A program made the position numbers and the translations under genes. DNA of 64,000 nt from NCBI GenBank assembly GCA_004431415.1, contig QPMI01000127.1, forward strand, positions 62,001 through 126,000. The letters are read 5' to 3'. This DNA is from Cyanophora paradoxa CCMP329. Lineage: Eukaryota > Plantae > Glaucophyta. Shown here piece by piece: positions 1 to 64,000 of this stretch; position 1 is the first letter of the stretch, and every line of letters begins with the position of its first letter. The notes beneath the pieces were generated by a model. The model had not been told where the DNA came from. It did not search any database and saw only the letters and a program-made list of their open reading frames with translations.

Positions 1-105
1 ATGTTCTCCGTCAGCGCCTGCGACGATGGGCCCGGCGCCCCGCCCTGCAACACCACAGGCCTCTGCGCCAACGGCTGCCCTCCAGGCGCCACAAGATGCC
101 CCTAA
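1..105 (+). CDS. C-terminal end of a Cys-rich repeat protein (partial)
   Basis: Frame 1 reads ACDDGPGAPPCNTTGLCANGCPPGATRCP*, the same repeat as 469-1075 and 4350-5083. Confidence 0.55.
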   Translation: MFSVSACDDGPGAPPCNTTGLCANGCPPGATRCP

Positions 106-468
106 CTCACATCCAGTGCGAGTCAGCTAGCTGCTCTCCCTCGCCTACGCCGGCGCCCCCGGCCGGCCCGCCCTCTCCCCTCCTCGCGACCGAGGCCGAG
201 GCCGCCTGCGCCGCGGTCGCGGGGGCCACGCTGCCCGGAGTGCCGGCGACCCTCCCCCGCCTCACTCTTCTCTCCGTCAGCGGCCTCTGGCCGCCGGCGC
301 CGCGCACCCCGCGGCCGCCGCTCGCGGCGACGGAGCCGTACCGCCTCCACCACGGGCTGTCGGGATCACGTTGCTTGAGCCCACGCGCCCGATGGTGATC
401 GACCCCACGTCGCGCCCGCTACCAATGCTGATCGAGTTCGCCCCGGGCGGGGCGTCCAGCCCCCCAAC

Positions 469-1075
469 GGCAACGGCTGCCCCCCGGGCTCGCAGAGACT
501 CACAGGTTGCACAGACCGCATTGGCGCCGTCTGCTCGACCACCGGCCTGTGCGGAAACGGGTGCAGGCCGGGGGCAAGTGTGATCTACGGGTGCGTCGAA
601 GGCCCCACGTGCTCCTTTGATGAAAAATGCGCCAACGGATGCGCCCCAGGCATGCGGCGCGCCGCGGGGTGCGCAGAGGGGGACACATGCTCAATCGACG
701 GGAAGTGCGGCAACGGGTGTTTCCCAGGATTGCGGCCTGTCTTCGGCTGCCCCGAAGCACCCCTGGGGGTGCCTGTCTGCTCTCGTGATGGCAAATGTGC
801 GAACGGCTGCTTCCCCGCGGAGTCCCTCATTTTCTGCGAGGAGGGGCCCGTCTGCTCGATCGGCGGCACTTGCGCAAACGGGTGCCCTCCCGGCGAAAAA
901 CCGCTCGAGGGGTGCTCGGAGGGCCCGACCTGCTCGCGGGACGAAACGTGCGCCAATGGGTGCCCTCCCGGGACCCGGCCTTTGCACGGGTGCGAGGAGG
1001 GGTATGGCAAGTTCGTCTGCTCCCAGGATGGGAACTGCGCCAACAAGTGCCCGCCTGGGAGAGTGCCCCTGAACG
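469..1075 (+). pseudogene. Internal fragment of a Cys-rich repeat protein (~25-27 aa unit GCxEGPxCSxDGxCANGCPPG)
   Basis: About 8 repeats in one frame, opening at GNGCPPGSQ without an ATG and lost after PPGRVPLNG. Confidence 0.8.
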
Positions 1076-1230
1076 GGAAAAACCCAGGGAGGAGGGTAGA
1101 CCCAGGCGCGGCTGCCCTCCCGCGCACCCGCGTACCAAGCCCGATCGCCCCCGGTCATGGCCAGGCGCCCGCCCCAGGCAACCAGCCCTACCAGTGCGAA
1201 GGCGGCGATGGCGCGGGTGATGGTTGCCAT
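1070..1230 (-). pseudogene. TspO/MBR-family N-terminal fragment
   Basis: Hydrophobic N-terminus followed by AWY...WVYPPPWVFPV, like the TspO WY..KP.W.PP.WVF motif; truncated against the Cys-rich fragment. Confidence 0.6.
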
Positions 1231-2359
1231 TGCAAGCTGCTCAAGGTGTGGGTAGGAAAATATGTATATATATATTTATACTGCTACTCCAACCAAAAAA
1301 GTGATATACTCTGCTAAGTTTTTTTAACGTATATCGATACACTGTTCGAAACTAAACATCCTCCTCCAAAAAACTATATGTCATATAAACTCTTCAAAAG
1401 CGTCAAATCAACATTGTGACGGCCAGGTATACGTAAAGAAACAGGAACAACTTATAACTCATCGAACTGAAAGCGCCTCTGCGGGCATCACGCGCGCTTC
1501 AAACGTCGTGTCCATGGAAGCGAGGCTTATGCCAATACATTAACATATATATAACGTGCGCGCGCGCGGCGCCTGCTCTTCTACTCAGCCCGGCTGGCGC
1601 CGAAGCTCGCGATCCAGTTCTCCCACTCAGGCACTGTGGCGCCGGCGCCAATGACAGGGGTCATAATCTCGATCTCCGGCGGCGCCGGCGCCGGCAGCAG
1701 CGGTCTTACGTAGATGGATCTGTCGCACCAGTGGCTCTCGGCGCTGGAGCGCCGGTCCGTGCGCGGCCGCGGCCGGCGCCGATGACGGAGCCACACTAGG
1801 AACGCGACGACGACGATGAGAGTCTCCTCGAGCGAAACTTGATCGGTCGGCATCGCGCCGGCCGCCGCCGCGCGCGCGCGCGCCTGCTGCTGCTGCTGCT
1901 GCTGCTCCTTCTCCACTGCCGCCGCCGCGCCGCGCGCGCCGGGGGCCGGCGGGGGGCTGGATCCCCACGCGTACCGCAGCGTACGTACGCGGGGTTATAC
2001 GGGCTGTCCGGTCCCGTCCGAATCGAAGCAGATACTATGATAGCTCGCGGCGGTTCGCGCGCGGTTCCGGATCCCGCGGCCGCTTGAGCCCACCGCTGCC
2101 CACGTCGGTTCGCGGTTCCGGATCCGGATCCCGCTTGAGCCCACGACGATTCGAATATTAATTCACATCGCGATATCGATAGATCAAACTGTGAATTCGA
2201 ACATATTCGAGAATTAAAGATTGTATCGATAATATGCAACCAGAGATTTCCAGTATAGTAATACCGGTTTTGGCCAATCAGAATCGCATCGCGCGCTCGG
2301 CAATCGGCAATCGGCAGTCGATTCAGCCCCACACATCATTCATGGCCGGTTCATTCATG

Positions 2360-3052
2360 TTAGTTCTGGCCCCCGGCCAGGCGCCCGCTGTACCCCCCGG
2401 CGACGATCGCGACAACAGCTGCTGCAGGCCCCTGCCCTCGCCGTGCCTCCGCCTCCTCTGCCGCGAGCGCCTCGACGCCCTCGCGCACGCCGCGCGCGAA
2501 CGCCTCGATCCGCGCGAGCGCGCGGTCCGCCTTCCAGTCCCACGGCGACGCCGAGCCGATCGCCTCCTCCAGGTTGCCAAGGACGGCGCCGGCCGCCCGC
2601 ACCTGCGCGAGCGCGCACTGCACCCGCGCCGCCCGCGCCTCCACCTCCTGCAGCGCCCGGAGGACGGGCTGGAGCTCCGCCGGCGCCGGGCGCCCGAAGC
2701 GGAGGTGGAAGGCCTGGCCGAGGCTGACCGCAGGATCGCCGAAGCCCTGAGAGGATTCGGAGCGTGCGCACTGCGCGCCGCCCTTGAACTCCTGGCCAGG
2801 AGCGCGCGGGCCCGGCTCCTCTCCCTCCTCCTCCTCCTCCCCCCGCCCCCCGGGGCCGCACCACCCCAACGGGGGCCCCTGGACCGCCTGGTCGGCCGCG
2901 GCCTCCATCTGCCCCGCCACCTCCGATAGGTACCCCGCCATGTCTTTCAGGTCCTCCAGGCGGCTCTCCAGCCACGCGAGGGAGCTAGGCGTCGGCGTCG
3001 GCGGCGGCGGCGGCGGCGGCGGCACGGGGTGGCCGACAACAACGCATGCCAT
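2360..3052 (-). CDS. Hypothetical helical protein (3' end uncertain)
   Basis: ATG at 3052 after an A-rich leader; Pro run then Glu/Ala/Leu-rich helical sequence. Confidence 0.4.
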   Translation of the reverse strand: MACVVVGHPVPPPPPPPPTPTPSSLAWLESRLEDLKDMAGYLSEVAGQMEAAADQAVQGPPLGWCGPGGRGEEEEEGEEPGPRAPGQEFKGGAQCARSESSQGFGDPAVSLGQAFHLRFGRPAPAELQPVLRALQEVEARAARVQCALAQVRAAGAVLGNLEEAIGSASPWDWKADRALARIEAFARGVREGVEALAAEEAEARRGQGPAAAVVAIVAGGYSGRLAGGQN

Positions 3053-3109
3053 GCGCTTTTTTTCTCTTCGCCGTTTGTTGTTGTCGTGCCGATAACTCGC
3101 GCCCCGCCA

Positions 3110-3430
3110 CGCGGGTACCAGCTGGCCGGCCACGTTGACATTGACTCTGGGGCGATCCTTATCGCGGACCCCGGTTACGCCATGCGCTCCAGGGGCGGCG
3201 AGCGGGGCCGCACTCCGGCAGAGGTCGCGTATCGCGACGGCGACGTCCTGGCCCGCGCCACGCACGCCCAGCTGGCGGCCCCGACCCGGCGCGGGAACAT
3301 GACGCTCAATGCGGGGGTCGTGGCCCGCACGGGCGGCGACGGGACCGTGCCCGTCTACATCCTGCACGCCCCGAACGGCCTCGTGCGATCATCATCGACC
3401 TTCTCAATTAAGAAGTCGCCATCTATCTAG
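3110..3430 (+). pseudogene. DUF4241-like fragment
   Basis: GHVDIDSGAILIADP and TGGDGTVPVY resemble the VDSG...DP and GDGxYPVY motifs. Confidence 0.5.
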
Positions 3431-3920
3431 CCGTACACGTGCCGGGCATAGTCGTCGTAGTGCCGGGAGGCCACGGCCGGGTTGCACCCCCTGATGGGGT
3501 TCGGGAGCCAGTTCACCTGCGCCTGGTGGGCGCGGGGGGCGGGGCGGGGCGGGCGGGTGCACGTCGGAGCGCATGGTGATCGTGAGCAGGTCCTGCCGCT
3601 GCATGGACAGCAGGGTGGCCAGGATGCGGGACGAGTCGTCGCGGTCCTCGGGGCTCGGGTGCAGGGCGGTCTCGCCGACGAGGTGGAGGTGCGCGGCCAG
3701 GTCTTTCAGCGCCTTCCACAGCGAGGCCGGGATGTCCTCGAGGCGGGCGCTGCGGGCGGCGTGCGCTCAGGCGGCAGCAGGCGGCAGACGGGCGGCGCGC
3801 ACTTGTCGATCCGCACGGCGAACTTGCGCGGCGGGTGGGCGCGCAGGCTAGCCTCGACGAAGACGAGGTCCTCGGCTGGCAGCGGCTTCTTGGGCTTGAA
3901 CAGGATGCCGGCCCCGGCCT
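3427..3920 (-). pseudogene. Host-type intron-containing gene, 3' fragment, unknown product
   Basis: Removing GT-AG introns 3750-3802 and ~3523-3562 gives continuous KFAVRIDNARLEDIP...MRSD...WLPNP...HVYG*. Confidence 0.6.
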
Positions 3921-4059
3921 GCGGCGTGGCGTTGGGGCGCGGGCACGGCGGGCGGGCCCGGCGCACGGCCACGCGTACGGCGGCGACGACGATGCAGGGC
4001 GGCGTAGAGATGTGGAGCGTGACCAGGCACTGGGGCGCGCCGCCTGGTCAGGGGGCGGC

Positions 4060-4349
4060 GGCGTGCGGGCGAGCTCCCCCCGCAGCTCCTTGATTGCCTG
4101 CACGAGGAGCCCCACCAGGTTGCCGTAGGCGAGGGAGAGGTAGCCGTCAGGGTGCTCCAGTACGGCCTCGGGCATCACCTCCTGCACCTCCTGGGCGATG
4201 AGCCCCATGCGGCGGCGCCCAGCCTCGCCAGCGGCCCGGTTCCGGAATGTCACCCCCGTCATGGCCTCGACCTTGGTGAGGGCCCCCTCGATGGGCTGGA
4301 TGTCCTCCTTGAGGCGGGCATCCGAGAAGGCCGTGACCTCGTTGGCCGC
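4060..4349 (-). pseudogene. Peptidase S74 intramolecular chaperone domain of a fibre protein (C-terminal fragment)
   Basis: VTAFSDARLKEDI...GVTF...MGLIAQEVQEVMPEAV...LAYGNLVGLLVQAIKEL. Confidence 0.9.
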
Positions 4350-5083
4350 CCGTTGCCACACATGCCATCGGTAGAGCAGATGAAACCCTCTGCGCACTGT
4401 GCCAGGGGCCTGGATCCAGGTGGGCAGCCGTTGGCGCAATTCCCATCTCCTGAGCAGGTGATGCCACCCTCTGGGCACCCCGTCAGGGGGCTGAACCCTG
4501 GAATGCAACCGTTGGCGCATCTGCCCGTGGCCGAGCATGCAGGCCCCTCGGCACACCCGCTGAGGGGGCTCAGCCTGGGGGGGCAGCCATTGGAGCAGTT
4601 ACCAGTGGACGAGCAGACGGGCTTCCCTTTCCCCTCGGCACACCCGTCCAGGGGGCTGGAGCCGGGGGGGCAGCCGTTGGCGCACTTCCCGTCTGCGGAA
4701 CAGGTCGGGCCCTCGGAACACCCAAGGAGGGACTGGAATCCAGGCCTGCACCCGTTGGCACACGTGCCGTCGGATGTGCAGATGGGGCCCTCGGCACAGC
4801 CCACAAGGGGGCGGGAGCCAGATTTGCATCCGTTGGCACATGTACCATCCCGGGAGCATGTGGGGCCCTCAGAGCAGCCAAGCAAGAGGCTTGTCCCTGG
4901 TGGGCAACTGAGGCTGCTGCCAGGTGACAGAGGAGGGCCATTGGCAGTGCCGCCTGTGTTGTTAGCTGCCGTTGCTGCTACTGCATCTGTCTCCTTCCGC
5001 TTGCGCAAGACGAGCATAATGCCCACTGCGATGGCCGCTGCTGTCGCCCCCGCGAGGAGCAGCAGGGTGCCAGCCGGGGCCAT
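4350..5083 (-). pseudogene. Membrane-anchored Cys-rich repeat protein, 5' part
   Basis: N-terminal TM segment + RKRK, then 7 CxxDGxCANGC repeats; breaks at CGNG and joins S74 out of frame. Confidence 0.8.
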
Positions 5084-5110
5084 GTCATATGTCACAGCGA
5101 CAAGACAAAA

Positions 5111-5386
5111 TTAAGTTTTTGTGTTGCCCCTCTCCTGAACCAGCAGCATGGGGGCTGCGGCAGGGGCGAAGATGCCCTCCAGCCAGGGCTTCCAGATGGC
5201 CAGGGGCTCGGCGAGGACACGGAACTGGGTCGCGCAGTTGGCGGCGGCGGCCGCCGCCCCGATATGCGCCATGAGCGTGCTCTTCCCGGCGCCAGGCGGC
5301 GCCTCGAAGGCGATGTAGGGCGGCGGCGCCAGCGGCGCCGGCGGCAGCGGGCGGCTGCTGCTGGTGCCGGAGGCGGCGGCGGGCAT
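5111..5386 (-). pseudogene. Deoxynucleoside kinase-like N-terminal fragment
   Basis: YIAFEAPPGAGKST P-loop followed by EPLAIW; the rest of the domain is missing. Confidence 0.7.
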
Positions 5387-5626
5387 GATGTCGCTGGACG
5401 GACCGGCGAGTAAGTGTACACATACCCCCCCCCCTCAATGGAGACAGGCCCGGAAGTCTTTGTCGTGACGTACTATGCGACGCATGGAAGCTGGACACCT
5501 ATATGTGCATATGCGCACCTCCTGGCAGTCACAGCGTCATCGCCACTGCAGGGCGGTGGGGCGCAGTGTGCTTCAATATGCACGCATCCCAAAGCAGCCT
5601 GTTACGTACTACGGTATTTGTAAGAC

Positions 5627-6760
5627 ATGTATACATATGTCACTGAGTCATATCATCTCGCGGGCGCCGCCGCCGCCACGCACCAGCGCTCCGTCGCCCC
5701 TCCCCTCGGTGGCGTTCTCCCTGCGGCCAGCCTCGCCGGCCGCGGGGCCTGGGACAGCCCCTTCTTCCCTGTTGAAGAGCACCTGTCGGTCGAGGTCGCG
5801 GTGGCGCCTCCCACGGCGGGCGACGTCATGCCGACGTCACTCTTCACGGTGACCGTCGGCGCCCTTGCCTCGGGCCAGATCCTGTGCGTCTCCCGGGTCC
5901 TCGTGACGCGGGTCCCGCGGGCGACCGCCGACACCGTCGGCACCATCCCGGTGAGCTTCTCCGGCCACGAGCTGGAGATCGCGTGGTCGGCCATGGCGGT
6001 GGACAGCAGCTGCAGCAACGGCGGCGGCCTGATGGGCGCCTCGGCCTGCCGCCTTGGCGACGGCGGTGGCTACGGGACCATCGCCCTGAGCCACCAGGCG
6101 GAGTCGGCGGCGGCGGCCGGGCCAGAGCGCCTGCCCCCCTGCGCCCGGTTCGGTGGCCCGATGCACGTCGTCTCCGCGCACGACGCCTCGTACAAGCTCA
6201 TCGACATCACCGCGGCCAGCGGGGCCTGCCCCGTGTACGCCACCGGCCTCCTCGGCCTGGGCATGCAGCCCCGCGTGAACCACGACGTGTTCCTCAAGAT
6301 GGTGGACGGGGAGTCCTCCCACACGGGCATCCTGGGGACCTGCCTTGTCCCCTCCGCCGCCGGCCTCGCCCCTGCGGCAATCTGCACCGACTGGCCAAAG
6401 TGCACCAGGGCCAGCGTGGTACGGCGGCGGGAGACCAACGCGGCGGCCGAGGCGGCGACCCTCGCTGCGATCGTATCCCCCTCGGACCCACGGACGCGGC
6501 GCGCCGCCCTGACCGGCCTGAGCGTCCAGCCGGGCAGCCAGACGGCGGTCGCGGTCCTGGGCCGCGGCGGGGCGTGCGTGGCCTACGGTTCCCGCTTTGG
6601 GGCGGTTCTCCTCTCCCCTGCCAACAGCTGGACCTCCCTGCGCGACTGCCCCGGCCGCGCCCCGCCCACGGTCGCCCCCCTCACGCGCGACTCCTGGCTG
6701 ATCGCGGCACCTCTAGATAGCGGGGGCCTCTCAGTGATAGTGATGGGGATGAGCCAGTAG
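5627..6760 (+). CDS. Hypothetical protein (start uncertain)
   Basis: 377 aa ORF with protein-like composition and GC-rich third positions. Confidence 0.5.
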   Translation: MYTYVTESYHLAGAAAATHQRSVAPPLGGVLPAASLAGRGAWDSPFFPVEEHLSVEVAVAPPTAGDVMPTSLFTVTVGALASGQILCVSRVLVTRVPRATADTVGTIPVSFSGHELEIAWSAMAVDSSCSNGGGLMGASACRLGDGGGYGTIALSHQAESAAAAGPERLPPCARFGGPMHVVSAHDASYKLIDITAASGACPVYATGLLGLGMQPRVNHDVFLKMVDGESSHTGILGTCLVPSAAGLAPAAICTDWPKCTRASVVRRRETNAAAEAATLAAIVSPSDPRTRRAALTGLSVQPGSQTAVAVLGRGGACVAYGSRFGAVLLSPANSWTSLRDCPGRAPPTVAPLTRDSWLIAAPLDSGGLSVIVMGMSQ

Positions 6761-7140
6761 ACAGACGGCGCATCATTGTTTCGTATGCGCCCCAGTCAGG
6801 CGCATCATCATGTCTCGTGCATGTACATTTCATATATGTATGATTACTACACAGCCCACTCGCCGCCGGAGTGGGCCCCGACCCAGGCCGCGCGCCGTCG
6901 GTCGGGCTACAACTTCGGTAGTGGCTCAAACTGGAGAGAGGGGTATACGTAGATTCCGATTTTTCCTGGCTGCTAGAGTACAGGTGGCAGCGGTATCGAT
7001 GATGGGGGCAGCGGCGGTGATCATGATCATCATGGCATGGTCGTGATCATGGCCGTTCTGGTGCTGATACTCATCCGGCGCCGCTGGCGGCCGACGACGG
7101 CTGGCATGCCACCGCCGTCGCCGCCTGTACCGCCTACAGC

Positions 7141-7451
7141 GGTGCCCGCACCACGCATACCCCCCCCCTCCCCCCGCACCACGTACCCCGCACCCCCGCA
7201 CCCCCCGCACCCCCCCGCACCCCGCACCCCCGCACCGCCCCGCCCCCCCCACCCCCCCCCCCCCCACCCCCGCACCGCGCACCACCGGTGTTGGTTGGCC
7301 AACCAACACCGGTGGTGCGCGGTGCGGGGGTGGGGGGGGGGGGGTGGGGGGGCGGGCGTGCGGGGGTGCGGGGTGCGGGGGGTGCGGGGGGTGCGGGGGG
7401 TGCGGGGGTACGTGGTGCGGGGGAGGGGGGGGTATGCGTGGTGCGGGCACC
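7141..7451. repeat. Spacer-less palindrome with ~155 bp arms centred at 7298/7299
   Basis: ggtgcccgcaccacgcatac...ggtgttggttgg|ccaaccaacacc...gtatgcgtggtgcgggcacc. Confidence 0.95.
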
Positions 7452-7895
7452 AGGGGGGTACAGGGCTGGTGCTGGGTCAGGTGCCAGTGTGACATCGTCG
7501 GTGTACTTTCGAGAGGTGAGTCACGTGGGGGGGGTCCGGGGTCTGAATCGGTCGGGTAGCGGGGGGGGGGGGGGGTGGGGGGTACCTGGACCCGGCGGGG
7601 GGAGGGGGGGTACCTGGACCTGGGTGGGGGGGTACGCACCCGACCATCTCGGGTACAGCTCCCTACGTTCGCAGTCGGGGCCGAGTCAAAGACCGTGGGG
7701 TTCGAATCCAGGCGGGGCCACGCCCGCACCCCGCCTGACGTCCGGCGTGGTGGGCATGCAGATGGGGACGGGCGCCCAGTGCTGTGGACGTCGCTGTGGG
7801 CGGGGTACATGGTTATCCCAGTACACTGGACGACCGCGGCCGTGCGGGCGGGCGTATTATCCGTGCAGTTGGTGTGCAGGGGGGCGAGTGGTCCG

Positions 7896-8345
7896 ATGCC
7901 GCATACGAGCACAGGTCTGCGCTGCCGGGTCGATGGATGCACTTCACCGCGGCCAACACGTGGTCGCCTGTGCTGGAGTCATCGTCGCAAGGAGAACACG
8001 CACCCTCTGTGTCAGCTCGACGGGTGCATCTTGCGGGCGCACCTGACCAGCGCCGGGGAAGTCCACCGCTTCTGTTGGCACCACCGGACCTGGGGTATAC
8101 AGCAGGAGGAGCAGCAGCAGCCTGTCGCCTGCAGCACGGAAGGATGCCCCTGGCCGGCGGCGGGGGGCGTCTCCAATTGCACACGCCACGGCGGTGGCCC
8201 GCGCTGCTCCTGCTGCGGGGGCCTGTCGGCTACCGGCGGCGGCGGCGGCCTCTGCCACGCCTGTGGCGACGGCAAGCGGCGCTGCTGCTGGCCGAGCGGT
8301 TGCGACAAAGACGCCGCAGCGGGTGCCCCCCTCTGCGCGAACCAC
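7896..8345 (+). pseudogene. CxxxGC...CxxH zinc-finger repeat protein (WRKY19-type repeats), truncated
   Basis: CRVDGC..LCWSH, CQLDGC..FCWHH, CSTEGC..CTRHGGG, CWPSGC..LCANH; runs into the repeat at 8345. Confidence 0.7.
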
Positions 8346-8411
8346 CGTGTCATGCTCCGTCAAAAAGGGCGGTGTCCGTCTGCCGCTCTCGTCGCACTGC
8401 CCCTCTCTCGA

Positions 8412-8600
8412 AAACTGGATCACCTTAGATTCGTGTTCTCACAAGCCCCGCTGAATCTGCCCTTATATGAAGGAGGGTGGTGAAGGTCGTCGAGAGGGCG
8501 GGGTCGGCCGCGGGTCGCGAGCGATGTTGCTCGATGCACCTCGGTTCTATATAGGCTGAACTGCCTCCGCTTGTGAGAACATGAATCTAGTGTAGTCCAA
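8412..8600. mobile_element. ~190 bp element with imperfect terminal inverted repeats (MITE-like), copy A; extra solo arm at 8701-8755
   Basis: Left ctggatcaccttagattcgtgttctcacaagc; right gcttgtgagaacatgaatctagtgtagtcca. Confidence 0.65.
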
Positions 8601-8837
8601 TCTGAGACAGGGCCCTAGTGTGTTTCCATATTTGCGGGGGGGGGGCAGGGACGCCCCTAGCCTGGCCTGCGCCGCCTGTGCATGTTCGCATGCTGCTGCT
8701 TCTATATAGGCTGAACTGCCTCCGCTTGTGAGAGCATGATTCTAGTGTGATCCAGCCTGAGATGCTAAGCCCCCCCTCTCCAGTATGCACCCCTGGGTGG
8801 CGGGGGTAGGGTGTGACCAGGACGGACCGCGAGGGGA

Positions 8838-10035
8838 TGCTCGGCCTCTGCGCCTGCATCGCGGCCCTCTCGGACTCCGGCGCCGGCGCCACCGGCGTGG
8901 AGGTGCTCGACCTCGCCGGCGGGGCGTGGTACGACCTGCCGCCGCACGTCCGGCGCACGTACGGCGCCGGTGGCCCGGCGCCCCCGCGGCCGGCGGTCCG
9001 ATGATCTGGGCGAGGGAGGCGATTGAGCGGGGCTACCTCGCCGGCGTGCGCGACCTGCGCCTCTCGGCGGAGGGCGGGTCGCCAGCGCCGGCGGACCCCG
9101 CCGCCTCCTACGCGCGGCAGGCGCGGGCGCTGGTCGCGGCGGCGGCGGGGCGGTGCCCCGCGCTCGAGCGCCTCGAGCTGCTGCAGGTTCCGGCGGCGGA
9201 TCTCGGCAGCCCGGCCGCCCCGGCGCCGGCGCCGTGGATCGCGGGGGCGGCGGCGGCAGCGTTCCGGGCGAGCGCAACGCTCCGGGAGCTTGTTTTCACG
9301 GCCTGCATCGGGGGCGCCCGTCGAGTCGGACGGGCGCCTGATGTTCCGGTACACGGGCTCCTGCGCCGCCCTCCGCATGCTCCGGGCCGCCTGCGGCGGC
9401 CTGCTCTACGTCCCCAACCAGCTTCGGCGCATCACGGTCGTGAACCACGGCAGCCAGGAGCCGTCCGCCGCCTCGGACGCCTTCCGCCGGCGGCGCCGGG
9501 CGGCGGCCCCCGCCTGCGCCGACGAGCTCGGCCTGTACCGCTGGGCTGACCGCCTCGACGACCGCCTGCGGCGACTCCACCGCTGCAACTGGTCCGACAT
9601 GCCTGGTGGCGACCTCTTCCGCGCAAAGGGTGAGAGGGCGGGCCCGGAGCGCTCGCTCGCGGCCCGACCCCCGCGCGCGCAGGCCCCGGGTGGACCCTCT
9701 GCTACTTCTTCCGGACGAAGGACGTCGACATGGGCCTCGCGCTCGGTCCGGCGCTCCTTGCTACTGTCACGGACGTGTACCGCCACGGCTACCCATTCTG
9801 GCCCGGCGACGAGCGGTGGAGGGCGCTCCTCCCCAACCTCCGCACCGTCTTCCTCGCGGCGGGGCCAGCGTCGGACCTCTCTGACGTCCCCGGCCTCTCG
9901 GAGCGCATGCTCAGCTGCCTGGTGAACGGGTGGGAGGTATCCTCGGGCCCCTACTCCCTCTTCTGCGTCGAGGAGACGCGCTACAGCAGGAGCCGCCGCG
10001 CTTACGTGCAGGCAGGCCTGGGCCGGGCCGCGTAG
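8838..10035 (+). CDS. Host-type intron-containing gene, Leu-rich (LRR-like) hypothetical
   Basis: Probable intron near 8960-9015, clear GT-AG intron 9630-9682 joining FRAK-G-PGW; CPALERLEL and LPNLRTVFL motifs; one apparent frameshift near 9315. Confidence 0.55.
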
Positions 10036-10079
10036 GGGCGACCAAGAAATTCATTGTGTGTTTGTGTAATAATAGAGAC

Positions 10080-10361
10080 ATGGAGAAAGCAACAGGCGCC
10101 GACAGGGCCGGCCCAATCCGGGGCTTCGACGACCTGCCCCCGCACATCCAGCGGCGCATGCAGGCCCTCGAGCTGGGGCTCCCCTCCAGCTGGGACGTCG
10201 CGCCTCCAGCGCCGGCGCAGGGCTCGCGATCGGGCGCCGGCGCCCTCTTCGCCCTCCTGCGCCGGCTTGGTTTCCACCACGAGATCCGACACGCCACCGG
10301 CGCCGGCGGGGCCGCCCGGCGGCGGGCACCATCCAAACGAGTTCGCCAGGCCGCGTACTAG
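10080..10361 (+). CDS. Small hypothetical protein
   Basis: ATG after an AT-rich leader; FDDLPPHI resembles an F-box start. Confidence 0.4.
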   Translation: MEKATGADRAGPIRGFDDLPPHIQRRMQALELGLPSSWDVAPPAPAQGSRSGAGALFALLRRLGFHHEIRHATGAGGAARRRAPSKRVRQAAY

Positions 10362-11545
10362 CTGCCGCTGTTAAGCCATCTGCATTATCACAACCCTGAA
10401 AGAAACAATCTCGGCAAGGGCCTCGGATGGATACGCATACAGAGTTACGTCGACTTGATCCCCTGGGTCCACCTGGTCCCCCTTCCACATAATCCAGTGT
10501 GAGGCGCGCTCGTTTGTCCACGTGGTCGGGACCTCACGGAAGGACATATAGGATTCCGACGGGGCCGGGGGCAGGCGAGGGGGCGGGGGCACGAGATTCT
10601 TCCACTTTGTCCGATTGAAGGCCGTGCAGATCAAATAAACAGGGCGGGTTGAGGTCAGGCGTACTTGGGCGTGGACGTTGAATGAAAAGTACCACCATTC
10701 GCCTGGCGGTGTGTACGGTTTGAACGCTTGCCTCCAGGATATGACCGCACGCCCACCACTAGAGCGAGTCGGATTCGCTGCTGGAGGCATCGCCGTTCGT
10801 CGCTGCGGGGAACTTGATCGTCAAGCCGGACCCGCGCACTGCCTTGCTGACTTCGAAGACGAACACGCGCTGCGGTACGCAGGCGCTGAGCTTCTCTATC
10901 TCCACGTAGAACTTGACTAGCTTCCCGGCGACTGCAGGCGCGCGCACGCGTTCAAAGATGAGAAGCGGCGAGCCCAGCAGGCGCCCCGCAGCGGGCCGCT
11001 GACCTTTGGCCTCGACCACACGGCGCATAAGCTCGTCCAGCACGTCTCTGGTCGCCCGCGGGTTCGCGTTGAGCCCGAGTGGGAGCCGGCCTCCGGCTGT
11101 CCGGCCGGGGATGAGAGAACAGCGCGCGCGGGCGGCACAGCGAGATGCACTCGACTGCGACGTGCCTGTAGCTCTGCCCCGGTGGCGTTTCTGACCGCGG
11201 TTCATCGCGAGCCGCCGGCGAACCGCCGCCGGCGAGCCGGTCGGATCAAAAGGCTCTCCAGTGCTTCAGAGCACGCTGGCCAGCTTCCTGGACGCGAGCG
11301 ATCGCTGGATTTCGCCAGATGGCCGAGCGGAGGTGCGCGCGCGTACCCCCCCCCTTCGCCCCCCCCCCAGACTTCGCCCCTGCGCGCGCCGCGCGTGCAC
11401 TGCGGTTCTCTCCCGGTATGCATCGAAGTACTGAATAGAACAGCGTAGTAGCGAAGTCTGGCAGTGCACACTGTTGTTCTATTACGTCCGCGCTCGTACT
11501 GGACGGGCGCGCGGCAGGGCACGCTACTACTCCGGGCCGGCCTCC

Positions 11546-11815
11546 CTAGTCTGAATCCAACTCCTCCTCCTCCCACGGGGCCAGCTTGCCGCGGTGTGCC
11601 AGCTTGACGATGGACGCGGCGCCCGTCTCCGCCTGAAAGCAAAGGGTGTGCTCCATGCAGTACCGCCAGAACCGCCGGGGGCCGCAGCTGCCGTGGAACC
11701 AGCGCCGACACATCATCCCCTGCTTCCTCCCGAACCGGCACCGCCCCTTGACGGTGCCCGGCCCGGGATGGGGGCAGCCCAGTGCCTTGCAGGTCTGGGC
11801 CCCCGCACATGTGAG
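11546..11815 (-). pseudogene. PHD-like Cys/His finger C-terminal fragment
   Basis: CKALGC...CRRWFHGSC...YCMEH. Confidence 0.45.
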
Positions 11816-11847
11816 CTCTAGCGCGATGGCGGGTGGGCGGGCGGGCG

Positions 11848-12205
11848 GGGGTACGCTCGATGTGACCGGGGCGACGACGCTGGGGGGCACTCTGGGCGTG
11901 ACGGGGGCCACGTCGCTGGCCAACGCTTCGGTCGGAGGAACGCTCGGGGTGACAGGCAATACCACATTGGGGGGTACCCTGGGCGTGACGGGGGCGACCA
12001 CGTTGGCCAACGCTTCCGTGGGGGGCACCCTGGGGGTGACGGGAAACACCACGCTGGGGGGCACCCTCGGCGTGACGGGGACAACCACGATGGCCAACGC
12101 CTCGGTGGGGGGCACGCTCGGGGTGACGGGGAACACGACACTGAGCACGCTTGGGGTCACAGGGGCCACAACACTGTCCGGCACCTCGGTCGGGGGTACC
12201 CTTGG
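11848..12205 (+). pseudogene. Fibre/adhesin-like beta-repeat fragment (GGTLGVTGxTTL)n
   Basis: About 8 GGTLGVTG(A/N)TTL units with ANASV linkers; no start or stop of its own. Confidence 0.75.
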
Positions 12206-12574
12206 GGGGGCGGGGGGGGGGCGGCCGACCTTCCCAAGAGAGACCTTGAAGGCCTCCGCCCCCTCCGGTGTCGGCGTCAACCCGTGCCGGGCCTGGGCGA
12301 TGAGGGTATCCAGCGCGTTGTTCGCCTGCTGCCTCTGCTTCTGGAGATCCTTCAGCTTCGGCTTCATTCGCTCCCGCTCCTTCTCTCTTTTCCCCCCCAT
12401 CTGGCCCCTGTGCGCTGTGATCGCCTTGTCAATGCGCTGTAGCCTCTCCTTGGCCTCCCTTTCTCGGCGGATGGCCGGAGGCTCCTCCTCCGTCTCGTCG
12501 AGGACTTTGAAGTTGCTGCCGTCGTCTTCGAAGTCCTCATCCTGCGATGCGGGGGGCAGCGGGCGGTCAGGGCG

Positions 12575-12994
12575 GCGGAGCAGTTCAGCCTATATAGAAC
12601 CGAGGTGCATCGAGCAACATCGCTCGCGACCCGACCCCCCCTCTCGACGAACTTCATGATCATCACCCTCCTTCATATAAGGGCAGATTCAGCGGGGCTT
12701 GTGAGAACACGAATCTAAGGTGATCCAGTTTTCGAGAGAGGGGCAGTGCGACGAGAGCGGCAGACGGACACCGCCCTTTTTGACGGAGCATGACACGGAC
12801 TGAAACTGGACTACACTAGATTCATGTTCTCACAAGCGGAGGCAGTTCAGCCTATATAGAACCGAGGTGCATCGAGCAACATCGCTCGCGACCCGACCCC
12901 CCCTCTCGACGAACTTCATGATCATCACCCTCCTTCATATAAGGGCAGATTCAGCGGGGCTTGTGAGAACACGAATCTAAGGTGATCCAGTTTC
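12575..12994. mobile_element. TIR element copies B (12575-12731, truncated) and C (12802-12994, complete), inverted relative to copy A
   Basis: Copy C runs gaaactggactacactagattc...gaatctaaggtgatccagtttc; 12580-12798 is the reverse complement of 8345-8565. Confidence 0.7.
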
Positions 12995-14329
12995 GGACGG
13001 GCTCTGCTTGGACTTGTCGTATTTGCGGCGTTTCTTCTGGGGCGTCGCGGCCAGCGGGTCTTCACCGTCCCGCTGGGGGGCGTCGTGGGGGTGGTCGCAG
13101 TAGTGGCGGACGACGACGGGCCCGGCGGGCCCCCGCCGGCTGTGGCCGGACTTGAGGGTGGCAAGCTTCATGCGCCCGAAGTGGCGGAGGGTGCCCAGGA
13201 TGCGAACGGGGTCGACGTTGTCCTGGCGGTAGATATGGCCCTTTTTGCCGTAGTAGGCGCCGAGGCTCGTGCGCAGGAAGACGGCGAGGCGGGGGGCGAC
13301 GAGGGCCTGGATGGTGTCCTCACGCATCTCGCGGAAGCTGGCGGGCTCGTCGCGGTGGCTCTTGGTGTCGATCTCAAGGAAGATGACGATGTCTGGGAGG
13401 GAGAAGGTGAAGTCGGGGAGGTAGACGGACCCGGCGCCGATGGCGCACCCCTGGCGCGGGGGGGCGACGAGGTCGGGGGAGACGGGGCGCCAGGGGCTGC
13501 CGGCGAGGATGCTGGCGACCACGTGGACGTCGCTCACATGCCTGTCGCCGCCGGGCCGTGCGGGTGCCGCCACGCCGAGGCGACAGGCAAGGCAGCGTGC
13601 GTGGGACGACCCCACCCAGTGGATGCCGCAGGCCGCGCAGGGCCGCTCGAGGGCCTCGGGGCCGGGCGGGGGTGCCCAGGCCTTGATGCGGTCGCGCCCC
13701 AGGCAGGGACGGCACAGGGTCGTGCCGAGGTCGGTACCCTCTGCGCCGCAGCGGGCGCAGACGCGGCCGCAGCGGCAGGCGAGGCGCCCGCACCCGTTGC
13801 ATGGGTCCCGCTCGGCCCTGGGGGCCTTCTTTGGGCGCAGGACGAGGCGCGGCCACCCGGCGAGGGTGGACCCGGCGGCGCGCCAGGCGAGGGCGGCCGG
13901 CTGGGTGCCGACAAATAGCGCCGAGGCCTCCACAAGGGTGCAGAGGGTGGCACCACGGTCCAGGTCATCGACGCGAAGGGCGAGGAGTGGTCGCTGCGGG
14001 GTCGCCGCGGGGCGGAGGGCCTTGGCGGCGGCGCAGGAGGCCTGGTCGGCGAGGCCGAACAGGGCGATTGTCCTGTCGGCGAGGCGGAAGATGGTGCCGG
14101 GGCCCAGCGGCGGCTGCGGGGGGTCGGGGTCGTCCTCGTCTGGCGGGGGCGGCGCCCAGCCCGCTGCGGCCCCGTGGGCATCGCAGAAGGCGTGCTCTTG
14201 GGGCCACCGCGTGCGTTTCAGTTTGCAGCCCGCGACGACGCAGAGGCGGGCGCAGGCATGACAGGCCCCGCGCTGCCGCGGGGCGGCGGGGCTGGACCCG
14301 CACTTGAGGCAGCTGGCGGCGGGGGCCAT
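12977..14329 (-). CDS. Zinc-finger PD-(D/E)xK restriction-like endonuclease of giant-virus type
   Basis: Multiple CxxC pairs, then YLPDFTF...IFLEIDTKSH...REDTI...AVFLR; the C-terminus ends inside the TIR element. Confidence 0.7.
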   Translation of the reverse strand: MAPAASCLKCGSSPAAPRQRGACHACARLCVVAGCKLKRTRWPQEHAFCDAHGAAAGWAPPPPDEDDPDPPQPPLGPGTIFRLADRTIALFGLADQASCAAAKALRPAATPQRPLLALRVDDLDRGATLCTLVEASALFVGTQPAALAWRAAGSTLAGWPRLVLRPKKAPRAERDPCNGCGRLACRCGRVCARCGAEGTDLGTTLCRPCLGRDRIKAWAPPPGPEALERPCAACGIHWVGSSHARCLACRLGVAAPARPGGDRHVSDVHVVASILAGSPWRPVSPDLVAPPRQGCAIGAGSVYLPDFTFSLPDIVIFLEIDTKSHRDEPASFREMREDTIQALVAPRLAVFLRTSLGAYYGKKGHIYRQDNVDPVRILGTLRHFGRMKLATLKSGHSRRGPAGPVVVRHYCDHPHDAPQRDGEDPLAATPQKKRRKYDKSKQSPSETGSP

Positions 14330-14449
14330 GGCGGCGGCGGCCTCCACTAGAGTGGGACGCAGATGTTGCAAGTCTGCGCGCGCCTTCGAATTCAGCGCCG
14401 GGGCGGCGGGCGGGCGGCCGGTCGGTGGCGGGCGGCAGCGCACCACTCT

Positions 14450-14731
14450 GCCGCTCTGGGAACCAAGCGCCTCGACCGAGAGCGCGGAGTAGGCGGTCTC
14501 TTCGTAGCGGCCGCACGCGTTCAAGCCCATCGGACGGAACGCGGCCGGGATGCAGATCCAGATGTACTTGCCGTGGCCGCAAGACATCTTTATGCCACCC
14601 ACGCAGGGCAGGCACATCATGGCCTTGCACGTATAGCTGCGGTGTGGTGGGCGCGCCTCAGGGACGCGCGGGGCGCGGCGGGCGCGCGCGCGGGCGCACC
14701 AGTAGAAATCGGTCAGCTCGGCGCAGAGCAC
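14450..14731 (-). pseudogene. Intron-containing Cys-rich gene fragment
   Basis: 63 nt GT-AG intron 14637-14699 gives DFYCYTCKAMMCLPC. Confidence 0.45.
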
Positions 14732-15157
14732 GCAGCGCGTGCCAGGGGCGGGGTTCTCATCGTCAGAGGAGGGGCACCGTGCTGACGCTGAACCCGAGCG
14801 GCACGCTGCACCGACCTGTCGCGCTTCGTCAACTCGACCGAGGCCTCCTCATTCCAGAACCTCTACGACAACGGGGGCATCTGGGCGCTCGAGGTGCCCC
14901 TGGCGGTCATGGACGACCAGACCCCCATTGGGCTCTCCCAGATGCCTGGCGGCTTCCTCGCCGCCGACGTCTTCGTTCTCACCAACAGCCGCTGCATCGT
15001 GGACCTCCACGCCGCCTTCGTCAAGTTCGAGCGCGAGGACGTCGCGTGCGACGAGCTCGGGCCCGGCGTGTGGGGCCGCCAGCCGGCGCTCTAGCGCTGC
15101 CGCTTCCCCGCAGCCCCCCTCCGGGCCCAGAATGAGGCCCGGGCCGCCGAGCTGGCG

Positions 15158-15868
15158 GTGGTTCGTGCGGAGGCGGAAGCCCAACGGGCGCGGGCGGACC
15201 AGGCCGAGGCGCGGCTGGACGACCGGGGACGGACGGAGCTCCAGCTAAGGGAATGCCAGGTATTACGGGACGCGCTGCAGGCCCAGCTGGCGGCCTGTCA
15301 GGCCCAGCTGGCGGCCGGGGTGCAAGCATTCGGCGCGCTGCAGGCCCAGCACGATGCCTGCCAGCAAGCGCGCGCCGAGCTGCAGGGTCAGCTTGAGGAG
15401 CTCCGTGCAGAGGTCGACGCCGAACGGAAACGGGCGGATGATGCCGAGTCGCTGCTGAGGGCCTGCCAGAATATACGGAACGGGCTGCGGGACCAGCTTG
15501 ATGACAGGGTCAACGAGCTCAGGGAGCTCCGTGCGGAGGTCGATACCGAACGGGCGCGGGCGGATCAGGCCGAGGCGCGGCTGCGTGACCGTGGGGAGTC
15601 GGATGCTCGCACATGGCTGTGTACCCCCCGGCACGGACCGACCGACCAGTCCGTCGCCCGCCGCATGCAGCCGCACGCTTTCTTCGGCTCGCCCGCCGTG
15701 ACGGGCAAGAGCATGGACCGCGAGGCCCTCTTCGGGGACCCCGACATGCACATGTCGGAGGAGAAGCTGAGGGTGCACCGCGGCATCCTCGTCGCCTACC
15801 TGTCGACGCGGCCGCACATCATGCGGGCCCTCGCGGAGGAGGGCGGCGGCCCGTGGTCGCCTGCGTGA
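15158..15868 (+). CDS. Coiled-coil repeat protein (5' truncated)
   Basis: Repeated ELRAEVDxERxRADxAE and RADQAEARL. Confidence 0.6.
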   Translation: MVRAEAEAQRARADQAEARLDDRGRTELQLRECQVLRDALQAQLAACQAQLAAGVQAFGALQAQHDACQQARAELQGQLEELRAEVDAERKRADDAESLLRACQNIRNGLRDQLDDRVNELRELRAEVDTERARADQAEARLRDRGESDARTWLCTPRHGPTDQSVARRMQPHAFFGSPAVTGKSMDREALFGDPDMHMSEEKLRVHRGILVAYLSTRPHIMRALAEEGGGPWSPA

Positions 15869-16399
15869 TGCGGCCGGGCGGGGCCGGCGGGTCCGACGCC
15901 GGGTGGGTGCAGGCCTACTCCCCGGAAGCCCACTCGGCGCTGGCGGCCCGCGAGGCCGCGGCCCACGCCCACGCCGGCGGCGGCTCCTCCTCCATCGCGG
16001 CCTCCGCCGCGGCGGCCCTCGACTGCACCCCGTCGGGCTGGCGCCCGGACCCGGCGGCCGCGCGCATCACGCTCGCCGCGATGTTAACCGCCGGTCGGTC
16101 GGTCGGACCGTCCAGTTGATTTGAAAATTCCAGGCGTGGTGTGGGGTACACGTACGACGCTGCGTTTGTGCACCTACGACGAAAGTGAAGGCCGAATACA
16201 CATGTGGCAATGTCAGGCGACAAAATCCACGAGGCTCGATGGGGGGATCCGGATGGAGGTGAGGCGTACCACGACGGTGATGGCGGCGACGGCGACGATG
16301 ACGACGAAGACGACGATCGGAGGCCGGATCCGAACTTCAACCATCGGGACCATGAGGAGGACGATGAGCTCGAGCCTCGAGCGGAAGCACGGCGAACGG

Positions 16400-16648
16400 C
16401 CTGAAAGCTTCGTCGCGCTCCATGCGGTCCCTCATATGCACGTTTAACCACGTCAGGAGGATCTCGTCCACGTTCCACAGCCGCTGCAGTCGTACCGACT
16501 CCGATATGCCCCGCGGGTCGGCACCGGCACGCAGGGCCCGGCTGGTCCCTGCGAGCGCCGCCTGGCTCGATGAAGGCAGTAGAGATTGGACGGCTTCCTG
16601 GACGCCGTACGGGAGGGGCAGCAGCGTCGGCCGGGTCGGCGGCTCCAT
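16400..16648 (-). pseudogene. F-box-like N-terminal fragment
   Basis: LLPLPYGVQEAVQSLL...LAGTSRALR. Confidence 0.5.
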
Positions 16649-17189
16649 CGTGCGTGTCAACATGCTTGGAAAAAAGTGCGTCCGCCGCAAGGGCCCTCTT
16701 TTGTAAGGCTTTCCCCGAAGAAGGTGCACACCGCACCCCATGCCCGCCGCCTCCTCCTACTCCCCCGCCGCCGTCCGCGCCCGCGCCGTCGAGGCCCGCC
16801 GCGCCTGGACGGCGCACCTCCTGGGCCGCGGCGGCGAGGCGGCCGCCGCGCGGCTCCGGGAGGCCGAGGCCCGCCTCTCCGCCGCCCGCGCGGCCGTCGC
16901 CGAGGCCGAGTCGCGCGCCCGCACCGCCTCAGGCGTCCTGGACACCGCTCCTGCCCCCGCCGGCGGGGGCAACGGGGAGGACTTTTAGGATATATATTTT
17001 GTGCGCACGTAGACGTGTCACGCACGATGTTGGAAGATGTCGCCCATGCCTTTGCGAGCCTGGGGGGCACGCTGAACCAGCCGGGGCCTGACGAGGTCCT
17101 GGGCTGGCGTCCGAAAAAGGCCACCGATGGATGGGCGAGGCGCCAAGGGACCACCTGCCTCGAAAAAAAGCCACCGCGAATCGTTGAAA

Positions 17190-18050
17190 ATGACTGTCCC
17201 GCTCCTCCCGTGGTGCTCGTCCCTCCGCCAGTGCGTCCGCACGTGCGTCGCCGACGCCTCCCGCGCTGGCGGCGGTTCCGGCCCCGACTGCGACGACGAA
17301 GGGGGCGGCCAGCCACCAAGGCGTCTTGTCCTCGATGCTGCCACCCTGGGGCTCGCCCTCGCCGACCCCGACCTCGCGGCTGCCTGGGGACGGGCTATGG
17401 CCGAGTGGCTGGGCTCCGAGCAGGGCCGCCGCGAGGCGGACGCCTCGGCCCTGCGCGGGGGCCGCAAACGCCGCGTGGGGGCACCCGCGGCGTTCCTCCT
17501 CCCCCTGATGCGGGGCCCCGTCGGGGCCGCCCTTGTCCGCGCCCTAGGGGGCTGGGCCGCACGGTCGAGCGGTTCCGCCTCGAGTTCGCCGCCGAGCTCG
17601 AGGCGGCCGCGTTCGGCCCGGGCGCAAAAGATTCCTCCGCTGCAGCTCGGCCTGCACGCGGGCGCGCTGGTCGAGATTCGCGGGCTGCTGCCCTGCGCGT
17701 ACCAGGTCCTCTGCGCGCACGACGCGGCGGCCCCGCCCGCCGCCGCGCGCGCGGCGGAGGCCGGCCCGGGCGCGGCCCGGCGCGCACCGCTGCAGGACGT
17801 CACGAACCGCCCGGCGGCGGCGGCGGGGGCCGCGCGCATCGTCCTCGCGCCGGCGCCGACCCTCGCCGAGCTCCCCGTGCTGGTGGGACGGGCGGGGGCC
17901 GCGGCCGAGGCGGGGGTCAACGGTGCGAGCCCCTGGAGCGCCCTCGCGCGCGGCGACCAGCGCCTGCCGGTCGACCTTGTGCGCCACATGGCGCGCCCGC
18001 TGCTGGACCCGACCCTCCCGCCGCGGCGCGCGCTCTGTATTCCTCTGTGA
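17190..18050 (+). CDS. Hypothetical Ala/Leu-rich protein
   Basis: Open frame with plausible composition; no motif recognised. Confidence 0.4.
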   Translation: MTVPLLPWCSSLRQCVRTCVADASRAGGGSGPDCDDEGGGQPPRRLVLDAATLGLALADPDLAAAWGRAMAEWLGSEQGRREADASALRGGRKRRVGAPAAFLLPLMRGPVGAALVRALGGWAARSSGSASSSPPSSRRPRSARAQKIPPLQLGLHAGALVEIRGLLPCAYQVLCAHDAAAPPAAARAAEAGPGAARRAPLQDVTNRPAAAAGAARIVLAPAPTLAELPVLVGRAGAAAEAGVNGASPWSALARGDQRLPVDLVRHMARPLLDPTLPPRRALCIPL

Positions 18051-18530
18051 ATGTCAATGCACCGCCGCCAAAATCAATGAGGACAACGTCGGGGATTGCA
18101 TCCTCGCCGGGCGCCGAGTCGACCTCCGCGCGGATCATGATGTTGTTGCCCTTCAGATCGCAGTGGGAGATGCCCAGCTGCCGAAGCGTGAACAGGGCCC
18201 GCAGGATGCGGATGGCAATGACGCGAGCGGTGAACTCGGGGGCCTCTCCCCGGCGGTCCCGGAACCGATAGAGCGTTCCGCCGCCGAGCACCTCCATGAC
18301 TACACAGATCGATGGCACCAGGGGGGTCCTTCGCGTGCCCTCGCTATGCCGGATGACGAGGAACCACCCGTAGATCAAAGGGAACGGCGGCTTGATCGAG
18401 GGGTCCTCTGCCGGCCAGACAGCGCCGCTGGCGTTGGTCGCCCTGTGGGTGTTGTAGGCCACCACCGGTGCCGCCACCTCCAGGATGAACTGGAGGGCAG
18501 CTTCCTCTGTACTCTCTACGGTGATCACTC
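18045..18530 (-). pseudogene. Ser/Thr protein kinase fragment (subdomains ~III-VII)
   Basis: VVMEVLGGGTL...ISHCDLKGNNIMI...VVLIDFG; no start and no C-lobe end. Confidence 0.8.
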
Positions 18531-19103
18531 CCAGGGGAGGTCCACAAAGGGCGGCCTGTCCGGCTCGGTCATGTGCACGACGAACCACCGCCCCACCGCC
18601 TGGAACCAGGAGTCGCGGAAGGAGTGGTAGGTCGTGCTGGGGTCCTCGAGAAACCTCTTCACCCGCGCCTCGAGCTCGTCGCGGATCGCCGTCATGAGGC
18701 GCTGGGCCTCCTGCGGCCCGCCCTTCTCGAGCTGCTGCCTGAGCTTGTTTCTCGCGGAGACGACGTACGTCCCCTCGGGGGCGAAGACCAGGTGGGCGTA
18801 GTTGCCGTTCACCGAGTCGAGGCCGATGTTGAACATGTCCGCCGAGGAGGGCTGCTGGAACCAGCACCGCTCCTTCTGGTCACAGTTGCCGTGGTGCACG
18901 TGGAACTCGATGGGCCCGTGTGGAACCTCGACGCTGGACGAGCTCCCCTTCGTCACGTTTTGAGGCACCATCCACCCCACCTGGTCTATCTGGGGGGGGC
19001 ACTGGGGTTCCAGGATGCCGCCTATCTCGGGGGCCCCCGCCGGGAGCTCCGTCTGGGCCCGCAGCCTCCTGAAGTCGTCGGGGTGCATCACGAAGCGCGG
19101 CAC
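18525..19103 (-). CDS. JAB/MPN-like metallo-isopeptidase domain protein
   Basis: EIGG...FHVH...PSSAD matches the E...HxH...SxxD pattern. Confidence 0.7.
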   Translation of the reverse strand: MPRFVMHPDDFRRLRAQTELPAGAPEIGGILEPQCPPQIDQVGWMVPQNVTKGSSSSVEVPHGPIEFHVHHGNCDQKERCWFQQPSSADMFNIGLDSVNGNYAHLVFAPEGTYVVSARNKLRQQLEKGGPQEAQRLMTAIRDELEARVKRFLEDPSTTYHSFRDSWFQAVGRWFVVHMTEPDRPPFVDLPWE

Positions 19104-19781
19104 GGGGGCGGCAGCATTGCCGCGACCACAACCACCTGAGAATCCTATAGCTAGTCTAGTACTCGTAGATCATGACGACGCGACGCGCGCAGACTCAGAT
19201 CTGCCAGGCTGGCACCGGTATAACGCCGGTATACGGGTGCGCGCGCGCACACGCAAGCGAATCTGCAGTGTTGACGTGTCGACGTCTGTGGTGATACGGT
19301 AACTTACGAAGTCCCTTCGCAGGCAGAAAGAGTCCCAGACTCCGGGAGAAAGAGTCACTGGCAGTACATGTACATCATGATGGCCTGCAGGCTCAGCGGC
19401 TGCAGCTGGCATCTGTCACAGGCTCACAGCTGCAGTGTATGGCATTGTACGCGCGCGTATATATACATCAAGTACGTACTAAGCTCGTTACGTGTTCATG
19501 CAGACTTACAGCCTGGCAGTAAGTTTTTTTAACTTAGGAACAAAACTCAAAAGGCCAATCATTGCCGGCCCCATCCGATGATCCCCATGGCCATGGCCAC
19601 GGCCCATATGCATGCATGGCCACGGGCCGGGGCCGCCGGGCCCGCGGCCAATTAATCAAGTTGCCGTCGCTTACCGTAGTACCCGGTCCCGCGGTAGTGC
19701 ACGGTAGTGCACGCGCGGCGCCGGCGCCGGCCGGTATATACTATGATACTATAGCTACTAGGAGCGGATGCGGTGCGCATG

Positions 19782-21074
19782 CTATCGCCCCCGGCGCCCG
19801 GCGGGCGTGGCGCCGGAGCCCCACGGGTCGTCCCGTAGCGCCGCCGCCTGCGCCTGCGCCGCCGCGATCGCCTCGCGCTCCCGCTTCCGCCTGATGAGCT
19901 CCGGCCAGACCTCGTCGAGGACCGCGCGCAGGATGTCCCGCTTGCCGTCCGCCAGCGCCTCGCAGAAGCCGGGCGGGATCGGCTTGAGCCCGTTGAGGTC
20001 GCACATGGTGCGGCAGACCGCCATGTTCACCTTGCGCTGGATCTCCTCCTCGCTCGGCTTACTCCAGCCCGGGTTGCCAGGCAGGAGCTCGGGCGGCCGG
20101 CTGGAGCCCGCCGCCGCCGCCGCCGGCGCCGCCGCCCCGCCCGCGCCAGGCCAGAGGGCGCCGCCGGGCATGTTCTTCATTCCGTGGGCCCAGATTTGCC
20201 GGTGTCTAGCGGACGCCGGGCAGTCGTTGCACTCTCATCACTTCAGGAAGACGATCCGGTCCTTCGAAAACGGCTCGGCCGACAGCACGAACCGCGAGGG
20301 CCCCTCGAGGTCGATGATGAGGCCGATGATGGCGGGGATCCGCATCGACTGCGAGGCCGACAGATCCGGTATGGCGGCCAGCCCCGGGATCTCGGTCGGG
20401 GGCAGGAGGGCGAAGGTGGAGCGGGAGAGGCCCCGCCAGCGCAGGTCGGCCTCGGCGCCGTCGAGGGCCTTCCAGCTGGCCCCGTACTCCGACGACCCAA
20501 CCTCGGCGCCGAGGCGCACGACCCCGCCCGCCCGGAAGCTGAGCGTCGGGCGCATGTACATCTGGGTGTCGGGGACCCGGATGCCCCGCTCGGCGCGCCA
20601 GACCGTGCCCATAAGGTCCACGGGGGCGTTGAGGCGGTGGGCGACGACCGCAACCAGAACGGCGGTGATGAGCGCCGTGGCGATGACAGAGACGGCAGCG
20701 GCGGCGCCCATTGTTCAGAGCTCTCTCTACCGGCGCATGTAGGCCTCCAGCACCGGCCGGAATTTGCCGATCAAGGACCGGCCGACTGAAATCGCGGCAA
20801 CCGACCAGTCCGCCAGGCTGCCGGGCCTTGCGACAGGGTCGTAGCTTCGGGGCTGATGCCCCGCGATGAAAGCGCCCGCCGGAGCGGCCATCAGCCACAC
20901 CTTGTCGCTAAACCGCATCTCCACGGGCCCCACGGCGGCCGACTGAATCCGCGGGATGAACGAGGGGTCGTAGACCCGAGCGCAGATGGCGCTAACGACA
21001 GGGCGGAGGTGTGGGCTCCTCAGGGCAGCCATGATCTCCACATACGCCAACGCTCGGTTGTACTGCGCGCGCAC
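19782..21074 (-). other. Three closely packed intronless hypothetical ORFs (19782-20180, 20238-20711, 20727-21074)
   Basis: Co-oriented with short spacers; 20238-20711 begins with a TM segment. Confidence 0.45.
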
Positions 21075-21530
21075 GCAGGGGGGACGTTAGGCGGCGAGCG
21101 GCGAACCGGCGGCTTGCGGCGCACCACATCGGGAGAGAGGACGGCGCCGGCGACCGGACCCGCATCCATGAAGAAGAAAGAAGCCTGGCCGCAGTGGTAC
21201 TAGTACAGCTCAGGAGGAGGAGCTCAACAAGCTGATGGAGCAGACGATGGAGAACCGCCGCATCGCCGAGAGGCTCCTGAGGGAGCGGGTCGCCGAGAGC
21301 AGGCGCGAGGGGTTCCGGGCGTCGTCTTCCTCCGAAGAGGCCGGCGACGGCGGCGGCGCCCCCCCCTCTGCGCCCGCCCCTTAATATTTTGTGATAGGGA
21401 GATCATAAAAAAACACCCAAGGCATCCCCGGGCACACCCCCTAGCGGCGGCCGCGCGGACGGCCGCTGCGGTTCGCCCCTGCCTGGCGGGGCGACATAAT
21501 CCCGCGGATCCACCAAACGCGCGGGCCGAC

Positions 21531-21880
21531 TTAGCACCTCGGCTTCTTCTTCTCCTTCTTCTTCGCTGGCGCCTTCTTCTTCTTCTTCTTCTTCTTTTTC
21601 ATCTCGGCGGCCTTCTTCTTCTCCTTCTGTTTCTTCTCTTCCTCTATGACGGCCTTGCGGACCTCGGCCCGGATCCGGCGGCGCCTGCGGGCCCTGCGCC
21701 GGCGCTCAGAGGAGGAGGAGGAGCAGGAGGAGGAGGAGGAGGAGGAGGATGAGGAGGAGCATGACGACGACGCGTCCGAGTCATCGGAGAGCCTGCACTT
21801 GCAGTGGATCTTGCGCCGGAGGCAGTGGGGGCACCGCCCCTCCCTCACGGCCCGGTACCGGTCGACGGCGTCCGGCTGCG
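21531..21880 (-). pseudogene. Low-complexity Ser/Lys-rich C-terminal fragment with a CxxC..HCxC knuckle
   Basis: CPHCLRRKIHCKC, poly-Ser, poly-Lys. Confidence 0.45.
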
Positions 21881-22179
21881 CATGACGTCGGGTGCACGTA
21901 CGACGAGATCGCGGTGGACCCCATCGAGGGCTCCTACACCCTGATCCGGAAGCTTGAGCGGCTCCAAAAGTTCTGGGCATCCCTGACCGCCTCTTCCATT
22001 TACACCCTAAAAGATGGGGCGATCGTGCATACAGCCCCGTAGCTCTAGATCTAGCTAGTTACTTTGATGTCTGAGCGCCGGGATCTTCGAGTACGAGGAA
22101 GAGTTCGAGGAGGGGCCGGTCGAGGGCACGTGGTCGTTTTTCAACTGCCGCCTCCTCCGCAAGCTCGACGACACCGGGG

Positions 22180-22987
22180 GGCGGCGGCGGGGGCGGGCCG
22201 GGGGGCGGGGATGCTGGCGGCCCGCTGGACCCCGCGGACCCGGGGGCGCGCGAGGCGGCCCTCGCGCGCCTGGAGGAGCTGGACCGCAAGTACCGGCAGG
22301 GGTCCGCGCTGGGGGCGCTCGGGGCGGTGCTCCCGGAAGGGCGCGACCAGCTCTCGGACGACATGTCCGAGATGGAGGACCCCGAGGTGTTCCGGCGGAT
22401 CTTCGAGCGGCGGCGGGAGGTGCTGGAGGTGTACCGGGACCTGCTGGCGACGCGGGCGGTGGACCTCGCGCGGCCGCCGCCCCCGGACGGCGACGAGACG
22501 GCGCTCGACCGCATCAACGCGCACATGGAGCTGGTCTTCCAGCTGGCCCGGTACGCGATGGCGGTCAAGGGCGTGCGGGCCGCGTTCGAGCGGCCGGTCT
22601 CCCTGCGCGTCTACAGCAACGACATCTTCGCGGACCGGATGCAGTTCGCGCGGCCCGGGGAGGAGGACGAGAGCGCCATCGTGAAGATCATGAACCACAT
22701 CACGAACCACTGCGCCCTGCACCGGTACCGGCGCTGCCACGGCGCCGTCTTCCAGGAGAAGTTCGTCGACGGGGGCCACGGGACGCGCGCCTGGGAGCAC
22801 GTCTGCACGATCGACGAGCTGGTGGAGCGCGTGACGACGGCGAACAACCACTACCAGTACTTCAAGCTCCTCCACTCGCACGCCTCGGTGCGCGCCGCCG
22901 TGGTGGACAGCCTGAAGAAGTGCGTCTCGATCGAGTTCGAGGACCTGGTGCGGGACCGCCACATCTTCTCCTTCGACAACCGCGTCT
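22180..22987 (+). pseudogene. NCLDV D5-like (superfamily 3) primase-helicase, N-terminal piece 1
   Basis: YRR..G...TRAWEHVCTI...C.SIEFEDLVRDRHIFSFDN resembles the phycodnavirus D5 N-terminal region (from recall). Confidence 0.8.
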
Positions 22988-22989
22988 GG

Positions 22990-23915
22990 GCCGAAGCCAG
23001 CTGGACGAGCTGGTCGACGATGCCGCGCCCGATCTGGACCGCGATGTTGCGGCCGGCCGTGCACTGGAGCGCATTGCGCACGATCTCCGCGAGCGGCGGC
23101 GGCGGGGATCTGCTGCAAAACGATGCCGACCGGCCGCCCAGCGCCCCGCAAGCGGCGGCGCGGGCGGCGTCGACCGCAGCTGGCCGCGTGCACCGCCTAA
23201 TCTGCTCGGCCGCGTCCGGCGGCATGTTAAACGAGGTGACGAGAAAGTCGGCGGCGACGTCCGCTGCTTTCAGGACCGCCGTGTCGATGAGGGCCGCCCC
23301 GTACAGTTTCCGGGGCGTGGCGCATGGCGGCGGCGGCGGCGGCGCGGGCTGGCCCGGCGCGGGCGGCCCGCGGACGTCGTGGAACATGCAGGGGGTCCTC
23401 TCGGCGGCGAAGTCGATGGCCGACTTGGCTATGGCAGCGCACACCTGCCCGATGATGGGCACGGGGACGTCGGCCTTTGCCTTCCTGGCACAGTCGAAAA
23501 CCTTCTCGGCGAGGCCGTGCACGGTGAGACCGTCCGTTTTCTGGGACGAGAGCACCATGCTGAGTGAGATATCCGCCCTCGCGAAACCCTTCACGAACTC
23601 CTGCGTGAGAAGCCGAAGATCGTTTGCTGCCTTCTGGATGCAAACGAGTAACGACTTGCTGATGCGGGGACCCGGGGTGTCGCGGAGGGTGGAGAGGGTC
23701 AGCGCGCCGACAATAAACTCGATGGCCTCGAGCGTGACGCCCACAACAAGTGAGCTGCGGGCGCCCCAGGCCGCCACTGCCGATCTTATCTGGCCGCCTA
23801 AATACCTCTGCAGCGTCTTGACGGTGTCCGGGTCGGTATGGGCGCTGGCCTTGGCGATGGCGAGCACAAAGACCACGAGCCGCGTGCCCGTTGTCTGCTC
23901 GAAAAGGTCCTCCAC
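22990..23915 (-). pseudogene. Hypothetical helical protein fragment
   Basis: Protein-like minus frame that breaks at the D5 junction. Confidence 0.45.
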
Positions 23916-24339
23916 GGCGGACCGTCTGCTCGGGGCGGCGGTCGAGGAGCCGGCCCAGCACCGTCAGCACGTTCCCCGACGTCTGCCTGCTGGGCTCCGA
24001 GGGGTCGTCGTTCCAGGGGTGCGACACCTGCACCGTGACCGCCGGCTCGTCGTCCGCGAGGAGGGCGTCGAGCGCCTGCCCCGGCCTCTCGGTGAGCAGG
24101 CGCCCGCCCGGGCGAGCGGCCGCCAGCGCACGCACGTCGAAGAGGAGGGAGCAGGAAGCAGCGGGGCGGCGGTGCCGGCGGGCGCGCAGGGCGGCGGCGA
24201 GCGCCCCCAGGGGCCCCGAGAGGCCGCGCTCGAGGGCGTTCAGGTGGAACCTGCGCGGGCACGCTCAGGGAGGCGGGCGAGGGCAGGCCCGCCGGCCAGG
24301 CGGCCGCACCCCTCGATGATGAGCGAGAGGCTCCCGGGG

Positions 24340-25079
24340 TAGCTCCCCAGCAGCAGCTCCTCCAGCGCCGCGAAGACGAAGGTGCCCTCGGCGACGCTGT
24401 AGGGGGCGGGGACCATGGGGTACGCGGGGTAGGCGCGCCCGCGCTCGACGACGGTGTGGTAGTCGTGGTTGGCGAAGACCCGGACCTCGGCGGACCCCGG
24501 CGCCAGGGCGCGGGCGAGGGCGCGGGCCAGGCCGCCCGGCCCGCCGCCGCCGCAGACGGCCGCCACGTCGAGGCAGGTGCCGGAGGGCGGCCCGTCGCGG
24601 TACTTGCACGGCCCCGACGCGATGCCGAGGGCGACCCGCTCGAACTGCACGAGGAGGGGCGCCGGCGCCGGCCGGCTGAGGGGCTCCAGCGCGGCGACGA
24701 AGTCCTCCGTGACCCGCGCCGAGGTGTCGAGGGTGATGTGGTACGAGAAGCACGGGCGCGGGTGCATGGACCGGATGATCCAGCCGCCGGTGATCCGCAG
24801 CGGGGCGCCCCCGGCGGCGGCGCGCTTCTTGGCGCAGGCGATTGCCGTGCTGATGGAGAACTCGCGCACGTCGAAGGCGAACCCCAGCTGCGGGCCGGTC
24901 AGCAATGGCACGCCAGCGCGGCGGGCGCGACGCACCCGCACGACGGGGGGCGGGGGGAGATAGATGCGGCCGTGGTGGGCGAATCCGGTGAGGCAGCCGT
25001 CGGCGTCGCGGAGGGCGCACGGGGGGGCGTACTCCACCACTCGAGGGGGCGGCCAGCCCTGCCGCCCCCGTGCCGCCAA
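24340..25079 (-). CDS. Hypothetical protein
   Basis: Open frame with GC-rich third positions; ends uncertain. Confidence 0.4.
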
Positions 25080-25461
25080 TGCTCGCCGAGGCCTCCTCCA
25101 CCCTCGGGGTGGTGCAGGGGGCGCTGCTCGAGCTGAGCCCCCTTGCCGAGCGCACCCGCCTTGGCGCCTGCTGGTTCTCCTACAACCTGCGCGAGGCCGG
25201 GGAGGTCTGCTGCGAGGAGCTGGAGGCCCTCATGGACCACGTGGAGGCCCTCGAGGGCGCCGCCCGCGCCGCGGGGCTAGGGCACGCCGCCCGGCTCCTA
25301 AGGCAGTACGGGCACGGCAAAAAAAAAAAGATGGACATGCCATGTGCATGCTCGTACGAGCGGCCTCGCAAGGCCTTGCGGCGTGCACAAAGCCCGTGCC
25401 GGTGTAGAGAAGAAGGCTTGCTTGTTTTTTGTGTGCTAGAATTCCAGCCTATATTTCTGGT

Positions 25462-25690
25462 ATGTCCGCGCCGGAGAGAGAGATATACCGGCCCCCATGG
25501 CGCAGGGCGCCGCCGCTGGGGATCCGGAAGTTCGCCCGCGGCCGCGGCCCGGCCTCCTTCATGGTCCTCTCCAACGGGGCCCTGCTGCTGGCGGCCGCGG
25601 AGGCCGCGCGGAGGGGAGGGGCGCGGTTCGCGGTCCACGCCGCCGTCTACGCGTCGGCGGCCCTCGCCAGCGTGCGGTACCACCGTCTTC
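25462..25690 (+). pseudogene. TMEM8/DUF3522 (CREST-like) membrane protein N-terminal fragment
   Basis: VLSNGALLLA...AVYASAALASVRYH (SN and SxxxH motifs). Confidence 0.5.
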
Positions 25691-25719
25691 CGCCACGTCG
25701 TGCGGGCGGTCTCCTCGCA

Positions 25720-26080
25720 CCTCGGGCCTGCTCCACGCGATCTTCGACCGCCTGGAGGTGCAGGAGCGCGCGCGGGCCAGGCGCGTCTGCCGGCGCTTCT
25801 GCACGATCGGGGCGGCCGCCGGCAGCACGCGGATGGCCGTGGAGGCGGTGCTGGCAGAGCCGCCGGCGGACGCTCAACCGCACCCGGCGCTCCCGAGGCT
25901 CGCCCTCTACGAATCGAACCCCCAGCGCGCGTCGTTCGCCGTGCTCGCGGACGTCCTGGCCAGGCCCATCTGCGCGAAGATCGAGAGCCTCTCCATCGTG
26001 CTGTCGGCGGACGGCACCAGCCCGACCCTGTGGAGCGGGTTTCGGGACTCGAGGCACCTGCCGCCGTCGCACCTGCACCG
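25720..26080 (+). pseudogene. F-box fragment
   Basis: LLHAIFDRLEVQERARARRVCRRF. Confidence 0.6.
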
Positions 26081-26414
26081 TCGTACCCGTCCTGCAGGAG
26101 CCGCCTGTGCTCGGCGCGCAGTTCGCGCTGGTCTCGGTTGCGGGCGCGCTCGACGGGGCCCGCCCGAGCCGCCTCCCCCAGCAGGAACATGAGGCGCTGG
26201 ACGGCGCTCCCCGCGGGGGCGGGGAGGACAAAGTCGGTGTCCAGCTCGGGCTCGTGCTCCGGAAGGGTGCGGCGGACCGGCCTCGCCAGCTCCTGCTCCA
26301 GGCGGTCGGCGTCGTAGGCCGTCATGACCAGCCACTCGAATGGGGCCTCGGTCTCAATGATGTGCTGAATGGTACGCAACCGGACGTTAGAGAGGTGCTA
26401 AAGCCGCCTGGAGT

Positions 26415-26885
26415 GCTAATGGCCCACCCGCCGCCGCCATAGACCGGGACCTTTGCATCACCGTAGTTTTTGCCCCCGCCCCCGACAATGATGGTGTACG
26501 CTGCCCCCGGGACCACTGCCAGCACGCCGGTCACGAAACCCCCGCCGCCGCCCGGCGGGAATGAGGGGGCATAGCTACATCCCCCGCCCCCGGCGCCCCA
26601 CATCTTGACGGTCACGCTGGTGACCCCCTCCGGAACCGTCCAGACCTGGTCAGCCCCTGTGAACCCGAAGATGACCTTCTCCATTCTGGCACTGGCGCTG
26701 GCCCCCCGAAAGTAAGACATGAGCATGGTGGAGCGCGAGGTCGGGATGTTTGGGCCGGCAACGGACGAGGCAATGTAGGACCCCCCCTTGAAGAGCTGCG
26801 AGAGGTAGACGGGCCCCGTGATGCCGAAGATCGCACGCAGATGGGCCGTTGAGACCGGGCCTGTCGCTGGGACGGACACCGACAT
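26415..26885 (-). pseudogene. Viral glycine-rich domain protein, N-terminal fragment
   Basis: FTGADQVWTVPEGVTSVTVKMWGAGGGG...GGGGGFVTGVLAVVPG..YTIIVGGGG. Confidence 0.8.
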
Positions 26886-26990
26886 GCATGCGTTTCGCTG
26901 TACACTGCACCTTTTATTATATTTTCAGCAGCAGGCTTTTTCAGCAGCAGGCTTTTTTTACAGCCCGCTCCGGTCCCGCCGCGGCGGTCC

Positions 26991-27258
26991 CTAGTACAGC
27001 ACCACGATCCGGCCCGGGTTCCCGCTATTCGGACCCGCGTCCGCGCCCCGCCCGGCGGGGGATGCGTAGTCCGAGTCCCCGGCCCCGCCCGGCGTGTTTC
27101 CGGATGCGGCGGCGGTTGAGCCGCCCGTCACTCGCGCCCCCCCGTGCCAACTGGAGCCGCCGCCGCCGCCGTAGAGACCGCCGCCGCCGCCGTAGTAGCC
27201 GCCGCCGCCGCCCGCGCCCGCATCCATGCTGACGTTACCGCCCTGGTACTGCAGTAGA
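26991..27258 (-). pseudogene. Glycine-rich domain protein, C-terminal fragment
   Basis: GGGGGYYGGGGG..GGGGGSSW...DSDY...GNPGRIVVLY*. Confidence 0.75.
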
Positions 27259-29074
27259 ATTGCGGGAAGGCGCAGTAGCGGTTGCCGTAGGTGGTCTGGA
27301 CCTTGGTCAGGGTGCGGGGGCACTTGCCGCTCTTGGGGACGGCGTACGCCCGCTTGGGGAGCTTCCGAATGTAGCCCATCCGGTAGGTGTCGGAGCGCTT
27401 GGTGCAGGTGATGCGACCGGCGGGGGTGCGGCGGAGACCATAGCCGGGCTTGCACGTGTAGAAGGCCCGCGGCGGGCCCTCTCGCAGCGCGAGGCCGTCC
27501 GCTCCGAGCAGCGTGCCGTCCAGGAGCGGTTCGCCTCGCTGGTCGGCGAGGCGGCCGAGTCGGCGGCCGAGGCCCTCGACGCCGAGGCGCGGGTGCCCCC
27601 CTGGTTTGGGCCCCGTTGCACCAGAGACAAAGACCCCTCCTGGCGGCACACTGTCATCCAAGCCCTTGTCAAAGGCTCCAAGCGCCGCCGGCGAGTGCGT
27701 GGTCCCAACATCTTCGCCGTCGCGCGCTCCGCCGGGCTGGTCACGGCCTGTGTGGGATCGCACTGGTTCTTCGAGATGTTCTCTACCAACCGCAGCCCCT
27801 GGTACGACCCCCCCGAGCACTGCGAGATCGACGACCCGTCCGACGTCATATCCGGTGTACCTGGAGCGCGATGTTGCCATGAGGCCCCTGTGGCTCACAA
27901 TTGCGCTCCAAGAGCTGGGGGCTCCGGGCCCCTGGGCCCGGCCGTCTGCGACGGCCCGGGCGGGCGTGGTGCCCGACGCCACCGTGCCCGATGGATGGGC
28001 GTCGCCCTGGGGAGGGGCGCTGGTGGTTGCAGGCTACCCCGGACCATCTCTCCGGCAGAGCGAGTTCATCATCCAAGCCATCTCGCTGGCAGGGGGGAGA
28101 CAGACGGTGGAGGTGAGGGCCGTGCCCCCGGACCCCCCCCTCGTCGAAGGATCGTCGGCATTCGTTGTCTCCGGGCTCGATGACGGGCGCGAGTATCCAA
28201 TCTACATCGAGCGGTCCGCGAGCGGCGCAAAATGCGTCGTCATCGGGCTCGCGTGGAGTCGCGATCGGGCGGCGCCGCCGGATGCACTACCCCTCCGACA
28301 TGCCGTCTAGCTATCCTGTGGCCGGCTGGGGGCCGGACTTTGGTTGATCTTTGATCCAGTGAACGGCCGTGAGGATCTCCCTGACCGTGAATCGGGGCTG
28401 GAAGTCTCCCACAATCGTTCCCTCTGACGGTAGGGTTCCCCCGTACTTCTGATGTATTTGCTTGCCCAGAACCTCCGCCTCCAGTTTCGAGTTGATCCAC
28501 CAGACGGCCCTCTGGATTTTTTCGGGCGGGAATTGGCCTTCGAACGCTGTTTCGATCGTTGGTAATGGGAGGTTCGAGATGACGACCGGGGGCGGGAACT
28601 TCTCAAGTATGTGGGCGCCCAAGACCTCGCACTCCCATTCGTTGCGAATCCACCGGATGGCCGCGCGGACCTGCTTGATGCTGAAAAGATCCCCGTAGTC
28701 TTCTTCAATCTTCGCCGTCGGGAAGATGACCTTCAGTTTCAGATCCGGGTACTTCAGCAGTATCTTCCTGCCCAGAAACTCCGGATGGATTCCCACGAGT
28801 GCCTTTGCAAACCGGAAGCTCTTTCGCATCATCGAGGCCCCCAGCATCTGGTTCGTCAACACCTCCTTCGGCTGCTCCTGGAACCTCGTCCAGCTCAAGA
28901 TCTACGCCCCCGAGCGGCCCCGCGGATTCGAGAGGGTGCGGACGTTGGGGGCCCACTTGTTCAGTTCGCTGATCCACTCCAGCCCGAGTTGCATGCACCA
29001 CGGGTGGTGGTGGGCGCCGGGGCCGGCGGTCTCGGGGAGGTTCCTGCAGGTGAGCCCCACCGCCGCCAGCTGGG

Positions 29075-29307
29075 GGCGTCTACGACACGCGCGACGACCG
29101 CTTCTACGCCTTCGCCGACGGGCCGGCGCCGGCCTCCTTCGTGGCGGCCAAGCACTTCCCCGAGTTCGCGGACCCGCCGGCGGCCGCGGCGGGCGGAGCG
29201 GGCGCCCCGCCGCCGCGCGAGCGCATGCACGACCTCTTCGAGCACTTCCCGAACCGCATGGGGAGCGTCGAGCAGGGCGAGTGGTTCTCGATCCCCACCG
29301 ACGCCTT
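29075..29307 (+). pseudogene. D5-like primase-helicase piece 2 (direct continuation of piece 1)
   Basis: GVYDTRDDRFYAF...AAKHF...WFSIPT; joins in frame to FSFDN at 22980. Confidence 0.7.
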
Positions 29308-29999
29308 CACGGATCCGCGGCCCCGGCGGCGGCGCCCCCGGCCCGATGCCGACGAGCCCCCTGCGAACCTCAGCGAGCAGGCCACGGAGCCCGCGCTCCA
29401 GCCGGCCCTGCCGGCCGAGGTAGAGCATGCATCTCTCGATCGCCATGTGCACTCTGGTGAGGTACCGGGACGGTGGCCCGGGCGACGGAGGTACCGGGGC
29501 TAGGGATGACGACGACGACGATGCCATCCATTCAAACATTTGCTTGATACAGAAGAGATTTCTACCGGCTCGGCGTGCGGGGCACCGAAACCTCGACGTA
29601 CGAGGGCGGCTCGTCCTCCGCCGCCGTCCCCCGCCGCTCCCAGTTCGCCGCACCGAGGCCGACCGACTCCACCGTGCCGTGCACGGGGAGGCGGGTGTAG
29701 AACCAGACCGGCCTGCGGCGTGACTCAGCGGCAGGCTACGGGCACGGGCGCACCGCGCGCACCACGTACCCCCCATTCGGCCGGACGGTCCGACCGGGCT
29801 GGTCGTATCGAAAATGGAGGCGGGGCACCATCTCGCCCAGCAGCGCAGGGCCGTGGCGGTGCGGTCGGTGCCTGTGCCGATACCGACGATGAAGCAAGCG
29901 GTGCGGAGACTAGATATCGCCGACTCGCCCGCATGCGCATGTACGCGGGCGCGCAGGAGCAGGAGGAGGAGTCCCCCACCGGCGAGGTCGTCGCCTCGG

Positions 30000-30210
30000 T
30001 CGGGTGGACCGCCCTGCACCGCAGCCTGTGCCCGCTCGCCACGCACGCCTACATGATCTCCCTGCGCGGGGCCCGGACCCTGCTCGAGATCCTCGAGCGG
30101 GACCGCCCCGTGAGCGCCCCCATCGACGTCTTCATGCGGGACGCGCTGCAGGCCGGCAGCGTCCGCGCGGTCTCGTGCTTCCCTCCCGTCGCCGAGCAGG
30201 GGATGATAAG
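30000..30210 (+). pseudogene. Glycosyltransferase family 25-like C-terminal fragment
   Basis: THAYMISLRGARTLL...PIDVFM. Confidence 0.65.
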
Positions 30211-30358
30211 GCAGTACCGACCCTGCACCTGGAATGGAACGCGACGGTGCGACTACTCGGAAACAACCTGGCGTCCGTTACGACTCCTGTAGCGTCCATT
30301 TCCGCCGAAGACCCCGACGTTTCATTGGTAGCGGTCGAGATTATGATAGACGCTCGCG

Positions 30359-30995
30359 GTGAATGTGAAGTGGGCGGAACTCTACGCGGCGGCCCTGGGC
30401 CGGGCGGGCATGCGGGAGAGCATGAGGCGCCCCCGCGTCTCCCTCAAGGACGTCCACCTGCTGCGGAAGAGCATCGGCCTGACGTACAAGCAGGTGAGCC
30501 AGTTCCAGAGCGAGAAGGACTGGGCGGCCGTGCGTGCGTACACACAGGAGTACCTCAAGCGGCAGGACGCGATGGACGCGACGGCGCTCGTCTTCCTCGA
30601 CGAGTTCTCGGTCGTGCTGAACGAGCACCCCCGGCGCGCGTGGGGCGTCAAGGGGCGCGAGGTGCGCCTGAAGTTCCCGAAGACCTCCAAGGCGCGCACC
30701 GACGTCGTGGCGGCGATCCGGTGGGTCCCGCGGCGGGCGGACGGGACCGAGGAGGCCGAGCCGGCGTACTTCGTCGCGATCTACCCCCCGCGGAAGGTCG
30801 GCGATCACCCGGACTACGGCGTCACGCTGCTCAGGCACAACCTGCCGCTCCTCCCGGGCCAGCGGCCCCCGGACCATCCCGAGGCGCTGGCGGAGAGGGA
30901 CTCCGAGGAGGGCCAGCCGTGGGAGGCCCCGACGCTGGAGATGCGCGCCCTCTTCCCCCAGATCCGGCGCGCCCTGCTCGACTTCCTGAGAGATC
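30359..30995 (+). mobile_element. IS630/Tc1-like transposase fragment
   Basis: LRKSIGLTYK...LVFLDE...RAWGVKG...VVAAI; only the first catalytic Asp is visible. Confidence 0.7.
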
Positions 30996-31013
30996 CAGGA
31001 GGCGCTCGCGGAG

Positions 31014-32030
31014 ATGTGCCCGGCGGCCGAGCGCACGGTCGTCCTCTGCACGGCGCCCTCGAAGGGCCACGCGGGCCACGTCAAGACCGGCGTGCACCCC
31101 GACATCTGCCCCGGCACTGGCTGCCCTCCCTACCAGGACAAGGAGAACCCGTGCGGTGAGTGCCTGCCCTCGGGCTCGGACGCCCCCCAGATCTGCCCGT
31201 CGACCGGCTGCCCCCCCGGAAAGGCCCGCAACGTCTGCCAGGAGTGCGACGCCAAGGGCTCCGAGAACCTCCTCACCGGCCGGTGCCTCGACGGTTGCCG
31301 CCGCGGCCTCGGGCGGGACGGGTGCGGGCGCTGCGTGCCTGACTGGCAGGGCGTCACCCCGACCCCCAGCTCGGACGGTTCGGACTGGTGCGCGGCCTGC
31401 GACGTGCCGCGGCTCCTGAACGAGGAGGAGAGCACAATGGTGTGCACGGAGTGCGGGAGCACGGTCAGCTGCCTGCTGCAGACCCCGGCGCAGTGCGCGT
31501 ACGGGTGGCAGCCATACAAGAAGTCCTCGGCGTTCGCGTACAAGAGGGCGAGCCACCTGCAGGAGCGCCTGAACCAGCTGCAGGCGCGCGAGAACTTCAA
31601 CGTCCCCGAAGAGGTGTACCAGCGGGTCTACGAGGAGTTCCGCAAGAACAGGAAGCTGGACCAGATCCGCCCCGACCTGATCCGCGCGACCCTCAAGAAG
31701 CTCAAGCTCTCCAAGCTCTACGAGCACGTCGGCATCATCTACAGCCGCCTGACGGGGACCCCGCCGCCGCGCCTGTCGAAGGAGCAGGAGGACCGCATCA
31801 AGCAGATGTTCTCGGACATCCAGGAGCCGTTCGAGCGGGCGTGCCCCTCCAAGCGAAAGAACTTCCTCTCCTACAGCTTCGTCCTGCACAAGATTTGCGA
31901 GCTCCTGGGCCTGGACGACTTCCTCCCCTACTTCCCCCTCCTCAAGTCGCGCGAGAAGCTCCACCAGCAGGACGGGATCTGGCGCCTCATCTGTGCCGAC
32001 CTCGGATGGGAGTTTATCAAGTCGGTGTAG
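31014..32030 (+). CDS. VLTF3: NCLDV late transcription factor VLTF3 (from ~31385) fused in frame to a Cys-rich fragment
   Basis: VCTECG...YKRASHLQERLNQLQARE...LKKLKLSKLYEH...RKNFLSYSFVLHKICELL...LLKSREKL..QD.IW..IC..LGWEF. Confidence 0.93.
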   Translation: MCPAAERTVVLCTAPSKGHAGHVKTGVHPDICPGTGCPPYQDKENPCGECLPSGSDAPQICPSTGCPPGKARNVCQECDAKGSENLLTGRCLDGCRRGLGRDGCGRCVPDWQGVTPTPSSDGSDWCAACDVPRLLNEEESTMVCTECGSTVSCLLQTPAQCAYGWQPYKKSSAFAYKRASHLQERLNQLQARENFNVPEEVYQRVYEEFRKNRKLDQIRPDLIRATLKKLKLSKLYEHVGIIYSRLTGTPPPRLSKEQEDRIKQMFSDIQEPFERACPSKRKNFLSYSFVLHKICELLGLDDFLPYFPLLKSREKLHQQDGIWRLICADLGWEFIKSV

Positions 32031-32258
32031 GCCCCCACAGTTTGTTTTCCACACCCACGGACAACCCAGGCTGTTGGGCAGAGTGTCGCCAGAGAGGTTT
32101 AGGGATCCCCCCCCCACCCCCCCCCCGGATTTCCTGTCTCCTGCTACAGGCACCAGGCAGCTAGTATCAATTGCGACGGCACGCAGTGGTGTGTTTTTTT
32201 GTACCGCAATTGACATGCATGAGCGCTAGTGTGCACAAGTCACCAGGGTGTCTTTCCG

Positions 32259-33470
32259 ATGGTGCAATTATTGGCCCCGATGGCGCGGTTTCTCGCCATC
32301 CCGACGATGGCCTACCCGGCCCAGCTGGACACGTTCGAGAAGCGGGGCTGGCTGTGGGTGGGGGACACAACATGGCCGAAGCCGGGGTGGCCAAGTGACA
32401 AAAACCGATCCCCCGTCACCATGACAGGGCTCTTCATGAACCGCCCCGGTGTACCAGAAGGCGAAGTGGCTGCCAGAAAGGGGAGCATCCTTGGCCGGTA
32501 CGAGGGCAACATGCACCTGGCCGATGTCATGAACACGCGCAGTAGGGGGCACCGCACGGTCACGCTGGCAAAAGAATGGATTGAAGACATACAGGAGCGG
32601 AGAGACATGAGCATTGTATGGAGCACGGGCCTATTCCCCGATGGAACGTACCAGCGCTGGCTCATCGACGGGAACGGCTACTGGGAAGGCCAGTGCCGGT
32701 ACGCCAACGGGACGCCGCCAACGGATTACCTCACGAATAAGGAGTACGCACACTGGATCAACCCCCCGGAGGGCGCAGTCAACGCGAGGTTCATGGATAA
32801 GTGGGATGGGGCCTACCTGGTCGCAACGAGCCCCATTCGAAACGGAGACGAGATTATCGTCAACTACGGTATGGGCCAAGATGGCCGTCAAAAACCGAGA
32901 CGGAAGGACCCCAAGGAAAACCCCAGGCCCGAGATTGGGGTGGAACCGAGTGTCGATCTGCACCTGGAACTGAGGCGGCGGCAATCACTCAACTCGTTTC
33001 AGTTCCCCAATGCCCGTCTGCGCGAGGACCACAGCCTGTGGGACACGAGAGCGGACATACTGCAGTCCCTCAATGACAGAGGGCCGCCAATGGATGAGGG
33101 CATTCGGATTATCCCGGGGCTTGGGCCGCCGAAAGATCCCAACGATCAGAGATCTACACGTCAGCCCCTTGTGTCCAATTGGGTTGCCCGCCAATTCGAC
33201 CCGTTGTTGGAACCCACATACATACTCAGCGCGAGACCTCCGAACGACTGGAACAGCGGTGAGGGCTTCTCTGTCTGGTTTCAGGGGGATCAAGTCCAAA
33301 AGTGGGTGAGATCGGACCCGGATAAGATTTCACAAGACAGGAACGTGACAGGGATTAAGATCTTCCATCCACAGCCTTCCGGCGCTTGGCTGGCAGCCCG
33401 TGGCCTTGGCCTCATCCGCCGTCGGCTCCCGACTGGCAACCACGTGCTCATGTCGAGGATGGCGAAGTAG
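32259..33470 (+). CDS. SET-domain protein
   Basis: GLF...GRYEG...RYAN...VNARF...LVATSPIRNGDEIIVNYG; intronless, lower GC. Confidence 0.75.
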   Translation: MVQLLAPMARFLAIPTMAYPAQLDTFEKRGWLWVGDTTWPKPGWPSDKNRSPVTMTGLFMNRPGVPEGEVAARKGSILGRYEGNMHLADVMNTRSRGHRTVTLAKEWIEDIQERRDMSIVWSTGLFPDGTYQRWLIDGNGYWEGQCRYANGTPPTDYLTNKEYAHWINPPEGAVNARFMDKWDGAYLVATSPIRNGDEIIVNYGMGQDGRQKPRRKDPKENPRPEIGVEPSVDLHLELRRRQSLNSFQFPNARLREDHSLWDTRADILQSLNDRGPPMDEGIRIIPGLGPPKDPNDQRSTRQPLVSNWVARQFDPLLEPTYILSARPPNDWNSGEGFSVWFQGDQVQKWVRSDPDKISQDRNVTGIKIFHPQPSGAWLAARGLGLIRRRLPTGNHVLMSRMAK

Positions 33471-34220
33471 GAGGGAACGGAGGCGACGAAGGTGCAGGTG
33501 GGGTCGGTGGGGCAGGCCGCCGCCGCGAAGCGCGCGCGGTTGCCGAGGCCGGGGGCGTCGTCCGTCCGCACGGGCACGCGGAACGGGAAGAGGCTGGCGG
33601 TGGACGCGGAGTAGCCGGGCCGGGCCATCGCCCTGCGCCTCTGCTTGGGCTGCTGCCGGTACAGATCGCCCTGGCCGTGCGCCCCCTTCTCCCACCGGCC
33701 GACAGCGCACACCTGGGGGCGAGGGGGCCGTCAGGCGAGCGAGCGGGGGCCGGGGGCCGACGACCGCGTGCGTGCGTGCGCGCACCCGGGCGACGCAGCG
33801 GAGGCGCTGGGCCGGAGTCACGATGCTCTGCCCGGGCTGCGGGAGGCGCCCCGCGGCGAGGTTGAGGTCGACGGGGAGCAGGAAGGGCTCCTCCTCCTCC
33901 ATCATGGCCAGCAGCGTCGCCGCGGAGTACGTGCCCGTGTAGAACACGGGCTGGATCGAGTAGATCTCGAGGAGCGCGTTGTGGCGGAGGAGGGCCCCCA
34001 CGAGGCGCTCGCGCTCCGCCCAGTTCGAGAACTGTGCGCCGATGAGGTCGAGGGCGTCGGGCGAGCCGGCGATCGCCGGCCCGACGACCGCCTCCAGCAG
34101 CCACTCGAGCACGAAGCCGGGCCCGTCCCCGCGCACGCCGTAGATGAGGGCGCGCGCGCCCTCCTCCGATGCGAGCAGGACGAGGTTGGCAATCGAGGTC
34201 AGGCTCAGCGGGCACGCCGC
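33470..34220 (-). pseudogene. Intron-containing gene fragment, unknown product
   Basis: GT-AG intron 33713-33785 with a ctgac branch point links CVAR to VCAVGRW. Confidence 0.5.
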
Positions 34221-35080
34221 GACCGCCGCGAGGGGCGCCGCCGGCCACTGCATCGTGGAGATCCCCCGGCAGGACGTCTTCCGGCGGAGGGAGTGGGCCG
34301 TCCAGATCAGCAGCTCGGGTATGAACTTCGCCCTCGTCTGGCTCCGGCCCTGGGAGACCGACCGCACGAGCTCCGTCCCGCTCTGGTTCGTCGTCTCCTG
34401 GCACTGGGCGGCGGCCCCGGCGGCGCCGCAGCTCGCCGTGCGCGCGTGCGATCCCCAGTTGCGCACTGGCGGCGAGGTGGCGGCGGTCTGCGTGCGCGAC
34501 GACGCCGCCTGCGTCGCCGAGCTCATGCGCCCCTCCCGGGGCCCCGGGGGCGCCGCCGGCGCATCCCTCCTGCTCTGGGAAGTGCACGTCGGCACCGGCA
34601 CCGGCGCGGCGCCGCCGCCGCCTCCCGAGGTCATCTACGCCCAGAGCGTCCAGGGGGTGGACGCCCTCCTCCTGACCCCCTCGGGGCACTTTGCCCCCGC
34701 CAGCGCCTCCAGCTCCTCCCGCGCCTGCGAGACCGCGGCGGCCACCAGGGGCCCTGCCAGCGGCTGGGGCAGGGTCGTCGAGATCTCGACCTGCCCCGAG
34801 AAGGCGTGCATGCGCTCGCCCGCCGTCCCGCCGACGAGGGCGAACGAGGGGCGGACTTCGAGGAAGTCGAGCTCGGATCCGGCCACCGCAATCTTGACGG
34901 TGGCCTCAATGACCCACTGCCGCTCGGAGTGCCTGACGAGGCGCTGGCGGCTGGTCGCCCGCACGGGCCCGCTCGCAAGCGCCCCCCCGGAACGGAACGG
35001 AAACACGACGGTGCGGGCGGGCACTGCCGCCTCCAGTGATCGTCAGGGGGGCGCCGGCGGGTGCCCCCGGCTCGGACAAC

Positions 35081-35357
35081 ATGGCAGCGTCGTCACCCGT
35101 GTCGGTGCACCGCGCGTACAAAGACCAGCTGCGGGCATACAGCAAGAAGTCGTTCGACCCCTTCTGTCGGCGCGAGCGCGTGCTCTTCACGCCGGACCCG
35201 GAGCGCTGGCCCGAGGAGGCGGAGACGACGCTGGGGCAGCTGAACTTCTTCCAATGGGCCATCTCCCGGGGCGTGCTGGCGTACGCAGTGGAGCACGCAG
35301 CGGAGATCGAGGAGGACATGACGAGCAACGTGTCGAGCAAGAAGCGGCAGAGGGAGC

Positions 35358-35396
<39 letters not shown>

Positions 35397-35530
35397 CGGC
35401 GGCTGCGGCTCAGAGGCGGGGCGGGCGGGAGGCCGGCGGCACCGGTGGGCGCCGCCGCCGGAAGCAGATCTCGGAGGATCACTCGCAGGGCGTGAACATG
35501 TTCCGGAACGTGAAGGTGCAGTTCGACTAA
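35081..35530 (+). CDS. Conserved NCLDV hypothetical protein (probably 5' truncated) with poly-Gln
   Basis: YKDQLRAYSKKSFDPFCR...ETTLGQLNFFQWA motif, recalled from mimivirus and phycodnavirus proteins. Confidence 0.8.
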
Positions 35531-35580
35531 GCAGATCTAGACCGGCCCCTGTAATTTTGTTCGGTATCAATTCACACACG

Positions 35581-35949
35581 ATGTCCCTTGCCGAGGAGCG
35601 GCCGGGGGAGGCCGGCCTCTTTGCCTCCGCCCCGATCCCCGCTCGCACCACGATTGGGCTCTACGAGGGTGCGCGCACCGCCGCCCGCCCGCCGCCGCCG
35701 CCGCCAGCCGGCGCGCCCCTGCGCCTCGCGGACCACCTGGCCATCCCGCCCACCCACTCCCGGCCCGCCTACTGGGTGCGGGGCACGGGGCTCCTGGCCC
35801 GTGCCCGCGCGGGGGAGCCCCCCGAGGCCAACCTCCAGGTCATGCGGGCACGTGGCTCGCGGGAGGGCATGGGCTTTCTTTTCCGCACGACGCGCAAGGT
35901 GGCCCGGGGCGAGGAGCTCGTTGTGGACCTGGCGGACGTGGTGTACTAA
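35581..35949 (+). CDS. Small divergent SET-domain protein
   Basis: GLFASAPIPARTTIGLYEG...TTRKVARGEELVVD; NHS and terminal Tyr motifs are degenerate. Confidence 0.65.
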   Translation: MSLAEERPGEAGLFASAPIPARTTIGLYEGARTAARPPPPPPAGAPLRLADHLAIPPTHSRPAYWVRGTGLLARARAGEPPEANLQVMRARGSREGMGFLFRTTRKVARGEELVVDLADVVY

Positions 35950-36044
35950 GGCGCCCGCCCCCCCTCCCAGTAGCCCCTCCGTGGGAGTACGGTACGTACC
36001 GTCCCGCGGCCCGCGCCGTGCTGCTCTAGCCACGGGCACTGCTG

Positions 36045-36368
36045 CTAGCTGTTGTAAATGATGACGACCCTCCCGGGACCGCCGGCAAAGAACGGCCCCT
36101 GTGCCTGCCACTGGGCCGACGTCGACCCAAAGCCGCCGCCGACACCGATGCCAGCAACGTAGTCAGGGTCGGAGTTACCGCCTGCCGCTGGGAACGAGAA
36201 GTTTGTTGTGTGCGTGGCGGGCAGGGTCAACCCCCCGGAGATGATCCGGGGCCCGGAGAACCAACTGGAGCCGCCCCCGCCTCCGAAGCCGCCCGACCCC
36301 CCGCCGTAGTAGCCGCCGCCGCCTCCACCGCCAATGTAGTATGTCATGTTCCCTCCGGCGTACTGGGC
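36045..36368 (-). pseudogene. Glycine-rich domain protein, C-terminal fragment (paralog of 26991-27258)
   Basis: GGGGGGYYGGGSGG.GGGGGSSW...DPDY...GPGRVVIIY. Confidence 0.75.
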
Positions 36369-36370
36369 CC

Positions 36371-37390
36371 CCTCAAAGAGTGAGCGGGCGGGGGGCGTTG
36401 CTGATCCCGCCCCTGCTCCCGCCCTCCTCGGGCTGACTTTCCTCGTCCTTCTAGGCTCTTCTGCGTCGCGGATCTCTCCGGGGCGGCCCTGCGCGCCCTG
36501 CCGCGCCTCACCGCACTCGAGAGCTTCTGCGGGCCTCTCGGGGTACGCCGCCCCGACCCTCCCTGCCCGCCCGCCCGCCCGCCCGCGGTCGCCCGACCCC
36601 GCGCAGCTCAAGGCCGACGCGGGCGCCGATGACGTGGCGGCCCTCGGCTCCTGCGCGGCGCTGAAGAGCGTGGGGCCGCTGCACCTGCACTCAGGGCCCC
36701 CCGGCGATCAGGGGCGCGCCGGGGAGCAGCTCGCCGGGCTCGTGGCGGCCCTCGGGCGCTCCTCCTCCATCGCCGACCTCGAGCTGCGCCTCGGCACGGC
36801 AGAGACGCCGCCCGGGGCCACCGAGCTCGAAGCGCTCGCGGCGCTGGCCGGCGCGGCCCGCGGGCGCCTCTCGCTGGAGCTGGAGGTGGACCTCGAGCCG
36901 GGCTGGCCGGCGCAGGCCGCCGCGGCGCTGGCGCCGGCCCCGCCCCGCCGCCTCGTCCTCTCGGCCACCGTCAGCGAGCCGGCCATGGAGGGCGGCTGGC
37001 TGGCCGGCCTCGCCGCCTTCGCCAACTGCTCAGAGGACATCGAGGTCCGCCCGCCCGCCCGCCCGCCCGCCCGCCCGCGCCCCTTGCCTGCGCCCCGGCT
37101 CAAGCTTAGGCATGCTAAGCTTGCAAAGCTGAGTAGACGAGGAGCTGAGGGCGGGGCGGCAGGTGCGGGTGCGCACGGGGAGCGACGGGGAGGACGGGGG
37201 CGGGTTCGGCCGGGATCCGGAGCGGGCGATGGAGGGGGCGGGGGGCGGCTCGGGCCCTCCCCTCCGCCCGCGTCGGCTTCCGCGGCCGCGCCATCGACGC
37301 CGGATCCGAGCTCGGGATCGACATCTAGCAGGGGCGGCGAGCGCAGGCAGGTCTGCCCCCGCGCGCCCGAGCGCATGCGCAGCTAGTTAA
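36371..37390 (+). pseudogene. F-box gene, 3' remnant
   Basis: Nearly identical to 41918-42922; 5' part replaced by viral DNA. Confidence 0.75.
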
Positions 37391-37557
37391 GCCGACTCGA
37401 CTTTCTGTCTAATTGCTCCGGATCCAGTCCTCCAGTTCCGGAATCCGGCTTTTTCGACTTGTCCCTTGTAGCCGGCGCCTTGTTAACATTGCAGGAAAAT
37501 ACTCGAACAGAAATAAGGGGGCAGGCGCCTGCGGCTAGCGAGGTTAGGAACGGGGGT

Positions 37558-38947
37558 CTACTTGAAGCTGAGCTGGTTCAGCTGCGACTGGAGCAGCGCG
37601 TCCAGGCTCGCCTCTGCGTCGCCCGCCGCCGCCGCCGTCAGAAAACAAGCGGGGAGGGAAGGGGCCGGGCCCGCACCGCCCTGTGCTGGGCGGGGCTCCC
37701 CGCCGGCCGTGCCGGGACGGGGACGGCGCCGGGGACGGGGAGGGGCCGGGAGTGCATGGGGAAGCCGCCGCCCATCATGCCATCGGCTGCTGCTGGAAGA
37801 ACGGCTGCGGGGCGGCGGGGCCGGCGGGGGGCGGGCCGCCCAGCATGCCCGGCGGGCCCGCCATCGCCATGGGCGACATCCGCGCCTGCGCCTGCGCCTG
37901 CTGCTGCTGCTGCGCCATCATCATCGCCGGCTGGCCCATCAGGGGCGACGCCCGCGCCGCCATCGGCTGCTGCTGCGCATTGAGCATCTGGAGCTGCTGG
38001 AGCTGCGCGGCGCGCTGCCCGGGGCCGGCCTGGAAGGGGACCTGCACGGAGGAGGCGGTGGCGGGGATCGAGAAGGCCGCCGCCGCCGGCGCCGCGACGG
38101 CGAAGGCGCCCCAGTCCAGGGAGGCGGGGGGGAGGGGCCCGGGGACTGCCCGGGGGCGAGGCGGAGGGCGGGGGTAGCTCGAGGGCGCGGGGGCCGGCAG
38201 CTTCGAGAAGTCGGCGAAGAAGTCGTCCCCCCGGCCGAGGGGACGCTCGAGGGGCCGGCGAGGCCGCCGGTGGCGGCGGCGTCGGCGAGGGGCGGGGGCG
38301 CCGCCGCCCGGCCCGCCCCACTCGAACAGGTCCAGCAGATCCGAGGCGCCCGCCGCCGGCCGCGCGGGTGCGGCCGGCGCCGCCGGCGCTGCTGCCCTGC
38401 TGGGCCCTGCCGCCGCTCTGCCGCCGCCGGCGCCGCCGCCGCTGCCGATCCAGTCCACCATATCGAAGAGGCCCTTTGTGTCGGCCGGGGCTTGGGCGAG
38501 GGCGACGGCGAGGGCGAGGCCGCCGGCGCCGGTGCCGGCGAGGCCCGCGCGGCTGCGGCTGCCGGCACGTCAGGCGCCGCGGGAGCGGGCGGGGCGGCGA
38601 GGGGCCGGGCGAACCGCCGCGCGCGGAGTCGTCAGAGGGGGTGGGCGAGGCCGAGGGGGAGGCCCGCACGAGGGCGGGTAGGGGCGTGCGGGAGCGGACC
38701 TGCGGGCAAAGGCTCAGAGAGGGGGCTACAGGGGGCGCGGGGCGGGGCGGGGCGCACGGGAAGGGACGAGGCGCCGACCTCCTTCATGACGGCCTCCAGG
38801 CGCTGCAGAACCTGGGGTACGGGATTCAGTGGCGGCTGGGGTGGGGCGGGTACGAGAATTCACCTGGAAGATGTCGGGGCGGGTGGAGGGGTCGGGGTTG
38901 AGGAGGAAGCGGATGAGCTGGTTGATCGACTCGGGGTGCCGCACGAA
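37558..38947 (-). pseudogene. NAK kinase 3' exons (copy A1)
   Basis: INQLIRFLLNPDPSTRPDIFQ plus Pro/Gln-rich tail. Confidence 0.8.
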
Positions 38948-38988
38948 CTGGAGGGGCCCTCAGGCCGGCTGAAGGGGGCTAGGGGTAC

Positions 38989-40694
38989 CGGGCAATGATG
39001 CGGGAGCGCCCGTGCCCCGTCGGGATGAAGTACGCAATAAGGCCGCCCTGGCCCATCTTGAAGCTGCGGGGCACGTGAGGGACACGAGGGGTACAGGGGG
39101 GTCCGGCGCACGCGGAGGTGTACTCCCGAGGGTGGGGGTACGAATGTCAGCGCGTTCTCAGCGAGCCTGGGGTACATGTCAGTGAGGACGGAGAAGGGGT
39201 CGGGAGACAAGGGGGCTAAGACGCGGACATCGAGCCAGCCATTGCCATGTCGCCTCGGAAGCCGCCGTCCGGCCTCTGCGGCGCGAGGGGTTGGGCGGGC
39301 GGGCGGGCGCGGGCGGTCGGTGCCGTGGGGGGGGGGGGGGTACCGCACCTCCTCGAACGTGAAGGAGAGGGGCCCGGCGCGGTAGCGGTTGCCCTGCGCG
39401 CGGGTTCGAATCCGCGCGGCGGTGGATTCGGGGGCGGGCGGGCGCGCCTGGACGCTGTGGTGCGAGAAGGGTACGTGCGTCGGGTCGATCACGTTCTCGA
39501 CGAGCACCGTGTAGTCTGGGGGTACGGGGTCAGACTTCAGAGACTCGAAGGGGGGCGGAGCCCAAGGCCCCGGCCGCCGGCACCGTAGGGCCTGCCGGGA
39601 GCAGCGATCAGGTAAGGGCGTGGTGTGGGGGGGGAGAAGAAGGGGGGGTACGGACGCACAGGTCGCGGACGACATCGACGTACTCCATGTCGGGGCGGGC
39701 GATGGTCGGGGAGAGGGGTATCGCCTCCTCCGGGCCCTCGCTCCCGCGTCCGCCCACAGCTGCCGCGGCTATCAGCTGGGAGAGAAGGCAGGGGCGGGTG
39801 GGCGAATGGGTGGGGGGGGTACGGGCCCAGACGAGGCCCTGCTTGACGGTGACTTGGTAGGACTTGATGCAGGTGCGGGCCTCGTTGATGGGGACCTCCG
39901 CCGGCAGCTGCGGGATCCGCAGGCACTTGCCCGCCCCTGCGCGCGCGCCTCGGACATCAGCGGCGGTGGCGGCGGCGGCGGCGGCCGCGGCGGCGGGCCC
40001 GGGCCGGGGAGGCGCGCCGTCGAACTGCCAGCCGTGGTAGCCGCACTCGAGGGTGCCGGCGCCGCAGCCCTCGGAGCGCGGCACGACGCGGCCCTCCGAG
40101 AGCGGCACCGCGCGGTGCGGGCACCGGTCCTCCACGCACCGGATCTGCGCGGAGGGCGCCGCTCGGGCGCCGCTCGGGCGGCGAGCGCGCGAGGCGGGAC
40201 GGGGCGGGGCGCGCCTGGTCATCCTCGTCGGCGCGCCACAGCACGAGCGGCTCGTCGAAGAGGGAGAAGCGGTACGGCGTGCCCACGGGGAAGTCCTGCG
40301 GGCCGGGCAGACATGTCACGCGCGCCGGCGGCGGTCCGACGGTCGGGCCGGGGCGCCGCACCACGAGGGGGGTCACGGGATACCACTGCTTGCGCCAGTC
40401 GAAGGTCTGCGCGGCGCTCGCCGGCTGCTCGGCCGGCCTTGTTTCGGAGGCCGCCGGCGGCGTCGCCTGCATCCGTACGCGTGCCGGAGCGAACGACCGC
40501 CGAGCCGCCGCGCGCGCCGCATCGAACCGGGACTGCGGCGCCCCGGCGCTGAACCTGGCGCCGCGCGCTGGCCGGCTGGCCGCCGAGAACTGGCCGGCAG
40601 CGGGGCACGTGCAGGCCCGGCCCGGGGCGCCCGTCGAGGGCGTGAGAGATCCTTTGGCCCCTGCCAGAAGGCCCTGACCGACCGCGAACGCCAT
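38989..40694 (-). pseudogene. Plastid-targeted PAO/Tic55-like Rieske oxygenase, 3' truncated (copy A1)
   Basis: MAF transit peptide, FDWRKQWYPV, DRCPHR..PLSEG, ECGYHGWQFD, ENVIDPTHVPFSH; multiple introns. Confidence 0.88.
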
Positions 40695-40816
40695 ATCGGA
40701 AGTCTCGAGTCCCTGCGACTCTGAATTTGTGTACCCCCCTCAGTCCCCAGGCCCCAGGGCCCGCCTGGGCCCGCCTCACGCCAGCGCTAGCACAGCAGTC
40801 CGATCGACGGCGCGGG

Positions 40817-42922
40817 ATGGGAAACCAGCTCGGTAAGCGCAAGAGAGAGGATGCGTCTCCCGGGGACGCGCACCCGCCCGCATCCTGCAGCGAAGATCAG
40901 CCATCAGCGCCAGTCGAAGATGCGGAGATCGAGCCGCTGCCCCGTTCAGTTCTTTCGCGCTTATTCGCCATTCGCCGCTTCGCCCCGAAACCGGAATCTC
41001 CGACGGACGATACCCCAGCGGGGGCTGCAACCGAAGCCGCGCCGGGGGAAGCGGCATCGCCCTTCAGGCATCTGCCAGACGGCGTGCTCTCACAGATCTT
41101 CGAGCTCCTGGGCCTGCGGACCGTGGCCGTCGCGCGCTTGATGTGCCGCCGCTGGCGCAACGTGGCCGAGACGTTCGAGTGGCGCAATCTGGAGCTTGCG
41201 GTGGAGAGCGTCGAGCAACTGGATCAGATCGCGAGCCAGATCGCGAGTGGAGGCCAGGAGTGCGGGGGCCGGCGGTGGATCCGCTTGGCGCCCGGCGCGT
41301 CGCTGCGCCTGGAGGTGGACCGGAGAGCGGGCGTTCTCCGGGCGTCGGACGGCCAGAAGAGCCCGTGGGAGGCCGCCCTCGCGCTCGCGTCGGCGTGCGC
41401 GGCGGCGAGCGGCGGCCTCGGCGAAGTCGACCTCACCTGCGACTCCTCCGGGCCCTCGCGCTCCTGCTTCGGCGGCCTTCTCGGCGCCCTCGCGCCGCCC
41501 GGCGGCGCCGCCTGCGCCGCCCTCCGCAGCGTCTCGATCCAGGCGCGCGGCCTCTTCTCCTCCTACGACTGCAAGGGCCTCCCCGCCCCTGCCGAGTTCG
41601 AGCCGCTCCTCCGCCCCTTCCCAACCTCGAGGGCCTCTCGCTCCCCGTCTGCTGCACCGCCGACCGCGCATCGGCCGCCGCCCTCGCCCAATCCCTCCCG
41701 CGCCTCAAGCGGGTGCGCCCTGCCCTTGCGCCCCGCGCCCGCGCGAGCCCTCAATGCACCGTCCGCAGCTGGAGATGAGCGTGGGGCGCTTCGACGCCGT
41801 GGCGGGCCTGGCGTCCCTCTCCTCTCTGGAGTTTCTCCAGATCCACAACGAGGCCTTCGAACCCCCCGACGCGGCGCCCCTCATCGAGGGCCTCGCCTCC
41901 GGCCCCGCCGCGCGCTCCCTCAAAGAGTGAGCGGGCGGGGGGCGTTGCTGATCCCGCCCCTGCTCCCGCCCTCCTCGGGCTGACTTTCCTCGTCCTTCTA
42001 GGCTCTTCTGCGTCGCGGATCTCTCCGGGGCGGCCCTGCGCGCCCTGCCGCGCCTCGCCGCACTCGAGAGCTTCTGCGGGCCTCTCGGGGTACGCCGCCC
42101 CGACCCTCCCTGCCCGCCCGCCCGCCCGCCCGCGGTCGCCCGACCCCGCGCAGCTCAAGGCCGACGCGGGCGCCGATGACGTGGCGGCCCTCGGCTCCTG
42201 CGCGGCGCTGAAGAGCGTGGGGCCGCTGCACCTGCACTCAGGGCCCCCGGCGATCAGGGGCGCGCCGGGGAGCAGCTCGCCGGGCTCGTGGCGGCCCTCG
42301 GGCGCTCCTCCTCCATCGCCGACCTCGAGCTGCGCCTCGGCACGGCAGAGACGCCGCCCGGGGCCACCGAGCTCGAAGCGCTCGCGGCGCTGGCCGGCGC
42401 GGCCCGCGGGCGCCTCTCGCTGGAGCTGGAGGTGGACCTCGAGCCGGGCTGGCCGGCGCAGGCCGCCGCGGCGCTGGCGCCGGCCCCGCCCCGCCGCCTC
42501 GTCCTCTCGGCCACCGTCAGCGAGCCGGCCATGGAGGGCGGCTGGCTGGCCGGCCTCGCCGCCTTCGCCAACTGCTCAGAGGACATCGAGGTCCGCCCGC
42601 CCGCCCGCCCGCCCGCGCCCCTTGCCTGCGCCCCGGCTCAAGCTTAGGCATGCTAAGCTTGCAAAGCTGAGTAGACGAGGAGCTGAGGGCGGGGCGGCAG
42701 GTGCGGGTGCGCACGGGGAGCGACGGGGAGGACGGGGGCGGGTTCGGCCGGGAGCGGGCGATGGAGGGGGCGGGGGGCGGCTCGGGCCCTCCCCTCCGCC
42801 CGCGTCGGCTTCCGCGGCCGCGCCATCGACGCCGGATCCGAGCTCGGGATCGACATCTAGCAGGGGCGGCGAGCGCAGGCAGGTCTGCCCCCGCGCGCCC
42901 GAGCGCATGCGCAGCTAGTTAA
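40817..42922 (+). CDS. F-box/LRR-like protein, multi-exon
   Basis: FRHLPDGVLSQIFELL...RLMCRRWRNV; Leu-rich repeats; short introns; MG start. Confidence 0.8.
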
Positions 42923-43089
42923 GCCGACTCGACTTTCTGTCTAATTGCTCCGGATCCAGTCCTCCAGTTCCGGAATCCGGCTTTTTCGACTTGTCCCTTG
43001 TAGCCGGCGCCTTGTTAACATTGCAGGAAAATACTCGAACAGAAATAAGGGGGCAGGCGCCTGCGGCTAGCGAGGTTAGGAACGGGGGT

Positions 43090-44494
43090 CTACTTGAAGC
43101 TGAGCTGGTTCAGCTGCGACTGGAGCAGCGCGTCCAGGCTCGCCTCTGCGTCGCCCGCCGCCGCCGCCGTCAGAAAACAAGCGGGGAGGGAAGGGGCCGG
43201 GCCCGCACCGCCCTGTGCTGGGGCGGGGCTCCCCGCCGGCCGTGCCGGGACGGGGGACGGCGCCGGGGACGGGGAGGGGGCCGGGGAGTGCATGGGGAAG
43301 CCTGCGCCCATCATGCCCATCGGCTGCTGCTGGAAGAAGGGCTGCGGGGCGGCGGGGCCGGCGGGGGGCGGGCCGCCCAGCATGCCCGGCGGGCCCGCCA
43401 TCGCCATGGGCGACATCCGCGCCTGCGCCTGCGCCTGCTGCTGCTGCTGCGCCATCATCATCGCCGGCTGGCCCATCAGGGGCGACGCCCGCGCCGCCAT
43501 CGGCTGCTGCTGCGCATTGAGCATCTGGAGCTGCTGGAGCTGCGCGGCGCGCTGCCCGGGGCCGGCCTGGAAGGGGACCTGCACGGAGGAGGCGGTGGCG
43601 GGGATCGAGAAGGCCGCCGCCGCCGGCGCCGCGACGGCGAAGGCGCCCCAGTCCAGGGAGGCGGGGGGGGAGGGGCCCGGGGACTGCCCGGGGGGCGAGG
43701 CGGAGGGCGGGGGGTAGCTCGAGGGCGCGGGGGCCGGCAGCTTCGAGAAGTCGGCGAAGAAGTCGTCCCCCCCGGCCGAGGGGACGCTCGAGGGGGCCGG
43801 CGAGGCCGCCGGTGGCGGCGGCGTCGGCGAGGGGGCGGGGGCGCCGCCGCCCGGCCCGCCCCACTCGAACAGGTCCAGCAGATCCGAGGCGCCCGCCGCC
43901 GGCCGCGCGGGTGCGGCCGGCGCCGCCGGCGCTGCTGCCCTGCTGGGCCCTGCCGCCGCTCTGCCGCCGCCGGCGCCGCCGCCGCTGCCGATCCAGTCCA
44001 CCATATCGAAGAGGCCCTTTGTGTCGGCCGGGGGCTTGGGCGAGGGCGACGGCGAGGGCGAGGCCGCCGGCGCCGGTGCCGGCGAGGCCCGCGCGGCTGC
44101 GGCTGCCGGGCACGTCAGGCGCCGCGGGGAGCGGGGCGGGGCGGCGAGGGGCCGGGCGAACCGCCGCGCGCGGAGTCGTCAGAGGGGGTGGGCGAGGCCG
44201 AGGGGGAGGCCCGCACGAGGGCGGGTAGGGGCGTGCGGGAGCGGACCTGCGGGCAAAGGCTCAGAGAGGGGGCTACAGGGGGCGCGGGGCGGGGCGGGGC
44301 GCACGGGAAGGGACGAGGCGCCGACCTCCTTCATGACGGCCTCCAGGCGCTGCAGAACCTGGGGTACGGGATTCAGTGGCGGCTGGGGTGGGGCGGGTAC
44401 GAGAATTCACCTGGAAGATGTCGGGGCGGGTGGAGGGGTCGGGGTTGAGGAGGAAGCGGATGAGCTGGTTGATCGACTCGGGGTGCCGCACGAA
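43090..44494 (-). pseudogene. NAK kinase 3' exons (copy A2)
   Basis: Duplicate of 37558-38947. Confidence 0.8.
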
Positions 44495-44535
44495 CTGGAG
44501 GGGCCCTCAGGCCGGCTGAAGGGGGCTAGGGGTAC

Positions 44536-46256
44536 CGGGCAATGATGCGGGAGCGCCCGTGCCCCGTCGGGATGAAGTACGCAATAAGGCCGCCCTGGCC
44601 CATCTTGAAGCTGCGGGGGCACGTGAGGGACACGAGGGGGTACAGGGGGGTCCGGCGCACGCGGAGGTGTACTCCCCGAGGGTGGGGGGTACGAATGTCA
44701 GCGCGTTCTCAGCGAGCCTGGGGTACATGTCAGTGAGGACGGAGAAGGGGTCGGGAGACAAGGGGGGCTAAGACGCGGACATCGAGCCAGCCATTGCCAT
44801 GTCGCCTCGGAAGCCGCCGTCCGGCCTCTGCGGCGCGAGGGGTTGGGCGGGCGGGCGGGCGCGGGCGGGTCGGTGCCGTGGGGGGGGGGGGGGGGTACCG
44901 CACCTCCTCGAACGTGAAGGAGAGGGGCCCGGCGCGGTAGCGGTTGCCCTGCGCGCGGGTTCGAATCCGCGCGGCGGTGGATTCGGGGGCGGGGCGGGCG
45001 CGCCTGGACGCTGTGGTGCGAGAAGGGTACGTGCGTCGGGTCGATCACGTTCTCGACGAGCACCGTGTAGTCTGGGGGGTACGGGGTCAGACTTCAGAGA
45101 CTCGAAGGGGGGGCGGAGCCCAAGGCCCCGGCCGCCGGCACCGTAGGGCCTGCCGGGAGCAGCGATCAGGTAAGGGCGTGGTGTGGGGGGGGGAGAAGAA
45201 GGGGGGTACGGACGCACAGGTCGCGGACGACATCGACGTACTCCATGTCGGGGCGGGCGATGGTCGGGGAGAGGGGTATCGCCTCCTCCGGGCCCTCGCT
45301 CCCCGCGTCCGCCCACAGCTGCCGCGGCTATCAGCTGGGAGAGAAGGCAGGGGCGGGTGGGCGAATGGGTGGGGGGGGGTACGGGCCCAGACGAGGCCCT
45401 GCTTGACGGTGACTTGGTAGGACTTGATGCAGGTGCGGGCCTCGTTGATGGGGACCTCCGCCGGCAGCTGCGGGATCCGCAGGCACTTGCCCGCCCCTGC
45501 GCGCGCGCCTCGGACATCAGCGGCGGTGGCGGCGGCGGCGGCGGCCGCGGCGGCGGGCCCGGGGCCGGGGGAGGCGCGCCGTCGAACTGCCAGCCGTGGT
45601 AGCCGCACTCGAGGGTGCCGGCGCCGCAGCCCTCGGAGCGCGGCACGACGCGGCCCTCCGAGAGCGGCACCGCGCGGTGCGGGCACCGGTCCTCCACGCA
45701 CCGGATCTGCGCGGAGGGCGCCGCTCGGGCGCCGCTCGGGCGGCGAGCGCGCGAGGCGGGACGGGGCGGGGCGCGCCTGGTCATCCTCGTCGGCGCGCCA
45801 CAGCACGAGCGGCTCGTCGAAGAGGGAGAAGCGGTACGGCGTGCCCACGGGGAAGTCCTGCGGGCCGGGCAGACATGTCACGCGCGCCGGCGGCGGTCCG
45901 ACGGTCGGGCCGGGGCGCCGCACCACGAGGGGGGTCACGGGATACCACTGCTTGCGCCAGTCGAAGGTCTGCGCGGCGCTCGCCGGCTGCTCGGCCGGCC
46001 TTGTTTCGGAGGCCGCCGGCGGCGTCGCCTGCATCCGTACGCGTGCCGGAGCGAACGACCGCCGAGCCGCCGCGCGCGCCGCATCGAACCGGGACTGCGG
46101 CGCCCCGGCGCTGAACCTGGCGCCGCGCGCTGGCCGGCTGGCCGCCGAGAACTGGCCGGCAGCGGGGCACGTGCAGGCCCGGCCCGGGGCGCCCGTCGAG
46201 GGCGTGAGAGATCCTTTGGCCCCTGCCAGAAGGCCCTGACCGACCGCGAACGCCAT
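44536..46256 (-). pseudogene. PAO/Tic55-like Rieske oxygenase, 3' truncated (copy A2)
   Basis: Duplicate of 38989-40694. Confidence 0.88.
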
Positions 46257-46374
46257 ATCGGAAGTCTCGAGTCCCTGCGACTCTGAATTTGTGTACCCCC
46301 TCAGTCCCAGGCCCAGGCCCGCCTGGGCCCGCCTCACGCCAGCGCTAGCACAGCAGTCCGATCGACGGCGCGGG

Positions 46375-48478
46375 ATGGGAAACCAGCTCGGTAAGCGCAA
46401 GAGAGAGGATGCGTCTCCCGGGGACGCGCACCCGCCCGCATCCTGCAGCGAAGATCAGCCATCAGCGCCAGTCGAAGATGCGGAGATCGAGCCGCTGCCC
46501 CGTTCAGTTCTTTCGCGCTTATTCGCCATTCGCCGCTTCGCCCCGAAACCGGAATCTCCGACGGACGATACCCCAGCGGGGGCTGCAACCGAAGCCGCGC
46601 CGGGGGAAGCGGCATCGCCCTTCAGGCATCTGCCAGACGGCGTGCTCTCACAGATCTTCGAGCTCCTGGGCCTGCGGACCGTGGCCGTCGCGCGCTTGAT
46701 GTGCCGCCGCTGGCGCAACGTGGCCGAGACGTTCGAGTGGCGCAATCTGGAGCTTGCGGTGGAGAGCGTCGAGCAACTGGATCAGATCGCGAGCCAGATC
46801 GCGAGTGGAGGCCAGGAGTGCGGGGGCCGGCGGTGGATCCGCTTGGCGCCCGGCGCGTCGCTGCGCCTGGAGGTGGACCGGAGAGCGGGCGTTCTCCGGG
46901 CGTCGGACGGCCAGAAGAGCCCGTGGGAGGCCGCCCTCGCGCTCGCGTCGGCGTGCGCGGCGGCGAGCGGCGGCCTCGGCGAAGTCGACCTCACCTGCGA
47001 CTCCTCCGGGCCCTCGCGCTCCTGCTTCGGCGGCCTTCTCGGCGCCCTCGCGCCGCCCGGCGGCGCCGCCTGCGCCGCCCTCCGCAGCGTCTCGATCCAG
47101 GCGCGCGGCCTCTTCTCCTCCTACGACTGCAAGGGCCTCCCCGCCCCTGCCGAGTTCGAGCCGCTCCTCCGCCCCTTCCCCAACCTCGAGGGCCTCTCGC
47201 TCCCCGTCTGCTGCACCGCCGACCGCGCATCGGCCGCCGCCCTCGCCCAATCCCTCCCGCGCCTCAAGCGGGTGCGCCCTGCCCTTGCGCCCCGCGCCCG
47301 CGCGAGCCCTCAATGCACCGTCCGCAGCTGGAGATGAGCGTGGGGCGCTTCGACGCCGTGGCGGGCCTGGCGTCCCTCTCCTCTCTGGAGTTTCTCCAGA
47401 TCCACAACGAGGCCTTCGAACCCCCCGACGCGGCGCCCCTCATCGAGGGCCTCGCCTCCGGCCCCGCCGCGCGCTCCCTCAAAGAGTGAGCGGGCGGGGG
47501 GCGTTGCTGATCCGCCCCTGCTCCCGCCCTCCTCGGGCTGACTTTCCTCGTCCTTCTAGGCTCTTCTGCGTCGCGGATCTCTCCGGGGCGGCCCTGCGCG
47601 CCCTGCCGCGCCTCGCCGCACTCGAGAGCTTCTGCGGGCCTCTCGGGGTACGCCGCCCCGACCCTCCCTGCCCGCCCGCCCGCCCGCCCGCGGTCGCCCG
47701 ACCCCGCGCAGCTCAAGGCCGACGCGGGCGCCGATGACGTGGCGGCCCTCGGCTCCTGCGCGGCGCTGAAGAGCGTGGGGCCGCTGCACCTGCACTCAGG
47801 GCCCCCGGCGATCAGGGGCGCGCCGGGGAGCAGCTCGCCGGGCTCGTGGCGGCCCTCGGGCGCTCCTCCTCCATCGCCGACCTCGAGCTGCGCCTCGGCA
47901 CGGCAGAGACGCCGCCCGGGGCCACCGAGCTCGAAGCGCTCGCGGCGCTGGCCGGCGCGGCCCGCGGGCGCCTCTCGCTGGAGCTGGAGGTGGACCTCGA
48001 GCCGGGCTGGCCGGCGCAGGCCGCCGCGGCGCTGGCGCCGGCCCCGCCCCGCCGCCTCGTCCTCTCGGCCACCGTCAGCGAGCCGGCCATGGAGGGCGGC
48101 TGGCTGGCCGGCCTCGCCGCCTTCGCCAACTGCTCAGAGGACATCGAGGTCCGCCCGCCCGCCCGCCCGCCGCGCCCTTGCCTGCGCCCCGGCTCAAGCT
48201 TAGGCATGCTAAGCTTGCAAAGCTGAGTAGACGAGGAGCTGAGGGCGGGGCGGCAGGTGCGGGTGCGCACGGGGAGCGACGGGGAGGACGGGGGCGGGTT
48301 CGGCCGGGAGCGGGCGATGGAGGGGGCGGGGGGCGGCTCGGGCCCTCCCCTCCGCCCGCGTCGGCTTCCGCGGCCGTGCCATCGACGCCGGATCCGAGCT
48401 CGGGATCGACATCTAGCAGGGGCGGCGAGCGCAGGCAGGTCTGCCCCCGCGCGCCCGAGCGCATGCGCAGCTAGTTAA
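46375..48478 (+). CDS. F-box/LRR-like protein, second full copy
   Basis: Duplicate of 40817-42922. Confidence 0.8.
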
Positions 48479-48645
48479 GCCGACTCGACTTTCTGTCTAA
48501 TTGCTCCGGATCCAGTCCTCCAGTTCCGGAATCCGGCTTTTTCGACTTGTCCCTTGTAGCCGGCGCCTTGTTAACATTGCAGGAAAATACTCGAACAGAA
48601 ATAAGGGGGCAGGCGCCTGCGGCTAGCGAGGTTAGGAACGGGGGT

Positions 48646-51158
48646 CTACTTGAAGCTGAGCTGGTTCAGCTGCGACTGGAGCAGCGCGTCCAGGCTCGCC
48701 CCTGCGTCGCCCGCCGCCGCCGCCGTCAGAAACAAGCGGGGAGGCAAGCAAAAGACGGGGCGCGCACCGCCCTGCGCGGGAGCGGGGCTCCCCGCTGGCC
48801 GCGGCGGGACGGGGGACGGCGCCGGGGACGGGGAGGGGGCCGGGGAGTGCATGGGGAAGCCTGCGCCCATCATGCCCATCGGCTGCTGCTGGAAGAAGGG
48901 CTGCGGGGCGGCGGGGCCGGCGGGGGGCGGGCCGCCCAGCATGCCCGGCGGGCCCGCCATCGCCATGGGCGACATCCGCGCCTGCTGCGCCTGCTGCTGC
49001 TGCTGCGCCATCATCATGGCGGGCTGGCCCATCAGGGGCGACGCCCGCGCCGCCATCGGCTGCTGCTGCGCGTTGAGCATCTGGAGCTGCTGGAGCTGCG
49101 CGGCGCGCTGCCCGGGGCCGGCCTGGAAGGGGACCTGCACGGAGGAGGCGGTGGCGGGGATCGAGAAGGCCGCCGCCGCCGGCGCCGCGACGGCGAAGGC
49201 GCCCCAGTCCAGAAAGGCGGGGGGGGAGGGGCCCGGGGACTGCCCGGGGGGCGAGGCGGAGGGCGGGGGTAGCTCGAGGGCGCGGGGGCCGGCAGCTTCG
49301 AGAAGTCGGCGAAGAAGTCGTCCCCCCCGGCCGAGGGGGCGCTCGAGGGGGCCGGCGAGGCCGCCGGCGGCGGCGGCGTCGGCGAGGGGGCGGGGGCGCC
49401 GCCGCCCGGCCCGCCCCACTCGAACAGGTCCAACAGATCCGAGGCGCCCGCCGCCGGCCGCGCGGGTGCGGTCGGCGCGGCCGGCGCTGCTGCCCTACTG
49501 GGCCCTGCCGCCGACCCACCGCCGCCGCCGCCGCCGCCGCCGCCACCGCTGCCGATCCAGTCCACCATATCGAAGAGGCCCTTTGTGTCAGCCGGGGGCT
49601 TGGGCGAGGGCGAGGGCGAGGGCGAGGCCGCCGGCGCCGGCGCCGGCGAGGCCCGCGCGGCTGCGGCTGCGGGGCGCGTCAGGCGCCGCGGGGAGCTGGG
49701 CGGGGCGGCAAGGGGCGGGGTGGACCGCCGCGCGCGGAGTCGTCAGAGGGGGTGGGCGAGGCCGAGGGGGAGGCCCGCACGAGGGCGGGTAGGGGCGTGC
49801 GGGAGCGAACCTGCGGGCAAAGGCTCAGAGAGGGGGGTACAGGGGGCGCGGGGCGGGGCGGAGCGCACGGGAAGGGACGAGGCGCCGACCTCCTTCATGA
49901 CGGCCTCCAGGCGCTGCAGGACCTGGGGTACGGGATTCAGGGGGGGGGCGGGGCGGGGGTACGGGAACTCGCCTGGAAGATGTCGGGGCGGGTGGCGGGG
50001 TCGGGGTTGAGGAGGAAGCGGATGAGCTGGTTGATCGACTCGGGGTGCCGAACGAACTGAGGGGGCCCTCAGGCCGGCTGGAAGGGGGGTACGGGGATGC
50101 CCGGGGGTACGCGAACCTCGGGGAACTTGTACTGCGCGTTGATGATCGCGAGGGGCCCCGCGTTGTCGAACGGCTGCTGGAAGAAGACGATCGTGTACAG
50201 GATGCAGCCCAGCGCCTGTGGGGGTACAACGCGTCAGGGGAAATCGTCGGTTGGCGGGGGGGGAGGGGGGGGGACGAGGGACTGGCGAGGGGGTACGCGC
50301 CCAGATGTCGACCTTCTCGTTGATGAGGTCCTTCCTGTAGAGGTCGCACACCTCCGGCGCCCGGTACATCATCGTCGAGAACCTGGGGGTATGAGCGCGC
50401 TCATCAGCCGGGGCCCGGGCGTACGGGATCGGATGATGCGGGGGGGGGGGGGGGAATCGGGGCGGGGGTACCGCTGGATGCGGTCCTACTCGTCGAGCAT
50501 CTCCTGGCGGGTGAGGTACTTCTTGGCGCGGGTCGTGCAGCTCCCGAAGTCGCAGAGCTTGTAGTCCCCGTTCTCGTGCCGGATCACGTTCTCCACCTGC
50601 GCGCCGCGTGACCCTAGCGCGGGCGCGGGCGCGGCGGGAGGGCGGGCGGGCGAGGCCGGGCAGCGGGCCTTGAGGTCGCGGTGGGCGATGGGCGGGCTCT
50701 GGCAGTGCAGGTGCGCCACGGAGAGGCAGACCTGGTAGAAGATCTGGAGGGCCTCGCCCGGCGGGAACTTGGCCCCGTTCCGCTTCCCGATGATGTCCAC
50801 GAGGTGCCCGCCTGCCGCCGGGTCGCGCGCGCGCGGCGCGGGGGGCGGCGGACCGCGCGGGGCGCACCGGAGCAGAGCTCCATGAGCATGAAGACCTCGC
50901 GCTGGTTCGGGTTCTGCTGGCTCGGCAGGATCGCCGACGCGTAGAGCCGCACGATCAGCGGGTGCGGCGGGAGCGACTTCTGCCCGCGGCGGGCGTCAGC
51001 AGAGCGGCGCGGGACGGGCCGGGCCTCGCGGCGCGCCATGACTCGGATCTCCTCCTCGGCCAGCCGCAGCGTCTCCGCGTCGTGGGCGAGCACGCGCTTC
51101 AGAGCATACAGCTCGTTCGTCTCCCTGTCCGTCGCGATGTGCAGGATTGAGTAGCCGT
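48646..51158 (-). pseudogene. NAK kinase copy B1, lacks exon 1, premature stop
   Basis: TAG at 50486-50488 (LDE*DR versus LDEEDR in the other copies). Confidence 0.85.
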
Positions 51159-51440
51159 CTGCGCCGGGCTCGGGTACGCGGGGGCAGGCGAGGTGGCGGC
51201 GCGGCAGTGCGCGCACCAGGGCACGAATGACAGGGGCACCAGCGCGCTCAGCCGCACGGCGCCGGCCCGCACGGCTTGCACTGGGCTGGGCGGGTACGCG
51301 AATGATTTTCTTGCCACAGGATACCCAAGCCATACAGCCGTAGACGTCGACTGCGTAGTCCCCCTCAGCCATCGAGCCGCAGCGCTTGCTTACCGCTAAG
51401 CAGCTTTTGGGCGGAGGTCACCCGGCATCTGCTGCGCCAG

Positions 51441-52147
51441 ATGGCCACGACGGATGAGTCGAAGCTGAAGGTATGTATATCAAGCTTAAGCGCGTCATGA
51501 TAACTCTTCGCCAAGTGCTGCGCAATGCGGAATGCGACCGCGCGGCGGGGTTTGCGCAGGAGATGGAGGCGAAGATGGCCACCAAGAAGGATGTCGAGGT
51601 GCTTAGCGGCTTGCCCTCTTCGTCAGGCGCTACGCCATCTGGAATGCACATGCGACCGCGCGGCGGGGTTTGCGCAGGAGATGGAGGCGAAGATGGGGCA
51701 TGATCTCAAGGTGCTCAGCGGCTTAATTAACAAGCTTTCTCTTCGTCAAGCGCTACGCCATCCGGAACGTGACCGCGCGGTGGGGTTTGCGCAGGCGTTG
51801 GAGGCGAAGATGGCCACCAAGGACGATCTCAAGGTGCTCAGCGGCTTTCTCTTCGTCAAGCGCTACGCCATCCGGAACGTGACCGTGCGGTGGGGTTTGC
51901 GCAGGGGTTGGAGGCGAAGATGGCCACCAAGGACGATCTCAAGGTGCGTAGCGGCTTGCTCTTCGTCAACGCTACGTCATTCGGATCCGGAATGTGACCG
52001 CGCGCCTTGCAATTTGGTTTTGATATTGTGCAGGCGATGGAATCGAGGCTGAAACAGGTCCGCTCCTTGTAGTGCTGTGGGATATGCGCTCTAGATCTGA
52101 CGGGATCGTGAGGTAGGTTGTGGTGGATGCAGTTGCGCGAGCAGTAG
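51441..52147 (+). CDS. Microexon gene encoding a ~72 aa coiled-coil repeat peptide (MEAKMATKDDLK)
   Basis: Phase-0 exons 51441-470, 51560-598, 51678-710, 51795-833, 51905-943, 52034-057 and 52133-147, all separated by GT..CAG introns. Confidence 0.65.
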
Positions 52148-52874
52148 CGCAAGAAATTGTGCGTCTTTACAATGAGTCGCACCATCTGTAGCTCTTCTTT
52201 GTCTAGATCAGACTTCGACCTCCACTGATCAAGAAGCGCTCTTTGCAGTCGACCAGAATCAAGATCGTCGAAGATGTCGCCCAGCAGGTCTGTCTCTTGC
52301 TTTTGTGATCCCATGGTTGGATTTTATGCTGTCAGTCAGGTCGAGGTCGGGTTTCTCGATTCCCTCCTAGCAACCGTCGCGCACGCCTGGAACTGCATCG
52401 CAGACAAACTGGGCCGCTCGCGCTGTAAGGAGCATCGCCTCAAAGCTCATGATCAGTAATGTGAATCGCATATGGGAAGTCATAGCCTCGATCGCCTTCA
52501 TCATCGGTCTTGCGCTGATTGCCTCTGGTCACACCAAGGCTGGCCCAATTTGCCTGTTCATATCCTCGTTCGCCTTATCCAGCAGAAAGAGCCACTGGCC
52601 AAAGCTCAAGCTCGTGTTGGTCGCTGATTCCTCCCCATCTGGCCCATCTTCAAATTCTTCCGCCCGGGTGGCACCAGCTGCAGTACCCGCCTCGCAGTAG
52701 GCGCCTAGGCCTGGAGCCTTTTTCTGTTCTCTCTTCCCCTTAAAGCCCCTAGTTTTTCCTTCGTCTTGCAGTTATCCCGACTCATTAGTCCTAGTAGCTC
52801 TTCATGACTCTTCGGTGATGTACCTCTATCAACGTAACGTCGGCATCATGATTGACTGTCCGACGGTCCCCTGC

Positions 52875-55364
52875 CTACTTGAAGCTTAGCTGGCTCAGCT
52901 GCGACTGGAGCAGCGCGTCCAGGCTTGCCCCTGCGCCGCCCGCGCCGCCACCGTCAGAAAACAAGCGGGGAGGGAAGGGGCCGGGCCCGCACCGCCCTGT
53001 GCTGGGGCGGGGCTCCCCGCCGGCCGAGGCGGGACGGGGGACGGCGCCAGGGACGGGGAGGGGGCCGGGGAGTGCATGGGGAAGCCGCCGCCCATCATGC
53101 CCATCGGCTGCTGCTGGAAGAACGGCTGCGCTCCGGCGGGGCCGGCGGGGGGCGGGCCGCCCAGCATGCCCGGCGGGCCCGCCATCGCCATGGGCGACAT
53201 CCGCGCCTGCTGCGCCTGCTGCTGCTGCTGCGCCATCATCATCGCCGGCTGGCCCATCAGGGGCGACGCCCGCGCCGCCATCGGCTGCTGCTGCGCGTTG
53301 AGCATCTGGAGCTGCTGGAGCTGCGCGGCGCGCTGCCCGGGGCCGGCCTGGAAGGGGACCTGCACGGAGGAGGCGGTGGCGGGGATCGAGAAGGCCGCCG
53401 CCGCCGGCGCCGCGACGGCGAAGGCGCCCCAGTCCAGGGAGGCGGGGGGGGAGGGGCCCGGGGACTGCCCGGGGGGCGAGGCGGAGGGCGGGGGTAGCTC
53501 GAGGGCGCGGGGGCCGGCAGCTTCGAGAAGTCGGCGAAGAAGTCGTCCCCCCCGGCCGAGGGGGCGCTCGAGGGGGCCGGCGAGGCCGCCGGCGGCGGCG
53601 GCGTCGGCGAGGGGCGGGGGCGCCGCCGCCCGGCCCGCCCCACTCGAACAGGTCCAACAGATCCGAGGCGCCCGCCGCCGGCCGCGCGGGTGCGGCCGGC
53701 GCGGCCGGCGCTGCTGCCCTGCTGGGCCCTGCCGCCCCTGCGCCGCCGCCGCCGCCGCCGCCACCGCTGCCGATCCAGTCCACCATATCAAACAGGCCTT
53801 TCGTGTCGGCAGGGGGCTTGGGCGAGGGCGAGGGCGAGGGAGACGCCGCCGGCGCCGGCGAGGCCCGCGCGGCTGCGGCTGCCGGGCAGGTCAGGCGCTG
53901 CGGGGAGCGGGGCCGGGCGGCGAGGGGCCGGGCGAACCGCCGCGCGCGGAGTCGTCCGAGGGGGTGGGAGAGGCCGAGGGGGAGGCCCGCACGAGGGCGG
54001 GTAGGGGCGTGCGGGAGCGGACCTGCGGGCAAAGGCTCGGAGAGGGGGCTACAGGGGGCGCGGGGCGGGGCGGAGCGCACGGGAAGGGACGAGGCGCCGA
54101 CCTCCTTCATGACGGCCTCCAGGCGCTGCAGGACCTGGGGTACGGGATTCAGGGGCGGCTGGGGCGGGGCTGGGGTACGGGAACTCGCCTGGAAGATGTC
54201 GGGGCGGGTGGCGGGGTCGGGGTTGAGGAGGAAGCGGATGAGCTGGTTGATCGACTCGGGGTGCCGCACGAACTGAGGGGGCCCTCAGGCCGGCTGGAAG
54301 GGGGGTACGGGGATGCCCGAGGGGTATGCGAACCTCGGGGAACTTGTACTGCGCGTTGATGATCGCGAGGGGCCCCGCGTTGTCGAACGGCTGCTGGAAG
54401 AAGACGATCGTGTACAGGATGCAGCCCAGCGCCTGTGGGGGTACAACGCGTCAGGGGAAATCGTCGGTTGGCGGGGGGGGAGGGGGGGGACGAGGGACTG
54501 GGGAGGGGGTACGCGCCCAGATGTCGACCTTCTCGTTGATGAGGTCCTTCCTGTAGAGGTCGCACATCTCCGGCGCCCGGTACATCATCGTCGAGAACCT
54601 GGGGGTACGAGCGCGCTCATCAGTCGGGGCCCGGGGGTACGGGATCGGATGATGGGGGGGGAGAATCGTGGCGGGGGTACCGCTGGATGCGGTCCTCCTC
54701 GTCGAGCATCTCCTGGCGGGTGAGGTACTTCTTGGCGCGGGTCGTGCAGCTCCCGAAGTCGCAGAGCTTGTAGTCCCCGTTCTCGTGCCGGATCACGTTC
54801 TCCACCTGCGCCCCGCGTGAGCCGAGCCGAGCGCGGGCGCGGCGGGCGGGCGGGCGGGCGAGGCCGGGCGGCGAGCCTTGAGGTCGCGGTGGGCGATGGG
54901 CGGGCTCTGGCAGTGCAGGTGCGCCACGGAGAGGCAGACCTGGTGGAAGATCTGGAGCGCCTCGCCGGCGGGAACTTGGCCCGTTCCGCTTCCCGATGAT
55001 GTCCACGAGGTGCCCGCCTGCCGCCGGGTCGCGCGCGCGCGGCGCGGGGGGCGGCGGACCGCGCGGGGCGCACCGGAGCAGAGCTCCATGAGCATGAAGA
55101 CCTCGCGCTGGTTCGGGTTCTGCTGGCTCGGCAGGATCGCCGACGCGTAGAGCCGCACGATCAGCGGGTGCGGCGGGAGCGACTTCTGCCCGCGGCGGGC
55201 GTCAGCAGAGCGGCGCGGGACGGGCCGGGCCTCGCGGCGCGCCATGACTCGGATCTCCTCCTCGGCCAGCCGCAGCGTCTCCGCGTCGTGGGCGAGCACG
55301 CGCTTCAGAGCATACAGCTCGTTCGTCTCCCTGTCCGTCGCGATGTGCAGGATTGAGTAGCCGT
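52875..55364 (-). pseudogene. NAK kinase copy B2, lacks exon 1
   Basis: HRDLK, DFG and YRAPE present; upstream replaced by the lower-GC segment. Confidence 0.85.
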
Positions 55365-55644
55365 CTGCGCCGGGCTCGGGTACGCGGGGGCAGGCGAGGT
55401 GGCGGCGCGGCAGTGCGCGCACCAGGGCACGAATGACAGGGGCACCAGCGCGCTCAGCCGCACGGCGCCGGCCCGCACGGCTTGCACTGGGCTGGGCGGG
55501 TACGCGAATGATTTTCTTGCCACAGGATACCAAGCCATACAGCCGTAGACGTCGACTGCGTAGTCCCCTCAGCCATCGAGCCGCAGCGCTTGCTTACCGC
55601 TAAGCAGCTTTTGGGCGGAGGTCACCCGGCATCTGCTGCGCCAG

Positions 55645-56351
55645 ATGGCCACGACGGATGAGTCGAAGCTGAAGGTATGTATATCAAGCTTAAGCGCGTC
55701 ATGATAACTCTTCGCCAAGTGCTGCGCAATGCGGAATGCGACCGCGCGGCGGGGTTTGCGCAGGAGATGGAGGCGAAGATGGCCACCAAGAAGGATGTCG
55801 AGGTGCTTAGCGGCTTGCCCTCTTCGTCAGGCGCTACGCCATCTGGAATGCACATGCGACCGCGCGGCGGGGTTTGCGCAGGAGATGGAGGCGAAGATGG
55901 GGCATGATCTCAAGGTGCTCAGCGGCTTAATTAACAAGCTTTCTCTTCGTCAAGCGCTACGCCATCCGGAACGTGACCGCGCGGTGGGGTTTGCGCAGGC
56001 GTTGGAGGCGAAGATGGCCACCAAGGACGATCTCAAGGTGCTCAGCGGCTTTCTCTTCGTCAAGCGCTACGCCATCCGGAACGTGACCGTGCGGTGGGGT
56101 TTGCGCAGGGGTTGGAGGCGAAGATGGCCACCAAGGACGATCTCAAGGTGCGTAGCGGCTTGCTCTTCGTCAACGCTACGTCATTCGGATCCGGAATGTG
56201 ACCGCGCGCCTTGCAATTTGGTTTTGATATTGTGCAGGCGATGGAATCGAGGCTGAAACAGGTCCGCTCCTTGTAGTGCTGTGGGATATGCGCTCTAGAT
56301 CTGACGGGATCGTGAGGTAGGTTGTGGTGGATGCAGTTGCGCGAGCAGTAG
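55645..56351 (+). CDS. Microexon gene, copy 2
   Basis: Duplicate of 51441-52147. Confidence 0.6.
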
Positions 56352-57077
56352 CGCAAGAAATTGTGCGTCTTTACAATGAGTCGCACCATCTGTAGCTCTT
56401 CTTTGTCTAGATCAGACTTCGACCTCCACTGATCAAGAAGCGCTCTTTGCAGTCGACCAGAATCAAGATCGTCGAAGATGTCGCCCAGCAGGTCTGTCTC
56501 TTGCTTTTGTGATCCCATGGTTGGATTTTATGCTGTCAGTCAGGTCGAGGTCGGGTTTCTCGATTCCCTCCTAGCAACCGTCGCGCACGCCTGGAACTGC
56601 ATCGCAGACAAACTGGGCCGCTCGCGCTGTAAGGAGCATCGCCTCAAAGCTCATGATCAGTAATGTGAATCGCATATGGGAAGTCATAGCCTCGATCGCC
56701 TTCATCATCGGTCTTGCGCTGATTGCCTCTGGTCACACCAAGGCTGGCCCAATTTGCCTGTTCATATCCTCGTTCGCCTTATCCAGCAGAAAGAGCCACT
56801 GGCCAAAGCTCAAGCTCGTGTTGGTCGCTGATTCCTCCCATCTGGCCCATCTTCAAATTCTTCCGCCCGGGTGGCACCAGCTGCAGTACCCGCCTCGCAG
56901 TAGGCGCCTAGGCCTGGAGCCTTTTTCTGTTCTCTCTTCCCCTTAAAGCCCCTAGTTTTTCCTTCGTCTTGCAGTTATCCCGACTCATTAGTCCTAGTAG
57001 CTCTTCATGACTCTTCGGTGATGTACCTCTATCAACGTAACGTCGGCATCATGATTGACTGTCCGACGGTCCCCTGC

Positions 57078-59552
57078 CTACTTGAAGCTAAGCTGGCTCA
57101 GCTGCGACTGGAGCAGCGCGTCCAGGCTTGCCCCTGCGCCGCCCGCGCCGCCACCGTCAGAAAACAAGCGGGGAGGGAAGGGGCCGGGCCCGCACCGCCC
57201 TGTGCTGGGGCGGGGCTCCCCGCCGGCCGAGGCGGGACGGGGGACGGCGCCAGGGACGGGGAGGGGGCCGGGGAGTGCATGGGGAAGCCGCCGCCCATCA
57301 TGCCCATCGGCTGCTGCTGGAAGAACGGCTGCGCTCCGGCGGGGCCGGCGGGGGGCGGCCCAGCATGCCCGGCGGGCCCGCCATCGCCATGGGCGACATC
57401 CGCGCCTGCTGCGCCTGCTGCTGCTGCTGCGCCATCATCATCGCCGGCTGGCCCATCAGGGGCGACGCCCGCGCCGCCATCGGCTGCTGCTGCGCGTTGA
57501 GCATCTGGAGCTGCTGGAGCTGCGCGGCGCGCTGCCCGGGGCCGGCCTGGAAGGGGACCTGCACGGAGGAGGCGGTGGCGGGGATCGAGAAGGCCGCCGC
57601 CGCCGGCGCCGCGACGGCGAAGGCGCCCCAGTCCAGGGAGGCGGGGGGGGAGGGGCCCGGGGACTGCCCGGGGGGCGAGGCGGAGGGCGGGGGGTAGCTC
57701 GAGGGCGCGGGGGCCGGCAGCTTCGAGAAGTCGGCGAAGAAGTCGTCCCCCCCGGCCGAGGGGGCGCTCGAGGGGGCCGGCGAGGCCGCCGGCGGCGGCG
57801 GCGTCGGCGAGGGGGCGGGGACGCCGCCGCCCGGCCCGCCCCACTCGAACAGGTCCAACAGATCCGAGGCGCCCGCCGCCGGCCGCGCGGGTGCGGCCGG
57901 CGCGGCCGGCGCTGCTGCCCTGCTGGCCCTGCCGCCCCTGCGCCGCCGCCGCCGCCGCCGCCACCGCTGCCGATCCAGTCCACCATATCAAACAGGCCTT
58001 TCGTGTCGGCAGGGGGCTTGGGCGAGGGCGAGGGCGAGGGAGACGCCGCCGGCGCCGGCGAGGCCCGCGCGGCTGCGGCTGCCGGGCAGGTCAGGCGCTG
58101 CGGGGAGCGGGGCGGGCGGCGAGGGCCGGGCGAACCGCCGCGCGCGGAGTCGTCCGAGGGGTGGGAGAGGCCGAGGGGAGGCCCGCACGAGGGCGGGTAG
58201 GGGCGTGCGGGAGCGGACCTGCGGGCAAAGGCTCGGAGAGGGGCTACAGGGGGCGCGGGGCGGGGCGGAGCGCACGGGAAGGGACGAGGCGCCGACCTCC
58301 TTCATGACGGCCTCCAGGCGCTGCAGGACCTGGGGTACGGGATTCAGGGGCGGCTGGGGCGGGGCTGGGGTACGGGAACTCGCCTGGAAGATGTCGGGGC
58401 GGGTGGCGGGGTCGGGGTTGAGGAGGAAGCGGATGAGCTGGTTGATCGACTCGGGGTGCCGCACGAACTGAGGGGCCCTCAGGCCGGCTGGAAGGGGGTA
58501 CGGGGATGCCCGAGGGTATGCGAACCTCGGGGAACTTGTACTGCGCGTTGATGATCGCGAGGGGCCCGCGTTGTCGAACGGCTGCTGGAAGAAGACGATC
58601 GTGTACAGGATGCAGCCCAGCGCCTGTGGGGTACAACGCGTCAGGGGAAATCGTCGGTTGGCGGGGGGGAGGGGGGGACGAGGGACTGGGGAGGGGGTAC
58701 GCGCCCAGATGTCGACCTTCTCGTTGATGAGGTCCTTCCTGTAGAGGTCGCACATCTCCGGCGCCCGGTACATCATCGTCGAGAACCTGGGGGTACGAGC
58801 GCGCTCATCAGTCGGGGCCCGGGGTACGGGATCGGATGATGGGGGGGAGAATCGTGGCGGGGGTACCGCTGGATGCGGTCCTCCTCGTCGAGCATCTCCT
58901 GGCGGGTGAGGTACTTCTTGGCGCGGGTCGTGCAGCTCCCGAAGTCGCAGAGCTTGTAGTCCCCGTTCTCGTGCCGGATCACGTTCTCCACCTGCGCCCC
59001 GCGTGAGCCGAGCCGAGCGCGGGCGCGGCGGGCGGGCGGGCGGGCGAGGCCGGGCGGCGAGCCTTGAGGTCGCGGTGGGCGATGGGCGGGCTCTGGCAGT
59101 GCAGGTGCGCCACGGAGAGGCAGACCTGGTGGAAGATCTGGAGCGCCTCGCCCGGCGGGAACTTGGCCCCGTTCCGCTTCCCGATGATGTCCACGAGGTG
59201 CCCGCCTGCCGCCGGGTCGCGCGCGCGCGGCGCGGGGGGCGGCGGACCGCGCGGGGCGCACCGGAGCAGAGCTCCATGAGCATGAAGACCTCGCGCTGGT
59301 TCGGGTTCTGCTGGCTCGGCAGGATCGCCGACGCGTAGAGCCGCACGATCAGCGGGTGCGGCGGGAGCGACTTCTGCCCGCGGCGGGCGTCAGCAGAGCG
59401 GCGCGGGACGGGCCGGGCCTCGCGGCGCGCCATGACTCGGATCTCCTCCTCGGCCAGCCGCAGCGTCTCCGCGTCGTGGGCGAGCACGCGCTTCAGAGCA
59501 TACAGCTCGTTCGTCTCCCTGTCCGTCGCGATGTGCAGGATTGAGTAGCCGT
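57078..59552 (-). pseudogene. NAK kinase copy B3, lacks exon 1
   Basis: Duplicate of B2. Confidence 0.85.
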
Positions 59553-59834
59553 CTGCGCCGGGCTCGGGTACGCGGGGGCAGGCGAGGTGGCGGCGCGGCA
59601 GTGCGCGCACTAGGGCACGAATGACAGGGGCACCAGCGCGCTCAGCCGCACGGCGCCGGCCCGCACGGCTTGCACTGGGCTGGGCGGGTACGCGAATGAT
59701 TTTCTTGCCACAGGATACCCAAGCCATACAGCCGTAGACGTCGACTGCGTAGTCCCCCTCAGCCATCGAGCCGCAGCGCTTGCTTACCGCTAAGCAGCTT
59801 TTGGGCGGAGGTCACCCGGCATCTGCTGCGCCAG

Positions 59835-60547
59835 ATGGCCACGACGGATGAGTCGAAGCTGAAGGTATGTATATCAAGCTTAAGCGCGTCATGATAACTC
59901 TTCGCCAAGTGCTGCGCAATGCGGAATGCGACCGCGCGGCGGGGTTTGCGCAGGAGATGGAGGCGAAGATGGCCACCAAGAAGGATGTCGAGGTGCTTAG
60001 CGGCTTAAGCTTGCCCTCTTCGTCAGGCGCTACGCCATCTGGAATGCACATGCGACCGCGCGGCGGGGTTTGCGCAGGAGATGGAGGCGAAGATGGGGCA
60101 TGATCTCAAGGTGCTCAGCGGCTTAATTAACAAGCTTTCTCTTCGTCAAGCGCTACGCCATCCGGAACGTGACCGCGCGGTGGGGTTTGCGCAGGCGTTG
60201 GAGGCGAAGATGGCCACCAAGGACGATCTCAAGGTGCTCAGCGGCTTTCTCTTCGTCAAGCGCTACGCCATCCGGAACGTGACCGTGCGGTGGGGTTTGC
60301 GCAGGGGTTGGAGGCGAAGATGGCCACCAAGGACGATCTCAAGGTGCGTAGCGGCTTGCTCTTCGTCAACGCTACGTCATTCGGATCCGGAATGTGACCG
60401 CGCGCCTTGCAATTTGGTTTTGATATTGTGCAGGCGATGGAATCGAGGCTGAAACAGGTCCGCTCCTTGTAGTGCTGTGGGATATGCGCTCTAGATCTGA
60501 CGGGATCGTGAGGTAGGTTGTGGTGGATGCAGTTGCGCGAGCAGTAG
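59835..60547 (+). CDS. Microexon gene, copy 3
   Basis: Duplicate with a 6 nt intronic insertion. Confidence 0.6.
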
Positions 60548-61274
60548 CGCAAGAAATTGTGCGTCTTTACAATGAGTCGCACCATCTGTAGCTCTTCTTT
60601 GTCTAGATCAGACTTCGACCTCCACTGATCAAGAAGCGCTCTTTGCAGTCGACCAGAATCAAGATCGTCGAAGATGTCGCCCAGCAGGTCTGTCTCTTGT
60701 TTTTGTGATCCCATGGTTGGATTTTATGCTGTCAGTCAGGTCGAGGTCGGGTTTCTCGATTCCCTCCTAGCAACCGTCGCGCACGCCTGGAACTGCATCG
60801 CAGACAAACTGGGCCGCTCGCGCTGTAAGGAGCATCGCCTCAAAGCTCATGATCAGTAATGTGAATCGCATATGGGAAGTCATAGCCTCGATCGCCTTCA
60901 TCATCGGTCTTGCGCTGATTGCCTCTGGTCACACCAAGGCTGGCCCAATTTGCCTGTTCATATCCTCGTTCGCCTTATCCAGCAGAAAGAGCCACTGGCC
61001 AAAGCTCAAGCTCGTGTTGGTCGCTGATTCCTCCCCATCTGGCCCATCTTCAAATTCTTCCGCCCGGGTGGCACCAGCTGCAGTACCCGCCTCGCAGTAG
61101 GCGCCTAGGCCTGGAGCCTTTTTCTGTTCTCTCTTCCCCTTAAAGCCCCTAGTTTTTCCTTCGTCTTGCAGTTATCCCGACTCATTAGTCCTAGTAGCTC
61201 TTCATGACTCTTCGGTGATGTACCTCTATCAACGTAACGTCGGCATCATGATTGACTGTCCGACGGTCCCCTGC

Positions 61275-63964
61275 CTACTTGAAGCTTAGCTGGCTCAGCT
61301 GCGACTGGAGCAGCGCGTCCAGGCTTGCCCCTGCGCCGCCCGCGCCGCCACCGTCAGAAAACAAGCGGGGAGGGAAGGGGCCGGGCCCGCACCGCCCTGT
61401 GCTGGGGCGGGGCTCCCCGCCGGCCGAGGCGGGACGGGGGACGGCGCCAGGGACGGGGAGGGGGCCGGGGAGTGCATGGGGAAGCCGCCGCCCATCATGC
61501 CCATCGGCTGCTGCTGGAAGAACGGCTGCGCTCCGGCGGGGCCGGCGGGGGGCGGGCCGCCCAGCATGCCCGGCGGGCCCGCCATCGCCATGGGCGACAT
61601 CCGCGCCTGCTGCGCCTGCTGCTGCTGCTGCGCCATCATCATCGCCGGCTGGCCCATCAGGGGCGACGCCCGCGCCGCCATCGGCTGCTGCTGCGCGTTG
61701 AGCATCTGGAGCTGCTGGAGCTGCGCGGCGCGCTGCCCGGGGCCGGCCTGGAAGGGGACCTGCACGGAGGAGGCGGTGGCGGGGATCGAGAAGGCCGCCG
61801 CCGCCGGCGCCGCGACGGCGAAGGCGCCCCAGTCCAGGGAGGCGGGGGGGGAGGGGCCCGGGGACTGCCCGGGGGGCGAGGCGGAGGGCGGGGGTAGCTC
61901 GAGGGCGCGGGGGCCGGCAGCTTCGAGAAGTCGGCGAAGAAGTCGTCCCCCCGGCCGAGGGGGCGCTCGAGGGGCCGGCGAGGCCGCCGGCGGCGGCGGC
62001 GTCGGCGAGGGGCGGGGGCGCCGCCGCCCGGCCCGCCCCACTCGAACAGGTCCAACAGATCCGAGGCGCCCGCCGCCGGCCGCGCGGGTGCGGCCGGCGC
62101 GGCCGGCGCTGCTGCCCTGCTGGGCCCTGCCGCCCCTGCGCCGCCGCCGCCGCCGCCGCCACCGCTGCCGATCCAGTCCACCATATCAAACAGGCCTTTC
62201 GTGTCGGCAGGGGGCTTGGGCGAGGGCGAGTGCGAGGGAGACGCCGCCGGCGCCGGCGAGGCCCGCGCGGCTGCGGCTGCCGGGCAGGTCAGGCGCTGCG
62301 GGGAGCGGGGCCGGGCGGCGAGGGGCCGGGCGAACCGCCGCGCGCGGAGTCGTCCGAGGGGGTGGGAGAGGCCGAGGGGAGGCCCGCACGAGGGCGGGTA
62401 GGGGCGTGCGGGAGCGGACCTGCGGGCAAAGGCTCGGAGAGGGGCTACAGGGGCGCGGGGCGGGCGGAGCGCACGGGAAGGGACGAGGCGCCGACCTCCT
62501 TCATGACGGCCTCCAGGCGCTGCAGGACCTGGGGTACGGGATTCAGGGGCGGCTGGGGCGGGGCTGGGGTACGGGAACTCGCCTGGAAGATGTCGGGGCG
62601 GGTGGCGGGTCGGGGTTGAGGAGGAAGCGGATGAGCTGGTTGATCGACTCGGGTGCCGCACGAACTGAGGGGCCCTCAGGCCGGCTGGAAGGGGGTACGG
62701 GGATGCCCGAGGGGTATGCGAACCTCGGGGAACTTGTACTGCGCGTTGATGATCGCGAGGGCCCCGCGTTGTCGAACGGCTGCTGGAAGAAGACGATCGT
62801 GTACAGGATGCAGCCCAGCGCCTGTGGGGTACAACGCGTCAGGGGAAATCGTCGGTTGGCGGGGGGGGAGGGGGGGGGACGAGGGACTGGGGAGGGGGTA
62901 CGCGCCCAGATGTCGACCTTCTCGTTGATGAGGTCCTTCCTGTAGAGGTCGCACATCTCCGGCGCCCGGTACATCATCGTCGAGAACCTGGGGGTACGAG
63001 CGCGCTCATCAGTCGGGGCCCGGGGGTACGGGATCGGATGATGGGGGGGAGAATCGTGGCGGGGGTACCGCTGGATGCGGTCCTCCTCGTCGAGCATCTC
63101 CTGGCGGGTGAGGTACTTCTTGGCGCGGGTCGTGCAGCTCCCGAAGTCGCAGAGCTTGTAGTCCCCGTTCTCGTGCCGGATCACGTTCTCCACCTGCGCC
63201 CCGCGTGAGCCGAGCCGAGCGCGGGCGCGGCGGGCGGGCGGGCGGGCGAGGCCGGGCGGCGAGCCTTGAGGTCGCGGTGGGCGATGGGCGGGCTCTGGCA
63301 GTGCAGGTGCGCCACGGAGAGGCAGACCTGGTGGAAGATCTGGAGCGCCTCGCCCGGCGGGAACTTGGCCCCGTTCCGCTTCCCGATGATGTCCACGAGG
63401 TGCCCGCCTGCCGCCGGGTCTCGCGCGCGCGGCGCGGGGGGCGGCGGACCGCGCGGGGCGCACCGGAGCAGAGTTCCATGAGCATGAAGACCTCGCGCTG
63501 GTTCGGGTTCTGCTGGCTCGGCAGGATCGCCGACGCGTAGAGCCGCACGATCAGCGGGTGCGGCGGGAGGGACTTCTGCTCGCGGCGGGCGTCAGCAGAG
63601 CGGCGCGGGACGGGCCGGGCTTCGCGGCGCGCCATGACTCGAATCTCCTCCTCGGCCAGCCGCAGCGTCTCCGCGTCGTGGGCGAGCACGCGCTTCAGCG
63701 CATACAGCTCGTTCGTCTCCATGTCCGTCGCGATGTACACGAATGAGTAGCCGCCTGCGCGGGGCTCGGCGGGACGCGCGGGCGGGCGAGGGGGCGGGAG
63801 GGCGGACCTTCAGCAAGCAGCCTCGTGACTCGCACCTTGTACCGCTCGATCTGAACCGGCCTCTCCAGCTCCGCCCGGACGCGAGCCACTGCAGCCTTTC
63901 CGTGCGACAGGGCGTGCGAGGCGCCCTTCTGCGCAATCTCCGCGCCTCGCTCCGCAAGGGCCAT
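61275..63964 (-). CDS. Numb-associated kinase family (AAK1/GAK/Ark1-like) Ser/Thr kinase, complete multi-exon copy
   Basis: LLAEGGYSFVY, YALKR, PPIAHRDLKVEN, KLCDFGS, TMMYRAPEM.DLY...INEKVDIWALGC; Pro/Gln-rich tail. Confidence 0.92.
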
Positions 63965-64000
63965 GCCCTTATTGGCGAGCCCCTTGGCCGCGCTCAGCGC

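Follow-up and report, generated by a model that had tools for sequence, protein, structure and literature searches.

One of the questions raised by this locus is how giant-virus DNA comes to lie in a eukaryotic chromosome as pieces smaller than genes. The window (the whole stretch of DNA analysed, 64,000 nucleotides) falls into two parts. Positions 1..36369 of this microbial-eukaryote chromosome are a real patchwork of sub-gene-sized giant-virus pieces and host-like DNA, in which pieces of giant-virus genes meet some whole genes, host-like pieces with introns, and short repeats. There are about 40 such abrupt joins (one every ~0.9 kb), with partial genes on both strands and coding segments that switch back and forth between them. 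Nowhere in these 36.4 kb do whole viral genes form long collinear blocks. Positions 36370..64000 are a host tandem array of F-box, Rieske and intron-rich kinase genes in units of 5.5 and 4.2 kb. To the left the patchwork extends beyond the window, and a short-read contig reaches 254 letters past base 1. Our counts refer to 40 curated joins, 20 of which are based on the codon model only.

Short-read contigs of six public runs (X1, X9, X17, X2, X10 and X19) bridge at least 37 of the 40 joins by at least 31 letters on either side and with no differing letters; joins 4350 and 12993 are not among the bridged matches listed, and join 36369 has 30 letters on its host side. Contig depth at identical joins across the six runs is 55-112. 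In 20 runs, possibly a single clonal lineage and possibly including the source of the assembly, all of 1,043 words sampled from 22001-32000 are present (share 1.00), where a loss of ~5% is expected if the joins are chimeric. It is therefore scarcely credible that a chimeric library or misassembly made joins that recur in independent short-read contigs, even though the fragment sizes resemble ligation chimeras and the sequencing runs are possibly the source of the assembled DNA. Contig depth in run X1 is 58-67 in the patchwork versus 180-225 for the array unit, which has three copies in the window, and is consistent with a single-copy patchwork. In three runs the contig 35412-36399 continues for 30 letters into the host array with its intron-rich genes, again at a depth that fits one copy.

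The viral hallmark or family-typical genes VLTF3, D5, DUF5832, DUF5871 and DUF7197 are present, and all five of these core-type Nucleocytoviricota genes are interrupted mid-gene. The three DUF families each occur in 6-14 of 18 giant-virus records and in none of 14 control genomes; here they are C-terminal pieces on the plus strand, at 21205..21384 (DUF5832, profile 148-184 of 268), 28810..28933 (DUF5871, 140-174 of 209) and 35060..35530 (DUF7197, 61-163 of 173). VLTF3 is represented by its C-terminal half (31370..32030, plus strand, E 2e-50). The first ~200 residues of its closest homologue are missing, and an unrelated Cys-rich piece (31083-31370) is fused in frame instead. Free homologues lack the fused architecture of VLTF3 and D5: the Cys-rich front is matched by 0 of 120 VLTF3 homologues, and motif-bearing full-length D5 homologues (55 of 69) run 246-507 residues past the motif. 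Neither of the findings named earlier as refuting the cut-and-religated reading, joins without read support or free homologues with the same fusions, was made. In a VLTF3 tree of 180 sequences the window copy groups with homologue P0001, the closest VLTF3 (65% identical, on a 22-kb contig), on a long branch with support of 1.0. Single-protein scans of viral contigs found no close relative of D5, VLTF3, the Cys-rich piece or a near full-length Nucleocytoviricota hypothetical protein at 18528..19112 (minus strand; Atlas score 0.96, clusters 90-100% viral).

The sequence-only reading, which did not name the three DUF genes, had described most recognisable genes as cleanly cut pieces. This holds for D5, VLTF3, kinase, S74, Gly-rich and IS630, which the tools show to be truncated, but at least six same-strand frame switches are host-type introns, three others (8978, 17546 and 29768) are one-base assembly errors according to the short-read contigs, and several genes are apparently intact amid the pieces, for example 20241-20712 and a SET-domain gene identified by a domain match (35581..35949, plus strand). 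A Ser/Thr kinase piece (18057..18525, minus strand; Pfam 72-144 of 263) stops right after DFG, and an internal piece of an IS630/Tc1-type transposase lies at 30358..30830 (plus strand; NCBIfam 95-190 of 299, E 1.5e-9). The minus-strand segment 26402..27251 is a single fragment that holds the C-terminal part of one Gly-rich gene, a spacer and the N-terminal part of the next; the Gly_rich_2 match covers 6-94 of 226. A second Gly-rich C-terminal piece (36048..36369, minus strand) is joined to host DNA. Some of the gene names proposed earlier rest on characteristic motifs and were not confirmed by a tool. The N-terminal piece at 1072..1230 (minus strand), which we take to be TspO-like, had no match; the N-terminal P-loop kinase piece at 5160..5392 (minus strand), presumably dNK-like, matched as a P-loop only; and GT25 reached E 0.17. 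The TspO and dNK families are absent from all eight virus records searched.

The patchwork is not purely viral: host-type introns account for several of the same-strand "joins", some of its genes are intact, and host-like repeats are interspersed along with genes that bear introns. Intron-bearing pieces, all on the minus strand, lie at 3430..4030 (host-type acceptors 4030, 3750 and 3517), 23915..25040 (an orphan with an intron at ~24252-24312) and 33400..34250 (an orphan with acceptor 33713); Atlas gave no usable match for the intron-bearing gene at 33720-34250. A short repeat family at 8345..8762 (plus strand) has an inverted copy at 12575-12993 (262-bp tandem). A tail-fibre-like piece with an 87-bp repeat (11847..12204, plus strand) carries a 9-bp direct repeat at both ends, and tentatively sits within a host-type intron of a minus-strand gene. 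Among the pieces GC3 runs from 0.71 to 0.99, so that more than one donor is possible.

The break in D5 shows how such pieces could have been joined. Piece 1 of this primase-helicase (22201..22987, plus strand) covers profile positions 30-264 of 647 and then reads GCGTCT at 22982-22987; piece 2 (29075..29311, plus strand) covers 265-319 of 647 and carries GCGTCT at 29076-29081. The two halves lie 6.1 kb apart and abut exactly at nodes 264/265, with no codon lost. With a 69-sequence profile, piece 2 stood out from 628 frames at E 8.2e-5, the runner-up reaching E 1.4; a six-sequence profile missed it (rank 5 of 628), and a word-index search found no longer D5. After piece 1 and an 8-nt filler (22988-22995) follows a piece of a partner gene (22996..23918, minus strand) whose end is GCCAGCTGG (22996-23004), and immediately before piece 2 lies another (28933..29073, minus strand) whose start is GCCAGCTGG (29065-29073), in phase with the first copy; in-phase matches of at least 8 occur in 10 of 1,185 control windows. 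Because the D5 halves abut and carry the same 6 bp, and the partner pieces share an in-frame 9-mer, the arrangement looks like a balanced two-break exchange between D5 and the partner gene. One reciprocal breakpoint, of the kind that had been proposed as a check, has thus been found, and a D5 in two exactly abutting halves, with a break balanced to the codon, is what is new here.

A Cys-rich gene was probably split in the same way, at an 8-bp overlap. Its middle piece, made of 26-residue repeats (469..1077, plus strand), begins with the 8-mer GGCAACGG (469-476), and its N-terminal piece (4349..5083, minus strand) ends with the same 8-mer (4350-4357) in the same repeat register, such that one piece ends and the other begins in the same three codons of the 26-codon repeat. 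The two could instead be paralogues. The N-terminal piece adjoins a peptidase S74 chaperone domain without its fibre (4060..4349, minus strand; domain match). The 8-mer probably lay in both parent genes, Cys-rich and S74, because 12 of 14 distinct S74 homologues have Thr at the position that it predicts. At its other end the middle piece overlaps the TspO-like piece by 6 bp (1072-1077).

Microhomology is readable at only four or five joins; end-joining scars (microhomology and short filler) are found at the D5 pair and probably at the Cys-rich pair, and are unreadable at most joins. An all-pairs scan for k-mers shared across joins showed no excess (12 pairs at ≥8 versus ~16 expected), and all-pairs scans for pointer-like words stayed at chance level; one candidate pair, 31370 and 35085, was rejected as a chance match. 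No restriction-site or recombinase consensus was seen at the joins, and the shared words differ between joins. No common junction motif and no repeat-spacer structure were found, and transposon ends are absent at most joins.

The claim that the pieces have almost no internal stops was borne out: there are none in 1,311 homology-defined codons or in 3,065 codons of a wider set, which place 95% upper bounds on substitution of 2.5-2.8% and 1.2-1.4%, respectively. CpG is not depleted (o/e 1.04). About six frameshifts may be real; these, together with the introns, point to a certain residence time or to capture of host DNA.

We consider it somewhat probable that a burst of breaks in viral and some host DNA was religated by microhomology-mediated end joining. 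On this reading the locus is a recently integrated, dead giant-virus relic, and viral DNA with some host DNA would have been hit by many double-strand breaks within one or a few cell generations, made by a host or viral nuclease. Religation would have used 6-9 bp of shared sequence and sometimes short filler, as in polymerase-theta-like repair; adjacent breaks would have exchanged partners in a balanced way, as in chromoplexy, and the chain would have terminated at 36369 in a host F-box gene, the first copy in the array, which is without its 5' part. The end product would be an inert insertion without further function. One join per 0.9 kb set against the low substitution bound favours a burst. 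The earlier proposal that the virus was cut and re-ligated en masse is sustained for the cutting and religation of giant-virus DNA and for the reciprocal D5 break, but a single event, while plausible, is inseparable from many small ones.

The main rival, possible although unlikely, is that a resident provirus was scrambled stepwise after insertion. Lying in a silenced region, it would have gone through a long series of separate inversions, circle excisions and re-insertions, all microhomology-mediated and far more frequent than point mutations. Balanced swaps are also what inversions and circle insertions yield when they occur one at a time, and the testable breaks resemble balanced two-break events (D5 and its partner, the 8-bp inverted overlap 469/4350 and the 9-bp direct repeat round 11847-12204). 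About ten further joins lie inside the gap between the D5 halves and fit nested rounds. The patchwork also contains repeats, introns of host type and a few frameshifts, and chimerism after insertion is reported in Acanthamoeba (PMC12210455). Against this, stepwise scrambling needs 20 or more two-break events within 36 kb at less than 1.3-2.5% substitution and with no stop codon, most joins lack transposon ends, and in the adjacent host array the only join is one of tandem duplication and a kinase gene is intact.

For the functional ideas raised earlier (a shredding defence, a silencing library or a scrambled provirus) we found no positive evidence. It is improbable that the host has a dedicated antiviral route in which incoming giant-virus genomes are cut below gene size and the fragments are joined into an archive on a chromosome through balanced exchange guided by microhomology. 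Such a route would destroy the virus and preserve its sequence as a template for silencing, a DNA-level eukaryotic immune memory against giant viruses. The related idea of a host defence archive, with invading viral DNA cut and filed in a silenced cluster that yields antiviral small RNAs, is quite improbable. An archive might well consist of pieces of core viral genes that are smaller than a gene, densely packed, single-copy and in both orientations, as here, but host-like genes are cut too, filing is not expected to give balanced swaps, and neither a repeat-spacer structure nor a common junction motif nor a strand bias is seen. Fragments in a uni-strand piRNA cluster are biased to one strand, unlike the pieces here, which lie on both. 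Viral inserts are reported to be methylated and silent in diverse eukaryotes (PMC12344493), and this would accord with an archive.

It is highly improbable that the patchwork is a scrambled provirus that is re-assembled upon induction, with the 6-9 bp overlaps acting as pointers. In D5, as in the Cys-rich gene, the two halves keep the same short word, and the coding pieces are without stops. In ciliate scrambled genes the halves are out of order or inverted and a short pointer word is kept in each; here most partner halves are absent from the window, and repair explains the overlaps. With partners sought in the window, the other half was present for one of six profile-tested breaks, and this, with the lack of k-mer enrichment over join pairs, disfavours the idea. 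Moreover, the base at 22981 does not match the Gly codon of D5 homologues, the short-read contigs are unbranched across both D5 joins (though rare forms drop out of contigs), and the patchwork includes host pieces and possible frameshifts.

Giant endogenous viral elements (GEVEs) have been described in Acanthamoeba (PMC12210455), Euglena (PMC12455990), and Cyanophora and Klebsormidium (PMC12344493). Like the patchwork, they place non-functional Nucleocytoviricota hallmark genes in a eukaryotic chromosome, mixed with host-like DNA and repeats. The erosion described in the accessible portions of these reports proceeds by duplication, mobile elements, introns, deletion and chimerism between insertions, whereas here most identifiable genes are cut internally and rejoined every ~0.9 kb, without stops and with at least one codon-balanced break. 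Complex organelle-DNA insertions in plants arise by such end joining (PMC6215612); these NUMTs, NUPTs and mosaic "numins" also combine several foreign fragments of mixed sources through blunt or microhomology joins at a nuclear site, but in this case a giant virus is the donor, the insert spans at least 36 kb with ~40 joins, and there are 6-9 bp overlaps and balanced swaps. Chromothripsis and chromoplexy, as defined in PMC13390643, share the clustered breaks with pieces in both orientations and, as far as these can be read at the D5 pair and probably the Cys-rich pair, end-joining scars and balanced partner swaps. They further imply a single event, random order relative to the parent and a copy number that oscillates between two states; here viral DNA is affected.

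If a burst of breaks and religation did produce the patchwork, it would represent a little-described way of destroying an integrated giant virus. The locus shows function lost through sub-gene reshuffling ahead of point decay, with some repair scars still legible, which bears on how integrated giant viruses are inactivated. The prediction is that the rest of the genome contains the missing halves, overlapping by 0-9 bp. Gene-level GEVE surveys would label such pieces pseudogenes or orphans and overlook the architecture. In-frame chimeras, such as the Cys-rich piece fused to VLTF3, are a possible source of new genes.

Rfam returned hairpin look-alikes only, all under the gathering score, and ARAGORN found no tRNA. 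In the putative RNA runs X22 and X23 the patchwork was matched by short repeats only, which has no bearing on expression. Among the repeats, a 311-bp C-rich/G-rich palindrome at 7141..7451 is a high-depth repeat.

By content, the patchwork at 1-36369 is the relic of a giant endogenous viral element (GEVE), and its recognisable genes are truncated and of viral origin. Codon modelling yields 51 coding segments on alternating strands. The VLTF3 piece (31370..32030, plus strand; Pfam match E 2e-50) lacks the front half of P0001, its closest homologue, and carries in frame an unrelated Cys-rich piece (31083-31370); this fused architecture, sought in free homologues, was found in 0 of 120. The D5 piece matches giant-virus D5, DUF5832, DUF5871 and DUF7197 are present there solely as C-terminal pieces, the kinase piece ends after DFG, and the Gly_rich_2 and IS630 transposase pieces span positions 6-94 of 226 and 95-190 of 299, respectively. 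Of these genes, the sequence-only reading had named kinase, IS630, Gly-rich, D5 and VLTF3; its TspO, dNK and GT25 are presumptive names based on motifs. Its picture of shredded giant-virus DNA is borne out by the truncated pieces and goes too far in that some genes look intact and some joins are introns. P0001, an intact 415-aa VLTF3 on a 22-kb contig with 65% identity to the window's piece, is on sequence grounds the best candidate proxy for the parental virus lineage. Two paralogous Gly-rich genes have cut points, 27251 and 36369, each just ahead of the same QY motif. Diverged relatives of 27514-27565 and 4650-4773 occur on other contigs from the same sequencing runs, which indicates related viral-like DNA elsewhere in the genome.

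Missing halves of the cut genes had also been supposed, and within the window a partner was found for one of six profile-tested breaks, that of D5, and for none of the other five. A profile of 69 homologues places D5 piece 1 (22201..22987, plus strand) at nodes 30-264, and a search among 628 frames places a second piece, 6.1 kb downstream (29075..29311, plus strand), at nodes 265-319 with E 8.2e-5, the next frame scoring 1.4. The halves abut at nodes 264/265 with zero codons missing, and both contain GCGTCT (22982-22987 and 29076-29081). If the two D5 breaks exchanged partners, the partner pieces are expected to be one gene; those pieces (22996..23918 and 28933..29073, both minus strand) have GCCAGCTGG in common at 22996 and 29065 in identical codon phase, a match attained in 10 of 1,185 control windows. 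A filler of 8 nt (22988-22995) lies beside the partner piece end.

The minus-strand end of a Cys-rich gene at 4350 (piece 4349..5083) and its plus-strand resumption at 469 (piece 469..1077) share their position within a 26-codon repeat, down to three codons, and both pieces contain the 8-mer GGCAACGG there; repeat register alone would give this coincidence with a chance of about 1 in 8, and the pieces may be paralogues instead of one split gene. At the join of the Cys-rich gene with the S74 piece (4060..4349, minus strand), GGCAACGG is probably a true microhomology, because Thr occupies the position for which it predicts this residue in 12 of 14 distinct homologues of S74. The Cys-rich and TspO-like (1072..1230, minus strand) pieces meet at a 6-bp overlap, and the tail-fibre piece, which perhaps lies within an intron, is flanked by 9-bp direct repeats. 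Across all end-start pairs, common words were at chance level (8 or longer in 12 of 1,107, about 16 being expected), as they were in a second all-pairs scan of join ends; this, together with the single partner found for six tested breaks, speaks against extending the D5 pattern to the joins in general.

The reading that we favour, by a little over even chances, is that viral DNA, along with some host DNA, was broken at many points inside one or few generations, after which the ends would have been re-ligated via microhomology-mediated end joining with partners swapped locally. The patchwork would work like a complex NUMT or a chromothriptic product. Mosaic organelle insertions are joined bluntly or through microhomology (PMC6215612). 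In Acanthamoeba the insertions are chimeric, and their duplicated blocks range from hundreds to thousands of bases (PMC12210455). For the outlier chromosome of Ostreococcus, chromothripsis was weighed and then dismissed (PMC13390643), and methylated GEVEs are reported from Cyanophora and others (PMC12344493). Erosion through mobile elements and duplication is described for Euglena GEVEs (PMC12455990). The main rival, a resident provirus that acquired the same scars stepwise, fits the same data and is somewhat less probable. We found no published account of an endogenous giant virus reshuffled below the gene level in a search mostly without subscription papers; supplements, outside that search, could show this locus. 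Cut and re-ligated giant-virus DNA, as the sequence-only reading had it, stands as regards real joins and cut genes and lacks support as regards its suggested functions: a defence archive of viral DNA is improbable and a scrambled provirus able to re-assemble still more so, both with zero positive support.

That the joins come from a chimeric library or mis-assembly is nearly excluded, and the patchwork is a real feature. In 20 publicly available runs, which come from a single organism under 20 study codes and are every one a possible source of the assembled DNA, 1,043 words sampled from 22001-32000 were present at a share of 1.00 in 20/20; a loss of about 5% would be expected if the 18 joins within that interval were chimeric. 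Short-read contigs from three of these runs (X1, X9, X17) reproduce 17401-21534, 21774-26811, 26835-29798, 29772-35340 and 35412-36399 with zero other letters, and those from X2, X10 and X19 likewise 1-2980, 4652-7168, 7736-8346 and 14329-16835; among the matches listed, 3033-4134 is covered in X10 and 8789-12609 in X2 and X10. Of the 40 joins in the curated set, a profile or homologue defines 12, repeat phase or a motif eight, and the codon model alone the remaining 20; at least 37 of the 40 are bridged with at least 31 letters on each side among the contig matches listed. The contig at host join 36369 reaches 30 letters on the host side, and joins 4350 and 12993 had no bridging contig among the matches listed. 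X1 contig depth is 58-67 in the patchwork versus 180-225 for an array unit of which the window has three copies, in line with a single-copy patchwork. At 8978, 17546 and 29768 the reads revealed assembly errors of one base each.

The near absence of internal stops was upheld, with 0 in 1,311 homology-defined codons and 0 in 3,065 wider codons, a count biased toward open frames; the tail piece was counted out of frame in the latter and in frame likewise has 0. Substitution since loss of function is bounded at about 2.5-2.8% (1,311 codons) or 1.2-1.4% (3,065 codons), bounds biased low because open frames are easier to find. At least six frame switches (3750, 3517, 9682, 14637, 24251, 33713) are introns of the host type, marked by a CTGA[CG] branch word and a CAG acceptor. 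All of these sit in genes without known homologues, and the intron-bearing pieces may be either captured host DNA or viral genes having introns. About six frame changes (3390, 9318, 15852, 17628, 22175, 25684-25723) may be real frameshifts.

The patchwork also contains a 311-bp palindrome (7141-7451), built from low-complexity units that are C-rich/G-rich and covered at very high contig depth, and a related 16-mer lies at 29758. A short repeat family (8345-8762 and 12575-12993), with a 262-bp tandem, TATA-like words and an internal 22-bp inverted repeat, is located where two distinct ORFs, both Cys/Zn-finger-rich, have their 3' ends (7560-8480, plus strand; 12993-14347, minus strand) and may be a mobile element. 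The latter ORF (451 aa, with Cys pairs) has a putative PD-(D/E)xK-like nuclease motif, and it had zero matches in Pfam, PHROG and NCBIfam. A tRNA T-arm-like word with a CCA end (7697-7720), uncalled by ARAGORN, resembles one at about 39400.

To the right of 36369, a host tandem array of intron-rich F-box, Rieske and kinase genes occupies 36370-64000 as three 5.5-kb-type units and then 4.2-kb units, 94-98% identical; its first F-box copy lacks the 5' part at join 36369. GC near 69% and short introns agree with the glaucophyte Cyanophora, which has 67.6% GC and a mean intron of 86 bp (PMC6704402); the host of the patchwork is probably an alga, for which Cyanophora is a tentative name. At the join of the 5.5-kb-type units, the 5' part of the Rieske gene is fused to the 3' part of the kinase gene around the F-box gene. 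Each 4.2-kb unit holds one whole intron-rich kinase gene, with a minisatellite of about 110 bp (51504-52004 and copies) upstream of it.

What the first reader, a model, noticed from the sequence alone, without database searches (positions are those of the whole stretch)
22180..29307. D5 helicase split in two with no lost codons, flanked by a 6 bp direct repeat
Seen: piece 1 ends ...HIFSFDN followed by GCGTCT (22982-22987). Piece 2 starts with GCGTCT (29076-29081) and reads (G)VYDTRDDRFY...AKHF...WFSIPT. Deleting the 6094 bp between the two GCGTCT copies restores one frame through the F.NGVYD motif. The intervening DNA is itself a patchwork of ten or more unrelated fragments with no terminal repeats. 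Inference: shuffling works by insertion or precise cut-and-rejoin rather than deletion alone, like pointer-flanked scrambled gene segments.
Basis: partly seen in the sequence, partly recalled or inferred. Interest (0 to 1): 0.85.

Follow-up and report, generated by a model that had tools for sequence, protein, structure and literature searches.

The report
Giant-virus gene cross-joined in algal genome
A giant-virus replication gene lodged in an alga's chromosome is cut exactly between two codons, its halves 6 kb apart, likely by a one-off swap with a second cut gene; nothing shows the cell re-joining it, so this is probably unusually tidy decay of viral DNA, not ciliate-style gene scrambling.

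Summary
The split is real. Against a profile of 69 full-length D5-like proteins, piece 1 ends at column 285 and piece 2 starts at 286. Contigs of two DNA runs cross both breaks at single-copy depth with no differences. The host is the glaucophyte Cyanophora paradoxa, where giant-virus insertions are already reported (PMC12344493). Three results go against the pointer reading. Deleting between the GCGTCT copies puts Arg where 109 of 112 homologs have Gly and none has Arg. The helicase half is absent from the window. Junctions show no excess of pointer-like pairs (234 vs 224±39). New here: the same two junctions share a second word, GCCAGCTGG, in swapped order. It joins the reading frames at the two ends of the 6.1 kb block in frame (chance about 0.002). 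So D5 and a second gene were likely both cut and cross-joined, through a circle or two overlapping inversions. Two more candidate pairs close one linear ancestral order (p=0.043 in one of several tests; the other tests not significant). Verdict: likely balanced rearrangement of a decaying endogenous giant virus, not programmed unscrambling.

The parts
22345..22980 (+). D5-like primase-helicase piece 1 (profile columns up to 285, ending at the Asn of the F.NG motif); the frame is open further upstream, to about 22216
   Evidence: GC3 1.00 over 212 codons
22981..22981 (+). C where the D5 continuation needs G; likely a repair scar (one extra base)
   Evidence: the scar reading is inference
22982..22987 (+). 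shared word 1 (GCGTCT), left copy
22996..23004 (+). shared word 2 (GCCAGCTGG), left copy, in the minus-strand frame of gene X
22983..23918 (-). gene X upstream part: 312 codons, no stop before the junction, no homolog found
   Evidence: searches blank
22988..29075 (.). 6.1 kb single-copy patchwork between the D5 pieces (F-box, Gly-rich and DUF5871-like fragments, intron-bearing unknown gene)
28902..29075 (-). gene X downstream part (inferred): 57 codons, starts at the junction, ends in a stop
29065..29073 (+). shared word 2 (GCCAGCTGG), right copy; lies before word 1 here (swapped order)
29076..29081 (+). shared word 1 (GCGTCT), right copy, preceded by the G of the conserved Gly codon (29075)
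29075..29308 (+). D5-like piece 2 (profile columns 286 to about 338), truncated again after the IPT motif
   Evidence: GC3 0.99
25025..25049 (.). candidate partner junction A (head-to-head strand switch), sharing an inverted 8-mer with 34676-34683
   Evidence: suggestive only
34656..34683 (.). candidate partner junction A' (tail-to-tail strand switch)
   Evidence: suggestive only
21800..21807 (.). candidate partner junction B: 8-mer whose inverted copy is at 34245-34252; both flanking frames rejoin in register
   Evidence: not significant alone (p 0.45)
31389..32030 (+). poxvirus-type late transcription factor VLTF3 C-terminal part; marks the region as giant-virus derived
   Evidence: PF04947 E 2e-50
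35096..35530 (+). DUF7197 fragment lacking its first ~75 residues (the label VLTF2-like is recalled, from no call)

Best explanation
A giant-virus D5-like gene in a single-copy endogenous viral patchwork of the Cyanophora genome is cut between two adjacent codons, and was likely cross-joined once with a second cut gene (X) in a balanced exchange at short shared sequence. Shown: the split, its codon-exact register, the two shared words in swapped order, and the in-frame fit of the block's two ends. Inferred: X-upstream and X-downstream were one gene, so the 6.1 kb block is permuted rather than simply inserted. The repeats are either microhomology already shared by the two genes (then one extra base was added) or filled-in staggered breaks with a few filler bases. 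The geometry needs either a circle opened in X and joined into D5, or two overlapping inversions; the candidate pair 25039/34678 would be the second inversion. The outcome is a dead gene fixed in the chromosome; no routine re-joining is expected.
For: Columns 285|286 with no gap. Both breaks lie inside single contigs at depth 101-112 with 0 differences (these runs may be the source of the window). Second word GCCAGCTGG, offset 6069 (0 mod 3): chance 0.0023 for unrelated coding windows, 0.012 for neighbouring windows of one gene. Polarity fits: X-upstream runs into the left break without a stop; X-downstream starts at the right break and ends in a stop. Requiring two swapped words and both genes in frame, this pair ranks first of 1056 pair-orientations. 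Three pairs reach 23 bits against 0.81±0.89 in the null (p 0.043), and together they give one linear ancestral order, whereas the D5 pair alone gives a circle. GC3 of 1.00 and 0.99 shows almost no point decay, so the C at 22981 is more likely a junction scar than a later mutation in a target-site copy (inference). Methylated, mostly silent viral insertions in this species: PMC12344493 (section 9 and passages read; this locus not identified there). Decay of viral insertions by recombination in Acanthamoeba: PMC12210455 (passages).
Against: Gene X has no homolog that could prove its halves belong together. The second word was noticed in a scan before it was tested. Window-wide tests mostly fail: one-way in-frame words 234 vs 224±39; swapped words without frame 8 vs 9.7; single-word reciprocal pairs p 0.29-0.74, double-word pairs at 20 and 25 bits p 0.09 and 0.23; strand-switch junctions p 0.14-0.29. 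The p of 0.043 is one of many tests and came after dropping 6 intron-like junctions of 39. High-ranking false pairs exist (intron branch motifs at 3752/24262; a natural convergent stop at 3429). Neither join is clean: one extra base, or 8 plus 1 filler bases, must be assumed.
Confidence: 0.6

Rival explanations
1. An already shuffled 6.1 kb linear block was captured at a staggered break in D5; the 6-7 bp repeat is a target-site duplication or templated filler, and the block's two ends are unrelated.
For: A perfect 6 bp direct repeat flanks the block with zero codon loss. Staggered breaks and filler DNA give such scars (PMC7584159, passages, for Drosophila inversions). No homolog links the halves of X.
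Against: It leaves the in-frame 9-mer (chance 0.0023) and the matching polarity of the ends as coincidence. A 6 bp duplication implies Arg at a Gly column; a 7 bp one needs a later point mutation in a gene with GC3 1.00. No terminal repeats, no transposase or integrase hit inside the block, single copy.
Confidence: 0.27
2. The two pieces come from two D5 paralogs and meet at the same codon by chance.
For: The host holds at least one other D5 fragment, 51% identical, on another contig (P0005). Identity to 104 distant homologs does not correlate between the pieces (rho 0.06), so that test cannot tie them to one gene.
Against: Exact 285|286 register, the shared 6-mer (7.6e-4), near-equal GC3 and 6 kb proximity would all be chance.
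Confidence: 0.05
3. Programmed scrambling: the repeats are pointers and the cell or a reactivating virus excises the block to rebuild D5.
For: Codon-exact split, a 6 bp repeat within the 2-20 bp range of ciliate pointers (PMC5940158, passages), almost no point decay, and candidate pairs that close a linear order.
Against: The product carries Arg at a near-invariant Gly. Columns 340-671 are absent from the window. No excess of pointers. No rejoined joint among 15 of 59 shown in two DNA runs. No germline/soma nuclear dimorphism is known in glaucophytes (recalled).
Confidence: 0.03
4. Assembly chimera.
For: The region is a dense patchwork next to a tandem array.
Against: Contigs 21774-26811 and 26835-29798 cross both breaks with 0 differences in runs X5 and X18; 20 DNA runs hold all sampled words. 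All are flagged as possible sources of the window, so they are not independent samples.
Confidence: 0.01

Closest known systems
Degraded giant endogenous viral elements (GEVEs): C. paradoxa (PMC12344493, section 9 and passages), Acanthamoeba (PMC12210455, passages), Euglena (PMC12455990, search listing only)
   Same: Clustered Nucleocytoviricota-type gene fragments in a host chromosome, mixed with intron-bearing and transposase sequence; chimerism by recombination after insertion.
   Different: In the passages I read, decay is described as point mutation, transposon invasion, duplication and large-scale recombination. Here pieces are about 300 bp, mostly single copy, nearly free of point decay, and one break pair is balanced to the codon.
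Insertions through circular DNA intermediates (PMC7450558, abstract and outline)
   Same: Permuted order of the moved block with only microhomology and short indels at the breakpoints.
   Different: There the donor locus is known and duplicated. Here no donor copy was seen, the block is 6 kb, and two inversions explain the order equally well.
Inversions with staggered breaks and filler DNA (PMC7584159, passages)
   Same: Short duplications at both breakpoints plus filler; overlapping inversions can turn inverted duplications into direct ones.
   Different: The duplications here are 6-9 bp, not tens to hundreds, and the second inversion is only a candidate.
Scrambled and nested ciliate genes (Oxytricha; PMC5940158, passages)
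   Same: Gene pieces separated by pieces of other genes, with short repeats at matching ends.
   Different: No rejoined product seen, the join would not restore the conserved residue, pointers are not general, and no somatic nucleus is known in this host (recalled).

Membership tests
Nucleocytoviricota D5-like primase-helicase | Homology to the region before the helicase (D5_N-bearing proteins) | tested here: met
   113 hits at E<=0.001; of 12 top full-length hits scanned, 12 carry DUF5906 and 8 carry D5_N; both pieces match their profile
Nucleocytoviricota D5-like primase-helicase | C-terminal helicase domain in one open frame | tested here: not met
   Profile columns 340-671 have no significant match in 1213 six-frame segments; it is a fragmented member
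Giant endogenous viral element | Several giant-virus hallmark genes clustered | tested here: met
   D5-like, VLTF3 E 2e-50 and DUF7197 E 3e-23, the latter with relatives on two IMG/VR contigs
Giant endogenous viral element | Embedded in a host chromosome | tested here: met
   A C. paradoxa gene model matches piece 1; the patchwork runs into an intron-bearing tandem array at about 36367; even contig depth near 100-112
Giant endogenous viral element | Methylated and silent | not testable with these tools
   Reported for the species in general (PMC12344493); the contig names are not in its one held supplement, and figures are not held
Ciliate-type scrambled gene | Short pointer repeated at the ends of consecutive segments | tested here: met
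   GCGTCT at this one junction pair
Ciliate-type scrambled gene | Recombination at the pointer restores the correct coding sequence | tested here: not met
   Arg at a column that is Gly in 109 of 112 and never Arg
Ciliate-type scrambled gene | Rearranged product exists as DNA | tested here: inconclusive
   Not among 15 of 59 joints shown; contigs drop rare variants
Ciliate-type scrambled gene | Pointers are general across segments | tested here: not met
   No excess over the null
Transposon, Polinton or LTR insertion with target-site duplication | Terminal inverted or long terminal repeats | tested here: not met
   self-BLAST
Transposon, Polinton or LTR insertion with target-site duplication | Encoded transposase or integrase, or several copies | tested here: not met
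   No such hit among the frames scanned inside the block; single copy
Circular-intermediate insertion | Block order permuted relative to a donor locus | tested here: inconclusive
   The ends fit in frame, but no donor was found and two inversions give the same order

The most novel reading that the evidence does not exclude
Cyanophora disables integrated giant-virus DNA by serial, balanced, base-precise exchanges at 6-9 bp words, scrambling it into about 300 bp pieces with almost no loss or point decay, so the genomes of unknown glaucophyte viruses lie scrambled but computationally recoverable in the host chromosome.
Probability: 0.2. Interest if true: 0.75.

Novelty: new variant of a known kind. 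Interest (0 to 1): 0.45.

Why it matters
Giant-virus insertions are common in protist genomes, but how they are broken up is mostly described at coarse scale. One homology-anchored break pair shows cut-and-rejoin with no codon lost, and probably a reciprocal partner. If this is general, it gives a testable mechanism for viral inactivation, dates the scrambling as recent (GC3 undecayed) and offers a way to read gene order of viruses of glaucophytes. If only this pair holds, it is an ordinary repair scar in junk DNA.

Tried and rejected
No whole genome is held, so piece 3 could not be sought outside the window. Word-based protein searches found nothing for piece 1 or gene X. (VLTF3) was sent one base out of frame by my slip and says nothing. 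Related-locus scans were blank for piece 1, X, VLTF3 and 24309-25037. The Atlas gave unnamed clusters for piece 1 and no usable hit for X. The single-sequence fold of X-upstream is low confidence (pLDDT 53) and was not searched further. Complex prediction for the X halves gave no answer (score 0.00); it is no evidence either way. No RNA holder was listed, and the three guessed RNA runs laid show no long piece on the patchwork; this is not evidence on expression. The block as an intron was rejected by eye: the nearest GT and AG give the wrong phase. A common restriction-site motif was rejected by eye: the four candidate words share none. P0003 is not a second copy: it follows from this locus by a predicted GT-AG intron at 22761-22818 (sequence). 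The missing N-terminus of the DUF7197 gene was not found in the window. No in-window paralog bridges the candidate joins. A fourth candidate pair (8-mer at 26073 and 14806) puts one gene in frame and one off by a base; not significant. The tblastx self-comparison was noise. No Rfam match in 1-37000, no tRNA. No earlier scan notes. Literature: nine answered searches used for comparison or novelty plus one search listed no paper on base-level scrambling of viral DNA in Cyanophora; most subscription papers are not in the library. The genome paper PMC6704402 has no occurrence of 'virus' or 'viral' in its main text (supplements not read).
Full report
Setting. The window is about 70% GC. Its first 36 kb are a patchwork of short gene fragments on both strands; the rest is a tandem array of 5.5 and 4.2 kb units with introns. 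No whole genome is held. A predicted protein 98% identical to D5 piece 1 and a second D5 fragment at 51% are both named Cyanophora paradoxa in their source, so the host is a glaucophyte alga. The patchwork holds a VLTF3 part (E 2e-50), a DUF7197 fragment, a Peptidase_S74 domain, a truncated kinase, F-box pieces and an IS630 transposase fragment. Methylated giant-virus insertions are reported for this species (PMC12344493, section 9 and passages read); this locus is not named in the text or the one held supplement.

The split. Piece 1 found 113 relatives at E<=0.001. Of 12 full-length ones scanned, all carry DUF5906 and 8 carry D5_N. I built a 671-column profile from the 69 hits of 560-900 residues. 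Among 1213 six-frame segments only two match: piece 1 (E 2.7e-39) and piece 2 (E 3.5e-5). Aligned separately, piece 1 ends at column 285 and piece 2 begins at 286. Columns 340-671, the helicase, are not in the window. In runs X5 and X18, single contigs cover 21774-26811 and 26835-29798 with no differences at depth 101-112, so both breaks are real and single copy. These runs may be the source of the window. The rejoined form is not among the 15 joints shown of 59, and contigs cannot show rare variants.

The repeat. GCGTCT is at the stated places but is a common word (33 vs 47 expected). Its position is what matters: six contiguous matches to the D5 continuation have a chance of 7.6e-4. The base before it differs, C on the left and G on the right. 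Column 286 is Gly in 109 of 112 homologs and never Arg, and the host's own paralog reads NGVY. Deleting between the copies therefore keeps the frame but gives Arg; the true D5 break is one base left of the left copy. GC3 is 1.00 in piece 1 and 0.99 in piece 2, so point decay is slight and the odd base is more likely a junction scar (inference).

The ends of the block. Both ends are minus-strand coding. A 312-codon frame runs into the left break without a stop; a 57-codon frame starts at the right break and ends in a stop. The two junctions share a second word, GCCAGCTGG (22996 and 29065), in swapped order, and it joins these frames in register. Chance is 0.0023 for unrelated coding windows and 0.012 for adjacent windows of one gene. 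I infer one gene, X, cut and cross-joined with D5. Two base-level readings fit: both genes already shared the 6-7 bp word and one base was added, or both were cut with staggered ends (7 and 9 bp) and joined with filler. X has no homolog, so this is not proven.

Is it general? A codon-phase model divides 1-37 kb into 63 coding segments, median 299 bp, 13 inside the block. One-way in-frame shared words at 37 junctions are not in excess (234 vs 224±39 at 6 bp; 40 vs 33±11 at 8 bp). Swapped double words without frame are not either (8 vs 9.7). With both genes required in frame, the D5/X pair ranks first. After dropping 6 intron-like junctions of 39, three pairs reach 23 bits against 0.81±0.89 (p 0.043), while thresholds of 20 and 25 bits and all single-word tests are not significant. 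The three pairs (22994/29076, 25039/34678, 21797/34250) close into one linear order; the D5 pair alone gives a circle. The second pair has the geometry a second inversion needs: inverted, one break inside the block and one beyond it. A test limited to 18 strand-switch junctions is not significant (p 0.14-0.29), and false pairs from introns and natural gene ends rank high. So one pair is anchored by homology, two are suggestive, and a region-wide rule is not shown.

Mechanism and rivals. Most likely (0.6) a one-off balanced exchange between D5 and X, through a circle or overlapping inversions, fixed in a decaying viral insertion. Next (0.27), capture of an unrelated block with a target-site duplication; it lacks terminal repeats, an integrase and copies. 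Two paralogs meeting by chance (0.05), programmed unscrambling (0.03) and misassembly (0.01) are unlikely.

Comparison. It works like the microhomology-and-filler junctions of circular-intermediate insertions (PMC7450558, abstract) and staggered-break inversions (PMC7584159, passages), inside a degraded viral insertion like those of Acanthamoeba (PMC12210455, passages). It is not a member of the ciliate scrambled-gene system (PMC5940158, passages): the join fails to restore the conserved residue and pointers are not general. My searches listed no base-level description of such scrambling in Cyanophora; figures, bioRxiv supplements and most subscription papers were not visible.

Verdict. Observation partly confirmed, interpretation partly supported; new variant of a known kind; interest 0.45. 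The bold reading, serial balanced scrambling that leaves viral genomes recoverable, has probability 0.2 and needs the whole assembly to test.

Noticed in passing
window 7141-7451: Fold-back palindrome (320 nt, 92% to its own reverse complement) of C-rich then G-rich repeats around a perfect central hairpin; summed contig depth about 43,000 in that bin. Resembles a fused telomere-like or satellite end.
   Followed up: no
window 36367-64000: Tandem array of 5.5 kb then 4.2 kb units with an F-box gene and a Rieske-oxygenase-like gene with introns (VanA_C hit); the patchwork joins it in mid-unit, inside a Gly-rich gene fragment.
   Followed up: partly
window 7652-7744: Short stretch with a diverged copy (7 differences, 3 gaps) on contigs of depth 159-216 in two guessed RNA runs; tRNA-like by eye, but no ARAGORN or Rfam call.
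   Followed up: partly
window 8345-8762 and 12575-12993: Rearranged copies of a non-coding repeat, direct and inverted, 90-99% alike; among the few multi-copy pieces of the patchwork.
   Followed up: no
window 30383-30988: IS630-family transposase fragment (E 3e-9), truncated.
   Followed up: no
window 3750-3802, 9630-9682, 24251-24309, 33713-33785: GT-AG introns of 53-73 nt inside fragmented genes of the patchwork: host genes caught in the shuffle, or viral genes that gained introns.
   Followed up: partly
window 26073-26080 and 14806-14813: An 8-mer shared by two strand-switch junctions; the minus-strand frames would rejoin in register and the F-box frame is off by one base, as for gene X.
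   Followed up: partly
protein P0005 (another contig of the host): A second, 51% identical D5 fragment that also stops shortly after the F.NG motif, suggesting several related viruses fragmented in this genome.
   Followed up: no
window 523-1070 and 4350-4900: Two Cys-rich repeat gene fragments, about 68% alike, on opposite strands; a third similar piece precedes VLTF3 at 31090-31370.
   Followed up: no
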